This document shows, one piece after another, positions 1 through 64,000 of a stretch of 64,000 bases of DNA. The DNA lies in IMG/VR virus record IMGVR_UViG_2617270876_000003, positions 1-64,000 of that record; one strand, written 5' to 3'. Numbering within the stretch: the stretch's first letter is position 1; the number at the start of each line of letters is the position of its first letter. A program made the translations under genes and the position numbers. Under the pieces are notes generated by a model, which worked only from the letters and a program-made list of their open reading frames with translations, had not been told where the DNA came from and did not search any database. This DNA comes from a virus (Duplodnaviria; Caudoviricetes).

Positions 1-96
1 ATGTATGGAAAAATGCACAGTGCGTGCCTGTACGGAATTGAGGGCGTAATGATCGGCGTTGAAGTGGACCTCGCAAACGGCTTGCCGCAGACTAAC
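1..96 (+). pseudogene. comM: 5' fragment of host YifB/ComM Mg-chelatase-like AAA+ ATPase gene, interrupted by the prophage
   Basis: MYGKMHSACLYGIEGVMIGVEVDLANGLPQTN matches the YifB/ComM N-terminus (GxxGxxIxVEVDxxNGLP). The expected IxGLPD continuation is missing and GC content drops sharply soon after. Confidence 0.85.
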
Positions 97-104
97 GTCT
101 GGGG
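85..104. other. attL recombination junction (candidate central dinucleotide AA at 94-95)
   Basis: Imperfect inverted repeat CCGCAGAC-TAAC-GTCTGGGG where ComM similarity stops, about 100 bp from the 3' end of a serine recombinase gene. Confidence 0.6.
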
Positions 105-128
105 ATACATTGTCCGGAAAATAGATAT

Positions 129-180
129 AATAAAACCATCCAAAGACCAATATTTCTATCAGTTTTTGGATGGTTTTATT
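129..180 (-). terminator. Hairpin downstream of the integrase (probable intrinsic terminator)
   Basis: AATAAAACCATCCAAA (129-144) ... TTTGGATGGTTTTATT (165-180), a 16-bp inverted repeat. Confidence 0.6.
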
Positions 181-202
181 ATAATTTCAAAAGTATTTAT
201 TG

Positions 203-1831
203 TTATTGAAAATCATGCATAATACCAGCAATATTTTCAAATACCTTAAATCTGATTTCTAAATGAGCTTTTTTGTTATTATCTTTATCTCGATGAACCC
301 GTATGTTGCTTATCTGATCTTTTATTTCATGAACAGTATATTTATCTTTTATTTCAAGATTACTTAAGTCAGTTACTGTATTCTTTAAGCGAAGTATTTC
401 TTCTTCTAGTTGATTATTATCCATTGATTTCTCTTTAATTTCAATAATTAATTTACTAACTTTCTCATCGATTTCTCTTTGCAGTGTATTTAAATAATCC
501 TCATCAATATTCCCTTTAACAAATAGAACTGCCAATCTATTGTTTTCTTCATTTAATAGCTTTAATTCTTCCCTTAAATTTTCTACCTCTTTTACACTTT
601 GCTGATTCATCCTTTTTTTGATTTCGGTTATTTCATCTTCGATCTTTTCTATATTTTTATTTTTATCTTTTAATATTGCATCATAAAATTTCCCGTCTGC
701 CAGCACTCTAATAGTTTCTTCGATTTGTTTAAGTGATACATTAATGTTTTGACAATACTTCCGACCCTTATATTTTTTGGTTCTGCAATTATAAAAATCG
801 TAACCGGTTCTTGCTTCTCTATTTTTAGTATAATTGCAGCCACAACTACCACATACTATCAAACCGGAATATTCACTTAGTCCATTATAAATACCAACAC
901 GTTGTTTATAGTGAAGTTTACTTCTTCTAATTTCAATTGATTTTGCAAGTAATTCCGGTTCTATTATTTGAGGAATTCTATCTTTGGTAATAAGCCACTC
1001 AGATTTTGGTTTATATGTTGCATAACTCTTAGATGTGAATACCTTTGGTGAATCCATTTTGTTTCTAACTAAATCACCAGTGTAGGCAACATTTTCAAGT
1101 ATGCGTTTAATAGATTGTGGAACAAAAGACTTTCCGCGTCTTGTGAATATATTATTATCGTTAAGATGCTTTATGATTTTTCTAAAACCGTAATTATGAT
1201 TTACATATAAATCAAAAATTAATCTAATGTTGGTAGCTTCTTCTTCAATAATTTCTAAGGTGTTTGTGTCTTTAATATACTTATAGCCGTAAAAGTTATC
1301 CGTAGTATGAATTACTCCCTTTTCAGCCCCCATCTTTTTTCCCCACAGAACCTTCTGCGACCTATCCTTAGATTCATTTTCAGCAGCAAGTAAAAAAAAT
1401 CCGATTATCATATCGTTTGTCATTTGTTCTGTAGATAATCCAAGAGAAACAAAATCTATATGTACATTTTTTTCCCTTAGTTTAGTAACGAGTTCAAGCC
1501 CTTCTGAAGCATTTCTTGAAAATCTCGATACATCTTTTATTAATATCCGTCTAAATCTAGGCTCTCTGTTGCTAACGTATGCCTTGATTTCTTTTCTATG
1601 AATCTCAATGTCTAAACCAGCATCTGCAAGCATCTCTTTAAAATACTCTCTTTTTTTCCAACTGGTTGCTGAAAGCCCTTGATCAGCATAGATACGGTAA
1701 AGTTCATACTTACCACTTTTCTCTGTTTTTTCTTCAAAATAGTAAGTTTGATTATCTAGTGAGTTTAGTTGGCTTTCATGTTCTGTGCTAACCCTACAAT
1801 ATGCACAAACTGGTATTTTTTCAGTTATCAA
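203..1831 (-). CDS. Large serine recombinase (prophage integrase)
   Basis: YCRVST catalytic motif, DQGLSAT, KDVSRFSR, recombinase domain, zinc ribbon (CGSCG...YNC...YC) and coiled coil; RBS AAGGAGGAG. Confidence 0.95.
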   Translation of the reverse strand: MITEKIPVCAYCRVSTEHESQLNSLDNQTYYFEEKTEKSGKYELYRIYADQGLSATSWKKREYFKEMLADAGLDIEIHRKEIKAYVSNREPRFRRILIKDVSRFSRNASEGLELVTKLREKNVHIDFVSLGLSTEQMTNDMIIGFFLLAAENESKDRSQKVLWGKKMGAEKGVIHTTDNFYGYKYIKDTNTLEIIEEEATNIRLIFDLYVNHNYGFRKIIKHLNDNNIFTRRGKSFVPQSIKRILENVAYTGDLVRNKMDSPKVFTSKSYATYKPKSEWLITKDRIPQIIEPELLAKSIEIRRSKLHYKQRVGIYNGLSEYSGLIVCGSCGCNYTKNREARTGYDFYNCRTKKYKGRKYCQNINVSLKQIEETIRVLADGKFYDAILKDKNKNIEKIEDEITEIKKRMNQQSVKEVENLREELKLLNEENNRLAVLFVKGNIDEDYLNTLQREIDEKVSKLIIEIKEKSMDNNQLEEEILRLKNTVTDLSNLEIKDKYTVHEIKDQISNIRVHRDKDNNKKAHLEIRFKVFENIAGIMHDFQ

Positions 1832-1889
1832 CCCAAGCTCCTCCTTTTATTTATTTTCACTTTTAATTATATATGATAAATATAAATAA

Positions 1890-1911
1890 AACCAGTCTAA
1901 TTAGACTGGTT
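1890..1911 (-). terminator. Perfect 22-bp palindrome between the late replication genes and the integrase (terminator or operator)
   Basis: AACCAGTCTAATTAGACTGGTT followed by a T-rich tract on the minus strand. Confidence 0.55.
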
Positions 1912-2061
1912 CGTAGTTTTATAGTAATATGTATCCACTGTTCCTACTACTGAAAAAGAAAATATGTCTTTTTTATTTTGCTTGATAGAGTTATTTAATT
2001 TATTCGGTTCTGCGTCAAATATTGTTTTCTCATTAATGAAATTCATTTTATTTTTTTTCAT
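1897..2061 (-). CDS. 54-aa ORF below the ORF-track cutoff; candidate recombination directionality factor
   Basis: Hand translation MKKNKMNFINEKTIFDAEPNKLNNSIKQNKKDIFSFSVVGTVDTYYYKTTNQSN*; directly upstream of the integrase. Function is inferred from position and size only. Confidence 0.45.
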   Translation of the reverse strand: MKKNKMNFINEKTIFDAEPNKLNNSIKQNKKDIFSFSVVGTVDTYYYKTTNQSN

Positions 2062-2066
2062 ATGTA

Positions 2067-2627
2067 TTAGTTGCCCTCATCTTTCTTCTTATTAGACCTC
2101 TTCCTAATTGCCTTCTTCTTAATCTCCGTCTTATTCCATTCAATCAAATTGTTCTTAATCAAATATGTAAGAGCAATAGCAAATGAATCTGATTCATCTT
2201 CATTGGCAAACTCAACTTCTGGATAAACTTTATGTATTGTTTCTTGAACATATTTTTTTGTTGCGTCACCACGACAAATACTTTCCTTCACACTTTTTGG
2301 AGGATAGTATGTTTGTGGGTAGTTATAGAATAGATAATTAATTAAACCATGCACCCTAAAGATTACTTGTGTTGCAGTATTAAAACGGCTATAACCGCGT
2401 TCAATTGCAACTTCACAAGGTGGATATAGTTTACCTATTTTTATTATTTCGTCTGCCATGTATTTAAGTTTCTGCCCATGTGTCGCTGATTTTTTGAGGT
2501 GTGAAGTTGAAATACTTGTAACTAACACAGGTGTTCGCAAATCTAAATCAAAAATTGTTAACCCGGTGGATTCCATAGACAGATCGAAAGCATAAAGGTA
2601 ATGTTTGAACTCTTTGTTTACAACCAT
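2067..2627 (-). CDS. ruvC: RuvC-like Holliday junction resolvase
   Basis: AFDLSMESTG, VAIE, YYPPKSVK..GDATKK and DESDSFAIA RuvC motifs. Confidence 0.85.
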   Translation of the reverse strand: MVVNKEFKHYLYAFDLSMESTGLTIFDLDLRTPVLVTSISTSHLKKSATHGQKLKYMADEIIKIGKLYPPCEVAIERGYSRFNTATQVIFRVHGLINYLFYNYPQTYYPPKSVKESICRGDATKKYVQETIHKVYPEVEFANEDESDSFAIALTYLIKNNLIEWNKTEIKKKAIRKRSNKKKDEGN

Positions 2628-2821
2628 TGCTTCATCGTTTCCAATCGTTCGTCCATTGCTTTTGTTTCAAACTCAACCAATTCTTTATATTTACCTTTTT
2701 TAATGAAGCCTCTCTTCTCGTACAATTCGATTCGTTTAAGCATATGTATTTTCAATTCTTCTACCAGTGCCATATTATGTCCAACTAAATTCAAACTCTC
2801 ACTCCTCAATAATTTCATCAA
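2618..2821 (-). CDS. Hypothetical phage protein
   Basis: ORF in the operon, overlapping both neighbours. Confidence 0.55.
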   Translation of the reverse strand: MMKLLRSESLNLVGHNMALVEELKIHMLKRIELYEKRGFIKKGKYKELVEFETKAMDERLETMKQWL

Positions 2822-3041
2822 TTGTCATTGTTCTTGCATCAACTGCTTTTTTAATACATGAGCAATCATCGTGTACGCATACACCGTTTAAAATATCTAA
2901 AATCTCCTTCGCCATGACCTCATCAATAGATACAGCTTCACCACATCCAGCACAAGTTGAATAAATCCTCACCTCCTTTTCTTGTGCGTCTGGAAAGCGG
3001 TAGTTGTGGTAATCAGAAGTGAATCGTTCAAGGCTTGTCAT
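2799..3041 (-). CDS. Small putative zinc-binding protein
   Basis: CAGCG ... CVHDDCSC pattern. Confidence 0.6.
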   Translation of the reverse strand: MTSLERFTSDYHNYRFPDAQEKEVRIYSTCAGCGEAVSIDEVMAKEILDILNGVCVHDDCSCIKKAVDARTMTIDEIIEE

Positions 3042-3086
3042 AATACTGATACCCGTTTATTTTTATTTAATAAAACTTCCATTTCA

Positions 3087-6000
3087 TCATTCCTTTGAAG
3101 GTTCTTTGGTTTTGTATTTGGTATAGCGAGTAATCCAATAATCAGTTTGATCTGTTGGCTTAAAACCTCCAGTGCCGTCAGGGACTTGCCTAGGCTTCTT
3201 CATAAACTCTGTAATTTCAATCATGTCGCCTTTATCAATCTTCAGAGATTTATCCTTAGTGTTAAATGTTTTCTTGTCCATTTTGAACATTTGTTCTTTA
3301 CCACTTTTGAGATTATATAGCTTTAGTTTTGGACTGTACTTGATGTCTAGATCTGTTACAACACACCAACCAGAATCAATGTTTGGATATGTGATGTCGG
3401 CATAGCCCATCAATTCTTTACGCAGCATAACTTCTTCGTTAGGTAGCAAAGGTTCAATTGGATTTGATCGAATTTCTTGTTCGATATTTTTTAATTCTTC
3501 AATTCGTTTAATTTTTGTCTTCTCAACATAAGTCTTTTTGTATTGACTTTTCCCATTAGAAAATTCTTCGTAAACTTTTAAGAGCGTTCCGTTATTACCA
3601 AACTTCGAAAAGAAATCGAGACGTATTAAGATGTCGAGTTGCCTTGTATTAACCGATGTGTCTTGAGTTATATTGACCAACAAATCAACAAAACTCTCAT
3701 ATGTATTTTTGCTTAATTCAAGTAGTTCTTCGGCAATTTTGGTATTCAGATACTTGATTGACTCAAGTCCCTTATAAATCGTGTTGTCTTGTTCGTTGTA
3801 AGAATATGATGCCGTAGACTTGCCAAATCGGATAGATGAGATTTCAATGCCTCTCGTTTTTGTATAATTAATAATTGCTCCGGTTTTATCGATATCATCT
3901 TTGTTGATGTTGAGCATAACAGTTAAGAAGGCTAGTGGGTAGTAATATCTTAGATATCCATTACCGTACCCGATATGTGAGTATGGGTTGGAGTGGTTAT
4001 CGGAAAATCCGTATCGTTGGGCATCATCAATTACCTGAAGGAATGGCTCAAGCACTGATAATGCAGATTCTTCGGTTTCGTTATATTCATTAATCATTTT
4101 ATTTACAAACCGTTTTCTAATCTCGGGTAGAAACTTTTCAGTACCTTCCTTTTTCGATAATCCACGACGAACCGAATCGCTCTCAGCCATAGAGAAATCG
4201 CAGAACTCTACGAGAAAATTCATGATTTGTTCTTGGTAGACTAGATAGCCTAACGTATTCTTTAAGAATTCACTGAGCGCCTTGTGTCCGTGATCTTTAA
4301 AAATACCATTTGCCAAAGCTTGTCTATAAGAGTCTCCAGATGGACGAATCGCTCCATTGCCGATTGAAAACAGTTCAATATAACTAAAACTAGGATACTG
4401 CTGCTTAATTCTATTAATCGTCTCAGGACTAAGCAAGTCTTTCAGGTATGCTTGAGCAGAAACACTTTCCCATTGAAATATTCCTAAACCAGAGTCTCTA
4501 ATCGAATTCCACACTTTTTCATCATTTACGTCCATATTATCTGGAACTAATCTTTCGATTCCAGCAAGTTTGCAAGTTTCGTTAATGATTTCAATATTAT
4601 CTAGTCCAAGGATATCTAATTTAACATAGTTTAATCCGTCAAGTTCTTTCATGTTAATCTGGCTTACTGGGTATTTACTTTCTTTTGTGAAGCATAGCCC
4701 TACATTATCTTCAAGGTTGACTGGCGAAACAACATATCCAGATGGGTGCGAACCAATACTTACTATTACTCCTTTGACTAATTCAACGTATTTAAATAGT
4801 TCTGGATACATTTCTATGTATTTTGAGTCAATTACATCTTCTTTTTTCTCGTTTTTATACACTGATTTTGCAATTTGGTCTACAGTTGATAAATCCATGT
4901 TTAACGCTCGACCAACTTCTCTTATTGCTCCCTTAAGAGCTACAGTGTTAAAAGTAATAATTTCGCAAAAATAGATACCCGAGATAGTTGCAACATAATC
5001 AATAACTTCTTGCCGCTTAGATGGGGGCCAATCTTGGTCTATGTCAGCGAGCGAAATCCGTTCTGGATTAAGAAAGCGAAAGAAGTTTAATTTATGTTTT
5101 ATGCTGTCCATTTCAGTTATTTTTAAAAGGTAGGCTATAAGACTACCATTAACCGATCCTCTTCCGTATCCTTGGTAAATATCGTTACTATGTGCCCAAT
5201 CGACAACGTTTTTTTGAAGCAACATATAGTCAATTGCTCCAACTTTCTTATATGTATCAAACTCGTCCCTAATTCGCTGGAAATATTGCTGCTTTTTATC
5301 ATTATCAAACTTATGCAATCCTCTTTCAATTACGCCAATATTTATCTTTTCTTTAAATACTTTTTCTGAATCGTCATGCAGTTTAGGATACTTGGCTGTT
5401 TTGTCTAACTCAAATGGTTCAATCATATCAGCCATAACATTTGTATTATGTATTGCTTCAAGATAGGCACTTCTTGGTATGGCATTTTGTTCTTCAAACA
5501 TTTTGACTAGTTCGGGATGAGTCTTAAAAGTTAAATCAAAAGCATCTTCGTCTCCATATGTTGCCCCTTTAGCTTTCATAAGAATTGTTCTTGCTTGTGA
5601 ATGAGCCTGATTGAGCGCATGAGTATCGGTAGCTGCTATTAATGGAATACCAGTTGTTTTAGATAAATCGTATAAATGCTGATTAAAAATTTTTTGCTCT
5701 GGATGGGTGTGATATTGGATCTCGAAAAACATCCTGTGTTTATTCTTTACAAAGAAATCCATCAATTTGTTTAGCATTTGTTTGTTATCGTTTTTTATTG
5801 ATCTCCATAAAGGCGAAGCAAGACAAGCCGAAGTCATGATAATGTTGTCAGATGTATTGAATAGATCGTCAAATGACAGGCGAGGATTATAATACCTATG
5901 ACCATCGTCTTTGTTATTAGAGAGTGACGTAAGTCTGTTAAGTTCCTGCACACCATCCCAATTCCTACCGATCAACATGTAGTGGTAATTGTCGCGAATC

Positions 6001-6257
6001 AAACCTTTTTCTTTATCTATGTATTCTGTAAGATAAACTTCGTTGGCGTGAATATATTTCATATTCTTTTTCTCAAGAGTCTGTTTCTTTTTTACCCAGT
6101 TAAATATATTGCCATGCTCAGAAAAACATATAGTACTCATTTGCGCTTGCTCTGCCGCTTCTATGTATTGTTCAAACTTAGTTACCGAATCAACGCTCAT
6201 CGATGTACTTGGATTACTCAGATCAGAATGTAAATGATAAATAACGTAATTATCTAT
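3087..6257 (-). CDS. dnaE: DNA polymerase III alpha subunit (YorL-like); probable ATA start at 6257
   Basis: PHP domain (HLHSD, SEHG, TDTH), GRGS, RFLNPERISLADIDQD, GSHPSG, KLDILGL, YQEQIM. Confidence 0.95.
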   Translation of the reverse strand: MDNYVIYHLHSDLSNPSTSMSVDSVTKFEQYIEAAEQAQMSTICFSEHGNIFNWVKKKQTLEKKNMKYIHANEVYLTEYIDKEKGLIRDNYHYMLIGRNWDGVQELNRLTSLSNNKDDGHRYYNPRLSFDDLFNTSDNIIMTSACLASPLWRSIKNDNKQMLNKLMDFFVKNKHRMFFEIQYHTHPEQKIFNQHLYDLSKTTGIPLIAATDTHALNQAHSQARTILMKAKGATYGDEDAFDLTFKTHPELVKMFEEQNAIPRSAYLEAIHNTNVMADMIEPFELDKTAKYPKLHDDSEKVFKEKINIGVIERGLHKFDNDKKQQYFQRIRDEFDTYKKVGAIDYMLLQKNVVDWAHSNDIYQGYGRGSVNGSLIAYLLKITEMDSIKHKLNFFRFLNPERISLADIDQDWPPSKRQEVIDYVATISGIYFCEIITFNTVALKGAIREVGRALNMDLSTVDQIAKSVYKNEKKEDVIDSKYIEMYPELFKYVELVKGVIVSIGSHPSGYVVSPVNLEDNVGLCFTKESKYPVSQINMKELDGLNYVKLDILGLDNIEIINETCKLAGIERLVPDNMDVNDEKVWNSIRDSGLGIFQWESVSAQAYLKDLLSPETINRIKQQYPSFSYIELFSIGNGAIRPSGDSYRQALANGIFKDHGHKALSEFLKNTLGYLVYQEQIMNFLVEFCDFSMAESDSVRRGLSKKEGTEKFLPEIRKRFVNKMINEYNETEESALSVLEPFLQVIDDAQRYGFSDNHSNPYSHIGYGNGYLRYYYPLAFLTVMLNINKDDIDKTGAIINYTKTRGIEISSIRFGKSTASYSYNEQDNTIYKGLESIKYLNTKIAEELLELSKNTYESFVDLLVNITQDTSVNTRQLDILIRLDFFSKFGNNGTLLKVYEEFSNGKSQYKKTYVEKTKIKRIEELKNIEQEIRSNPIEPLLPNEEVMLRKELMGYADITYPNIDSGWCVVTDLDIKYSPKLKLYNLKSGKEQMFKMDKKTFNTKDKSLKIDKGDMIEITEFMKKPRQVPDGTGGFKPTDQTDYWITRYTKYKTKEPSKE

Positions 6258-6299
6258 TTGTATTATCTCCTTCCTCAAAAACTAAGTAAAATATTGAAT

Positions 6300-6737
6300 T
6301 TATCTTACAACAATACTTTTCTCTGCTTGTATACCAAACATTCCAACATAAGGAGCAATATTTTTCTCACTCATAACTTCACTGAGCAAAAGTTCCCATT
6401 CAGCAACCACATATTTTTGATATTCATGCTTATATTTAAAAATTGGAGTTGGTAAATAAACTCCCTCATTTTTAATATATATGAAACTTAGATTAAACAT
6501 GCTTACACCATTTAATTGAACATAGCCATAATGCATAATAAAATCATCTTTATAGAACACTGAATTATCTAGAAATGCAAAATCATTATAAAATGACAAT
6601 TCTTCGTCGTATGGGAAAAAGACACTTAATTCAATATTATTTGCATAAATGTATCTTTCACCTCCTGATGACACAGCTTTCACCCAATACGTTTCATCTG
6701 ATTCGGATAGTAATTTTAGAATTTCATTAACTCTCAC
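6300..6737 (-). CDS. Hypothetical protein
   Basis: 145-aa ORF co-oriented with dnaE. Confidence 0.6.
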   Translation of the reverse strand: MRVNEILKLLSESDETYWVKAVSSGGERYIYANNIELSVFFPYDEELSFYNDFAFLDNSVFYKDDFIMHYGYVQLNGVSMFNLSFIYIKNEGVYLPTPIFKYKHEYQKYVVAEWELLLSEVMSEKNIAPYVGMFGIQAEKSIVVR

Positions 6738-6781
6738 TTTCTTTCCCCATTTCCTTATAAGTTATATTTTATTTTTACCTT

Positions 6782-7164
6782 CTAAATTATCAGCTCTTCA
6801 TACTCTCCATTTGGCAATGAGTAATAAACAGCTTTCAAATCAAACTTCTTTATGTACTGTTGACATATCGGACATGGTTTAGAGTTCACTATGTTATTCC
6901 CCTTACTCCAACCAGCCACATATAGAACAGAGCCTCTAACTTGTTCTTCGCTTAATGAACAAAGCGCCATTAATTCAGCGTGACAACCCTTTTCTTCATA
7001 TAGTGGATCAATTAATCTACCCTTCTTGTTAGTGTTAACTCCAACATTGACCAATCTTCCTCCCTTAACAACACAAGCAGCATGTCGGTAGTTGTCAATT
7101 TGATGTTGATTTGCCTTTTTGATGCAATATTTTATCCAGCGTTTATTTTTACTTTTAACCCCAT
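6782..7164 (-). CDS. Zinc-dependent cytidine/dCMP deaminase-family protein; annotated-style start is out of frame
   Basis: HAE and SKPCPIC motifs. The frame stays open upstream (RHAACVVKGGRLVNVGVN), but the RBS-linked ATG at 7164 is shifted by one base. Confidence 0.75.
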
Positions 7165-7191
7165 TATTCGATTACTCCTCATATGTATTAA

Positions 7192-7207
7192 GTAGGCAAA
7201 AGCCTAC
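7192..7207 (-). terminator. Hairpin after parR
   Basis: GTAGGC-AAAA-GCCTAC immediately after the stop codon. Confidence 0.45.
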
Positions 7208-7208
7208 C

Positions 7209-7469
7209 TTAAAAGCCCATAATTAATTCATCAAGATTCGATTCGATTTCCTCATCTGATACATCAGTTTTTGTAAGCATAAAAGTTTCATTATTCTGAT
7301 TTTCTCTAACTTCAACGAACGTATAAGTTTTTGGTGTTGTGCCAAAAAGAAGGAGTCTCAAAGCATCTCTAACTACATCACTGTGATCATAATGTGGCGG
7401 AAGATTCATCATTCCTTCTTTAATATCTTCGTCTTTTCCTTTTCTTAATCTTGCTTTTACTACTTCCAT
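7209..7469 (-). CDS. Ribbon-helix-helix ParR-like adaptor
   Basis: VVKARL..KDEDI..SDVVRDALR RHH pattern with an acidic tail; overlaps the 3' end of parM. Confidence 0.7.
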   Translation of the reverse strand: MEVVKARLRKGKDEDIKEGMMNLPPHYDHSDVVRDALRLLLFGTTPKTYTFVEVRENQNNETFMLTKTDVSDEEIESNLDELIMGF

Positions 7470-8407
7470 AGCCTTTCACCCATCTTTCTGTATCCTCTGA
7501 CTTGTGAAAGTTGGTCTAAAAGAATCTTGTTCGGTAAATTAAGATGATGGATTATTTGATGTGCAGCACCTCCAGCAACAAGGTATAAATCGAAGTTAAT
7601 GTTAAGCCCATCGATTTCGTTTTGAATTTGATTTGCCAATGATTTAAATGCTTTTTCAATGAATGGTTTAATATTATATCCCTCGTATACACCACTCACA
7701 ACAAAAGGGTCTAATTCATATCGTGCTGGGGATTTTCCGATAGCTTTTTGTATGTAAGATTGTAGTAGTTTATAAGCATTATCTACGCCAAGCAATAAAG
7801 TTGTTGATTCCTTCATGGTTTCCATCTTGGAAAGCCCCAATAAATTCAAAGTAAAGAATCCTAAATCAATCACTAATATATTTTTCTTTGCTTCTGATAT
7901 TTTATCGAGTGTACCATCATCTTTTAACAAGTAATCCATTGCTATACCCTTACCCTGCGGTGTTAATTTAAGGTTTATAATTTTAGGATTAACATAGTAG
8001 GAACCTCTGTTCCCCTTCTTAATAGTATACTTATCTTTATCGTTTATTTTCATTAACGACTCTTCAAAGTGCTCTTTCTGTTTAAAATAAAACTTGATAG
8101 GCAACCCACTAATAACATTAGCTGCCGAATTTCCGATCAGATAGCCTAATGCAGTTTCAGTAATAGCACTCGATGTACTTGCTTCAGCCTTATTATCCTT
8201 CATTGTAAAGTATTTAATATCGCTCTGTCTTAGAGCAAGTTTTCCAACGAAGTATTGATCCTCTCCATAAATAAAGTCGTCAGGCTTAATGCTGTCATCA
8301 AAAAGTTCCTTGGACTCCCCAATGATAGATGGTTGAAGGTAAACGCGATTATTATATGAGCCTTTTGTCCATCCAAATCCCAAATCCAAAGCGCAAATAT
8401 TAGACAT
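7460..8407 (-). CDS. parM: ParM/StbA-family actin-like ATPase
   Basis: DLGFGWTK, SGLP, PQG, VIDLGFFT and AGGAA actin-fold motifs. Confidence 0.9.
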   Translation of the reverse strand: MSNICALDLGFGWTKGSYNNRVYLQPSIIGESKELFDDSIKPDDFIYGEDQYFVGKLALRQSDIKYFTMKDNKAEASTSSAITETALGYLIGNSAANVISGLPIKFYFKQKEHFEESLMKINDKDKYTIKKGNRGSYYVNPKIINLKLTPQGKGIAMDYLLKDDGTLDKISEAKKNILVIDLGFFTLNLLGLSKMETMKESTTLLLGVDNAYKLLQSYIQKAIGKSPARYELDPFVVSGVYEGYNIKPFIEKAFKSLANQIQNEIDGLNINFDLYLVAGGAAHQIIHHLNLPNKILLDQLSQVRGYRKMGERLWK

Positions 8408-8555
8408 GCTATAATCCCCCTTACTAAAATTGTTCCAGATTGGTACTTCTTGTGGTCTACTTGGGACACAATTTCTTATATAAGTGATTATAGCATATCG
8501 GTTTATTTATGTATATATTTATTTTTACTTTATTAATCCTTATAAAATGATTCAT

Positions 8556-8918
8556 TTAACGAGTCAACAATTCTGGGTTCTCATAGATATTGCCGATAAT
8601 CTCGCTCACTTCGATTTCCATTGCGTTCAAATGATCGTCTTCGTTATTGTTGGAGTCATGACAGTAGAATCCTGTTTGCTTATCATCCCATTTAATTTCC
8701 ATCGGTTGACCGTCATATGTATTTGAAGCAATAATGTCTCCAGTATAAGCCTTCTTACCATTAATATCTTTCTTCGTCGTATGGAACATTAGGTCAACTC
8801 TTTCGTAATCCACACCCTCGCCCCAACCAGTTACGGGTGACATGTCACTAAAGAAGATATCACTCCATTCGATCATTACTTGTTTTTCTTTATCCCAAGC
8901 CCTGCATTCTAAAATCAT
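8556..8918 (-). CDS. YopX-family protein
   Basis: RAWDKE..., KDINGKKAYTGDII, EIIGNIYENPELL. Confidence 0.9.
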   Translation of the reverse strand: MILECRAWDKEKQVMIEWSDIFFSDMSPVTGWGEGVDYERVDLMFHTTKKDINGKKAYTGDIIASNTYDGQPMEIKWDDKQTGFYCHDSNNNEDDHLNAMEIEVSEIIGNIYENPELLTR

Positions 8919-9317
8919 TTATGCACATCCCCATGTTTAATATAAAATGGTTCTACAGCTTTCATTGCTGTTTCTTTATCACATTTATTCTCTTCCATAT
9001 AAAAGCAAACGTCTCCCCAGAAACTATTTTCTTCTTCAGATTCATCGCAACACTTACAATGACACATAATAAGTTCTCCTCCTTTTGATAAAATCTGGAT
9101 TTTATACACTTATTTATCCCATGTATAGCAACACCCAGCAACCCAAATTATCCAAAATCCCAACCAAAATACTGTCTTACTCCATGCAACAATAGCATCA
9201 TATTTATTTGTTTTACTCTCGTTCATTAGGTAGACCCCTTTTTGTCTCAATATCGAGTTATATTTTTTAAAATATTCGAATACATTAAATCATCACTGTC
9301 AAAGGGAGCTGGTTGGT

Positions 9318-9569
9318 ATGATTATTGTTGTATCCTTAATTATTGCTCTATATTTATTCATCGGAATAAACGTAGCAGCTCAATTCAAAAAAATGGAGAA
9401 AAATAATTTAAAATATAAAGAAACTCATCAAACCGAAAAGTTTGAACAAGCTTTTCAAGTTGTCAAAACGAATAATGGGTTTTTAAAACTTATCCATAGC
9501 AATAAAATGATTAGCAATTTGATAAATATTCTGTTTTGGCCCATCAACATGAGAATAAAACTAAAATAA
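9318..9569 (+). CDS. Small membrane protein on the opposite strand (moron-like)
   Basis: RBS AAAGGGAG, N-terminal hydrophobic helix, C-terminal ILFWP. Confidence 0.65.
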   Translation: MIIVVSLIIALYLFIGINVAAQFKKMEKNNLKYKETHQTEKFEQAFQVVKTNNGFLKLIHSNKMISNLINILFWPINMRIKLK

Positions 9570-9609
9570 TAAAATTTGTGAATCGCTTTTCTTTTTTTAT
9601 TATGTATTT

Positions 9610-10110
9610 TTACTTATTATATTGTTCAACCAATTCATTAAACCATTCTTTATCCTTAATTATCAAAGAATAATCAATCAAATTTCTCAATTCATCATCC
9701 TTTAGATTTACTTTATCATCATGGTATATCTGAACTGAGATGTTAACAGCATCCATAAGATTTTCCTTCTCTTTGCCCGAATACTTTCTAAAATCGCTAT
9801 CTTTAGCTCTGATATCAATCTTAATATCCGAGTGCTCAGGAAATTCTTTTTTAAGAAAATAAGTCAACCCTTGAAGACTTGCATATCTATGTGATTCTGT
9901 ATAATATGCACCAAGCATTGTGTATCTGATAATATTTTTTGTAAAATCTTTTGTGTGATAGTACCACTCATCAGTAGATTTATCGTATTTAAACATAATT
10001 GGATCGATACTCAGTTTAATATCGGTTGGTGTTTGTTTATCTACCTGAGTAATGCCATCTTTGATGAGATTAAACACTTGTTCTTTGTTAAGCATAATCA
10101 TTATATTCAC
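9610..10110 (-). CDS. IDEAL-domain protein
   Basis: C-terminal LIDYSLIIKDKEWFNEL. Confidence 0.65.
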   Translation of the reverse strand: MNIMIMLNKEQVFNLIKDGITQVDKQTPTDIKLSIDPIMFKYDKSTDEWYYHTKDFTKNIIRYTMLGAYYTESHRYASLQGLTYFLKKEFPEHSDIKIDIRAKDSDFRKYSGKEKENLMDAVNISVQIYHDDKVNLKDDELRNLIDYSLIIKDKEWFNELVEQYNK

Positions 10111-10544
10111 CTCATTAATTTATTATCGTTGTTTAATATGAAATCAAAGTTTTATCTTCTTTTTGTTTGAACGTGAGTATAATACTCATCTGTAATACAA
10201 AAGCCCATACTAATTGAGTCCAACGTTGCTTTTATGGTTTCTCCACACTCATTACAAAAAAACTTTTTATCGGCTTGATCCGTTAGAATTCTTTTATTTT
10301 TATCTATAAATCCAATTTGAGTATGTATTTTATTTTTCTTATGAATGGGACAATAAAAGTCTAACTTAGTTTTAATTTTGGGATGTTCTTCGAGTTCCAT
10401 CATCAACAGCGTATCAACAATATCTTTCTCTAGATGCTGAGGAAGGACTTTCTTTATATATGGAACACCAAAAATCCTAACCTTTGCTTTGGCAACATTC
10501 TTGATTTCATCATCTATATCCCATTTAAGTTGATAATTAAAATT

Positions 10545-11114
10545 TCACACCTCTTCTCTCCCACTGGCTCGTAATTCCAATACCATTTCCTTTCTGATCT
10601 TCAACTCATCTAAAATCATTTCTTCTGGAATCAAACTGCCGAATCCAACTTTTTCTCTTATAAAATCACTATCTACTCCAACATTGATTTGATTCACCAA
10701 TCTAGATGGTCGTTCGTGAATATGTCCATGAATTGAGTAGGCATTTGGTGTAAGTCCAATCTCAATCGGATAATGAAATAGAAAAAGATGCTGCTTATCA
10801 ATTTTCTTCACAATCATATTCTCAACCGATTCAAAATAATGAGATAGCCTTTTAACAACCTTTTGGTCATCATGATTGCCTAGAACCAGATGGATGCACC
10901 CATTTAATCTGGAAATAATGTCTTCCCACTTAGTAGTCCCACCGAAAACAAAATCTCCAAGGTGATACACAATATCGTTTCTTTGTACTTTATCATTCCA
11001 GTTGAAAATGAATTGCTCATTCATATCTTCAATTGATTCAAACGGACGTTGTGCTAAGTGTAAGATGTTTTTATGATGGAAATGAGAATCACTTGTTAAC
11101 CAAACTTGCGGCAT
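10545..11114 (-). CDS. Calcineurin-like metallophosphoesterase
   Basis: SDSHFHH, HLGD, GNHD, HYP, HGHIH, NVGVD. Confidence 0.92.
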   Translation of the reverse strand: MPQVWLTSDSHFHHKNILHLAQRPFESIEDMNEQFIFNWNDKVQRNDIVYHLGDFVFGGTTKWEDIISRLNGCIHLVLGNHDDQKVVKRLSHYFESVENMIVKKIDKQHLFLFHYPIEIGLTPNAYSIHGHIHERPSRLVNQINVGVDSDFIREKVGFGSLIPEEMILDELKIRKEMVLELRASGREEV

Positions 11115-11504
11115 TTAGTCCTCCTCTAATTTTTCACGAATTGCATTTTGAAGCACCTGAGAAAAATTAATTCCTCTTCTCTCGGCCACTTCATTTAAGT
11201 CCTCTGGAATAGTCAAAGTTTTCTTAACATATTTAATTTTTGTAGATATCGTACATGACGCAATTGTAGTAAATTGTTTCATTGCTAATTTTATTTGCTC
11301 TATTGGTGTTGGTCCAGGAATAAGTTCTCCATCCTCTAAACGACTCTGGACGGTTAATTTAAGCACTTCATTTGCTCGTCTAAATGCTTCCTCTAACGTG
11401 TCAGCCTGAGTTAGTGCTTCCTCTAAATCGGGAAAGGATATCTGTATGTGATCGTTATTAAAGTCGAGTACTGCTACATATGTATAATTTTTTTCAATAT
11501 TCAT
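11115..11504 (-). CDS. hicB: HicB-family antitoxin (no adjacent hicA)
   Basis: ISFPDL..ALTQADTLEEA..A.EVL, IPGPT, VKKTLTIP..INFSQVLQ. Confidence 0.9.
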   Translation of the reverse strand: MNIEKNYTYVAVLDFNNDHIQISFPDLEEALTQADTLEEAFRRANEVLKLTVQSRLEDGELIPGPTPIEQIKLAMKQFTTIASCTISTKIKYVKKTLTIPEDLNEVAERRGINFSQVLQNAIREKLEED

Positions 11505-11535
11505 GATAATTACCTCCCTTAATGTTATCGAGGTA

Positions 11536-11564
11536 ATTATAACACGTATTTAGTACGTATTCAA
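11536..11564 (-). promoter_or_regulatory. Sigma-A promoter of hicB with an ACGT-repeat operator-like spacer
   Basis: TTGAAT-17 bp (ACGTACTAAATACGTGT)-TATAAT on the minus strand. Confidence 0.75.
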
Positions 11565-12114
11565 GTGAGAATAAACTCAATGAAATTCAGTTTTTATTTA
11601 AATTTATTTTTTAGTGTGATTATTATATCTTTCACTTCTCGGCGACAGGTATAATTTATTAGAAGTACATTAAGCAAAATCGAGACGATAGCAGACCACA
11701 AGAACTTTGGTTCGTTTGGATTAAAAATGAAAATAATTAAATTTATTATTCCACTAAATAAAAATGATAAGCATATTACCGCAGAAAAATGATTTAAGTT
11801 CAATGAATTCCCTCCAGAGTAATTTTTAATATCCATGATGAAAGTCACATTTCACGAGATTTGATTATTCCCTTTAATTCACTAAGCAGATTTTTGTATT
11901 CTTCCTCTGATGCTTTCTGAAGATTATATCTTCCTTCCAAGCAAAAATTATACTTATCCTCGTAGACGAAAAATGGAGACTTGGCAAAGAGTGTCAACAG
12001 AATATCAATTTCTAAATCAGTTAGTTCTATAAGATGGACTTTTTTTGCCCCACTAATTTTCACAACATCTACTCCTTTCTTCATTCCCCATAAAAGCAGC
12101 CTTTTATATTGAAA

Positions 12115-12639
12115 TTAAATCTTCAATTCTCCATTAACATATTTACCCTTTTCGATTTTAAAATCGAATCCAAGAGACTTAATCTGCTCTATTGCTGCAT
12201 CGTCAATAACCCCTCTTACAACTTTTCCGAATTCTATTTTTATAGGACAGATATAGCACATATGTCTCCATCCTTCATCTACTATCTTTCCCTTTCTTCT
12301 TAGTGCCTCTATTTCGAGCAAAGTTTTGTATTCGTAATCATTCAAATTGTTTTCAACCCTACAGCCGTATAAAATTGACTCTCCATTAACCTCTATATAT
12401 GTATTATTCTCAAGTAAGTAATACTCACCAATTTTATTGACTTCATTATATAAGCCCTTAAGTTCTTTTCTAAATTTATAAGCATCTCTATTGGCGTAGT
12501 GAAAAGTGTGTAACTGACCATCTTTCATTGCGATGGTAAAATAGGTGTGATCACCTTGATCGCCAAACCTTCCTCCTACTCCTCTTACTGAAGCTATCTC
12601 TGCAATCTTAACCATATTCCAATATTCCATGTTATTCAC
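12115..12639 (-). CDS. Hypothetical protein bounded by junction palindromes
   Basis: 174-aa ORF with RBS; motif copies at 12090 and 12656. Confidence 0.7.
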   Translation of the reverse strand: MNNMEYWNMVKIAEIASVRGVGGRFGDQGDHTYFTIAMKDGQLHTFHYANRDAYKFRKELKGLYNEVNKIGEYYLLENNTYIEVNGESILYGCRVENNLNDYEYKTLLEIEALRRKGKIVDEGWRHMCYICPIKIEFGKVVRGVIDDAAIEQIKSLGFDFKIEKGKYVNGELKI

Positions 12640-13233
12640 ACCTTTTCATTTGTTTATAAAATGCATCGTTTATCACCTTTATTTCTCTCTTATTGTTATA
12701 ATTCTTCCTTCTTGTCTAATTACGGTGTATTTTGTTGCATCTATTACATAGTTGGGATCTTTGAGAATAATTTTATATTCTTTTGTGTAACTATTATCTT
12801 CATATACTGTGAAACGAATTGCGGTTGAGCAAATCACTAACAATAAAAAACACAGAATTGAAACTGAGCCCTTCTTATTAACTAACGAACCAATAAGAAA
12901 CACTAAACACACAATAAAACCGATAATTGCTACTGATCCAATAAATGCTATAGGGCCATTCTTTACAACAGTATCTGTAAAAAGTATTTCCATTTTAATC
13001 CACCTTTCAAATTACTCATTGATAATATTTATTTTTTCTTAATTCTTCAACACTGCGAATCGTTGCCAAACAACCAGCCGAAGCAAAGCAAGCCCATGCT
13101 ATTGTTCGTGGTGATTGATTAAATACCGATATAACAAAGAAAATTAAACACCATAAGAAGATTGCCATTGAGAAAATTACTTTCATCTATGTATGTAGTA
13201 TCCTTTCATCATGATATGTTAGTTCTATCAAAT

Positions 13234-13872
13234 TTAACACACTGCAATCGCCAATTTCGGAATATAACGCTTATGTATTTGATGTGCTCCTTGTCTTGAA
13301 ATTCCCATTTCTTTGCCGATCTCAGCAAATCCTTTTCCTTCAAGTAGGTGCTTGACCGCTACAGTTTTCTCGTTTCCGTCTAGTGACGAATTAATTGTTC
13401 TGTTCAAATAATCATTGAACATATTATCTTCAATTGCTTTATATGTATGTTCACAATTTTCATCACGCAAAACATCTTTAATTTGCACTTCTTTTTGTGA
13501 TTTTCCTTTTTTATAATATCTTTCTTCAATGCTTACAGATGAGTATTTGCTCCGACACTTTCTGCTGTGGTAAATAGCATTGATACAAAATTCGTGCCAG
13601 ATTACATCACCAGCATAACTCGTAAATTTAACGCCTCTATTAATATCATATGTATCGAAAGCATTTGTTAATCCGATCATAGCCATTCCAACTAAATCGT
13701 CAGATTCTTCTATCGAGCCTTTTTTCAACCATTTGGCAACCATACTTAGAGCAAACGGAATATTGTTATTGATAATCGTGTCTCTTAGTTTTTTGTCTTT
13801 GATTATTTGATATACTTTAATATTTTCTTCGTTGTTGAAGTTCTTTTCGACTTCAACATTTCTTAGACTCAT
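13234..13872 (-). CDS. Phage-encoded sigma-70-family alternative sigma factor
   Basis: Region 2 (DDLVGMAMIGLTNAFDTYDINRGVKFTSYA) and region 4 HTH (FAEIGKEMGISRQGAHQI). Confidence 0.88.
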   Translation of the reverse strand: MSLRNVEVEKNFNNEENIKVYQIIKDKKLRDTIINNNIPFALSMVAKWLKKGSIEESDDLVGMAMIGLTNAFDTYDINRGVKFTSYAGDVIWHEFCINAIYHSRKCRSKYSSVSIEERYYKKGKSQKEVQIKDVLRDENCEHTYKAIEDNMFNDYLNRTINSSLDGNEKTVAVKHLLEGKGFAEIGKEMGISRQGAHQIHKRYIPKLAIAVC

Positions 13873-13908
13873 ATTATTTTCTCCTTATAAAAGATAGAAT
13901 TTATCATA

Positions 13909-15744
13909 CTATGCAACCGCCAATGTATTAATAATTCGTTCATATAGGTCATCTGGCTTATTATTAATCTCATCATAATTCATCAAATTTAATTCACGAA
14001 CAATTTCCTTGAGGTTAAATAGGATAAATTTGTAATCCTCCAAATCCAAATTATCATTCAAGTCATTTCTTAGTTTTGTTTTATCTATGGATGTTCTGTC
14101 AATATATATTTTATTATTTTTACGATCATGAATGGCAATAAATTTATCTTCGATTGATTCAATGGTGTGTCCCAAAACCTCCACAGAAGTCTCTTTAAGA
14201 ACCATTAGATCTCCAATAGCGAATACATTTCTATTAAACCCGACCATACGACTAACCATATCAAGCAACATCATTGCTCTGCGCTCTACGTTCTGCAATT
14301 CTGTATTAGATAAAGAAGCTTTAATTTTTGTCTTTTCGGTTAGTTGAGAAATATGAACAATGTTTTGCTCCTTGCCCAACAATTCAAGAACACTGCTTTC
14401 AAATTTATTGCGAGAGACAATTATCTTTAATTTATAGTGTTCAGCGATCTTGAACTTTGCCTCTTGTTCAATTACTTGATCAAAACCTAACCAAAATACT
14501 GGTTCAGATTCAAAATCAAGATGTTTACCTTTTCTTTCTTCTAACTTCTCTTCATTTATTTCGGGTTCACTGTATCCTCCAGAACTTCCCTCGTCACCCC
14601 TCCATGATTGAATCCCTTCTGCTTTCGGAGCCTTATTCATAACATCGTGTTCTATTTGAACTTCGTCATAATGTGACTCTGATTGTTTGGCGGCTTCGGA
14701 TTTTAAGAATACTTCATACTGATTAATCGTTTTCATCTCTGAATTATCACGTTTAGCCAACGCGATTCCGCTTAAATATTTAGAATCTTTTTCATCTTCA
14801 GTATTGAAAATAAGGAATGTCATTTCGTTTTTTAATTTATTTTTGTCTGCATAGTATGAAATTGAGTCAATATGATTATCTATGTATTTTTGCTCTCCAT
14901 TTAGAAAGCTGCTATTGGCTAGTTCTTGAATGTGTGTTTTAACCTTGCTTAGAAAATCAAGATACTTACTGTCTCTAATAATGTCTTTTCGATCTGGAGA
15001 AGTTAAATTAAGTGTTTTGTCTGTTATGTGCAAATCTCCTTTGATGTAATACAGGTTGTCCAGTTTAGTGACAAATCTCCCTTTATAAAAAACGTTTAAA
15101 TCTTGACAAAACCCACCACTTAGAGCAATCCATCCCTTAATAAATTCATCGTTGATTTTACTAAGAAACACACTACCATCACCCTCAGTTAAGTCTTTCT
15201 TTTCTTGCATAACATTATCACAATAAATATCAAGTTCATGTATGTATTTTCCAAGCATTTCAACACGCTCACGGATGCTAGTTGATGTTACTTGATTAAA
15301 ATCAAAATTATTCAAAATGAGTTTAAATCCATCGTATGAATTTGCAATCTCGTTTACTTCGATCTGAGTCTTATTGTTTTGAATCATATCTGAAACGTTA
15401 AAGATGATGTGTTTATTTCCTGTATAAACTTCAATATAATCACTAACTGTAATATTGCTGAAGAACCCCATACCAAACGGCGATTCTGATTTCTGAATAT
15501 CTTCATCCCATTCTGATTCAGCAATGGAGAATAATGCTTGTGGATTTTGGAGCGTCTTACCGTTATTCTCAATTGTCACCTTCTTATTGCAGTAATCTAT
15601 ATTCACTTTTACTTCGGTAGCTTTGGCTCGTTGTGCATTTTGGATATCTTCATCTAGAAATGATAGTTTGTCTTTGAATGTACTTTGGCGCAAAAGTTTT
15701 AATTGATTGATTACATTTACTTTAACTTCTACTGGATTAGTCAT
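13909..15744 (-). CDS. GHKL (Hsp90/MutL/MORC-like) ATPase with an uncharacterised C-terminus
   Basis: EDIQNAQRA (N box), ENNG (G1), PFGMGFFS (G2), LTSPDRKDI. Confidence 0.8.
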   Translation of the reverse strand: MTNPVEVKVNVINQLKLLRQSTFKDKLSFLDEDIQNAQRAKATEVKVNIDYCNKKVTIENNGKTLQNPQALFSIAESEWDEDIQKSESPFGMGFFSNITVSDYIEVYTGNKHIIFNVSDMIQNNKTQIEVNEIANSYDGFKLILNNFDFNQVTSTSIRERVEMLGKYIHELDIYCDNVMQEKKDLTEGDGSVFLSKINDEFIKGWIALSGGFCQDLNVFYKGRFVTKLDNLYYIKGDLHITDKTLNLTSPDRKDIIRDSKYLDFLSKVKTHIQELANSSFLNGEQKYIDNHIDSISYYADKNKLKNEMTFLIFNTEDEKDSKYLSGIALAKRDNSEMKTINQYEVFLKSEAAKQSESHYDEVQIEHDVMNKAPKAEGIQSWRGDEGSSGGYSEPEINEEKLEERKGKHLDFESEPVFWLGFDQVIEQEAKFKIAEHYKLKIIVSRNKFESSVLELLGKEQNIVHISQLTEKTKIKASLSNTELQNVERRAMMLLDMVSRMVGFNRNVFAIGDLMVLKETSVEVLGHTIESIEDKFIAIHDRKNNKIYIDRTSIDKTKLRNDLNDNLDLEDYKFILFNLKEIVRELNLMNYDEINNKPDDLYERIINTLAVA

Positions 15745-16287
15745 TTATTTAACACCTCTCTTAAGTGCAAACAGAATAGCATTTTCAACAGTATATTCGT
15801 ATTTCTCATTCTTATATAATTGAGCGACATCTGGATCATTATTTACCACACACAACCATTCATTTAGCATTCTATTGTCGGATGCTAGATTTTTAATCAT
15901 GGTCTCATTCTTACTAATCTTATCTTCAATATAATCAATTACTGAATCAGTATTCTTTTTTGCGTTCTTGTTTACTAAGTATCTTTCATGTCGTCCGCCG
16001 ACTGGAATATATAAAGCATCTTTGGAATCATAAAGATAATACTCATTTGCAGATACTTCCACAGCTTCATCAATCATCATAATAAACTCAAGATCATTAA
16101 GAATCCTATCAGCATAATAAACCGTTGCGTTCTGCAAAAACCTTTTCGAAAATTTACTGTCCCAATAAGTATCAATTGCCCATACGTTTCCCAAAATATC
16201 CTTCATGGTATAGACAATGCCGTGTTTACAATGTCCAATACCATTATGATACCGATATAATGCATTTTCTTTGAATATTCCTGTCAT
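15745..16287 (-). CDS. Hypothetical protein
   Basis: 180-aa ORF abutting its neighbours. Confidence 0.65.
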   Translation of the reverse strand: MTGIFKENALYRYHNGIGHCKHGIVYTMKDILGNVWAIDTYWDSKFSKRFLQNATVYYADRILNDLEFIMMIDEAVEVSANEYYLYDSKDALYIPVGGRHERYLVNKNAKKNTDSVIDYIEDKISKNETMIKNLASDNRMLNEWLCVVNNDPDVAQLYKNEKYEYTVENAILFALKRGVK

Positions 16288-18688
16288 ACATTTCCTCCCT
16301 GTTTGGATTTCAAACGACTCTCAATAATTCTGACGTTTTCTTCTTCTTTAAGTCGCATCCATTCAGTATAATCTGGATTCTCATCAATACTTCCTCCATC
16401 TGGACCAACAAGAAAAGTAATACCAGGAAATTTAACTTTTTGTAGTTTGCTGTTTGGAATCGGTTCTTTTGTAATACGATCTATGTATTTGTATGGTGAT
16501 CTACTTCTTAATTTTCCATCTTTGGTGTACAGTGCTGAATTCATTTCGTTTTATTCTCCCTATATGTATTTTAATAAAACAGATATTTTATTGATTTAAA
16601 ATTTGCCAACGACCATCAATTTCTTTTTGTGAAAAATCTCGATCACTGTGTTGTATATCCATAGGGAACTCGTTGAACTCTGATAAGATGGCCCATCCCT
16701 CCTCCTTGGCTACTTTGTATGCAGTCCAGAAATCAACATAAGGTAAGTCAATCTCCCAATTGTCTTCTAGTAAATAATTCATGTTGCAATCTAGAATTGT
16801 ATCATTTGATTCATTTTCGCCTTGATAAATATAAAGTCCCCAATACTTCTTAATAATTCTTTCTTTAAGGTTGTAAGAATATGCTGTCTGCCCGTCAGTC
16901 ATGGTTTTTACCAATTCCACAATGTTCACTTTAAATTTTCCTCTCTGATTTTTATTAGTAAATTAGGTCTTTTTGCGTTATCCAATAATTAATAATCATA
17001 CTTACCACAATAATCATATTCATCCTTGTCCATCTCTTCGGTCAATTTACGGTTTTCTTCAACGAACCCCTCGTATATTTCCTTGCTCAAGCCCCTATTT
17101 TGGGTTGTAATAGCACATGGACAAGCCCTTTCCCAACATACATGATAGTATCCACAACCATAACTGGATTCAATTTTGTTAAATTCATCTTGACTAATCA
17201 TTTGTTCCCACTCCTATTCTTCAATTTTTTGATAAAGCTTGTCTTTCATTTAGATTTCAACACAATAGTCTTCACCAATGTAAACAATGTCATTTAAAAC
17301 ATGCCATTTAATAGTGTGAGGATTTAATACGTTTCCATAGTTCTTATATAGATAATCAAAGATTAAAGTTTCATTATCGGGATCATTTGGACGATTGATA
17401 GTTTCTTCGATTTCAAACAATAAACCGATTTCGGTTTCATCGAATAATTCAAAAGTAACTACATATTTCATCTTTAATCCTCCTTCCCATCATCTTTCAA
17501 ATATCCCTGCAAGTATTCAATATCCTTCAAAATATTCTTACCTTGTGTGTCCATGATTTGTTGAGCGAGTTCGAATGTGATCAATTTTTGATGTGCCATT
17601 TCAGATGCATTATTCATGAGTTGTGCATAATCATAAATGTTTTTAGCAAATCCAGTTAGATATCTTATTTGAAGCTTAGAAGGTTGAAGCATTTCATCTA
17701 CTTTTCGCTGCTGTGTAAAAGAGTCGTTAATTGCTTTACTCCAATCAGAAACAGTGTCTTTATTTTTCTTACTCAATATTTTCTCTCCTGTTCTTAATGA
17801 AATTGAATTTTTATGTGATTTATTACTTCTTCCATAAACCAGAACAAATCGGAAGCACACAAACATTGCAGTATGGCTTATCTTCAACCATATATTTTAC
17901 TGAACGTTTCTCACCACAATATGTGCAAGTAAGCTTTTTGTCATACCACTTATGGATTGGGTCAAACATTTTCATCGACTTCTTAACTCCCTTCTTAAAC
18001 CACAATATTATAGTATCTTCGTTCATAGGCTAACTTCCGATATTGAGGAACTTCATATGTATCAACTTCATTTCTTTCCAAATCAATAATCGTATATGTA
18101 TTTGTATCAACTGTGAATTTTAGATTGCCATATTGGATTTCTCTGTATGGATAAGTCCTCAACACCTTGCCCAAGAATACTGCTCGATTTATTTTATACT
18201 CAATCTCTGAAAATGAGTTGCACTTATGTGTACTATATGAACAAATTTGCATATATTTATCAATAACTGCCTTATTAATTTTCATAAGTTCCCTCCATAT
18301 GATTGAATTGTTCGATTTCATATTTGTCTTCCATTTCTTTATCATATTTTCCTTGTTTATAAGCTATATGCATATGAGCAAGTCGTACATCATTGAATGC
18401 CTTCGACCAGAACAACCAAACAATTAGCTTATCAATCAGTCGTTTCACTATTTTAATCGTCCTCCTGTTATAACTACCGATTTACCAGTTCTGTTCATTT
18501 TGAATGGTTTACTTGTTACTTCCTGGTATTCAACGAGTTCTTCATATGTATCTTCCGTTGCTTTAAATTCTTTGCCTTGCCATATGTATTTTTCACCGAT
18601 AGTAAAATTAGTTGATCGTGGTTTTTCGTTTACCCAACAGATTGATAAGATTGTTTTTGCTGCTTCACTTAATTTCATATGTATTTCT

Positions 18689-19204
18689 TCACCCCTTTAT
18701 AGATTGAATTAAAATCATAATATAGTTGAATAAGAAATGGCTTAGAATTGGCACAAAGATGTTATAATTTGATTTTCGATAGTAATATGACCAAACTAAC
18801 CCGATAAATAAATAACTTGTAAACAGTGATAAGTTAAGATGTAATATTGAAAATATTCCCGAACTAATAAATGCAGATATCCACCAATTAAAATATTTAT
18901 TTATTTTTATTAATAAAATCTTTCTACATAATAGTTCTTCGAAAACTGGACTGAACAGGACGGCATATATGTACATAATAGGCGTTCTTATGTCCGCTTG
19001 TTGTACCGTTTGATTGTGAAAGAGCAAAGTTGTTGTTGATGTGATGATGTTAAATCCCATAAATGATAAGCAAAACGAGTGAAAAATATTCTCTAATGTG
19101 TCTTTGTTTTTCAATTTACTCAAATCATCGCCTAACCAATAACTGTTCAGATAAATGATTGCTGCTAAGATTACCGTTGGAACAATGTTTAAAGCAATAA
19201 ACAA
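18689..19204 (-). CDS. CPBP/Abi (CAAX) intramembrane metalloprotease
   Basis: PVFEELLCR, FSILH, ILSHFLFN; multiple transmembrane helices. Confidence 0.88.
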   Translation of the reverse strand: MFIALNIVPTVILAAIIYLNSYWLGDDLSKLKNKDTLENIFHSFCLSFMGFNIITSTTTLLFHNQTVQQADIRTPIMYIYAVLFSPVFEELLCRKILLIKINKYFNWWISAFISSGIFSILHLNLSLFTSYLFIGLVWSYYYRKSNYNIFVPILSHFLFNYIMILIQSIKG

Positions 19205-19253
19205 GTATACACCTTCTTTTTGATTTTCATTTGATAAATATCAACCTCCTATT

Positions 19254-19286
19254 AAAAAAAGTACAGGTATGACTTAACCTGTACTT
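19254..19286 (-). terminator. Intrinsic terminator after dfr
   Basis: AAGTACAGGT/ACCTGTACTT stem followed by a T-run on the minus strand. Confidence 0.7.
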
Positions 19287-19322
19287 AGAATAGCATATAT
19301 TATATTGTTTGTCTATTTATTT

Positions 19323-19826
19323 TTACTTTATTAATCGGGAATACTTAACTATTTTTATCGGATAATCAGTATCGTCTCCAACGGGAATATCTAGAGAGTG
19401 AACTGCTTCCCATTCAGACCAATCAATTTCAGGAAAATATGTATCACCTTCGAATTCAGCATCGATATGAGTTATGTACATTTCTCCAATATGGGGCAGA
19501 AATTGCTTATAGATTGAAGCTCCACCAATAATATAAGTCGATCTTAATTCATCGATAATAGAGTGTACTAATATATCATCCACTGAATCATAAACGGTGC
19601 ATTCCGGCACTTTATAGTTTTTGTTAGATGTTAGAATGATATTGTTTCGTTTTGGTAATGGACGACCAATAGATTCATATGTTGACCTTCCCATGACTAC
19701 ATTGCCGTATTCAGTTTGAGACTTGAAGAATTTTAAATCTGCCGAAATGTTCCAAGGGAGTGAATTGGATGAGCCGATTAGATTATTGATGTCCATAGCA
19801 GCAATAAGAGAGATGGGATATGTCAT
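19323..19826 (-). CDS. dfrA: Dihydrofolate reductase
   Basis: [39 protein letters not shown]. Confidence 0.96.
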
Positions 19827-20668
19827 ACAGCTACAACACCTTTAATTGTTGGGTGTGGATCGTAATTATCTAGAATAAAGTCTTCATATTTAAAATCAAA
19901 AATATCTTTTTTGTTTGGATTCAGGTACATCTTTGGTAAGTCTCTTGGTTCTCTGGTCAATTGAAGTCTTACTTGTTCAAGATGATTCAAGTATAGATGC
20001 ACATCTCCGCCCGAGTAAATTAGATCACCAAGATCCAAATCACATACTTGAGCAACCATCATTGTCAATAGAGCATAACTTGCAATGTTAAATGGAAGGC
20101 CAAGAAAAACATCTGTGCTGCGCATGTTAAATTTGCAGGATAGTTTATTATTTTCTACATAAAATTGAAACGCATAATGACATGGAGGAAGCTTCATATC
20201 TTTAATTTCTCCAACGTTCCAGGCTGATACAAGGTGCCTTCTTGAGTCTGGATTTGTTCTTATTGACTTAATGACTTCTGAAATTTGATCAATGGTTTCG
20301 TCGGTAAGCATGAAACAATCTAGACCATCTTCATAATAAGTATCTGCAACTTGCCAGTTACGCCATTGAGAGCCATAAACGGGGCCAAGTTCTCCATGTT
20401 CATTCGCCCAAGAGTCCCAGATTCGAACATCATTTTCCTTAAGATATTGGATATTAGTACTACCTGAAAGAAACCAAAGTAATTCATGGATGACTGATTT
20501 AAGATGGATTTTCTTTGTGGTGAGTAGTGGAAACCCTTCCTGTAGATTAAATCTCATGTCATAACCAAATACAGATAATGTGCCTGTACCAGTTCTATCT
20601 TCTTTCTTTGTACCATTATCAAGAATGTATTGGCATAGTTCTAAATATTTTTTATCAGCGTTATTCAT
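19823..20668 (-). CDS. thyA: Thymidylate synthase
   Basis: [36 protein letters not shown]. Confidence 0.97.
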
Positions 20669-20728
20669 TATTCTCTCCCTTTAGTTAAGTTTAAAGGCGA
20701 TGGATTGACCACCGCCTGCGTATAAAAA

Positions 20729-21193
20729 TTAGTTTTTTCCTGTGCTTCCGATTCCACCTCTTGAAACTTCATCAAGTTCATCCACTGTAATCAATTCAAC
20801 ATCTGGCATTACCTCTTGGATACGGAACTGACAAATACGATCATTCTTCTTAATGGTTGTGTCTCGCATTGCTAACGCAGGGAAATGCCACTGATCTAGA
20901 TTTCCACTGAAAGAATTATCAATTACTCCAAAATGATTGGTCTGAATGATTCCAAAATTTTTATATGTGCTACTGCGTGGAACTGGATTTGCTTCATAAC
21001 CTTCAGGTAGTTTCATTCCCACCCCAAGAGGAATAAGAAAATACTCTCCCTTTCTCAAATCAACATCAATTGCAGAGCGAAGATCAATCCAATCACCCTT
21101 AGAAATTTTAGTTAGTGGTTCAATATTAGAAAAATATTTAACCTTAATTTGGAGTGGCTTTTTGTAAAATGGTTGTTTCATTTGGTCTGTCAT
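20729..21193 (-). CDS. dut: Trimeric dUTPase
   Basis: [28 protein letters not shown]. Confidence 0.93.
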
Positions 21194-21228
21194 ATGAATT
21201 ATAATTACTCCCTTTTATGTATTTTTAT

Positions 21229-21735
21229 TTATTTATAAAGTTGATTAAGCAATATCTTTTTGTACTGTTTCAAACTTTCTTGAATATCTATAACCTCTTG
21301 ATTTGTTGAACCAGCCCAATGATAGTTTACATCAGAAAGTTTTTGAATAAATTTTCCGTCTACAAGAACATCGATAAATTGTAAAATATCAGGATAATTT
21401 TTTTGTATCCACTCATACTTGTACCCACTATAGAGCCATATTGTTTTGTTTGGATATTTTGCTTTAATTTCTTTTGATAGGTTCACCACTTCTTCAATAT
21501 TGTTTTGATGAAGTGGATCACCTCCTGACCAAGTGATTCCATCAATATACTCTTTGTTAAGGCACTCAAAAATTTTGTTTTTTGCTGTCTCGTCAAATAA
21601 AATACCACTACAAGGATTCCATGTCTGCTTATTGTGGCATAGGTGACACATATGTTCGCACCCCGATAAGAAGACAACAACTCTCAATCCCGATCCATTA
21701 TTCATATCATCCGTTTTAATATCGTGATAATTCGT
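21229..21735 (-). CDS. nrdG: Anaerobic ribonucleotide reductase activase; conserved N-terminus begins at an ACG codon
   Basis: GCEHMCHLCHN radical-SAM motif, SGGDPL, DVLVDG, GSTNQ; upstream in-frame NYHDIKTDDMNNG. Confidence 0.92.
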   Translation of the reverse strand, partial: TNYHDIKTDDMNNGSGLRVVVFLSGCEHMCHLCHNKQTWNPCSGILFDETAKNKIFECLNKEYIDGITWSGGDPLHQNNIEEVVNLSKEIKAKYPNKTIWLYSGYKYEWIQKNYPDILQFIDVLVDGKFIQKLSDVNYHWAGSTNQEVIDIQESLKQYKKILLNQLYK

Positions 21736-22361
21736 TATTGTTCACTCCTTTTTGGTGTATTAATTAATTTGAACAGTTTTTCTTTAATATAAAAAGGAAC
21801 TTCGCTCTTATATTTGTTATATAGTACAGTCATGAACTCTCTATCGTTTCGTTTGCTGTTTAACGCCGCGTTTAATTCTTTGGGAAGAAAACAGCATGTG
21901 CTTGGAGAATACGTTTTGTTTCCTTCTACCAGCAAATCTTTATCTAGCTCTAACTTATAACTACATGGATAAATTTTCTTGTCATACCATTTGGCAAAGT
22001 TCTGATAATTGTGAAATTCATCAGACACCGTACATCCAATATAACGCGGGTTATCCTTTTGATAATTTACGTCATAACACCTGTTAAACATGCTAAACCA
22101 TTTGATGTATTGTGGTGTTTTTATGTTATTTACTCTTGCCGAATAACTGCCACAACCATAGTATCCAACCCCATAAACACTTTTGTGAAAAGGATTTTTA
22201 ATTTCACCATTGCTTACGTTTTGTGCAGTTACCCACACTAGATAATCAGGAACATCAACAAATTTGATCAGCACGGTGTGTCTGTTAATGTAATCAACTA
22301 TCTGTATTTCATAGCCTTCATTTGTAAAATGTTTTTCGCCAACTCTGTTGTTTATTTTCAT
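21735..22361 (-). CDS. Free-standing putative homing endonuclease (HNH/His-Me-type)
   Basis: W.SMFNRCY, YIGCTV, LDKD, YSPSTCCFLP..N, typical of phage HNH-like homing endonucleases; ATG 2 nt after the nrdD stop. Confidence 0.75.
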   Translation of the reverse strand: MKINNRVGEKHFTNEGYEIQIVDYINRHTVLIKFVDVPDYLVWVTAQNVSNGEIKNPFHKSVYGVGYYGCGSYSARVNNIKTPQYIKWFSMFNRCYDVNYQKDNPRYIGCTVSDEFHNYQNFAKWYDKKIYPCSYKLELDKDLLVEGNKTYSPSTCCFLPKELNAALNSKRNDREFMTVLYNKYKSEVPFYIKEKLFKLINTPKRSEQ

Positions 22362-22362
22362 T

Positions 22363-22445
22363 CTACATAGACTTCCGCTCTGATATTTCAATTACTTTTG
22401 CGTCATTGTATCTAGTCTTTCCGTGAATCTTTGTGTAACCCAAAT
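22363..22445 (-). CDS. nrdD: nrdD exon 2
   Basis: Splicing restores RMNG-Y-LGYTKIHGKTRYNDAKVIEISERKSM*, the glycyl-radical C-terminus. Confidence 0.9.
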
Positions 22446-22720
22446 CATTTATACCCCATCTTTCGATGTATTTAAAAAGGGATTAGACTATACAATCAAG
22501 TTGGATTATAGTCGTTGAACGTCCTCCATCAGCGTTACCCGTTAAGGAGTTTCGATGCGTCTGAGGAACTTCCATCCTCGGTTGCCCAATCCTAAGAATT
22601 TTTATGGTTTGTGCTTTCGCGTACCGCATTCACATTTACCGTTTCCAGTTCTGTTGTAGCTTCTTAGGCTCTAAGGGGTTTCCCGCAGTTTAACCAATTT
22701 TACATGGGCTGTTTTGGTTA
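22446..22720 (-). ncRNA. ORF-less group I intron (275 nt) in nrdD
   Basis: Exon 1 ends in U with P1 AUGGGU/GCCCAU (U.G wobble); P10 CCAAA/UUUGG; P7 GACUA/UAGUC; terminal G; removal restores the frame. Confidence 0.92.
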
Positions 22721-24776
22721 ACCCATTCATCCGATCAATCTTTGTTACAAGTTCACTTCCGCATTTGGGACACACGTCCATATCAAGTTGTTCATGTCCA
22801 CATTCTTCGCAGTACGATAAACTCAGATTTAAACCTTCATAAAAACCCATCTTCATAGCTCTTCTAACCAGTGTTTTTTGAGCTAATTTATTATAAGCAA
22901 TAGGGTATTTACAATACTGAATTTTGCCGCCGTTGAACAGATCCCAGAATTGCTTTTCATAATCCTGTTTTTGGATTGGAGTAATATCTTCCCATACACC
23001 ACAATGAAATGAATTGCTTACATATGCTCGGTCAGATACTCCTTCAATGATTCCATATTTTTTTCTGAACTGTTCTACTTGTAGACCAGCGAGTGATTCT
23101 CCCGGTGTGGCGTAGATTGCATACAATATCTTGTCTTCTTCTTTGAACTGTTCTATCTTTTTGTTTATGTATTGCATTACCTCTAAAGCGAAACCATTAT
23201 CTTCTACAAGCGTTTTTTTGTTGTAAAGATATTGCAATTCATTTAGAGCTGTAATACCAAAACTCATAGTCATTGGTTTTAGCAGCGACTTAATTTTGTC
23301 ATCTGGTTTAAGATTCCCATTTAAGAATCCGCCTTGACAAAATCCAAGTGGATTGGTTGATGCTTTCTTTTCACCAAGAAAATCGCGCGTCTTAATGTGT
23401 AGTTGACGAATCAATTCAAGGTAATAGTCCAACAATTCATAAAAATCTTTGTTTTCATGTCTTGCTTTAGCCAAAATCATTGGGAGATGAAGCGAAATTG
23501 CTCCGAGATTATGACGGCCTTCAAATACAGGTACGTCATTTTCATCTAATGGATGCATCCCCCCACGCTCAAACCAAGGAGATAAACTGGCCCTGCACCC
23601 CATTAGCGAAATCACTTTGCCATACTTTTTATAAATACTCGGGATATACCCATCTCCCGAAAGTGAGAGAAAATCTGGATACATGGACTTACTTGAACAA
23701 TCAATTGCAATATCAAACAGATATTCAAGTTGCTTTCCTTCCCCATGTAGATTTTCATCATATAAGAATGTCAGTTTGGGAAACAATACAGGTTTTTTGA
23801 GGCCCGTTTTACCCTGTCCACCCATTCTAACTTTAAGAATAGCTTCAGTTACCATTTGCTCAAATTTACTTGTACCTACACCAAAACTTGTTGCTATGAA
23901 CGGATAATCTCCTCGTGAACTTCCAACTGTGTTGAAACGATACTCCCAAGATTGAAAACCCTGTTCCATATCACGATATACCTTTTTAGTTGCGTAATCG
24001 TCAGCCTTTAATTCTTTGTCTTTAATATCAACAAACGAAACAATATCAAGATATTCCTCATAATATTTTTCATATGACAATTTAGCATACTTAGTCAATA
24101 CTGTATCAATTCTTGGAAGCGTAAATCCTCCATATTGTTGACTGGCTGCACTCATCGCTACATCACTAATTACGTCAAACGCAACATCCAACGTTTTTGG
24201 TTCATTATACCAAACATTTCCCATTTCAAATCCACCGTTTAATACATTGGAAATATCAAATAGACAACAGTTGATACTGTCTAGTCTTGCACTTCTATCA
24301 TGTATATATATGTATCCATCTTTTGCAGCCTGTCGTTCTTCTACATTTAAGAAAAACTTTTTATAAAGTTCACTATTCAATTCATTGTAAATTAAGCTTC
24401 TTTGTGTACTAACTAATGCGCTATCTGTATTGGCATTACTAGTATCGCCTATATATCGAATCGACTGGCTTTTTTGATATACTTTGTCTAACATGTGTAC
24501 AAAATCTTTTTTATAATTTCTGTAATCACGATATGATTTTGCAATTGCTGGATGAAACTCATCTAATGATGATTCTACGATATTATGCATTTCACAAATG
24601 TCGATCTCGGATGTATCATGCTCTACGATTTTCTCCCAAACCATGCTACATATTTCTGCATAATCGTTATCTGATAAATTTATCATCACACGCCGAGAAG
24701 ATTTATTTACAGCATTAATAATTTTTTGTTCATTATAATCTTCCAGTGTTCCGTCTTTTTTGGTGATCTTAATCAA
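22721..24776 (-). CDS. nrdD: Class III anaerobic ribonucleotide reductase, exon 1 (ATP cone); probable TTG start at 24776
   Basis: IKITKKDG ATP cone, NCCL, QYGG, FPKL, MGCR, YATPGESL, CEECG..CPKCGS, DRMNG. Confidence 0.95.
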
Positions 24777-25036
24777 CGTATGTGTCGTCTCCTTTAGATA
24801 AATCAATTTCGTCATTTATATCGCATTCTTTAACTTGATCCCAAAGTAGCCCTCCGTCTTCGTCGTCTCCTCTCTTCATAAGGTGACAATATCCATTCTC
24901 TTGGTATGGTTTGGATTCATCAATATCCCAAAAAGGACATTTCTTTTCACTATAGCAATACATACCTTTTGGAATGTGTTGTTCAGGATTAATGAAGTAT
25001 TTAGGGTCAACAGTTTTCATATTCCATCTCCTTTAC

Positions 25037-25447
25037 TTACTCGTTTCTTGCTATTGCTGCATTCGCCCAAAACACACTTTGTTCAAGATTGGTCATCGCC
25101 AATGATTTCTCTCTGCTGCTTGGGGCCAATTCGTCAATTAAATATGCGAATTCTTTTGCCTTTTCTCTGATTTGCTGATATTTTTCCGATTGTCCCACTT
25201 TTGGAGGATGATAGGAGAAATTATTTTCGATGGCAATATTAAACTTTTTCTTTTCAAAAAAAGCAATATTGTCAACAGTATAAACCAACGAATATGTATA
25301 ATCATTGTGTAAAATCTCAAATCCACCATAATCAGGTACAAAATCCGTTTCGCCAATAGACTCAAATGTTTTGTAGTCAATACACTTAATCAATAAATCC
25401 ACTCCTTTATTAAAGTGTTGATGAAAGACTTGTTTTATAGATTCCAT
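25037..25447 (-). CDS. Protein with a C-terminal Acb2/Tad1-like helical hairpin (candidate nucleotide-signal sponge)
   Basis: NNFSYHPP...IREKAKEFA.LI..APSSREKSLAMTNLEQSVFWANAAIAR; recalled family resemblance. Confidence 0.65.
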   Translation of the reverse strand: MESIKQVFHQHFNKGVDLLIKCIDYKTFESIGETDFVPDYGGFEILHNDYTYSLVYTVDNIAFFEKKKFNIAIENNFSYHPPKVGQSEKYQQIREKAKEFAYLIDELAPSSREKSLAMTNLEQSVFWANAAIARNE

Positions 25448-25566
25448 TTTCCCCGATGAAAAGGATAAGATATTGTCCACGCAATACCAATTGCTAAAAC
25501 CCATAGGGAGAACAATACTTCTTCATACCATTTGCCATTCCAGCCAAACATAACTTCCTCCCCCTA

Positions 25567-26022
25567 TTACTTCATGATTCGTAGCTTGTACAAATCACCT
25601 TGTTCATTATATGTATTGATATAGAAACGATACACGTATCTTGCTGACTCTCCAACATAACTGTGTTCAAATGTCTGACCGCTCTCTAGTTTTGCGTCGG
25701 GAATTTCATAAAATACATCGTGTGTCTCACATTTTTGATCATCAACCATCGTTGATTTAGCAATGATTTTGCATTTCTTTGTGTTGTTTTTATTTACAAC
25801 GAAAGTTGACTGATCTTCATCAAAGAAAGAATCGTAGTCGCTCTTCTTGTTCATTTCGGTTTTGTGTGCAAAAGCAAGGAAATCTTCACCGACTAATTGG
25901 CTTCCAACAACAAGTTTATTATCTTCAATTTTAGAATACTTGCTATAGTCTACATGTGCAGCAAACTTACCGTTTTCATCAAAAATAAACAATTCAAGAC
26001 CATCTCTACAAGCTAAGTTCAT
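25567..26022 (-). CDS. Hypothetical beta-rich protein, possibly tail-tube-like
   Basis: 151-aa ORF with RBS; weak recalled resemblance only. Confidence 0.5.
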   Translation of the reverse strand: MNLACRDGLELFIFDENGKFAAHVDYSKYSKIEDNKLVVGSQLVGEDFLAFAHKTEMNKKSDYDSFFDEDQSTFVVNKNNTKKCKIIAKSTMVDDQKCETHDVFYEIPDAKLESGQTFEHSYVGESARYVYRFYINTYNEQGDLYKLRIMK

Positions 26023-26572
26023 TTATATTCTCCTATATATGTATTTTTACTTATTTAAATTGTTATGGAATACTCTAACGTCAAACTCTCTCCAAGCTTC
26101 ATACCAACTTTTTTCATCGAGAGCATCAAACTTCTTAAATTCTTTTGCCCCAATAAATTCCTTCAATTTCTTCTTAACAAATGAATCTTCATGTAACAGA
26201 TATTCTTCTTCTAGTCCAACCACATTTTTAAAGCATTCGTACAATGCATCACTTAAACTTATGTATGTTCTCATTTTTCGATTTTCTTAACACCCCCATA
26301 TTCTCCAACTTCATATCCCTCTGGCAAGGGAACAATATCCCACCTACCAAGAATATTTTGGATACTTTCTCCCAAACTTTTCCCTAAAATTTCACCATCG
26401 AACCAATGTACAGAGCCACCGAACATTGAATATTCAAGTGTTCCATATGTACCATCTTTTTTATTCTTCAAAATAGTTTTTGTCAAAACATCACCTCCCC
26501 TAATTTATAATTATAATATTATTAACTTTTATGGATTAAGTCAATATATAGATGATTATTTATTTTTATCTT

Positions 26573-26791
26573 TTACTCTTTAATGTATTTTACATTACTC
26601 ATGTCCCTCATAGCAAAAATACGAGTAGCATGTTTATCAAGATCATGAGCTTCCATCAACCATTGTGTTTCAGGATGATATTCTGTACTCCCATGATAAA
26701 TTGACATATATACGGCTCTACGTGTACCAGATTCACCTTTCCAATTTGTATAGCTGAATTTGATTGCTTGACCTTCTAGAATGTTTAGCAT
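26573..26791 (-). CDS. Stand-alone WYL-domain protein
   Basis: FSYTNWKGE..TRR, QWLMEAHDLDK.ATRIFAM. Confidence 0.8.
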   Translation of the reverse strand: MLNILEGQAIKFSYTNWKGESGTRRAVYMSIYHGSTEYHPETQWLMEAHDLDKHATRIFAMRDMSNVKYIKE

Positions 26792-26851
26792 TACTCATCT
26801 CCTTTATGATATAATAGTAGTCAACATATTGTGCTGACTGGGTGTGAATTT

Positions 26852-27058
26852 ATGTATATAAAATGTGTTCTTGGTAAAATTATGAAACAAAAAAATCTAA
26901 CAAATAAAGATGTAGTTGAGTTGACTGGAGTAAGTAGAAACACCGTTACATCTCTATCCGCCAACGCTACAAAACGTATTGACTATGACACATTAACAGC
27001 TTTATGTATTGGTTTGGGTGTTACTCCCGGAAAATTGTTAGTTCTAAGTGATGATTAA
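26852..27058 (+). CDS. Xre/Cro-family HTH regulator
   Basis: DVVELTGVSRNTVTSL..IDYDTL..LC..LGVTPGKLL. Confidence 0.88.
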   Translation: MYIKCVLGKIMKQKNLTNKDVVELTGVSRNTVTSLSANATKRIDYDTLTALCIGLGVTPGKLLVLSDD

Positions 27059-29256
27059 TTATTGTAAAAGGTACATTTCATTAATTTTGTCTATCAATTA
27101 GGTAGCCTTTAATTTCAATGGTGAGTCTACCCGAAAGTGTTGTCATTCTTAACTTAATAACATGACCTTCAGAAAAAACCTGAAATACGGGATATATATT
27201 ATTAGCGTTGAATACTTTTAAAGCCAGGTGCTCAGAACTTTCTTGTTTGTTTATTAGAAAATCAGAAGATGCTTTAATGTATTGTGAATCTTCATGGTCA
27301 CAAATCTCTGGTCCACAACCGTATGTAAAATGAATCAAGTGGGGTTCTCCACCAAGTTTTTCTCTAACCGCATTATTAAATGCTTTTACATCCATGAACT
27401 CTAGCATCTTAGTTATCTCCAATATTCTAACCCCTTTTCTTCTTATCAAATGTGCATTTTAAATGAATTATTCGTCAAATGTTTTCTAATGACTTAGACA
27501 CTCCTCCCAAATAAAGTTTTAGAAAAAAATGATGAATCGAAATAAATAATGTGCATTTTTTGTCCTGTATGTGCATATATAAATAATGCATAATCATCAT
27601 CCTTAAAGACCTTTCCATCCGGAGTGGAGGGGTCTTTTTTCTGCATACTTTAGCATGCCTATAATAACGATTTGTGACCCTATGGTTTCGGTTCATCATA
27701 CAATGAAGTACGCAGCACATACCTGTGATCATTGTCTAGAGACGCTATTCCGATAATCTCTTTTCAAATTAATTCATTCGCCAAACTATTGATAAACTTT
27801 GACTTTCATTCACCAATTTCAATTAGTCCGCTATCCTCTAAATTTGACTCCAATACTCCTAAATATTGAGCATCATCACCAAGTAATAAATTAGCTTTTA
27901 CTGCAATGAGATAGTTTGCTAATCTTTCCTTATTGTCTTTTGATATACCATATTCTTCTTCAATGTCACAGCAATGCTTAACTATTAATTTTAGTTCATT
28001 TTTGGTGAATATGTTCATATTTAATAATCATCCCTTCTCATAAAATGCGGCTCCATTTAAAATCTTAGTTTCCAGTATTTCTTAATCATTTTATCTCTTA
28101 ATTCTTGATTTACTTCTACTTTCGCAAAACGCCTTTCTTCAGAAGTATCACCCCAGTTAAGTACTCCAAATTCATCGATAATAATTTTTTCTCTCTCCAA
28201 AACTTTGAGTAGAGCAGCCTTGAGAATTTTTCCATCGCCATAGATATCAAATATGATTTGTTGTGGTCTGTGACGTTCAACTTCAATCGGAATTACATTA
28301 AGTGCTTCATCTAACCAGCCTTTAATAGTTTTTGGCATTAGATATTCACCTGTAGTTAAGTTAATCCGTTGAATGACTGTCTTATCTGGGTGTTTTTCTA
28401 TACCAATAATCCAGAGCATTAGCAATTCTCCTTAATTTCATTATTAATCTCTTCGAGCTTCTTATTGTAATATTCGATTCTACTTATTTTTGCTTTTTCA
28501 AACTTTTTCAAATTCTCTTTGCATTGCTTCTTATAATGCTTACGACACTCTTCCTCCGAATAGAAGATGTTGAGTGACACTCCGGTATAAGCACGATATC
28601 CTGTGTTATCATATGGCCCGATAACTGTGCTAGATGGTTTACCATTTTCTTTAATTTCTCTGAAGTGGAACTCAGAATAAAAGACTTTTTTATTTTTAGG
28701 GAGATCCTTATTGCTCCAGACTACAACCTTTTTGGGCTTGACATGGCGAATCGGCTTGTTATCAATGTCATTAAAACGATAATCACATATCCATACTTCT
28801 TCATCAATTACTACTTTATCCTTGTAATCTTTATGCAACAATTAATTGCCCTCCCCAATTAAGACAATAATTTCTTTATATTGCTCAGTATTTTTAGAAA
28901 TCCAATCCTCTGAAAATGAACCGCATTTCTTTTCATTGAATAACCTTTTCAAGTCTCGATTTAACTCTTTAAAGTTACTCAGACCAGCCATTAACACTAA
29001 AACAGGATACAGTAAAATGTTTAGAGTAATTAGTCTTTTGCTACTAAATTCTTGCATGATAACTCTGTCATCATTTAGGTAGTATTCGTATCGATTCTTC
29101 CAATTTTTCTTTCTTCTTTTAATAATTGAGTTATGTTGATTCTTTGTAAGATAAATTTGTTTGTACCCTATATCTAATAAGTTGTCGTACTTATATATGT
29201 ATCTATCTTCTTCTTCTTTCAAACAACTTCTCTCCTTTCTCTGTAAAATACGCCTT

Positions 29257-29892
29257 TTATCCAAAGTCTACTATGTGTAACTCGTAATTTCCAAAGATTT
29301 TAGGTTCTAATTCATCAATCGTATATGTATTTTTATTTCCAAGTACAATTACATCTGAAGTAATGCTATCTGGTAGTGTTTCTTGACTATCGGTTTCATA
29401 TACTTCTAGCCCATTTATGTGAGCCGCAATATAACTTTTCCCTCTGTTTGAGGAACCCTTAAACACCCAAACAGGTCTCTTATCTTTATGTCTTATTGTT
29501 TGAATGAATAAGTCCATATCCACGCTATAGCCTCCGTTCGGATAATATCCGTCTCCGCCATCATAGTAGACACTGAATACATCATTTTCTACATCGTCGT
29601 AATCTTTTTCAGGTAACAAGTCTGGAACAGTGATTGGTGCTTTTAGTTTGAATGTGTATCCATCAAACCTTTCTACCTCTTCTATTTCAATGCGTCCCCA
29701 AGAAGCCGCGCACCATCCAGATCCACATTCTCCCTCTTCCTCCCAAAGCTTAATTTTCACTTTTCTGTTGTCACTAAGTATTCCAAAAATAATGTGACGC
29801 TCTAATTCAACATCCGTATATTCAAAATCGCAGTTATGTCCACTTACTGTCTGCCCTATATATTTTTCGATTTTCATTCCAATAATTTTCAT
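29257..29892 (-). CDS. Conserved phage-type protein with a C-terminal P-loop-like motif
   Basis: GSSNRGKS near the C-terminus. Confidence 0.6.
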   Translation of the reverse strand: MKIIGMKIEKYIGQTVSGHNCDFEYTDVELERHIIFGILSDNRKVKIKLWEEEGECGSGWCAASWGRIEIEEVERFDGYTFKLKAPITVPDLLPEKDYDDVENDVFSVYYDGGDGYYPNGGYSVDMDLFIQTIRHKDKRPVWVFKGSSNRGKSYIAAHINGLEVYETDSQETLPDSITSDVIVLGNKNTYTIDELEPKIFGNYELHIVDFG

Positions 29893-31947
29893 TCAATTTC
29901 TCCTTTTCTCTATGAAATCTCACATTTACATAAACTTACTCATAAACACCATTTTCCTCTAGCTTATCTAGTTCTTTATTAATATCTGCAATTTTATCTT
30001 CTATGTAACAAATATCTGCACCAATGACACGTTGACGATCTTGTAGTTCTTGTCTTTGATAAATAAAATCGCCAAGTTGAGTAATTAAATTTTCGTATTC
30101 AGTCATTCTTTACTCTCCTTTTTCTTAATCAAATATATCTTTCGTTAAGTTATTTTCGTATAAACCTTTTATATTTACCACTTCCACTAATAAGTGTTGC
30201 AAAGATAACTCCTACATAGAATACGATCCAACCAACAGGGCCAGCAAAAATGATTTTGCAAATATTAATAGCCAAATCATAAGCGTCAATATCTGATGAT
30301 TTTAATACTTCAATCAATCCAACAATTCCACCAATGAACATTTCCCAAAGTCCAATGTAGACTCCAAGAATTGCACCAACAATACAAATAAAAAATGCAG
30401 CTATGCTCTTCATTATTATTTATTCTCTCCTTTAATTTCAGAGTTTGTGTTTGGAGAATATTTCAGATATCCGCCAATAACAGCAAGTGTTCCACAGATA
30501 ATCGGTAATTGCGATGATTTAAAATAGTCCACATTAAACAATAAATTAAAACCATTAGCTATGTATCCACCATAGACCCACTCAAGAAATCTTCCTCCTA
30601 ACCAGCCAAATGAATATGTCATAACTGGTGCTAGAAAGAGTAAGATACCCATCTTAACAATGTTTCCAATTGCTTTTGAAAACCAATCAATATTGTTATT
30701 TTTGTTCATTTAAATCTCCTTTTTATTTTAATATGTAACTCTTAAATTCCAATTTTTATCTTTGTCCAATATGTATTTATTCTTATACTCATCACTCAAC
30801 TTCAGATTTTTCTCTGCTTCTAGTCTAATAATCTCATCGTTAATCTTATGTCTTTGTTTGCGTAGCTCATCGAGACGATTATTGATATCTGTTAAACTTC
30901 TGTTAAACATTTTTTATTCCTCCTGTATTTATTCATTAATTCTAAAAAATCTATCAAAATCGATATAGTTTAGTATTCCCATAATTCCAAGTATAAGATT
31001 TATGGGTGGAATTATCATTGCAAAGATTAATTCTCCACCAGCTTCAAGAACGTCATCCATGATTGACTTTCGAATGCCGACACAACCAATTGCAACTGAT
31101 AATAGATATCCAACGACAATGCAAACTATGATCATAAACATTCTCCTTTCTATTGGGATAAAAGCATTAGTTTATGAGCTTTTTACTGGTTTAACTTCAA
31201 AAATGTCTCTGTCTTTAAGTTGATCATAGTCGCAAAGATTGCTCTTAATCCAATCCAAGAATTTATGATCCACCTTGTCAAACTCTACGATATCAATGTC
31301 CATATAATCATAATCATCATCAATCGTTCTTGATGTTTCGCCTTTACTAATCATGTCTTCATATACTTCTTGAGCATTAAACCTTTTATCAAACGACAGT
31401 GCTGAATAATCATCGCCTCTTACATAGAGAAAAACGCTTTTTTCATTAGAATTATTTAGATAATTTGGCATATCTCACTCTCCCACTTTTGTATTATTTA
31501 AATATTCTTTTCATCTAACAATCCAACATCGTAAGCAGCCTTTGCAGTTTTATGGTCAACAAGAACCCCATTGATTGTATTGGCATAAGGTGAAATCTTC
31601 CCACTTTTTGGTTCATACCAATTAGTCTCAATTTCTATGTCGCTAAACATTTCTCTATTCTTGATTTCTCCTGGCCCGGCATAAAATCCGTTTTCATCTT
31701 TTTTATCTTCGTATTGAAGTTCAGGGCCAATTTCACTTGCCCCACACTTTGTGCAATGGTATGGGCCACATTGAACCATGCCAACACCGACATCTACGAA
31801 GTCTGCATGACAAGGCGCTGCACAATACGGACACGGTTCAGGATTATTATAATTAAAGTAATTACTACTCACCGTTTTACCTCCTTCATTCTGTTATGAT
31901 AAAACCACTATTTCATGAAGAAATATGGTCTAAAAAAGCCTTTAAAA

Positions 31948-32280
31948 TCAACGTTTTTTGATTGACTCATTCTCTAATTCTTTGAAATATGCTCCAGACC
32001 AACACTTTCGACATAGTGATTTACTTGTAAGTGCTTTTGGAAAAGGGAATACTCTACCCTCTTTGTAAATATCTCTTGTTTTTGTCTTACATTCATCACA
32101 CTGATGATAAATAATTTTCTCTGCGCTATATGTGGGTTCAAATTCTACAGTTATTTCGAATTCTTTTTCGCACTCTTGACATGTCCAGTCCAATTTATTA
32201 TCACTTGATAAACCGTCACATAGGGCATCTGTCATATCATTTTCATATTCGCAATACGGACATTCTACTGTATCGTAAAT
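31948..32280 (-). CDS. Multi-zinc-finger protein; probable ATT start at 32280
   Basis: Four CxxC pairs once extended upstream (CPYC, CQEC, CDEC, CRKC); RBS AAAGGAGGGG. Confidence 0.7.
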   Translation of the reverse strand: MYDTVECPYCEYENDMTDALCDGLSSDNKLDWTCQECEKEFEITVEFEPTYSAEKIIYHQCDECKTKTRDIYKEGRVFPFPKALTSKSLCRKCWSGAYFKELENESIKKR

Positions 32281-32568
32281 ATCAATCCCCTCCTTTTATT
32301 CCGAGTAAAATCCAACAAGTTTAAAATGTTCATGATCTTTGTCAATCCACTCTCTATCGGCACCGTCTGAATAGATTCCGAAATCATCTAATGCTTCCAA
32401 ATATCCTGCAATGCGGCTTCCGATACCATTATGATATTGGTCTCCTTGCAATAACACTTTCCCTTCATCTAAATCAAACAAAGCCTTTTCGTCCTCGAAT
32501 TCTTCGTTGACATAAATAACTAGGTTCATTTTTTTATCTTCTCCTTTTTAATCAAACTTGTATTTTAT

Positions 32569-32886
32569 CTATTCTTCTACTGGTTCATATGTCTGCTCGA
32601 ATATGTCTGGTTTACATGGATAGAATTCGTTGCCTACGCCTTTTATAATCCAATCGCCTACATCTGCTCTCATAGTTCCTTCGAGAGTAGGAATCTCAAT
32701 AAATGTTAATCCTTCTGGTTCGCCATTTGGCTCAGTACCAACTCGAACAAATTGATTATGTGCAGATACAAAATCAATAATCTCAAAGTCGTTGTACTCT
32801 TTGTGAATGCCGTATTTACATGGAATTTCTTTAATCACCTTGAACTGCATAGCTTCGATCACTACTGGCTTTTTTCGGAATTTCAT
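32569..32886 (-). CDS. KKPVVIEA/GDWIIKG-family phage protein (possible Acb4-like sponge), copy 1
   Basis: KKPVVIEA..TLEG.M..GDWIIKGV..EFYPCKPDIFEQTY. Confidence 0.7.
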   Translation of the reverse strand: MKFRKKPVVIEAMQFKVIKEIPCKYGIHKEYNDFEIIDFVSAHNQFVRVGTEPNGEPEGLTFIEIPTLEGTMRADVGDWIIKGVGNEFYPCKPDIFEQTYEPVEE

Positions 32887-33004
32887 TATAAACCTCCTAT
32901 TATTTTATCTTTATAAAACAGTTCTTTCATGAGGAATTTACCGTCAAAAAACCCTTTATTCATGCGGTTTTTAGACATAGCCTTTGCAAAATATGATGTT
33001 TTAC

Positions 33005-33250
33005 TTAATAAACCTCGCAGCCTTGATAATATTTATGTCCTTTCCCTCTATATCTCTGTTTAGAAATAAATGTCTTAACGATAATCAAGTTTTCAGACAC
33101 TTTAAGAAGAACAAGTACACCTTTTTCTGTCATCCATCTAATTTTACCTTCAATGTTTTTGATACAGGATACCTCTTTGATAAGGTATCCCATTCTAACT
33201 CCGCTCTTCTTGATTCTTTCTCTTGCATGTTGAGTGAATTTTATCTTCAT
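33005..33250 (-). CDS. DUF4258/RelE-like small protein
   Basis: KFTQHARERI N-terminus and IIVKT near the C-terminus. Confidence 0.5.
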   Translation of the reverse strand: MKIKFTQHARERIKKSGVRMGYLIKEVSCIKNIEGKIRWMTEKGVLVLLKVSENLIIVKTFISKQRYRGKGHKYYQGCEVY

Positions 33251-33508
33251 AGTTATTACCGTTTATTCTGCTTTCTTGCTCGTGCGTATTTAGTGAGCGT
33301 AGAACCCTTCTTTTCGTGTGTTTTTGCTGGAAGAACATATTGGAATGCAAGTCCTTGTTTTGCTGCAATGCGCTTTGATTCACTTTCTGCTCCAAGTCGA
33401 TCAGTTGGAAGATTATCAATTACAATATTCTTTCCTGTTTCAGTTGTTGCAATCCCGTAAAATGTTGTCATATGTATTATTTCTCCTTTTAAATATATGT
33501 ATTTTTAT

Positions 33509-35149
33509 TTAATTGATAATTCTGTAATCGTCGATCAGTACCTGCATTGTCTTTTCAATTCGGAAGCGTGGTTTATAGAATTTCCAATAATTCATGTTGA
33601 GGTTACCCAGCACTTCAATTTCAGAAAATACTGGAAAGTTGTTATAATATTCTTCATCAATCTTGAACTTCATTAGTTTAAGATTTTCATTAATTTTTAC
33701 TTCTAGAGTGTCTTTGTTTTTTCCTCTTAAAATTCTGTCATCAACAAAGATTCCTTTTATAAGAAATTTTCCATCCTTAAAGTTTCTACCACTCACTCTA
33801 TAGAAGTTACAAATGTGGAGAATTAATTTTTCATTGAGTTCGTTTATATTAAACTCAAGATCATAATACTGTGTGTCATCAAATGATGTATTGGCAAGTA
33901 TTTGATTCAATTCCTCTTGAAGATTGCCTAAGTTATTTTTATTTGTAGCTGTGCCTCCTGCCCCTTCGTGTCCTGCTGCATACAAAGCATTCTTACATGT
34001 GCTCAACAGCGACATCATGGGGAACTCATCATAACCTCTAAAACTACCCGCATAGATATCGTCACTCTTACCATTTCCCAATACAATCGCTGGTCTGTTA
34101 AAGTGCTTCGATAAATCTTGCGCAACTAATCCATTGTACCCCTTACCAATGGTAGGATCATAACAAATAACACATTTATTGCGAGTATCAACCGTTGGTT
34201 TTAATCGTTGTAAGGCTTCTCTTTGAACATTTTTTCGCTTTTCATTGACTTCAACAAGTTGTTTTACAATACCTTTTAGATTTGGACCGTTCTCATCGCA
34301 CATCATAAAGTCTTTAGCGAGAATAATTTTATCGTCCCTTGTTGCCGCTGTTACTGCTGGTGATAGTCCATAAACAAAGTCATTCGCGTAAAGGTTGTTA
34401 ATGTCTTTGCCCAATGCAGTAAACAGTTGCTTGAATCCCTCGTGTTGCACATTCTTTAATGAATTTTTAAAGAAGAATCTATTTTCAGGTTCAGTCATCG
34501 ACATCATATCAGCAGCTACTGAAAATCCAGCCATGTCTACGTATTTAATCGAGTAATATGTATTCATAATGTCATCTAATACAGAACATACCTTCCAAAC
34601 AAGCAGACCACCTGAAGCATTCTTGTTTGGATATTTGCAATCTGATTGTTGTGGGTTAACAATGGTTGCATATGGATTTGCATGAGTGATTTCATGGTGG
34701 TCAATAATTAAACAATCAATTCCCTTTTCGCTCAGAAGTTTCATCTCTTCAACATCATTACTACTACTATCAACGGCAATATACAAATCGATATCTTCGG
34801 GTACTTGGTCAATAATGTATTCAGTACCGTGTCCAGCGCTTCTCTCCACAAACTCTAATGTAACCTTGTCGTTATATTTCGAGATGCATTTATACATCAT
34901 CGTTCCTGCTGCTAATCCATCCCAATCACAATCTCCAAAGATAAAAATCTTTTCACCATTTCTGATTGCTTTAATAATTCTTTGTGCTAGTAAGTCGATA
35001 TTTTTCAGCAAATATGGACTATGTACAACATTACTCAATGGATTCAGAAACGCATCAATATCTTCAATTCCATTAATTTTAGCCAACTTAGAATACAGGT
35101 TATCGTGTTCATCATACGGAATTTTGGGTATTTTCTTTTTCCACGCGAT
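33509..35149 (-). CDS. recJ: RecJ-like DHH ssDNA exonuclease (YorK-like); probable ATC start at 35149
   Basis: GDCDWDG, IIDHH, VADMM-like motif, GSFR, AGHEGAGG. Confidence 0.92.
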   Translation of the reverse strand: MAWKKKIPKIPYDEHDNLYSKLAKINGIEDIDAFLNPLSNVVHSPYLLKNIDLLAQRIIKAIRNGEKIFIFGDCDWDGLAAGTMMYKCISKYNDKVTLEFVERSAGHGTEYIIDQVPEDIDLYIAVDSSSNDVEEMKLLSEKGIDCLIIDHHEITHANPYATIVNPQQSDCKYPNKNASGGLLVWKVCSVLDDIMNTYYSIKYVDMAGFSVAADMMSMTEPENRFFFKNSLKNVQHEGFKQLFTALGKDINNLYANDFVYGLSPAVTAATRDDKIILAKDFMMCDENGPNLKGIVKQLVEVNEKRKNVQREALQRLKPTVDTRNKCVICYDPTIGKGYNGLVAQDLSKHFNRPAIVLGNGKSDDIYAGSFRGYDEFPMMSLLSTCKNALYAAGHEGAGGTATNKNNLGNLQEELNQILANTSFDDTQYYDLEFNINELNEKLILHICNFYRVSGRNFKDGKFLIKGIFVDDRILRGKNKDTLEVKINENLKLMKFKIDEEYYNNFPVFSEIEVLGNLNMNYWKFYKPRFRIEKTMQVLIDDYRIIN

Positions 35150-37050
35150 AGTGTAGGCTCACCCTTTCTATACATATTAACCAATGCTTATTTTGAAGTT
35201 TTCAGGCAATGCAATATTATCATAGCTATCCATTGCCTTCATGAACTTATATGTAAGTAACTTGTTCTCTCTTCCTGTGTTCTTGTTAATGATTCGAATA
35301 TTCGCTTTACGTTTCATAAGAATCACTCTCCAAAATAGGATTTAGTTTTCAAGCAAATTGGTAATAATCTCGATGCGTTCAGATTTATTTAACTTGGCCC
35401 ACAACAAAGAAATTTTATTGTAGATTGCATCCAAATCTTTTCCGTCTGTCTCGACTCCAAATTCCTTGAGAATATCAGTAAATGTCATAATTCTCACCTC
35501 CTTGATTTGATGAAAGATAAGTTTTATAAGCAAATGATTAAAAATTCTTTCTCTTTTGCTTTAATAAAAGCATAGTATTTACTTTTATGCTCTAGATTAT
35601 ATAAATTCCTATTATGATCTTCCATATTCCTAAATAATTCAACTACTTCTGGAATTTCAGGATTAGCAGCAAGATCGTCTAAATTATAACTCACAGTAAT
35701 TCCAGACTCTCTTCTTTTTATATTTTCCAATAAAAAGTCATAAGCATCTCTTTTTGGGGGATCTAAAACCTTGTCAGGATATTTTCCTATGTATTGAATT
35801 ATATTGTCTCCTTTCCATTTAATCTTATTTTGTTCAGCGTGCACATCTATCTCAGACTGTTTTTTATATGATTTTCATATGTCCATTTCTTCACTTCGTC
35901 CATAACCTCTCTATTGCTTTTCAAAATATTCTCTACTGTGTGCTCATTAATTAATTCTCCTTCGGGATTTTTGATTAATACCTTCAACAATACCTCGTCG
36001 TTCTTTTTAAAACTCCTTTTAACATCGATTTTCCATCCGTGGTATTTCGCGCTAAGAATATTTGTTCTCATCTTTTATCTCCTCTATATTGTTTTTTTCA
36101 TGAAAGTATGTTTTTATTAAGTCCAATACTCTTGTTCTTCATCCGCATACTCTTCCATCTTGCAATAGCGCTTGTAATGATCCCAGTTGTCTAAGTCTAA
36201 TCCTTGCTGCTTTGCGTGTTCGTAATCTTCATCTGAATATGGTTTATCCATGTTCATTACTTATCTCCTTTGTTTTATGACCATTTAAAATTGCAATGAA
36301 TCATCCTGCCATGTAATTCCCCTTTTACGATTACCACATCTTCAATCTCTAGTTCAGCAAGAACATCTTGTGTTCCAGCATAGCAACGTCCAGAATATTT
36401 TCCTTTTCTATCTTTATGAATATAATAGATGCCATCATCAATTTTAATAAAAACCAATGAGGCTTTTTCTATGACGGTCATTTAATAGGTCTCCTTTTGT
36501 TTATGTATTTTTTCTACTATTCAGAAATTGCATCACAGAATACTTTCCATTCAGTTTTTTTATTTCTCTGAACTTTTTTAAGTCCTTTGTAATGATTACA
36601 AGGAAAAATTCCTCCACCAAACGCACTTTTATAAATACAGGTGCATTCTTCTCTTTTTTCGCCTTTATTTTTGCCAAACATAGTTTCTACTTCTCTGCTT
36701 CCATATTCTCTTTGGATTGGACATTCTGATTTCAAAACATGAACCTCTTCGGTTCCACCGCCTATTGCACAACAGCTCGAAAAAATCTCTTTTTCCTTCA
36801 ATTATATTCATCTCCCTATATTTATTATTTTCATTACAGGTATTCAATGACTTCTATGTATTCATCTATCTCCAAGTAATCGATGCATACTTGGTCTTTA
36901 ATTTCATCAATCACTCTTTCGTTACCAGACCACCAGACCTCATGTTTTCCGTGAGGATAATAATAATCCTTTAACATCTTTACTCTTGCTTTCATCTACA
37001 TCACTATTCCTTTTCTCATAAAACTATTCTTTTATCAGTTGTGCAACGTT

Positions 37051-37449
37051 CTAATCAATATAATCAAAATCAACAGGGAACAAATATTTTGGGTTGTAGT
37101 TAATTGTGAACTTGTATTTTGATACTTGCTTCACTCGTAGCTGTTCACACGTGTAACCTATTTCGGAGGACAGGTAAACAAAATGTTTATAGTATCCGCC
37201 GTCATCTTCACCTACAATTGCCAAATCTCCATCGCCTTCTTTTTGCAATGAAAAGTTGCCTACTGCAACAAAAACAACTTCTCCCGTTCTTTGATTGAAT
37301 GCCGTTAGCTTGCGAGTAATATTAAAGCTGTCTGCTTCCTGTGATAAATTATTGCTAACCCTATCTGCCTGTGTACATCCGGTCATAATTACAGTCATTA
37401 GCAAAGCAAGCAACAATACTTTTATTGATTTTTTCATTTTGACATACAC
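37051..37449 (-). CDS. Phage lipoprotein
   Basis: Signal peptide with MTGC lipobox; ADRVSNNLSQEADSF. Confidence 0.8.
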   Translation of the reverse strand: MYVKMKKSIKVLLLALLMTVIMTGCTQADRVSNNLSQEADSFNITRKLTAFNQRTGEVVFVAVGNFSLQKEGDGDLAIVGEDDGGYYKHFVYLSSEIGYTCEQLRVKQVSKYKFTINYNPKYLFPVDFDYID

Positions 37450-37502
37450 TCCTTTTTTATATTTTTTATGTATTGTTTATACTATCTCAATAACTTATTC
37501 GA

Positions 37503-38048
37503 TCATCTTACATAACCAACAAATTCGACTCCTCTATTGCAAAATTCTTTAACCATAGCACACACTAGACCAAACGACATGCCTGAGTGACCTTGACTAT
37601 CAATTTCTCTCTTTGCTTCATCAAGACTGCCGTTTTCGTTTAGAATTTTTACAATATCTAAGCAGCATCCCAATTCCATACCATGATATAAATCACCAAG
37701 TCTAATGGGAACAATTTTGTCCCAATAATCCCATTTATCTTGATCCAGCACTTGTCTGCCTTTTGCTTCCCATTCTTCTGTAAGAGAAGGAATGCTTTCT
37801 TTAAATTCCGCTTCTCTCTTTTCGGTATCCTCCCTCACTTTTTGGTGTGCTTCATCGAATTCAGTTTTGGTTTTTCCGGTAATCGCCTTATATGCGCCAT
37901 CCATTGTTACTGTGTCTGAGTACAGCGTGATACCATTAAATTTGCCGCAAGCTAAAGCCCCATTATTTCTAAAATCCCAAAGTTCACGAACCGCCCCTTC
38001 GATGGTGCTACCTACCAAAAAATCAATCTCTAAATATTTTTTATCCAT
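37503..38048 (-). CDS. Conserved phage hypothetical protein
   Basis: 181-aa ORF, strong RBS, QGHSGMSF motif. Confidence 0.7.
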   Translation of the reverse strand: MDKKYLEIDFLVGSTIEGAVRELWDFRNNGALACGKFNGITLYSDTVTMDGAYKAITGKTKTEFDEAHQKVREDTEKREAEFKESIPSLTEEWEAKGRQVLDQDKWDYWDKIVPIRLGDLYHGMELGCCLDIVKILNENGSLDEAKREIDSQGHSGMSFGLVCAMVKEFCNRGVEFVGYVR

Positions 38049-38097
38049 AAATTATCCTCCTTTTTATTTTCATTTTCTTAATTAAACTCTTATTTGA

Positions 38098-38388
38098 TCA
38101 CTCTTCCACTCGCTCATATGTAAATTCAAAAATATCTGGTTTGCATGGATAAACTTCTCCTGCGACTCCTTTAATAATGTAATCTCCGTAATCGCCTCGC
38201 ATAACGCCTTCCAACGTTTTGATTTCGCAGTGTGCTTTTGTGAGTTTAAATGAATCGTAACTGGAGCCACCCTGTGCGTAATAGACAACAATCTCATTCT
38301 CATTAACCTTATCTTGGAACCATTCGGGACTTGATTCAATACCCATTCGAAAAGCTTCAATTACTACTGGCTTCTTTTTAAATTTCAT
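38098..38388 (-). CDS. KKPVVIEA/GDYIIKG-family phage protein (possible Acb4-like sponge), copy 2
   Basis: KKPVVIEA..TLEGVM..GDYIIKGV.GEVYPCKPDIFE.TY. Confidence 0.7.
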   Translation of the reverse strand: MKFKKKPVVIEAFRMGIESSPEWFQDKVNENEIVVYYAQGGSSYDSFKLTKAHCEIKTLEGVMRGDYGDYIIKGVAGEVYPCKPDIFEFTYERVEE

Positions 38389-38422
38389 TTCATTTTATCC
38401 TCCCAAATTATGTTTATAAAAT

Positions 38423-39103
38423 TCAAATTTGGTTAGCTTTTTCTAAAAAGTTCTTATAATCTTCTGTAACCCATTTTATTAATTTCAACAAACGGTCTTC
38501 TCTAAAATTTGTATTATCTTCGTCGTACCATTCAATTAGTTCAAATTTATGTTTACTACTATTACAACTTTGACATGCAGGGACACAATTACTCAGATCG
38601 TTTGATCCATTACAATCCACATGTTCTCTATGTAATTGTTGATTTAATGTTAGTCTATGTTCTTCTTCAGTAATTCCGCAGTATGCACACATGTAATTGA
38701 AATATTTTTTACATGAATCCCATTCACTGAATGTTATTTCGTGCTTCTTATTTGAGTATCGCTGTCGATTATATTCTTTCAGTTTTTCAGGATTTACTTT
38801 TCTCCACTCACTTTGATACCCGTTAATTCTCTGTTCTTTAGAATGTTCTCTTTCCCTCTTCCTCCATGATTCACTGACTTTAGTTTGATTTGTATTATAG
38901 ATATGTTTCTGTTGTAAGTAGTACTCATGATTGTCCGACTGCCATTTTAACGACCTTCTGATACTGCACTCCTTACATTCAGGATAATAATAAATATATT
39001 TTCCACGCTTTTTAGATTTTTTGGTTTGTGAATAGAACATATTATAATCTTTTAACTCTTTACATGTTTTGCAAATTTTTATTTTACGTCCAACCTTCCT
39101 CAT
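38423..39103 (-). CDS. HNH endonuclease
   Basis: CAYCG..HREHV..SN.LSNCVPACQSCNSSK plus an N-terminal zinc finger. Confidence 0.88.
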   Translation of the reverse strand: MRKVGRKIKICKTCKELKDYNMFYSQTKKSKKRGKYIYYYPECKECSIRRSLKWQSDNHEYYLQQKHIYNTNQTKVSESWRKREREHSKEQRINGYQSEWRKVNPEKLKEYNRQRYSNKKHEITFSEWDSCKKYFNYMCAYCGITEEEHRLTLNQQLHREHVDCNGSNDLSNCVPACQSCNSSKHKFELIEWYDEDNTNFREDRLLKLIKWVTEDYKNFLEKANQI

Positions 39104-39519
39104 AATTATGTATTTGGCTTTGTCAATAATTCACCAACAAAGCCATCATTTCCTAATCAGCTATATAACTTCATATGTATTTGCATTTCCATTAGCTGAT
39201 TTACTGCTATTTATTTTTACTTTATTTATTTATTTCACTTTATACATTTGTGTCTTACACATCATATCAAATCCGTAACACTCTTGCCCTAGATCGTCTA
39301 TGATATACTGCTCTCCATTCATAAAGTTATTCATTGTTGTGGAAGTTTTATAGTGCATCCTCCTTATCTCATATATTTTTCCTTCAGTAAAATCTCCAAC
39401 AGGGAACAGCTTTTCTACAATTTCAACGTACTGAGCTTCTGACTCATCTTCTGTGACTTGTAATTGTGACTTATCTATTAATGATGTCAAAGGAACAACC
39501 CCTCTCGTTTACAATTCTA

Positions 39520-39548
39520 ATTATATTTACTTTATAAATGATTGTCAA
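39520..39548 (-). promoter_or_regulatory. Consensus sigma-A promoter
   Basis: TTGACA-17 bp-TATAAT on the minus strand. Confidence 0.8.
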
Positions 39549-39646
39549 CATTTATTTTTACTATTTATTGGTGGTATTTTAGCCGGAAAGTCAGTGTGAA
39601 ATCTTTATTTATACGAATAAACAAATGGAGGATTTATGCCTCATTA

Positions 39647-40465
39647 TTAATATAATTTATGTCGTTCTTCTTGCAGTTTGTATTTGTGCAACTCGAAGAA
39701 ATCAACACAATATTTGATTAAAGTTTCTCTTTCTTTATTTAAGCGTATAAACTCTTTTGGATCAAAAGAATGTCTTGCATACCTTTTTTCAATTTCAACT
39801 AATTTATCTCTTTCTTTTGATATTCTATTATCGATTTTTTCAAATAAACCCTTGCTAAATGATAATCGAGACAAATCTTGAACAAAGAAAAAGAGTGACT
39901 TCCACTTTAATTTCCGATTTACGAAATAAAAATCATACACATATTTATATGGGTGTTTCAATACCGCTTCCCATTTATCAATTTTCTCTTCGACTAATTT
40001 TAGTTCTTTTTCTTTATCTTCTCTTTGTCTTTTATTTTCAGCATTAATTTCATCTTCTAATTTTGGCTTATCCCTAATTCCATACCATTGTTTGTAGATA
40101 TTAAACTGGGCAATTTCAATATCACCACAATAAATAGCAAAAATCGATGGGAATGACATTGGCTGTCGAACTTTTACTGTTAGATCATAGGTACATTGCT
40201 TCTGAAAATAAGTGTTCATTAATTCGGCGAGATACTCTTGAAACTTATGCAGTTCTCTCTTAACCGAAGTAAATATTAATGATTTACTACCTTTTAATTC
40301 TTTATCTGCGGTTGTGAACAACAGTACGGGTGTTTTGGTCGCAGCTTCAATAAACCGTCTTTGAGATGTTAACTCTTCAATGGCTTCGTCTATGCTTGAT
40401 TTAAAATTATCAAAACTCAAATTATCATTCCTTTTCATATTTTGATAAAACCTATATTTGATCAA
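39647..40465 (-). CDS. Hypothetical protein
   Basis: Long ORF, no recognised motif. Confidence 0.6.
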   Translation of the reverse strand: MIKYRFYQNMKRNDNLSFDNFKSSIDEAIEELTSQRRFIEAATKTPVLLFTTADKELKGSKSLIFTSVKRELHKFQEYLAELMNTYFQKQCTYDLTVKVRQPMSFPSIFAIYCGDIEIAQFNIYKQWYGIRDKPKLEDEINAENKRQREDKEKELKLVEEKIDKWEAVLKHPYKYVYDFYFVNRKLKWKSLFFFVQDLSRLSFSKGLFEKIDNRISKERDKLVEIEKRYARHSFDPKEFIRLNKERETLIKYCVDFFELHKYKLQEERHKLY

Positions 40466-40631
40466 TATCTTTCCCAGTTTTAAGCCAATATTTTAAGTCT
40501 AATAAAGCAATTTTTCTTTGGGTATAAATGACCTGATAATAAGGTCGTTTTTCCTTATCGTACTCATAAATTATTTGATCTAACTTCTTGAGTGGTTTTC
40601 TTTTAAATATAAACATTCTTCACCACCTCAT

Positions 40632-41711
40632 TTACAATGGAATCTTAAATTTATTTTCACTATATAATTTCTCGAAGACTTCCTTCCCCTTATCACATGG
40701 GCTATCCTTATCCTCGAACAATCCGCTTTTATCCCATAAAGCATAGACATTTCTCGTCTTACCAAACTTAGCGGCCTGTTTCTTTATATCTTCAATCCTC
40801 TTGTCCTTGTCTAAAGCAATAACAATGTCGATTTCATTCCCCAATCCCCGAATCAAATTAACTTGCCATTCGCTCAAATCATCTCCACTTATGGCTACAC
40901 AGTTTCGAAAACCATACTGAGAACTCAGCCATGTTGTTTTTTCACCTTCATAGATAATAACCTCTTTCCGCTCTAAAATGTAATACAAAGCTCTATGCCA
41001 GTTATACAATTCAACCATCTTATTAAAATTATAGAGATAAAGAAATTTATAAATATCTCTCTCCTCATAATCTTCAAAGATGGTTCGTCCTTTTATGGAG
41101 ATTATCTCCCCATACTGATTATGTATAGGGAAGATAATTCTTTGACTTTTTATATCGTAGCCGATCTGGAATTCGACCTGAATAGCATATTCAATGCCTT
41201 CGTCTATGTATTTTTGATGTGGTAGCATTACATATTGCTCAAGTATCTCTTCGTCATACACTTCGTTTTCTATTTCCGTTAAATTCCGTTTCTTTATACG
41301 TTGTCTCTTTACATCTTTAAGCCATTTTAAATGGTTTGCTGTAGGTGATGGAGTATATGAACCATTAAGATATTCTTTATACTCCAGCTTCTCACATATC
41401 CACTTCTTTGATTTATAAAGGTTTTTACTGCGTTCATCTTCAGAATACAGGTCAAACACTATGTATGATACTAATCCGTATATGTCTAAATCTGATTCAC
41501 CAAATGAGCGAATCCGACTAGAAAGACTTTCATTCAAATAAACCTGAACAGACCGTTTGTTTGGAGAATTGAATTTTAATGGAAGTTGAGCTTCATAACG
41601 ATTATTTTTCTTTTGAACATGTTCACAATCCATTAGTTCAAGCAATTCACCAATACGTTCGTCTTCCAATAGTCTTATTTTTATTTCTTTTAAATCATTT
41701 CCATTCTGCAA
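40632..41711 (-). CDS. dnaG: DNA primase (TOPRIM, YorJ-like)
   Basis: RIIFPIHN, IKGRT, IYEGEK, IALDKD, KDSPCD. Confidence 0.88.
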   Translation of the reverse strand: MQNGNDLKEIKIRLLEDERIGELLELMDCEHVQKKNNRYEAQLPLKFNSPNKRSVQVYLNESLSSRIRSFGESDLDIYGLVSYIVFDLYSEDERSKNLYKSKKWICEKLEYKEYLNGSYTPSPTANHLKWLKDVKRQRIKKRNLTEIENEVYDEEILEQYVMLPHQKYIDEGIEYAIQVEFQIGYDIKSQRIIFPIHNQYGEIISIKGRTIFEDYEERDIYKFLYLYNFNKMVELYNWHRALYYILERKEVIIYEGEKTTWLSSQYGFRNCVAISGDDLSEWQVNLIRGLGNEIDIVIALDKDKRIEDIKKQAAKFGKTRNVYALWDKSGLFEDKDSPCDKGKEVFEKLYSENKFKIPL

Positions 41712-41713
41712 AC

Positions 41714-42544
41714 CTATCCCACCTTAATAGGTACGGTGAATTTCTCTGGAGTTACTACTCTATTCAAAATAACTGTGTGAATTAACTTATAATCCATAGT
41801 TTCTTTTGCTAACTTTCCAAATTGACTTTCTTTCATCAAATAAGAAAGGCGATAACTGTCATATACACTAAATACCAAAGTCTTGTCTGCTTTTCTCCAT
41901 TTTGGATCGTGCTTTAATCTAGGTCTAACTTTAAATTTTTCTAAAAATTGTTCCTGAGCATATTCAGCTTCTTCTAGAGAAAAACGAGAGATCGATAACT
42001 CGTAAAATGAGTTTCTATTCTTCCCCTTTGGATAATTATGATATCCGTCATCTAAAAACCAAATGGTCAAGGAGTTATCATTTAGTAAATTTAGTGTCTC
42101 AATAATATTCAAATCAAAGTATGTATTTAAGCATGACATTGATTTCGTTGTAAACGAATATTGATCTTGTCTGTTCTTGCTGTCGGTTTCTCTACTTCTA
42201 TCAAGAAAATATAGGTCTTCGTGATTGCACAGATTTCTTATAATTTGTAATTTAGCGTTCGCGTATTCTTTTTGATCCTCACAGTGAGATACGGTTAATA
42301 GGGTCAAATTATTTTTCTTTTGTAAATGTCCATCACCCAACATGCTTCCAACAACTAAATCCTTCTGTAAATCTGATAATTGATTAAATTTCTCTTGTGT
42401 TTCTGGTGTTATATTATATCTTAATAATTTATTTCTTATGGTTGTAGCTGCACATCCATACTTCTCTGCAATCTGATAAGATGATAATTGATTTATAACA
42501 TAATGCTTATATAATTCATCTTTATCAATAAGTACTCCTCTCAA
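41714..42544 (-). CDS. Free-standing LAGLIDADG homing endonuclease with an N-terminal HTH
   Basis: VVGSMLGDGHL and LTIWFLDDG motifs. Confidence 0.85.
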   Translation of the reverse strand: MRGVLIDKDELYKHYVINQLSSYQIAEKYGCAATTIRNKLLRYNITPETQEKFNQLSDLQKDLVVGSMLGDGHLQKKNNLTLLTVSHCEDQKEYANAKLQIIRNLCNHEDLYFLDRSRETDSKNRQDQYSFTTKSMSCLNTYFDLNIIETLNLLNDNSLTIWFLDDGYHNYPKGKNRNSFYELSISRFSLEEAEYAQEQFLEKFKVRPRLKHDPKWRKADKTLVFSVYDSYRLSYLMKESQFGKLAKETMDYKLIHTVILNRVVTPEKFTVPIKVG

Positions 42545-42555
42545 ATAAGCCCTCC

Positions 42556-44055
42556 TTAAAACATTGAATTAGATTTTTTGCCCATCTGTGCATATGCAAC
42601 CTCTCTGAAGGAATTTATGCCATAGTTGACTTCATAGATAATCTGCTCTGATGTATCACCTGAGCGGTTCTTGCAAATGAAGATTATTAGATATGTCTTT
42701 TCTGGATCTAGTTTATATTCTTTCTTATGCCACTTGCCATCAAAATCACTTTTTTCCCAGTTGTAACAGAACAATTCTTCTTTCTTTCCGGGGTATTCAT
42801 CTGCAAATAACAACCTTCCCATCAATACAGTAGAGGCCACTTCAACAATTTCTAATGATTTACCGATAGCACTCATATCTAAATATCTGTATTCCTTACC
42901 GATCTTCAACTGTACCGTAGCAAGCATTCCTACATTGTTTGCTTCTGGTTTAATACAATCAAATATGGCCTGAGCATCATTGCTGAAAGCTTCCCATCGA
43001 GCCATCTCTGATGACGAACTGGCTTTAAATGTGTCTAATCCGGCATATCCGTATCCAAGTGGGCGCATCATCTGAATTCGACTAATGACATCTTCTGCCC
43101 TATACTTTTTGAGATCATAGAATTTGATGATATCTTGAGGCTTCTGTTCCAACCATTCTTTGGCTGCGTTCAGTCTTTCTAACGTCTTCTCGTCAAAATT
43201 GCCCTCAATTAACTTTTCCCTATTAATTGGCTTATTTAATATCTTAGAAGCAATCGTTGCCAAGGTAAGATTTCTTGTCTTCCACACATTCTCTTCATTA
43301 GCATACACCATGCCTTTTTCATTATTCTCAAGCAAGGCCAGGATGAACTTTTCCATAAAAATAGAACTTTTGCCGATCCCAGAACTAAGAATCAGATATA
43401 TTAATTCTCCTCTTCGCCAGCCTTTTATCTTTTTACTAAGCCTTGGAGAATCATGTAGCGGTAATCCCATTGCTTCGCCTTGATTCATCTTATCAATTGC
43501 AGTATCAAGATCGTCAATCAGGTTATATTCAACAACCTCACCGCAATTAATATGAGAAAAAATCTGGCTGGTCTTAAACTGGAAGAATGACTGCATCTGC
43601 TTAAGAGTCATCTTAGTTAACTTTGTTACTAATTCCCTATTATTTACGTCAACCAAACTTTCTACTTGGAATTTACGTAAGCTTTCGTATTTTTGGATTT
43701 CGGAAAAATGGTACTCGTCATTTCCTTTATCCTTCTGGCACTCTTCTTTAATTTCTTCAATTGAATTGTATCCACCGTATTGATTATAATAATCAAAGTA
43801 TGATTTTCTCCCTGTTTCAATTGGGCGCGATGTTAAGAAAGAATATGTTGTAGTATCATCAAATGTTCTAATACCATTCTCGTACATTTCTTTACCTATG
43901 TAATAGAAAAACCACCAGATGCCATCAGTGAAAGTGTCCTTGGTAATCTCATGATTACGGTATTTTTCGTATAAAGAAGGCGCACTCCATAGATAGCCAA
44001 CAAACAAAGACTCGTGAATTTTGGACGGTTTTACAAACTCTTCTATGTATTCTAT
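42556..44055 (-). CDS. dnaB: Replicative DnaB-like helicase (YorI-like); probable ATA start at 44055
   Basis: SSGIGKS Walker A, ANEE, LDTFK, TVQL, KNRSG; next to primase. Confidence 0.87.
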   Translation of the reverse strand: MEYIEEFVKPSKIHESLFVGYLWSAPSLYEKYRNHEITKDTFTDGIWWFFYYIGKEMYENGIRTFDDTTTYSFLTSRPIETGRKSYFDYYNQYGGYNSIEEIKEECQKDKGNDEYHFSEIQKYESLRKFQVESLVDVNNRELVTKLTKMTLKQMQSFFQFKTSQIFSHINCGEVVEYNLIDDLDTAIDKMNQGEAMGLPLHDSPRLSKKIKGWRRGELIYLILSSGIGKSSIFMEKFILALLENNEKGMVYANEENVWKTRNLTLATIASKILNKPINREKLIEGNFDEKTLERLNAAKEWLEQKPQDIIKFYDLKKYRAEDVISRIQMMRPLGYGYAGLDTFKASSSSEMARWEAFSNDAQAIFDCIKPEANNVGMLATVQLKIGKEYRYLDMSAIGKSLEIVEVASTVLMGRLLFADEYPGKKEELFCYNWEKSDFDGKWHKKEYKLDPEKTYLIIFICKNRSGDTSEQIIYEVNYGINSFREVAYAQMGKKSNSMF

Positions 44056-44067
44056 GTCTGATCCTCC

Positions 44068-44643
44068 CTATAGGAAACTCGATATATCCATATCATCATT
44101 ATTAATATATGTATTTTTACTTTTTAACTCTTGTTTTATTGTTTTATCTTGAGTCGTTGTTTTTCTAATCTGCTTCTCATGTTCCTTTTTTCTTTTCCTT
44201 CTCGCAAATGCCTCATTCAACTTATCAATCATAATACTAATCCCATAATTAATAGCCTTAGTGTCTTTGCTGCCGTCCAATTTGTTTACAATACACCATT
44301 TAATACTGTCGTCTGCCAAGAGATATGCCTCCAGCATTAGCCCATAATCCGGGCCAGTTCTCCATTGCCTAACTTTCTGACCATTCTTCATTAGATATCC
44401 AGCCCTTAGATCCTTAAGTCGCGTGATATTCCCTTTTGGAAGAACAATAATATCATGCAATTTAATGATATACTGATACAATGCATCCCATTGTTCATTC
44501 TCAATTCGTGTTGCTTCCCTATCCTTCAACCAGCGATCATGACAATACTCCTTGTGATAATACCGCTTATCCTCCTCTCGAATCATATCCTCCTTCTTGC
44601 CATACTGCTCACACACAGGACACTTCAATAAACGTTCAGCCAA
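44068..44643 (-). CDS. Replication-module protein (YorH-like, possible helicase loader)
   Basis: N-terminal CPVC..YH..C; lies upstream of the helicase. Confidence 0.55.
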   Translation of the reverse strand: MAERLLKCPVCEQYGKKEDMIREEDKRYYHKEYCHDRWLKDREATRIENEQWDALYQYIIKLHDIIVLPKGNITRLKDLRAGYLMKNGQKVRQWRTGPDYGLMLEAYLLADDSIKWCIVNKLDGSKDTKAINYGISIMIDKLNEAFARRKRKKEHEKQIRKTTTQDKTIKQELKSKNTYINNDDMDISSFL

Positions 44644-44656
44644 CTTATCACCCCCT

Positions 44657-45484
44657 TTAAATTAAAAAGCGTTCAAATACAGGTAATCTCAACATACCAT
44701 TCTTAGTAAATCCTCGATGCTTAACGAGACATCTCATCAAAGGTTGAGTGTACACGTAATCCTTTGTTTCTTCGGTCTTATATTTTTTCATCATTAAATA
44801 TCCAGCTTTTCTTTCCTCTGAATTTGGCCCATACTCCATAGTTCCTACTATTCCATTCCCGTCAGACAACAACCATCCAAATTTATCTTTTCTAAATCCA
44901 GCAAGATAAAACTCGCCCATTTCATAAGCAATGACCTTCTGCCAATACTTACTCTTCTTACCGATTATATATTTTGAATCTGCACGTTTTAATACGATTC
45001 CCTCTAAACCTTGTTGCTTAACTGCATTGAAATACTCTATCCCCTTACCAGTTAAATATCTTGATTTAACAAAGTAATCATTGTCAACAAATGAATCCTC
45101 AAGATACTTTTTACGTTCAGTTAAAGGCAAGTATGTCATATCTCTGTTTTTATACTTGATAATATCGAAAGCAACAATTGTAACTTTATGCTTACTTTTA
45201 CTTGATTGGAATCTTTCCATCGTAGCAGCAAAATCAGCCTTTCCTTCAGCGTTCGGTACAACAAGTTCAGAATCAAGAATTGTTCCACTAGGAATAGGCA
45301 TACTCTCAATAAGTTCGGGAAAATTGGCAGTTATCTCGTTTTCATGTCTCGTATATAGTCTTGGACGATTAATATTCCTAGGAACTAATCTGATTCCATC
45401 CCATTTTAGTTCGGTTATATATTTATCATCATTAAATGGTTTATTGTCCGCTGCGTATTCTAGGAGCATTGGAGATACAAACAT
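44657..45484 (-). CDS. ATP-dependent DNA ligase
   Basis: ELKWDGIR, LDSELV, AFDI, EGIVLK, LRLPVF. Confidence 0.93.
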   Translation of the reverse strand: MFVSPMLLEYAADNKPFNDDKYITELKWDGIRLVPRNINRPRLYTRHENEITANFPELIESMPIPSGTILDSELVVPNAEGKADFAATMERFQSSKSKHKVTIVAFDIIKYKNRDMTYLPLTERKKYLEDSFVDNDYFVKSRYLTGKGIEYFNAVKQQGLEGIVLKRADSKYIIGKKSKYWQKVIAYEMGEFYLAGFRKDKFGWLLSDGNGIVGTMEYGPNSEERKAGYLMMKKYKTEETKDYVYTQPLMRCLVKHRGFTKNGMLRLPVFERFLI

Positions 45485-45784
45485 TTTTCATCACCCACTA
45501 ATAGTATATCAAAAGTGTATATACTGGTTTAGCGGTAAGTTATGTATGTTAAACCTCGAAGCAATCATATCCAAGGTTATCGATTAAATGTAATTGTGTA
45601 GCAACAATCTTTCCATTATCGTCCTTTAGATTTATCTGAGACTCGTATTTTAAATCAATGTAAATTCCATGTTCATAGGACAGATTCTCTAAAGCTTCAA
45701 TAAAGTCAACAATTTTATCCTTACTCAATATGATTCCTCCTTCGTTTCATGGGTTGATGAAATACCTCTTTCATGAGGTTTTAT

Positions 45785-45831
45785 ATACTACATATAGATA
45801 ATCATTAATAAATATATACTACATGTTGTAT
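45785..45831. promoter_or_regulatory. Tandem NrdR-box-like sites
   Basis: ATACTACATATAGATA (45785) and ATACTACATGTTGTAT (45816), 31 bp apart. Confidence 0.6.
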
Positions 45832-45857
45832 TAAACATCATAAGATTAATTTTAAAT

Positions 45858-47048
45858 TTAAAACTTATCAAATGTACATGGCTTTGCTTCCAAGATTTCT
45901 TTAAGATATGTATGTGCGTTTTCAGCAGTTAATTCTATTCCCATTATGTATTCAATCTCTTCTCTCACATCTTTTGGAATCATGTTGATCAGAGCATTAC
46001 CGTAACCAAGATTGTAAACCATTGCATTATATACTTTTTCATGGTTTATTCTCATCCATTGCATATACCCATATTTCACAGGTATTGGACACATCATACA
46101 GCCTGTTCGCGGAGTAAATATTTTGAATCCTAACTTTTCTAGCATCATTGCTTGTTTTCTATTTACTGTTTGAGTTTGTCTGTCGCCTAAATCGTAATAA
46201 TCAAGTTCATATTCTTCTATTAATGACTTATTAGCAAAAACAGTTTCTTCTGTGTTTTCAGGATACTCCTGGATCAAGTTCATTTTATAGAGATCGTTAA
46301 ATGGTATATTCTCTTGTTCTACATAGTCCCAAATGTCCTTCTCTCTCCACCACAGGATTGGACGACATACATATGACTTCCATTCAGCCACACTATAGAA
46401 GTATTCACCATCTCTAAGTCCGGCCTGAAGTCGCTGACTAGACTCGTCTGCTCTAAGTCCAACGATGAGCAAGTCCCAACTATTTTCCTTTACTGCTCTT
46501 TTCATGGGTTCGTGTTTAAGCGTTCCACAACATCTCTCACTCAGTGGCCTTCCGTTTCTTCGGTCTCCTTTTCTAGCCGTAAAATAATCATCTGTAATGC
46601 CACCGTTGCGGTCAATGATATGTTTCAATGTTCGTTTGGGTTTAGTAATTGTCAGTCTGAGGTTCCATAGATTTGTTAGCATTTTTTGATACTGGCGAAC
46701 CTCTCTAAATTCGTTTGCGGTATCATTCCAAACAATATCGATGTCCGAAGGATCTCTCCCCAGTTCTATTAGTGATTTTCTGGTTAGATAAATATCAATA
46801 ACACTATCTATACCAAATGAGCAAGAAATAACTGGTTTCTTTGCTCTCTGTAGTGCCATTTTTATCAAATCAATTGATAATCTCTCTTTTTCATCTAAGG
46901 ATATTGACTTATGTATGTTGAAATTTGCATATCTTGTTTCTTTATCTGCCCTTGTTTGGTTATACCTTTGCTTAGATTTCCCTTTATCATCTAGGTACTC
47001 TTCTTTTGTTGGGTTAATCTGTAACCCATACTGTTCAGATATATTCAA
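45858..47048 (-). CDS. PAPS-reductase-family (PP-loop) protein with Fe-S cysteines
   Basis: SCSFGIDS, NDTANEF, RCCGTLK, GLRADES..R, RTGCMMC. Confidence 0.88.
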   Translation of the reverse strand: MNISEQYGLQINPTKEEYLDDKGKSKQRYNQTRADKETRYANFNIHKSISLDEKERLSIDLIKMALQRAKKPVISCSFGIDSVIDIYLTRKSLIELGRDPSDIDIVWNDTANEFREVRQYQKMLTNLWNLRLTITKPKRTLKHIIDRNGGITDDYFTARKGDRRNGRPLSERCCGTLKHEPMKRAVKENSWDLLIVGLRADESSQRLQAGLRDGEYFYSVAEWKSYVCRPILWWREKDIWDYVEQENIPFNDLYKMNLIQEYPENTEETVFANKSLIEEYELDYYDLGDRQTQTVNRKQAMMLEKLGFKIFTPRTGCMMCPIPVKYGYMQWMRINHEKVYNAMVYNLGYGNALINMIPKDVREEIEYIMGIELTAENAHTYLKEILEAKPCTFDKF

Positions 47049-47301
47049 ATACTCACCACCTTATTATTTTTACTAATGTAGAATTTCTTAGTTGTTCTAT
47101 TTACATAAATCAAACTCTTGCCGAATAGACTATCTATCCCCTCAAACAGAATCAGATTCTCTGTTTCGGCCTTTATTTTCTCAGTCTTGAACGTACAATC
47201 ATTTTTAAGAAATGAAAGTATATCGAAAAAATTGAGAATTTGTCCTTCACACATTGTTCGACTGGTTTCAATGACATGGATATTCATATTCGCGCCTCTC
47301 T

Positions 47302-47673
47302 TTAAGTGTTTTTTAATAATACTGGTGCGAACTTTTTCAATTTGCTTAATCCCTTTTCAAAATCATTAAAAAGAAATAATGAGCAGCAAGCAAAGAATGG
47401 ATCGATATAGCTCTTTTCCCATACTGTAATAATTGGGATATTGTTTTCAAATGCAGTTGCACATTCCCATGTAGCGCCAAATCCACTTGGATTATCTTTT
47501 TCCATGTAACAAAACACTAAATCCGACTTTTTAACTTGTTCGATATCTTCAAGTACAAAACGATAAGAGGCTGTTTGTTCTACGGATCTTGGATCAAAAT
47601 ATGTCACCCCCTCAATTTTTGGTAACTTATCTTGCCATGTTCCATACATTCCACCTGAAAGGTAAATTTGCAT
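47302..47673 (-). CDS. Nucleoside 2-deoxyribosyltransferase/nucleotide N-glycosidase-like protein
   Basis: IYLSGG, FDP, D..V..SDLV, SGFGATWE. Confidence 0.75.
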   Translation of the reverse strand: MQIYLSGGMYGTWQDKLPKIEGVTYFDPRSVEQTASYRFVLEDIEQVKKSDLVFCYMEKDNPSGFGATWECATAFENNIPIITVWEKSYIDPFFACCSLFLFNDFEKGLSKLKKFAPVLLKNT

Positions 47674-47722
47674 TAGATGTCTCCGTTCTTGTTAGTATTT
47701 CTTGATAAAATGAGGGTTTTAC

Positions 47723-48616
47723 TTAAACATTTTTCTTATTCTTCAACCACTCTTGGACATACCAAAGCATTCCGCAGCCGCCTCCGATATCGTCCTGTCC
47801 TGCTGGATCAAACATTCTAACGTTGTATCCATCTTCCAAAAACTTATTCATGAACTCTTTAATTACGTTGTGATTTCGGTATCCGGCATCTTTCATGGTT
47901 TCGTCAGCACTACAGACAACACTAAAAGTTAAGTTGAAGAACATGGGGCTAAACAAATCTTTAAGCCTGTTTAAATGATCATCTGTTACATTGGTTCCAT
48001 CTACACAATAGTTGAGGTAAACCTTTCTTCCAGTTTCTTTGCTCCAAGTGATTCCAGCGTCACGGATCTTTCGCAATGGCATCTTATTCTTAAATGGAAT
48101 CAACGTATTTCTTTCTTCTTCGAATGCTTTATGTATAGAAAACTGCAAACCTACTTTATCAATTTGCTTGGACAATTCAATCATCTTGCTAAATGTTTTG
48201 TCGTTATTAATTCCAACTGTAGATATCAAAAGTTGTGCGTTCGGATAAAGAACATTTAGAAGTTTAATTGCTGATTCTACATTATCCCAATTAAGCATTG
48301 GTTCACCCATAGACATGAACATGATTTGAAACTTATCAGACGACAACACATCGTTAGCAATCTTCATGTCTTCGATCATGTGTGTAACCTGATAAATGAT
48401 TTCATCTGGTTTTAAATTTCTAATAAACTTCTTGCCTGTGCCACAAAATTTACATCCTACAGGACATCCAGATTGTACCGAGCAACAGATAACGGTTCGA
48501 TTTTTGAACGATTCATATTTGTATAGAACAGCTTCGGTTACAACTTCTTCTGTTGTGAAAACATACTTCCATACATTTTGTTCTGAACTATCAAATCTTT
48601 TAACTTCATTAAACAA
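47723..48616 (-). CDS. RlmN/Cfr-family radical-SAM methyltransferase lacking the N-terminal domain
   Basis: ICCSVQSGCPVGCKFC, MSMGEP, QFSIH, DIGGGCGML. Confidence 0.85.
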   Translation of the reverse strand: MFNEVKRFDSSEQNVWKYVFTTEEVVTEAVLYKYESFKNRTVICCSVQSGCPVGCKFCGTGKKFIRNLKPDEIIYQVTHMIEDMKIANDVLSSDKFQIMFMSMGEPMLNWDNVESAIKLLNVLYPNAQLLISTVGINNDKTFSKMIELSKQIDKVGLQFSIHKAFEEERNTLIPFKNKMPLRKIRDAGITWSKETGRKVYLNYCVDGTNVTDDHLNRLKDLFSPMFFNLTFSVVCSADETMKDAGYRNHNVIKEFMNKFLEDGYNVRMFDPAGQDDIGGGCGMLWYVQEWLKNKKNV

Positions 48617-48831
48617 TTAATCATCTCCTATGTATTTTTATTATTTAAATCAATACCACAAACATGACAGTAATTCAGTTCGATATCGGTATATTCAAAA
48701 CTATCATTACTATAATCCCACGAATTTCCCTCTACTCTTAAATACCATTTCTTATTTTGATAATCAAACCAAATATTTTCATCACAGTTATGTTCCACTC
48801 TTTATCCTCCCTTCAACATGAAACTGAACTT

Positions 48832-50040
48832 TTATTCCAACTCAAATGGACATTTGTAGTCTTCTAATTCTTCATTCTCCCACTTTTCATATTCCGCTTT
48901 AGGCACTTCTCTTGTCACAATGCAACTTTTTGCCAGAACTTTATCTGAATTCTTAATGTAAAAATCTGTGTATGGAATTGTTGCTTCAATTAACACAGCA
49001 TTTCTGCTATTTGAATAACTGGAACTTGAAATTTCTAACTTCTCATTGAAATACAGGTAGTCATCTCTCTTGGGAGTGGCCTTCTGATCTATCTTGTATT
49101 CAAATTCCTTGTCCCAGAAACTAAAATATTTATCTCCCCTTTTTTCAACGAACTTGTAGAATTTCCGATTCGCGATAAACTCCTCTCCGTTGTATCCAAC
49201 TTTATTCTTTGGCGTGTTATCAATTTGCTTTAGAGTCCCATCTTTTTTTATTCTATATGTATAGTCATTAATTGTTACTACTTTAGTTGGTTCCTTGCTT
49301 ATGTATTCGATAATCTCTTCAACATCATTAAATTTAACTTTTTCTGGTTCCTTGAAATAATCATCATTTATTGAAAGATCAGCTATCTTATCAATGATTA
49401 AATCAAGAGAGAATTCTTCACCTTCTTTCAGTTTGATTAATTTATCGTAGTTGATTCCATACATTCCACCCAAATGCTCTTTTAAATGCTCAATTGTCTC
49501 GATCTTCATGCCCATGCACTTTAGTGCAATCCGCAAAAATTCCGGCTTGGAAATTGTGTATCCTTTTTCTTTATATTTATGTACTCTAAGCAAAGAAACG
49601 ACTGGGTATGCAGTGTTTTTGTTGAACTTGAGAATCCGTTGTGAATTATGTTTTAGGAAGTCTTCGTGTAAAACGAACTCCTCTGAGAAAAAGTCGAATG
49701 CACCCATGCATACCGTATAATCAAAACTGTCAAATATCTCTTCCGCATTCTCAAAATATCTGAAATGAATCATTTGTACTTCTTTATCATCGATTCTTAC
49801 AAGGAGCGCTTTTGTGGTCAGAGCATTGATCCAGTCATTCCCATCCTCATATACTTCTTCAATAAATTCATTGAGCAGTTTTTCGCTACGAAAATAAACA
49901 TCAACATCTTTAATTTCTTTATTATTGAATAGACTAGTAATTAATCCCCCAGCTATAAATACCCTATATTCCTTAAATACATTGACTAAATGTTGCCCCA
50001 AGTAATTGTACAGTTTATTCTTTTCAAATTGGAAGTTCAT
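48832..50040 (-). CDS. Pol-beta-superfamily nucleotidyltransferase (CCA/poly(A)-polymerase head-like)
   Basis: IAGG..S, KDVDVYF, FDYTVCM, SLLRV.KY..KGY. Confidence 0.75.
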   Translation of the reverse strand: MNFQFEKNKLYNYLGQHLVNVFKEYRVFIAGGLITSLFNNKEIKDVDVYFRSEKLLNEFIEEVYEDGNDWINALTTKALLVRIDDKEVQMIHFRYFENAEEIFDSFDYTVCMGAFDFFSEEFVLHEDFLKHNSQRILKFNKNTAYPVVSLLRVHKYKEKGYTISKPEFLRIALKCMGMKIETIEHLKEHLGGMYGINYDKLIKLKEGEEFSLDLIIDKIADLSINDDYFKEPEKVKFNDVEEIIEYISKEPTKVVTINDYTYRIKKDGTLKQIDNTPKNKVGYNGEEFIANRKFYKFVEKRGDKYFSFWDKEFEYKIDQKATPKRDDYLYFNEKLEISSSSYSNSRNAVLIEATIPYTDFYIKNSDKVLAKSCIVTREVPKAEYEKWENEELEDYKCPFELE

Positions 50041-51088
50041 TTATCTTCTCCTTTATAATATCATTAATTATTATTTATGTATATATTTATTTTTACTTTA
50101 TTGAATTATAAACTTGAATCCAGCAGCCACAACTACAATTTAAATCATGATCCACTTTCTTCTTGTTTGGTAGTAGCAACCTTGCCGATGGAAAACTATA
50201 TGGTCTGTTAGCATATTGCAATCTTCCTTCTTGATATTCAATCTCATCAAGAATTTCTCTTAATTCTCTTTTGTCTTTCCTTTTTGGCTTCACTTTAATC
50301 TCATCTTTTAACTCAAGTGCTCTCATCTTTAATGTTTTTGTGCTGACTCGATATAACATCTCGCCCCAAACTCCCATACTCAACCTCTACTTTCTTCATA
50401 AAATCGGGCTTTCATGCGCTTTTAGTAATCAAAAAGTCCAGTGTTTATAAGGTTTTCTTGCATTAACAAGCTACGAAACATGTATTGCACCACTTCTTCG
50501 TACTGTGCAACTAATTTTGGAACCAGACAGGGCTTAAAGAAACAATTTCATCAATTTCGCCAGCTAACATTCCATTGACTGATACATAGCTGTCATTCCA
50601 TTCTTCTTTCGAGCAAGTGGAGAGACAAAATACCTTAAAATAATTTCCGTTAAGAGTAAACACCTTGTAAGTTGTGTCAATGATAGTCTTATCCTTGTAC
50701 GGCGTTTGCACATACTTCTGCGCAGCCAGAAGCTCCGCATTAGGGGTGCTGTTCAAATACGAATTAACAGACTGCTGGAGACTTTCGGGGCAATCATTGA
50801 GTTTGATTTCTTCTTTCATAGTTTAATCACTCCTTCGCTATATGCGTATGCCATACTTCATACCTCAAATCGGTCTGGCAATAAATTAAATACTTGCTTA
50901 CGATAAACAGATCTTCTAAATAACTCTTCGGGACAATCCAGGCATTTAATCACAAGATCTTTTTCAATTCCTCCACTCTCTAATTCGTTCCCTGCCGGAA
51001 AATAAGCGGCAATATGTTTATGTGCGCAATCCAACCAATCACCAACTTTCTGATCAAATCAAGCTTTGATGAAGATCTTTAAATCACT

Positions 51089-51745
51089 TTAACTTCTGAT
51101 TTTTCTTGTTCTATTTTTTATTTGCTCCCTCTCTCTTCTGTCTTGTGTTTCATAGATGCGAACCGCTTTCCGAATATGCTGTTCTATTTTATCTATGTCC
51201 TTATTTAGATCGTGCAAACCTTTCTCTTTAATTGAAAAATTCCCTTTATACATATTCAGATCCAGCACATATGATCTAGAATAACTAATTGAATCTATAT
51301 CCTGATAATCGATTTGAATATCGAAAGAAGGAAAGTTTCTTTCTTCATCCATAACTTCTATAAAACTACCCGCCAAAGCGTTTATGGTTTGACCTGGAGC
51401 TAAAAATGCGACACCTTCGTTTAGCATATGTGCATTTTTTAAATCTTTAGGAAGCCAGCCTCCATTCTTTGTTGTTAAATTGATTTTGATGTTTTTCGCA
51501 GCATTCTCACCTCTGTTAGTTAATTTAAATGAAACAAATTGAAGATCGTTAGAATCAAAGTAACCAATAACATTGGGCGTGTTATTTTCTTGACGAATTT
51601 TTTCATTATGCTTCAGCGATTCAGCGCTATACTTTTGTGAATTTCGAGCAAACCACACGTTAAGTGCGGTCAACAGAATAGTAAGGGTAATATTGAAAAC
51701 ACCAATTAAATTAACATTCTCTGTTGCCCATTGGTTAAAATTCAT
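51089..51745 (-). CDS. Membrane-anchored hypothetical protein bounded by junction palindromes
   Basis: N-terminal TM helix, N.G..AKNI motif; motif copies at 51053 and 51767. Confidence 0.7.
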   Translation of the reverse strand: MNFNQWATENVNLIGVFNITLTILLTALNVWFARNSQKYSAESLKHNEKIRQENNTPNVIGYFDSNDLQFVSFKLTNRGENAAKNIKINLTTKNGGWLPKDLKNAHMLNEGVAFLAPGQTINALAGSFIEVMDEERNFPSFDIQIDYQDIDSISYSRSYVLDLNMYKGNFSIKEKGLHDLNKDIDKIEQHIRKAVRIYETQDRREREQIKNRTRKIRS

Positions 51746-53512
51746 ATTGTGATTCTCCTATACTCTGTGAAAGTAAACTTTCATCTTATTTTCTCACTTT
51801 AATTCTTATAGTTATCTCTAATCGTTCATTGGATTCTGGGTCATAAATTGGCATATTCTCCTTAATCCAATCCTTAACACGTTCGATTGGGTCTGATCCA
51901 TCATAAGTTATGATTGTTATCTGTTCACCTACTAATCGTTCATCCTCTTCAAACATCTACTTGCCTCCAATTCAACTATTCCAGCGATTTAAGTTTCGAG
52001 CTTTCCTTGATCCAATCGAATAATTTTCTAGTATCATTGGATGTACATTCATCCAAAAAATCATCTATGTCAATGTTAATCATTCTATCGTCTAGATACG
52101 TTTGTACTTCTTCCCTACTGACGTAAAAATGAAACTCACCAAATTGATTATATGTAGTTAGTTGAATCTTAGTTGTCTTATTGCTCATGATTGAAATCTC
52201 TCCAGTCCCGATGTTGGTTTATTTTACCTCTTAACATCATAATACCTTATCTTGTTTAATACAGCATGAGGTAAAATAATCCTGTTGGAGAAAGATTTCG
52301 CTCAGTCTGTTTCGTCATCTATATCATTACCATCACTATCAGTATGTATTACTTCTTTTAGTTTTCCGCCTTCCCATATTTGCAGTATATGAGATGAGTC
52401 TTCACTGCCTATATACTCTTCTGGATTTACATCATGTATCGTGATACCTTTAGCAATTTGTTGATCGTCTCCAGCATATAAAATCTGATAATACTCTATT
52501 TCCTCAAATATTTTCACATAGGTTTTATTCATTCTTGTTCCTCCATTTCTACGTAAAAGAAAGATTTTATCCAATATATATGATTTCTTCTTTAATGATT
52601 ACAGACTCAAATTCATTTATAAAAACTCTGTTCAGCACTATATCTTTTTGAGAGACATTTAATCTGGTAGTTTTACTTATTCCTTCCGCCGCTTTCTTCA
52701 GACTCATATAGTCACGGTATCCATCATTAATGATTTTCCCATTCTGCTTTAAGATACATTCATAATTTACTCTAACGAATTTTCCTTTTCTTTGCTGGAC
52801 TACTCTTTCTATCCCAATGACCAATTCCTCATTTCTTCATGGCTTCAAAATGTTTTATAGTATAATGCCGTGCTGGTCTTCCAATGTGTTTGATATAGCC
52901 CTTAGTAAACAAATCACTTTTATCAAGCGCTGATAATACACGATTATTGATTTTTAACGGATGATGATCTCCATGCTTATCATACATTCCTGCACGATTA
53001 GCACATTCGTGAATTTCATCCAAATCTCCATACCAAACTGAATTTCGACCATTTTCAATTAAAATGTCATACATATGCTCTGCAATAGTTTTCTTCATAT
53101 TCACTCCATGTCTTCATCGCAGAAGAAAATTTCACGACCTCTCAAGCCATTCAAGTGTTTGTGATTGATCCATGTAAAAAGAATTTTCAGTAAGATTGTA
53201 TTTTACAAACACATCGGCTCCAGCAGTACCCTGATTAAACCCATTGAAATCAGCATCAACAAACATTCTTGCTATAATATAGCCGCCAATTATCTTATCT
53301 TCATAATTCTTTATGTAATCACTTTTAATTGGTTCATATACATCACCAAACGCTAAATCGAGAATATAGCCAAGTTCTTTTAAGTTTCTTTTTCCTTTAT
53401 AATAAACTCTTTCACCATATTCATTCTCTTGAAATTTATCAGAGAAAAAATAATTCCTCAAGTTGCTTTTTCTAGCCTCAAACTCTGACGATTTCAACCA
53501 ATCATCTCCATT

Positions 53513-53776
53513 CTAATATAGTTTCTGCCCCTTTCCAGTTGTTAACTTCCACGCATGGAGACATCCAACCTCTAGTTCCTGTGCATCTGTAAAGCAAGCC
53601 TTACACTCTCCAGACTTATAGTATTCACAACCTTTAGATACAATCTTTCTAAGTTGTTTCTTAGACAATACTCTTGCGGTTGGCCCTCTTAAGTATCTAT
53701 CTTCTGTATGAACAATAATATATTTTGGGTCAGTTGCTAATTCGTGCGCCTTTTTTCTCATTGTCTTCACTTCCAT
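53513..53776 (-). CDS. Hypothetical protein, paralog of 54984-55241
   Basis: KAHEL..PKYI.VHTEDRYL..CFTDAQELE..C..AWK.T.G.GQKLY shared. Confidence 0.8.
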   Translation of the reverse strand: MEVKTMRKKAHELATDPKYIIVHTEDRYLRGPTARVLSKKQLRKIVSKGCEYYKSGECKACFTDAQELEVGCLHAWKLTTGKGQKLY

Positions 53777-54983
53777 TTCTTAATGAAAGGAAAATTTCAT
53801 AAGTTTTTAATTCAAACATGGTTATGATTCATAAATATTAAATATATTCGTAATGACCATGAGAAACCACATCTGGACACTCACCATTTTTCTCAACAAT
53901 TACTTGGACACCAATATCTCTGTATTTATGAGCGTCTTTAATATAGTACTCTTCATTAACATTGTACCAATTCCAAGATTCACTTTTTGTAATAATAATT
54001 TTCTTCACTTTTAATTTCCTCCCTTAATAATACTAAATTTTTTCTACTTTATACGATAGCCATCTTTCCATCTCTTGGTTGTATGCTTGTTCAACATCGT
54101 CTTCATCCAATTCCTCGTCTAGGTTTTTAAGTTCTTCTATTACTTCTTTGTACGTTCTCAAGCCATATAAGCCAGCGCATTTTTCATACTCTTCTACGGC
54201 ACGTTCATAGGCATAATCCATTGCTTCGTCTTGTGAATCAAAGTCTTCTGTCGAACCATACTTTGCTCCACCAAAACCGCCGCCAAGACCGTAGTATATT
54301 TTGTAATTTACCATTATATGCAACTCCCTAAATATTTTTAATGAAAGAAAATTTTATTTGATCTTAACGAATAACTCCGATAACTCTTCATCTGTAATAA
54401 TATAATCTGCAAAGTCTCGATTTGCTCCAAGCGCATGTTTCCCGTCATTTGTTTTATAACAATAAAAATAAATTGCCTCATTATATTTGTGTTTATATAG
54501 CACACTATCTCATCCTTTCTTCATGAAATGTATGATTTATCAACTTTCCTCCTTCCACTTAGTTTTAAAACCCAAGTACTTAGTCATAGAAATTTTTGCT
54601 CCTCTTAACGATCTAAAGTTGTCGTGATAAGCGATGCTCATTCCTGTTGCAGATAAGTAATTCTTACCAGGATAAAACTGTGTAGAATACAGTTGAGTAT
54701 TAGGATTGTATATTATTGAAGCCGACTCTCCGTCTTTAGGATTAATCAGTTTCCATGTCTTTTTCATCTTCTACCCCATGATTTGATGATAAAGTATTTG
54801 TTTTATTCGAAGTCAAATCCATATCTTTCTAGCAGTTTTGTAACAACATTGATATCAGACTTATTTATCCATTCAATGAATTCCTCTACTGTTTCATAGT
54901 CTTTTTTAGGAACATTGGTATTCCATCCATGTTCTTTTTCCCAAGCAGTACCGTCGGCTAAACTCATAAATCATTCTCCTTCT

Positions 54984-55241
54984 TCAATAAAGTTTTTGTC
55001 CTCTTCCAACCGTCATCTTCCAGGCAAATAGACATGTATACTCCAACTCTTGTGCATCAGTAAAGCAACCATTGCACTGACCCTCCTTGTGGGCAAAGCA
55101 CTTTTCAGCAGCAATTTTTCTCAACAATTTTTTAGAAATGACTCTTGCAGCTTGCTTGGTCAAATACCGATCCTCGGTATGGACAACAATATACTTTGGA
55201 TGTTCGGTTAATTCGTGTGCTTTTCGTTTCATACTGCTCAC
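54984..55241 (-). CDS. Hypothetical protein, paralog of 53513-53776
   Basis: Same motifs as 53513-53776. Confidence 0.8.
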   Translation of the reverse strand: MSSMKRKAHELTEHPKYIVVHTEDRYLTKQAARVISKKLLRKIAAEKCFAHKEGQCNGCFTDAQELEYTCLFAWKMTVGRGQKLY

Positions 55242-55633
55242 TCATCTCTATATGAAATGCCACTTTTATCATGATTTATGTATCAAGAAACCCTTATTCT
55301 ATGCGGTTATTTTGATTATTATTTTCTATTTCATTCTGTTATAGACCTTACGTGCATCTGTATGTAAAATCGTTGGACTAATGATAATATTCTTGCCGAT
55401 CAGGTCTGACCAGTCTGCATCCCAAGTTCTTCGATCATTTAATTCAACAAAATAATTCTCTGTTAATTTCTCCGTTTCAGGCCAAGGCATTCTCCATTTT
55501 AAAATAATTAGATCGCTTGTTTTGGGATGTCTGATAACACCAGTAGTCACAAATTTTAAAATGTTGTAGCTTGGCAATCCCAATTTAATTGCATCAATTT
55601 CTTTATCATCTAATGTAGGCAATACCATCATAA

Positions 55634-55930
55634 TTATCTCTCCTCTTCTTTTATAAATTCAAAGTATTCATTGATATCATCAATTCCCGTTTTATCATCT
55701 GACCAGCCAACCCACTCCTTATCTTCCTCAGACCATTCCTCAACGACTGTAGTATTGGCATAGTCAGGTTTGATTCGATTCTCATAGTGGAACAGGTCAT
55801 AATCTGCAAGCGTGTTATAGAGCAGTCTAGCCTCTTGTAAATTGCCTGCTTCTACTTCAAATGGTTTTGCTCCGATTTGCGGATAGTGTACAATTCGTAG
55901 TTTTTTATTTGACACGGCTTCTCTCCTCAT
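55634..55930 (-). CDS. Conserved small phage protein
   Basis: H.PQI..PFEV..A.LL..LADYDLF.YENRIKPDYAN. Confidence 0.7.
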   Translation of the reverse strand: MRREAVSNKKLRIVHYPQIGAKPFEVEAGNLQEARLLYNTLADYDLFHYENRIKPDYANTTVVEEWSEEDKEWVGWSDDKTGIDDINEYFEFIKEEER

Positions 55931-56973
55931 TAATCATTTTTAATAAGTCATTATGTTCTTTAATCCACTTCAAGCTTTTAGAGGTTGTGTCTTCAGGATA
56001 TTGGGCAAACCACAGTAGATCATCGTAATTGTTTCGATGCAATTTAAATCCACTGCCAAATTCTCCTCCAAGACGATACTGGTTTCCCTGTTTGTCTACT
56101 ACAAACTGTTTGAAACTATATTCGTCATAAGAACATTTGAGTGGTTCTATGTAATTTAATATTTCCTCATATAATTGTTCTCTGTCCATCCTTGTACCCC
56201 ATTTCATGAAATCATATTTTATTCAACTTTGAAAATTCGCCTGGAATAAATCCATCAACCAAACCTTTTGCGTCTTTGAATGTTAGTGGTACAATATTAT
56301 TGATTGAACACAACGTTAAATAATGTTCGTATGCAGCCTCATCAAATTTTGCTGATGGTTGGCTTTCTGCAAATTCGATAATACTATCGAGCGAAGCATT
56401 TTCAACCAACCATTCGCCGTTATGTTCAATATAATATTTTTCTCCCAAACTCCAGTGATTAATTCGGTATCCATTTACTGTTGTAATATAGGTATGAGTC
56501 ATAGTCTAAACTCCTTTTTTCATTTCTTAATGAATTTCACATTTCTTTATGAAAGGTAATATAATCAAAGTCGTGTTCTACATAGAAACCAATGTGTAGC
56601 TCTTCGAGATGCTTTTCGAATCTAGAACTCAGTTCATCGCTACCATTAGAAATAATTAAATATCCCAGGTTAATAAACGATTCAAAACTAAATGACAACC
56701 ATTCATCAACATTCATTTAACCTCGCCTACTTTTACAAGTTCCCATTGTTGATTCATGAAGGTATCAGTGAGGCAAACCCAACCTTCATATCCCAAAGAG
56801 ATATTAATTCTACCTTCTGTATCACAATAAATGAAGTTTCCAGCGCTATCTTTTGTGACCAACCTTCCATCTTTTGATTTCGCAATTATTCTATTATTCA
56901 TCGAACCAATCATTTCAATCGTGTTCATTTGATTATTCTCATCTCCTCATAAAAGATTGTTTTTATCTGGATT

Positions 56974-57537
56974 TTATTTCTTTATTTTTCTCTCATCATT
57001 CTCCAGATAATATTTATGTAAAAATCTCCTTTTCAATGTATCATCTAACTCGCGTTTTATCCAAGGCTTAGCCTCATTTTTAGATCTTTCCCAGTCATAT
57101 TTTAGCAGAGTTCCGACACAATAACGAAACTCTTCCAAAACCTCTTGCTTTCTATTTCCTCTTTCTATCATCCCTAGCAACTCTCTAATTCTATTATCGA
57201 GATTGTTATCCGATGTATATTGGAGAGGATTTAAACTCAAGATCAAATGCGTAATAGTGTATTTTTCAGTTTCTTTTTCATTGTACTCACCAGAATATAT
57301 TTTTGAGGCGCTGATTTTAACGAATTCTCTCCACTTCGCTCTCTCTTCTGTTATATACTTTAGAGATTGATTTTTATCATTTGATACCTTATTGATTAAA
57401 TTGGCAAATAATGCAGTCACAAGAGATACAGGGAAAGCTATTGTCAATAGTTTATTTAGAAGATCTGTTGTTGTTTCTGGACTCATAGGCAATCTCCGAT
57501 CTTTGAAAAAATTGGTTGTGGTATAGATTAGCCCCAT
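56974..57537 (-). CDS. Membrane-anchored hypothetical protein
   Basis: TM segment, ITEERAKWRE, LLKYDWERSK. Confidence 0.7.
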   Translation of the reverse strand: MGLIYTTTNFFKDRRLPMSPETTTDLLNKLLTIAFPVSLVTALFANLINKVSNDKNQSLKYITEERAKWREFVKISASKIYSGEYNEKETEKYTITHLILSLNPLQYTSDNNLDNRIRELLGMIERGNRKQEVLEEFRYCVGTLLKYDWERSKNEAKPWIKRELDDTLKRRFLHKYYLENDERKIKK

Positions 57538-58239
57538 CCATTCTCTTCAAATTTATGAATTGCTGCATCTATACCAGATCCAAATCCCACTCCATAAGCT
57601 ATTCTCAGAATTTCTTTTTCATCTTCTGTAAGTTGTCTATCCATTTTCAAAGTACATACCATTTCAACTTCATCATAATTATGTTCTTTGTTCATTGTTT
57701 ACCATCTCCGTGAATTCCAGTTACATTGAATCTTTCCTCTTCACAGAACTCAATTGCTTCCTCTCTCGTCGAAAATGAATTTACCCAAAACTCTGTTCCT
57801 TCAACTTGTACTGACCATTGAAACACAGCAGCGTCATCGCCATATATGATAAAAACATCAGGTTTTTCCTGATATACTCTATCAAGTGCCAAGTTATCTT
57901 TTTCTTTTCTTGAAATATCTTCTCTGTCATAAACTTCATTTATGTATTGCTTAAGTGACATACACTTTTCCTCCTTTAGCATGTGACTATACAGATAATA
58001 TTTCCACACTATGATTTTGACAAACTTCTTGTAATTTACAAGCCCAAGTAAAGTGAAACTGGTTAACTACTTCCTTTTCTTTTTCACTTAAAACATTACC
58101 CCATACTTCTTCTTCTATATAATCAGGACATTCAAATAAATAGTATGTAACTACTTCACCAAATGGGTTATAGCTTGCTGGCCCAATAATCACTTTATCC
58201 ATTTATTTCTCCTTTCGTTTTTCTCATAAAAGGCTAATT

Positions 58240-58713
58240 TCATTTACTATTGATAATATAATTCTTCGTGACTTTCCCCGTAGATAAAATCACTTTATTA
58301 TTGCCTTGTGAGATGGACTTAGTAAGGTTAACAACAAAATGCCTTTTGATGTATATATGTGAGTAAAAGTTGGCCATATCGTTTTGAGGTTTTTTATTGT
58401 AAATCACTTTATCATTAACTACAATAACCAACGGATCGGAACTATTCACGTACTTGCCATATATGTAAAATTCCCTTGTTTTATCTGAGTACATGCTAGT
58501 ATCTATAGATATATTGTTCTGGTCATCCAATTCAAATTCCTCGTCATATGCCCCTCCTTCTCCTTGCTTGATAATGCCCAATCCAACGCTATAAAAAAAT
58601 GTATTTGGTTCCCCAAATTTCTTTTCAATTTTATATCTGAGATTGTTTGGCACTTGAAAAAAGATCAATACCGTTACCAATGCAATTATGCAAATGAAGA
58701 TCTTCTTTTTCAC
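58240..58713 (-). CDS. Exported/membrane-anchored hypothetical protein bounded by junction palindromes
   Basis: Signal-like N-terminus; motif copies at 58226 and 58733. Confidence 0.7.
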   Translation of the reverse strand: MKKKIFICIIALVTVLIFFQVPNNLRYKIEKKFGEPNTFFYSVGLGIIKQGEGGAYDEEFELDDQNNISIDTSMYSDKTREFYIYGKYVNSSDPLVIVVNDKVIYNKKPQNDMANFYSHIYIKRHFVVNLTKSISQGNNKVILSTGKVTKNYIINSK

Positions 58714-59412
58714 TTCAGCATTCCTTCTCTCAGTAAAAGAATTGTTTCATTAATATACCAACGATTTTTTATATTTTGAAAACTTCGGTGTATCCCTTTT
58801 CGGAAAACTGCTTATATATATTGAGTTTGTCTCGTTCTGAGTCATAAATGAAGAACGATCTTATTTTATTGAAGCATTTGATAATTTCAGCATTGACCGA
58901 CTTCTGAATAAAGCAATTTGATGAAGGGTCTCTTTCTATGTAGTCGATAAACGTGTTTGATGATTTATCGAATAAGTAATAACCTTCTCCATAATTCCCT
59001 ACAAATAATGCATAAGCATCTTTAAACTCATAAAGATGGCTCGCCATTTCATCCACTCCTTATGAAAGTATTATTTCGTACTGATTTCCCATAACTCGTT
59101 TTCGAGTGTATAGCAGCTCTTTGCCCAATTACAGAAATCCTCAATACCGCATATACCTAAGACATGTCCTCCTCTAGGGTTTTCAATGTATTTAATGACA
59201 TCTTTTGATACGTCAATTGACTGAATCATTCGCACACTTTTATTGTCCGTGTAACGCTCACCTTCTGCTAATTCATATGGCTCCATCATACATCGCTCCT
59301 TATTAATATGTATTCTTCAATACCGTAGCACTTTCCTTGCTATAACTTAATAATACACCAAATTAATAGTATATTCAAGTTATTTATTTTTACTTTATAA
59401 ACTCATTCTGTC

Positions 59413-59799
59413 CTATTCTCTTTTAATTTTCTCTATATCAACGCTCATAAATTCAGCAATTTTAATTTCTAATTCAGCCTTCACTCTAGTCATAAGCATC
59501 GTTATTCTACCTTTATATCCCCGACATAAATAATCGGCCGTTATTTCTTTTTTATTCCTTACTGGTTCAAACACTTTTATACCCCTGTATCTCAGCTCTT
59601 TGCGTATCTCGAATAGTTCCTGACTAATCTTATCCGTCAACGATTCCAATTGTAAGACAAATAGCTCACCAAATCTTAAGTGTGAGTTATTTGTCTTCTG
59701 AATATTATCTTGGAATGCATCTAATAAATACGGATATATAAGATACTTCTTAATAAGCGTTAATTCTTCTTCGTTCGGTATTTGTATTCGACTCTTCAC
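59413..59799 (-). CDS. Third gene of the uvrX-yolD operon
   Basis: Start overlaps the yolD stop. Confidence 0.7.
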   Translation of the reverse strand: MKSRIQIPNEEELTLIKKYLIYPYLLDAFQDNIQKTNNSHLRFGELFVLQLESLTDKISQELFEIRKELRYRGIKVFEPVRNKKEITADYLCRGYKGRITMLMTRVKAELEIKIAEFMSVDIEKIKRE

Positions 59800-60152
59800 A
59801 TATAGTCGCTCCCTGAACCAATCAAATGAGATGATACAATTTCATCAAAGTCAATCCACTCATATCCATTTTCAATTTCGATCCGAAGTTTACTTGATAA
59901 TTCACTAACAGCTACGACCGTTCCACTTATCCGTCTATTTTCATAAATCCCAAATATCTCAATTGAAATTTTTTCTCCTTCATGTAAAGATGTTAGGATA
60001 TTTTGGGCAATAATTTCTTTTTCATCATTATGTAAAATCGGTTTTGTTTTCTCACCCAAATCTAATCGATGTTCATTGACCCTTTCCTTATGTTGAGGCA
60101 GCATCATTCTGCTTGATTCCCATATACCATTTCCTTGAAGTTTCTTAGTCAT
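59796..60152 (-). CDS. yolD: YolD-like protein
   Basis: WESSRMMLPQH..KP.L; follows the Y-family polymerase. Confidence 0.88.
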   Translation of the reverse strand: MTKKLQGNGIWESSRMMLPQHKERVNEHRLDLGEKTKPILHNDEKEIIAQNILTSLHEGEKISIEIFGIYENRRISGTVVAVSELSSKLRIEIENGYEWIDFDEIVSSHLIGSGSDYM

Positions 60153-61390
60153 TTATAATGCCCTCCAATTTTTTCCGCTCTGTCAACGGCCTGACCGGCG
60201 TCCGTTAATGAACTTGCTCTAAGAATGGATACCTCACCAAATCGATCTTTAATATTATCCATCACCTTGTCTATTGCACGTTGACGTTCTTTATTGTCGA
60301 ATAGAGTTAATTGATAAATATCGTCCTTAACTAAATCCGATAACGAAACGCCAACCCTTCTTACAGGCTGTCTGTCCCAATAATCGTAAAACAGTCTTTT
60401 TGCTGTTTCATATACATCCAAGGTTATATTTGTTGGATCAACAACTTTTATTTGTCTGCTAAAGCCTGTTTTGTAATCAAAGTCTGCACCAGATATGCTT
60501 ACAGTAATTACGCTTCCCATTAACCCTTTCTTTCTTGCTCTTCTGCATACTTCAGAGCATAAGTCTAAAAGGACTACTTCAATTTCGCTGCCTGTTCTAT
60601 AATCTCTGGGAAGGGTCATTCCGTTGCCTATATCCTTTTGCATTCTGTGAGTGTCCACGGACACAGGTGAATTATCTATTCCATTAGCTGTACGCCAAAT
60701 AACTTCTCCATTAACTCCCCATTTGTTGCGAAGTGTGCTGAGTGGAGTTTTTGCAAGATCTCCAATTGTTAAAATACCCATCTTCCAAAGATGTTTCTCC
60801 ATTCTGGAACCAATACCCCACATCTCCCTTACAGGATTATGCCATATGTGTTTATCTAACTCCTCTTTTTTCAAGTCGAATATTCCACCAGAAATTTTCT
60901 TTGCAATCATGTCGCAGCAAAGCTTACTGATTATTTTGTTCTCTCCAATTCCTGCCCGAGCATATATTCCTGTTTCACTGAGTATCTTGGTCTGGATATG
61001 TTTAGCTAGATGTATTGGATTATTTGCAAAAAGGTGCATTGATCCTGTAAACTCACAGAACATTTCATCTATACTGTACGGTTCAACTAAATCAGTGAAC
61101 GATTCAATGATTTCAACAATTTGCATCGATACATCGATGTATTCCTGCATATGAGGTCTTATTACAATCAAATCAGGACACTTCTGCAACGCTTCCCATA
61201 ATGCTTCAGCCGTTTTTACACCTTTCTGTTTAGCCAAAGGACATGCAGCCAGAATAATACCTGAACGCCTTGCTGGATCACCTGCTACTACTAGAGGTTT
61301 GTTTTTGTATTCTGGATGCTTTGCTTTCTCTACACTGGCATAAAAACTTTGCATATCAATCAGCATTACTGTTCTTTGTTTTTTCGACAT
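60149..61390 (-). CDS. uvrX: Y-family translesion DNA polymerase (UvrX/DinB-like)
   Basis: IDMQSFYASVE, YSIDE, WGIG, RRVGV. Confidence 0.95.
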   Translation of the reverse strand: MSKKQRTVMLIDMQSFYASVEKAKHPEYKNKPLVVAGDPARRSGIILAACPLAKQKGVKTAEALWEALQKCPDLIVIRPHMQEYIDVSMQIVEIIESFTDLVEPYSIDEMFCEFTGSMHLFANNPIHLAKHIQTKILSETGIYARAGIGENKIISKLCCDMIAKKISGGIFDLKKEELDKHIWHNPVREMWGIGSRMEKHLWKMGILTIGDLAKTPLSTLRNKWGVNGEVIWRTANGIDNSPVSVDTHRMQKDIGNGMTLPRDYRTGSEIEVVLLDLCSEVCRRARKKGLMGSVITVSISGADFDYKTGFSRQIKVVDPTNITLDVYETAKRLFYDYWDRQPVRRVGVSLSDLVKDDIYQLTLFDNKERQRAIDKVMDNIKDRFGEVSILRASSLTDAGQAVDRAEKIGGHYK

Positions 61391-61409
61391 GTACAAAAAC
61401 CCCTTGTTA

Positions 61410-61453
61410 AGAACATGTGTTTGTATCAGTATTATACACCGAACACACGTTCT
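61410..61453. promoter_or_regulatory. Two LexA (Cheo) boxes at the uvrX promoter
   Basis: AGAACATGTGTTTG (61410) and CGAACACACGTTCT (61440), with TATAAT at 61431-61436 (minus strand). Confidence 0.8.
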
Positions 61454-62078
61454 TTATGCAAGAGGAATTTTTTAACTTGGATCGAATATGTAATTGTTTG
61501 ATTAGCAATATCTTATATTTTTCTTAAAACGATACTTTTATCTGGTTTTCTGTTTACAATTTAATGTTTTTATGAGTTTTTCATATCATTAATAATGAAT
61601 TTTACGAACATATTCGTTGATTGCATCGTTTAAGCCCTGATGCAACATACAATATTGTTCTACGGTTAAAATTTGTTGAATTTCCTTTTCACTGACATTT
61701 TCGCGCCAACGATAATCGGAGTCATAAGCTGGTGACTTAGAAATTTTCTCAATATGTTCGTCCTGGTACTTTAACATTTCCTCCATAGTGAGGAACGCAG
61801 CTTCAAACTCATGCTTATCTTCTTCGTAAAGATTATAGATAGTGACATAAAGTAAAATGTAATTTTTAGATTCATAGTCTTCTGACATTGCTAAATCTCC
61901 TCCTTTATAAAAGCCCAATTTTATCAACTCTCTGATTGCCTGTTTAATGCTTCAGCAATTAATTCTGCATCATCTTTTTTTAGTCCTTCGGCCAAGTATC
62001 TGCTTTCTGTGGTATCGAAAATCGAATATTCATCTTTTAACAATCTTTTGTCTACCTCATATCGATAATACACGTTCA

Positions 62079-62708
62079 TTAATTATCCTCCTCAATATTA
62101 AAATACTCTTCGACCAATCCTTCAATATCTAACTCCATATCCCACCATATCTTGCCCTCTTTTACTTCTGGATCTTTATGTAGTGTTAATTGATTGTCAT
62201 ATCGATAAACATCTTGACCGTATAATTTTCCATAAGTCATGCCATATCTTGTTCCACCGTCAATGACTCCTTCGTTCTTTACTGTAACAATTTTGGGACA
62301 TAGCCTTGCCAATAATCTATCTCGTTCAATTAAGCGCCTAGAGAACTGACTTAATCCCTTCTCGTTGCTTTCTATGGCCTTACTGGCGAATGGATGTATA
62401 ATGCATCCAAATTGTCTGATTTGTTCTGCTAGGGCTTTGTTTTGCCAAGGATAGATGTCTTGCTCAATAGGTGTATTAACAATAGCTATTGTCTGCCCCC
62501 TTGCTTCAATTGCTCCTTTGTGTGCTGCTGTATCGATATTTTTTGCTAGTCCTGATACAATCTTGTATCCCTGAGAGGCCAAATTGTATGAGAAATTAAA
62601 GGCTGTTTTATATTCTTCGGTTGAAGCATTACGTGAGCCAATTATAGCAACCCATTTTTCTCTATTCTTTAAATCAACATTAATTCCTGAGACTTTTATG
62701 TAGTTCAC
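62079..62708 (-). CDS. dprA: DprA/Smf-like SLOG-domain protein
   Basis: VAIIGSR, IVSGLAKNIDTAAHKGA, IYP..N..LA, ERDRL, GGT. Confidence 0.82.
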   Translation of the reverse strand: MNYIKVSGINVDLKNREKWVAIIGSRNASTEEYKTAFNFSYNLASQGYKIVSGLAKNIDTAAHKGAIEARGQTIAIVNTPIEQDIYPWQNKALAEQIRQFGCIIHPFASKAIESNEKGLSQFSRRLIERDRLLARLCPKIVTVKNEGVIDGGTRYGMTYGKLYGQDVYRYDNQLTLHKDPEVKEGKIWWDMELDIEGLVEEYFNIEEDN

Positions 62709-62866
62709 TTCTTTCTATCTGGTAATTGATTCGCTAATTACATATATCTCTTTATTTTGTTCGTCGTATCCATATACTAAAGTTACATCTTCAAGTTTGT
62801 TGACAACGATCTTTAGAGTCTTTCCATCTAAATCTTCAAAATTAAAGGTATCAATATGGTTAAAAA

Positions 62867-63313
62867 TCAGTCCCACCATCCTTGAGATTTTTCAGAAATA
62901 ATTTCAAAAGCTCGTTTCATATCTTCTGCTTCTTGCTGTTCTGCTCTATCCATTCCTTCGCTCCAGATTTTATAGTTTTCATTGTCTGTATTAAAATTCA
63001 GTTTATCATTATTAAAACTGATAAACTCATCAAATTTAAAATCGACTTTTTTAACACGAGAACCATCTATTATGTTATACAGAAGTTCTTTTGCCTCCAT
63101 TATCTCTTCTGCTACTTCAGGTGCATTAGCCGAATATGTACGTTCACTTCGGAAAAATTTTTCCATGAATGAAAGCTTTTTATGTAAAATCCGATAAAGA
63201 TATGCTTGGTCAAAGTCGCGGTCATTCCATATTACTGGAAGCCATTTAATAAGATTAGAGAGTCCTTCTGTTAAATTATAATATTTACCTTTAATCAATT
63301 TGATTATTTTCAT
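62867..63313 (-). CDS. Conserved phage hypothetical protein
   Basis: WLPVIWNDRDFD ... GWWD. Confidence 0.7.
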   Translation of the reverse strand: MKIIKLIKGKYYNLTEGLSNLIKWLPVIWNDRDFDQAYLYRILHKKLSFMEKFFRSERTYSANAPEVAEEIMEAKELLYNIIDGSRVKKVDFKFDEFISFNNDKLNFNTDNENYKIWSEGMDRAEQQEAEDMKRAFEIISEKSQGWWD

Positions 63314-64000
63314 TTATATTATCTCTCCCTGGTTATTCTATTACTTCAATTCTTACCTTCTTGCCGTGAAGTCTGCGACAAATTTCTGATATTTCTAAAT
63401 CATCAATCATATAATCACACTCATAGCCATTATTTCCCCAAACTTTACCTTCATATTTAGTATTTAAATATGGTAAAATTGCTTCCTCTTCTAAACGTTG
63501 ATAAGACGAATATATAAAATCATCAAATTTCCAATACTCTTCTTCAAAGCGCACTGTAATACCATTGGGAAGTAAACCACTAAGATTAACATCTACAAAC
63601 TCTACGATACCACTAATATCATCATCGACCCAAACTTCCGCCTTTCTAGTAATTATTACAAGCCCATATTTTTCTTTTAATTTCGTTAGTGTCTTTTCAA
63701 ATTCAATTTTCACAATTGCGTCTTTATCCAGGCATTCTACTTCGTGATCAGCACAATCAAATGGTGTATCAAATTCTTTATCGCAATTTTCACATTTATA
63801 GACTTCTCTAGGCATTAATAATTTCCCCTCTCATATTTTCTTAAAATGTTCATTTAATCAGCTTTTATCTTTAGCATCCACTTACATGATTCATAGTTAA
63901 GTCCTGCGACGAATGAATCTCGGATTCTTGTCATAATGAGTCTCAAGTCGTCATCCTCTGAAAATAGGTTTCCATCAATTGGACTAAACAACTTATGAGA

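Follow-up and report, generated by a model that had tools for sequence, protein, structure and literature searches.

Spacer-addressed palindromic linkers between genes of an SPbeta-like prophage as candidate points of cassette exchange

A repeated 16-base palindrome was confirmed as a real feature between the genes of the phage analyzed here. The window, i.e. the whole stretch of 64,000 nucleotides, covers the left end of an SPbeta-like prophage of ~196 kb that lies in a genome of Paenibacillus type, and no prior description of the element was found in the literature. Comparison of SPbeta-family sequences points to these elements, referred to as linkers, as the points where gene cassettes get exchanged between related phages, because the same 16-mers keep their positions and order, their neighbors on one or both sides are unrelated, and homology stops 0–2 bp from the core. 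The copies in the window probably act likewise, as suggested by a consensus, a spacing, a placement, and a gene content in common with the SPbeta family. Our overall reading, to which we assign a probability of about 0.5, is that linkers are position-addressed and that cassettes are exchanged between related phages, the window's phage included, by a dimeric reader requiring identity, for which a YopP-like protein is the leading candidate.

The strict pattern TRAAA-N6-TTTYA occurred 31 times in the 64-kb window compared with 3.05 expected from dinucleotide shuffles, the highest of 100 shuffles reaching 8. When the spacer was varied from N0 to N13, each spacing other than N6 gave at most 6 matches. 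The enrichment over a shuffled null that the preliminary description had proposed was thus borne out, at N6 alone, and all 25 strict sites claimed there fit the pattern; six further strict copies were absent from its list (9089, 11839, 21165, 25422, 29244, and 61853). Eight of its 17 near-matches (12656, 13887, 17232, 27792, 31158, 32551, 54789, and 59062) reached a PWM score of ≥9, a threshold at which the window holds 40 sites, and the other nine scored 1.5 to 8.7. Two conserved blocks had been described as motif-free. This was correct for 40.6–45.5 kb, with zero sites at PWM ≥7, and incorrect for the dfr-nrdD block (19.3–24.8 kb), where a strict copy is present at 21165. The role of that copy is uncertain because an RBS was not found downstream. 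All copies are listed in Table 1.

Table 1. Linker copies and the terminal recombinase gene in the window. Strict, strict linker copy; mismatch, linker copy with one arm mismatch; new, overlooked in the preliminary description.
Position	Strand	Feature	PWM	Remark
203..1831	-	Large serine recombinase		At prophage end; Resolvase, Recombinase, Zn_ribbon_recom domains
3071..3086		Strict	16.9	Adjoins Pol III alpha gene stop
9089..9104		Strict, new	17.5	
10139..10154		Strict	17.1	TRA terminates 84-aa ORF
11581..11596		Strict	15.4	Followed by sigmaA-like promoter
11839..11854		Strict, new	17.5	
12091..12106		Strict	19.0	
12657..12672		Mismatch	10.5	
13888..13903		Mismatch	9.1	
16575..16590		Strict	16.4	
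17233..17248		Mismatch	10.2	
17798..17813		Strict	14.6	
21165..21180		Strict	16.5	In dfr-nrdD block, at/within dUTPase-like ORF 5' end
25422..25437		Strict, new	18.3	
27065..27080		Strict	16.8	Adjoins stop, without nearby start
27793..27808		Mismatch	10.2	
29244..29259		Strict, new	17.0	
31159..31174		Mismatch	10.9	
31900..31915		Strict	17.8	After terminator-like hairpin
32552..32567		Mismatch	9.9	
32914..32929		Strict	18.0	
35511..35526		Strict	16.9	TRA terminates 106-aa ORF
36101..36116		Strict	16.3	
37019..37034		Strict	17.1	
40446..40461		Mismatch, new	10.0	Weak copy
45758..45773		Strict	19.2	3' of promoter-like region
47706..47721		Strict	16.3	
48819..48834		Strict	16.9	
50399..50414		Strict	19.1	
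51768..51783		Strict	17.3	
52554..52569		Strict	16.4	TRA terminates 85-aa ORF
53784..53799		Strict	18.6	
54790..54805		Mismatch	9.3	
55253..55268		Strict	18.4	
56950..56965		Strict	15.6	
58227..58242		Strict	18.5	
58734..58749		Strict	16.9	
59063..59078		Mismatch	11.6	
61525..61540		Strict	14.5	
61853..61868		Strict pattern	9.3	Within coding start, after next ORF's ATG; possibly chance
61908..61923		Strict	17.8	

The dyad extends beyond the strict pattern. In the logo of the strict window sites, position 0 is A in 28/31 and position 17 is T or C in 30/31; the element is thus a dyad-symmetric sequence of 16–18 bp, A-TRAAA-N6-TTTYA-T, with strongly conserved arms of 6 bp each and half-site centers 11 bp apart. 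The genes of the window all lie on the minus strand, and, read in gene sense, a stop codon is followed by the element, then by the RBS and the start. The element occupies about a third of the junctions between co-directional genes (35/121 in the window), its 3' end lying mostly 14–38 nt from the start codon, and the median linker-to-linker spacing is 918 bp. Copies sit within transcription units, immediately 5' of the RBS; others stand before or after promoters and terminators, in some cases ahead of these instead of an RBS. Across the whole island, TRA of the element doubles as the upstream stop codon in 20/87 site-junction pairs, in agreement with the earlier observation that the sites lie between genes, often supply the stop codon, and precede the RBS. 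The earlier remarks on the spacer and arms also stood. The spacer is fixed at 6 bp, N6 being the sole enriched spacing, and every spacer is unique within its own genome (73/73 and 36/36), a uniqueness that alone is not significant with 2.5 collisions expected. The R and Y positions do not covary (A-C mismatch class, 20/73 sites; Fisher p = 0.34).

The prophage island as a whole, with a GC content of 33%, contains ~108 sites compared with 18.4 expected from Markov nulls, and 91/108 are intergenic or overlap a gene end by ≤8 nt, the intergenic share of the island being 16%. Outside the island, the host genome showed no N6 excess. SPbeta itself carries 36 copies, a 41-kb stretch of Goe11 carries 16, and the piece of KKP_3916 carries 7; three whole records hold 48, 28, and 14 copies versus 7, 0, and 1 for a reversed-pattern control. 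The consensus is kept across phages from three host genera. The element is a trait of the SPbeta-like phage lineage.

Homology breakpoints were analyzed in six SPbeta-family phage regions of B. subtilis containing 97 linkers; because these phages are close kin, the breakpoint and linker counts are not independent events. HSP ends lay no more than 15 bp from the centre of a motif in 67/317 cases, compared with 3.9 at random, with a peak at the core edges. About three quarters (177/238) of HSP ends had no strict motif nearby. Breakpoints were present at 55/66 junctions with the motif versus 69/192 motif-free ones (Fisher p = 1.3e-11), and the difference persisted in three gap-size strata. Counted per site, a breakpoint within 12 bp was found for 47/97 linkers, 9/82 RBS-start landmarks, and 0/21 copies of SPBRE. 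On the non-homologous side, identity continued only 0–2 bp beyond the core in 46/57 and 48/56 cases. The spacer was identical in 27/32 junction pairs, the expectation being about half if exchange were confined to the arms. The earlier claim that the element bounds exchangeable gene cassettes is upheld by the clustering of SPbeta-family breakpoints at the motif edges and by identical 16-mers between unrelated neighbors.

In the same six phages, the 97 sites collapsed to 36 spacers, of which 25 occur in at least two phages. The order of linkers was perfectly collinear, with 0/522 pairs out of order, and the flanks of a single linker fell into as many as 5 groups on the left and 4 on the right. 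Among 129 same-spacer pairs, both flanks were homologous in 31, only the left in 27, only the right in 16, and neither in 55; the latter trace to about ten linkers. Isolated exact matches of at least 16 bp were syntenic in 54 and non-syntenic in 0 cases when they contained the motif, versus 89 and 227 when they did not. Spacers diverged by 4.2% and flanks by 7.8–10.2% (28 pairs). According to the mechanism we propose, a dimeric protein would recognize both arms of the linker, and exchange would require identity across the spacer. If so, recombination would be limited to allelic linkers of two genomes residing together; gene order would be preserved, and copies inside one genome would not delete one another.

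The preliminary description had stated that SPbeta-like phages encode proteins with a tyrosine-recombinase fold. This holds for MrpR and YopP, and a search of the rest of the prophage, as then suggested, yielded a YopP-like gene ~70 kb past the end of the window (G000 4367213–4368280). Its product matches PF00589 (4e-15) and is alignable with XerD. Six YopP orthologues all share Tyr, Arg-I, and the box-II His, and YopP of SPbeta, Goe11, and SPbetaL1 has Lys at the expected Arg-II position. YopP is a core gene of SPbeta-like phages, for which no assigned function was found in the literature. The gene is present in 5/5 motif-rich records, a co-occurrence that marks lineage only, because YopP, MrpR, and YonF all co-occur. 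For the putative enzyme acting at linkers, the YopP-like tyrosine recombinase of Xer type is the foremost candidate. The large serine recombinase encoded at the end of the prophage, which shares 27% identity with SPbeta YokA/SprA, is the integrase, not the candidate reader.

Linkers might instead be operators of a dimeric phage regulator, serving as a roadblock of the stoperator kind, as an insulator, or as an activator ahead of each RBS, with mosaic boundaries as a by-product. Such a role would suit the dyad symmetry, the 11 bp between half-site centers, the 6-bp arms, and the location of sites just 5' of the RBS within transcription units and around promoters and terminators. Arms of this length are typical of HTH dimer sites, and those of tyrosine-recombinase sites are typically longer. 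In the same phages, a protein with a recombinase fold already serves as a pure DNA binder, and the presence of dozens of copies within short gaps between genes resembles stoperators as presented in the available text (PMC9283540). We consider this reading rather unlikely. A regulator has no need of the spacer, yet whole 16-mers are kept where both flanks are replaced (55/129), and the flanks have diverged more than the spacer. SPBRE, a true operator, draws no breakpoints; YonR, the HTH protein that would be the obvious candidate, is missing from two carriers of the motif, G062 and the complete record of Goe11; and all ChAP-seq peaks of MrpR that the MrpR paper names are SPBRE promoters. The dimeric binding protein first offered as an alternative is also compatible with a recombinase dimer. 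Linkers were rejected as SPBRE copies, the sequence being different, as YonO promoters, and, given the absent R/Y covariation, as RNA hairpins.

A passive role was also weighed, in which linkers are short islands of identity used by general or phage homologous recombination without a dedicated enzyme. Modular shuffling driven by PeSLs (promoter-early stem-loops of T4-type phages) is an established precedent in the available text (PMC2839356, PMC4122927), and in the portion of the source available, hybrids of phi3T and SPbeta obtained in the laboratory had recombined within long stretches of homology at 15/16 sites. Whole-core identity at junctions (27/32) is equally expected from identity-dependent homologous exchange. 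The common tract, however, is just ~16–20 bp, and dyad arms, fixed N6, and a consensus spanning three host genera are left unexplained; SPBRE, a longer dispersed repeat, is not a boundary. A tract of this length is very short for RecA-type exchange, which counts against this reading, and we judge it unlikely. Action at the mRNA level, be it as a weak hairpin, processing site, or translational enhancer 5' of the Shine-Dalgarno sequence, is highly improbable. The element is transcribed, lies shortly before start codons, and folds slightly better than shuffles (MFE −1.49 versus −0.64 kcal/mol), but the stem would consist of 5–6 A-U pairs without covariation, symmetry is equal in oppositely transcribed arms, some copies precede promoters or terminators, and spacer identity between unrelated flanks is unexplained. 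There is next to no chance of a compositional artefact, in which AT-rich intergenic DNA would place a stop codon and then A-rich and T-rich stretches before the RBS. The frequent use of TRA as a stop codon and the low GC content would fit, but enrichment was confined to N6 among 14 spacings, the count exceeded all dinucleotide shuffles and Markov nulls, and the reversed pattern was far rarer in relatives.

Membership in the integron or pdif families, as initially proposed, was not sustained: the site is 16–18 bp and unfolded, its arms are symmetric, no integron platform was found here, and the MrpR/SroF box differs. Like linker cassettes, integron cassettes are small, mostly single-gene, co-oriented units parted by imperfect palindromes, but attC sites are 57–141 bp, act as folded single strands, and require an IntI-attI-Pc platform. 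Xer/dif and pdif sites resemble linkers in their inverted arms around a 6-bp centre, in bounding modules, and in that linker-bearing genomes encode an Xer-like tyrosine recombinase. In dif-type sites, the arms measure 11 bp and the XerC and XerD halves are distinct; pdif modules depend on host XerCD and alternating site orientation; linkers differ by symmetric arms strongly conserved over 6 bp only and by spacers that all differ within a genome. In heterospecific lox/FRT cassette exchange, sites have common arms and differing spacers and only same-spacer sites exchange, so order and orientation are kept. The same-spacer pairs and collinearity of linkers are the trace expected from such exchange. 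The engineered form is man-made, with Cre or Flp, 13-bp arms, and 8-bp spacers, whereas a linker system would be of natural origin, with a candidate enzyme and dozens of addresses in each genome. If our reading is true, linkers would be a natural parallel to the recombinase-mediated exchange of cassettes between heterospecific sites.

SPBRE, the operator of MrpR/YopR/SroF, is likewise repeated and intergenic in the same phages, and its reader has a tyrosine-recombinase fold. In contrast to linkers, it has another sequence (core in 9/10 ChAP-seq promoters), is asymmetric and promoter-fused with ~10 bound sites, and is no breakpoint site; MrpR/SroF reads its long box of 24–26 bp as a monomer. 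Stoperators of cluster A mycobacteriophages are, in the available text, also dozens of short genome-wide sites in short intergenic gaps, but asymmetric and bound by the immunity repressor that also binds the main operator; linkers are symmetric, and the master repressor reads a separate box. PeSLs, like linkers, are described in the accessible parts of the sources as short, conserved sequences between genes that are plentiful where small accessory genes lie and that mark the starts and ends of insertions, deletions, and replacements distinguishing related phages (PMC2839356, PMC4122927). There, PeSLs are composite promoter-plus-terminator cassettes that recombine mutually by homology and form mini-circles, whereas linkers lack promoter and terminator, have only the arms in common with a private spacer, and match between phages in a strictly position-specific manner.

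The nearest relative of the window's phage (L019) has one gene in common with it. The 3' side of this gene lies 15–22 bp from a linker in L019 and 86–93 bp in the window; on the 5' side the distance is 381–757 bp. L020 and L026 have two linkers in common, in reversed order.

The linker, an ATRAAA-N6-TTTYAT palindrome, was counted by its strict pattern, TRAAA-N6-TTTYA. The window contained 31 strict copies, compared with a mean of 3.05 and a maximum of 8 in 100 dinucleotide shuffles, which bore out the estimate in the preliminary description that only a few would arise by chance. When the spacing was varied from N0 to N13, 31 matches were obtained at N6 and at most 6 at every other spacing. All 25 strict sites of the preliminary description matched the pattern, and six copies absent from its list were added (see the table). 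Eight of its 17 near-matches scored at least 9 with a position weight matrix (PWM), but the other nine reached only 1.5-8.7. The conserved blocks had been regarded as free of the motif; this held for 40.6-45.5 kb, where none was present, but not for the dfr-nrdD block, which has a strict copy at 21165.

In the logo of the 31 sites, position 0 was A in 28/31 and position 17 was T or C in 30/31, the last spacer position was never T, and the outer positions were weakly symmetric. High information content was confined to positions 0-5 and 12-17. The linker is a symmetric dyad of 16-18 bp. All long ORFs of the window lie on the minus strand, and the elements followed one another in gene sense as stop codon, A-TRAAA-N6-TTTYA-T, purine-rich RBS and start codon, as had been seen before. 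Linkers occupied 35 of 121 co-directional junctions in the window. In long gaps, some copies kept to the upstream stop codon, with a sigmaA-like promoter or a terminator after them, while others stood after a promoter or terminator and before the RBS. Because of this variable position, the linker is regarded as a separate intergenic module.

The window forms the left portion of a prophage island of ~196 kb and 33% GC within a genome of 5.87 Mb and 50% GC; SPbeta, at 134 kb, is much smaller. The island consists of a ~135-kb minus-strand early arm with mostly small genes, in which the median linker-to-linker distance was 918 bp, and a ~60-kb plus-strand late arm. In gene content the island resembles SPbeta: a large serine recombinase lies at its end, and Pol III alpha, NrdD and an ImpB-type polymerase are also encoded. 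Homologues of SPbeta structural proteins and of YonN, YonO, YonR, YopP, YopQ, YopR (MrpR), YoqL, YoqV, YorF, YorG, YorJ, YorK, YorL and YosS were found in the island by blastp of ORFs. The whole genome held 120 strict copies, 73 of them inside the island, and in the host genome outside the island N6 was no commoner than N5 or N7. A host regulon was rejected because there was no N6 excess beyond the island.

With a symmetrised PWM at a score of at least 9, the island yielded 108 sites versus 18.4 in Markov simulations. Intergenic DNA makes up just 16% of the island, yet 91 of these 108 sites were intergenic or reached at most 8 nt into a gene end. Sites were found at 79/240 minus-minus and 8/54 plus-plus junctions, counts that are approximate because the heuristic gene caller missed some ORFs. 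In 20 of 87 site-junction pairs, the TRA of the linker doubled as the stop codon of the upstream gene; the linker mostly ended 14-38 nt before the next start. Within one genome all spacers were different (73/73 in the island, where 2.5 collisions were expected, and 36/36 in SPbeta).

Coordinates of the features discussed, by sequence record
Feature	Record	Coordinates	Strand	Remark
The window	G000:C1 (host genome)	4232714-4296713
Prophage island	G000:C1	about 4,232,500 to 4,429,000
Strict linker copies added (n = 6)	window	9089, 11839, 21165, 25422, 29244, 61853
Two adjacent small genes	window	53500-55650		alike N-terminal coding sequences; own linkers at 53784 and 55253, spacers differ
Short box, twice	window	45775-45855		promoter-like region between a PAPS-reductase-like gene and linker 45758
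YonO-like RNA polymerase gene	G000:C1	4369097-4371874		distant; 23% identity over 777 residues (ORF blastp)
YonR-like HTH_3 gene	G000:C1 (L031, island piece)	4343385-4343930 (886-1431)	plus	against surrounding early genes
YopQ-like protein	L004 (island piece)	2469-3794		adjoins MrpR-like gene
YopP with Lys for Arg-II, SPbeta	L002	28691-29767
YopP with Lys for Arg-II, Goe11	L005	34564-35640
YopP with Lys for Arg-II, SPbetaL1	L018	33372-34454
Gad1, annotated anti-defence gene, SPbetaL1	L018	about 17754-18917		segment of variable content, a shared linker being one gene off

The same element was present in related phages. SPbeta (AF020713) had 36 copies at N6 versus at most 8 at other spacings, mostly in its early cluster and directly upstream of the RBS; the AF020713 GenBank record annotates none of them. 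Goe11 had 16 at N6 in 41 kb (at most 5 at other spacings), and 39 kb of the Alicyclobacillus phage KKP_3916 had 7 (at most 2 at other spacings). Among eleven loci reached through a protein of the window, the linker was enriched in L019, L020, L023, L025, L026 and L028 and not enriched in L021, L022, L024, L027 and L029. Whole records contained 48, 28 and 14 copies, where the reversed pattern gave 7, 0 and 1; two records that are not SPbeta-like contained 2 and 1 copies only. Judged by these counts, the linker is a trait of SPbeta-like phages in the broad sense. The IMG/VR contigs L022 (156 kb) and L029 (162 kb), both of 39% GC, are not SPbeta-like and are without the linker; a different palindrome, TATA-N5-TATA, was enriched in both (13 versus 1.3 expected and 7 versus 0.7).

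Close relatives of the window's phage were found neither by megablast against phages nor among 60 related genomes. Its nearest relatives had one gene in common with it, at 58-78% protein identity, and DNA homology was confined to that gene; no 16-mer was common to them and the island, and a synteny comparison with L019 was uninformative. Comparisons between genomes were made on ~41-kb early regions of six phages: SPbeta, Goe11, phi3T, SPR, BUCT083 and SPbetaL1. The six are close kin, and the breakpoint counts below do not represent independent events. Internal ends of blastn blocks lay within 15 bp of a motif centre in 67/317 cases versus 3.9 for random positions. The preliminary description had proposed to look for breakpoints inside the N6 spacer; the block ends piled up 7-9 bp from the motif centre, at the core edges. 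Among junctions of at least 20 nt, a breakpoint was found in 55/66 with the motif versus 69/192 without it (Fisher p = 1.3e-11), and the difference had the same direction in three gap-size strata. Per site, a breakpoint lay within 12 bp of 47/97 linkers, 0/21 SPBRE cores and 9/82 RBS-start landmarks. Against a boundary role stand the 177/238 block ends without a strict motif nearby and the breakpoints in over a third of the motif-free junctions.

Genome comparison shows the linkers of the SPbeta family to be places where unrelated gene blocks meet. The earlier proposal that linkers bound exchangeable cassettes was supported in these relatives, by the breakpoints and by collinear 16-mers. For the 40 copies of the window, an exchange role is inferred from the consensus, spacing, placement and phage type that they have in common with the element of the SPbeta family. 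The traded cassettes may include anti-defence genes.

Thirty-two distinct junction pairs carried the motif in both phages. One flank was about 45/45 identical and the opposite flank was at chance level; the motif belonged to the RBS side in 20 of the pairs and to the stop side in the other 12. The spacer was identical in 27/32 and differed by 1, 2, 2, 4 and 4 bases in the remaining five. The 97 strict sites of the six phages comprised 36 spacers, of which 11, 8, 7, 5, 1 and 4 were found in one, two, three, four, five and six phages, respectively, and the order of shared linkers was discordant in 0/522 pairs. One linker was joined to up to five unrelated left flanks and up to four right flanks, and one slot had four unrelated contents of 262-2,238 bp across the six phages. 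Same-spacer pairs between phages numbered 129, where about 1 was expected by chance (an estimate from 4^6 spacers rather than a simulation). Both flanks were homologous in 31 of them, only the left in 27, only the right in 16 and neither in 55, at a threshold of local score 35 in 78 nt (null 95th percentile 13, maximum 18). On the non-homologous side, identity extended just 0-2 bp past the core in 46/57 and 48/56 cases. In 28 pairs with diverged homologous flanks, the arms mismatched at 1.4-2.9% of positions, the spacer at 4.2% and the flanks at 7.8-10.2%.

Isolated exact matches of at least 16 bp outside homology blocks were syntenic in 54 and non-syntenic in 0 cases when they contained the motif; matches without it were syntenic in 89 and non-syntenic in 227 cases and were mostly dispersed repeats. 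A second dispersed repeat, A-rich and of ~16 nt, was seen near gene ends and starts in SPbeta (L001-L003) and in the six SPbeta-family loci, and it explains many of the non-syntenic short exact matches between phages. Beyond the B. subtilis phages, L020 and L026 had two complete 16-mers in common, each between unrelated flanks; KKP_3916 carries one of the two as well. The order of the pair was opposite between L020 and L026, the one order inversion of shared linkers. Within the SPbeta family, these alignments show that complete 16-mers are kept at fixed positions. The unusual feature of the element is this address for each slot.

The first lead for the linker was the SPBRE, the operator of the master repressor MrpR (YopR; SroF in phi3T). 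In the sections of PMC10516654 that deal with it, the SPBRE is a repeated SPbeta element bound by MrpR, a protein with a tyrosine-recombinase fold and without recombinase activity, and the ten named ChAP-seq peaks of MrpR are all at SPBRE promoters. The island's MrpR-like protein matched dedicated MrpR Pfam domains. When the SPBRE box was derived from the ten promoters, nine shared a 10-nt core with a 12-nt A/C-rich leader before it and a -10 box joined to it. SroF is described in part of a preprint (bioRxiv 2025.11.27.690993) as binding a box of 24-26 bp as a monomer. An MrpR operator was rejected because the core sequence is unrelated and a dyad of 16-18 bp is at odds with an asymmetric monomer box of 24-26 bp. 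A promoter for the phage RNA polymerase YonO was likewise rejected, since PMC5467207 reports a single YonO start site, upstream of yonK, and most linkers lie in the early arm. The YonO-like polymerase of the island was itself missed by a genome search with the query that found it by ORF blastp. A hairpin in RNA was considered as well, and the mean MFE of the 73 strict island sites was lower than that of shuffles (-1.49 versus -0.64 kcal/mol). However, the four R/Y combinations on the sense strand numbered 20, 20, 21 and 12, with the A-C mismatch class at 20/73 (Fisher p = 0.34), so that R and Y do not covary, as first noted from the sequence. A hairpin was rejected on this lack of covariation and on a mean MFE of only -1.49 kcal/mol.

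In geometry the linker is reminiscent of Xer/dif sites, in logic of engineered cassette exchange between heterospecific sites. The arms of Xer/dif and pdif sites are 11 bp long, and the XerC and XerD halves differ. The linker is alike in its 6-bp central region between inverted arms, as evident from the N6-only enrichment in the window, SPbeta, Goe11 and KKP_3916, but its arms are symmetric, its information is restricted to positions 0-5 and 12-17, and identity ends 0-2 bp past the core. The pdif-like identity put forward earlier thus fits the 6-bp centre but lacks the long arms with distinct halves. An integron-like identity, the other earlier suggestion, has to be set against attC sites of 57-141 bp that fold as single strands; a linker of 16-18 bp that neither folds nor covaries argues against it. 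Integron arrays adjoin an IntI gene with attI and Pc, and their cassettes are released as circles; the two tyrosine-recombinase genes found in the prophage are described below. The stoperators of mycobacteriophages resemble linkers in their many copies in short intergenic regions. They are, however, asymmetric sites that follow the direction of transcription and are the same as the operator of the repressor, whereas the linker is symmetric and the MrpR box is different. Among published systems, the PeSL of T4-type phages (PMC2839356, PMC4122927) comes closest. Like PeSLs, linkers mark indel and replacement boundaries between close relatives, here in the SPbeta family. A PeSL, however, is a composite of early promoter and terminator stem-loop; the linker contains neither a promoter nor a stable hairpin, and such elements are separate features beside some copies. 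PeSL copies recombine with each other; for linkers, the strict synteny of shared copies in the six phages argues against this, and the order inversion between L020 and L026 is the one exception. For each of SPBRE, attC, pdif, stoperators and PeSLs, the linker lacks at least one defining feature.

A dimeric protein is expected from the dyad arms and the constant 6-bp spacer. Tyrosine recombinases (Cre, Flp, Xer, lambda Int) require spacer identity. Exchange guided only by the arms should give about half whole-core sharing; the observed 27/32 suggests that both partners had the same 16-mer. Such sharing would fit either a tyrosine recombinase or an identity-dependent short-homology exchange. By the standards of general recombination, the tract in common, 16-20 bp, is very short. 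A recombinase may plausibly be the agent. More specifically, we give a probability of roughly 0.3 to natural recombinase-mediated cassette exchange in SPbeta-like phages by the Xer-like protein YopP. YopP would pair linkers of two co-resident phage genomes, with strand exchange restricted to pairs whose 6-bp spacers match; each spacer would then be the address of one genomic slot. If so, dozens of slots with anti-defence and other accessory genes could be swapped between related phages without order change or self-deletion.

A search of the rest of the prophage for tyrosine recombinases, as advised earlier, found only the YopP-like gene, 70 kb beyond the window, and the MrpR-like gene, 23 kb beyond it. 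The island's YopP-like protein has Phage_integrase and SAM-like domains and aligns with XerD. The tyrosine, Arg-I and the box-II histidine were invariant in six YopP orthologues; we take these residues and Arg-II to have catalytic roles. The second catalytic Arg is present in YopP of the island, phi3T and BUCT083. In the three Lys-type proteins listed in the table, the conserved His that comes next is displaced by one residue. YopP has been reported to be a core gene, and the SPbeta phage literature, as far as found, assigns it no function. It was present in 5/5 motif-rich records, but this does not single it out because MrpR and YonF co-occurred equally. As linker-reading proteins, YonR was rejected, being missing from the motif carriers Goe11 and G062, and the YoqL-like HNH nuclease is unlikely, as neither the complete KKP_3916 record nor G062 yielded it. 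The arrangement of the island's YonR-like gene resembles that of a divergently transcribed repressor. The YopQ-like protein gave a weak DndB match (E = 1.9e-5, 24.4 bits), below the cutoff of 29.1.

The origin of mosaicism in phage genomes is a question of long standing. Linker sequences between exchangeable modules were a prediction of the modular theory, but clear examples are few, PeSLs being one. Modular shuffling at conserved intergenic elements is of a known kind. No prior description of the linker was found in the SPbeta literature searched. A simple 16-bp element appears to provide a well-studied phage family with dozens of ordered, individually addressed slots, and it extends to Paenibacillus and Alicyclobacillus phages. 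Linkers may explain the trading of accessory and anti-defence genes among SPbeta-like phages, and a possible function is offered for the conserved yopP gene. If exchange is site-specific, the linkers would be a natural set of orthogonal recombination sites. The element is now also told apart from SPBRE, with which it is easily confused. Because the family has good genetics (B. subtilis SPbeta, phi3T), the mechanism is directly testable.

Two local features of the window were recorded in addition. The box beside linker 45758, an SPBRE-like candidate, was not enriched in the window (3 matches versus 2.15 expected), and an inverted pair of it is found at the same place in the IMG/VR relatives L023 and L026; it could be a local operator. 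The two adjacent small genes with alike N-terminal coding sequences look like a tandem duplication in which separate addresses were retained.
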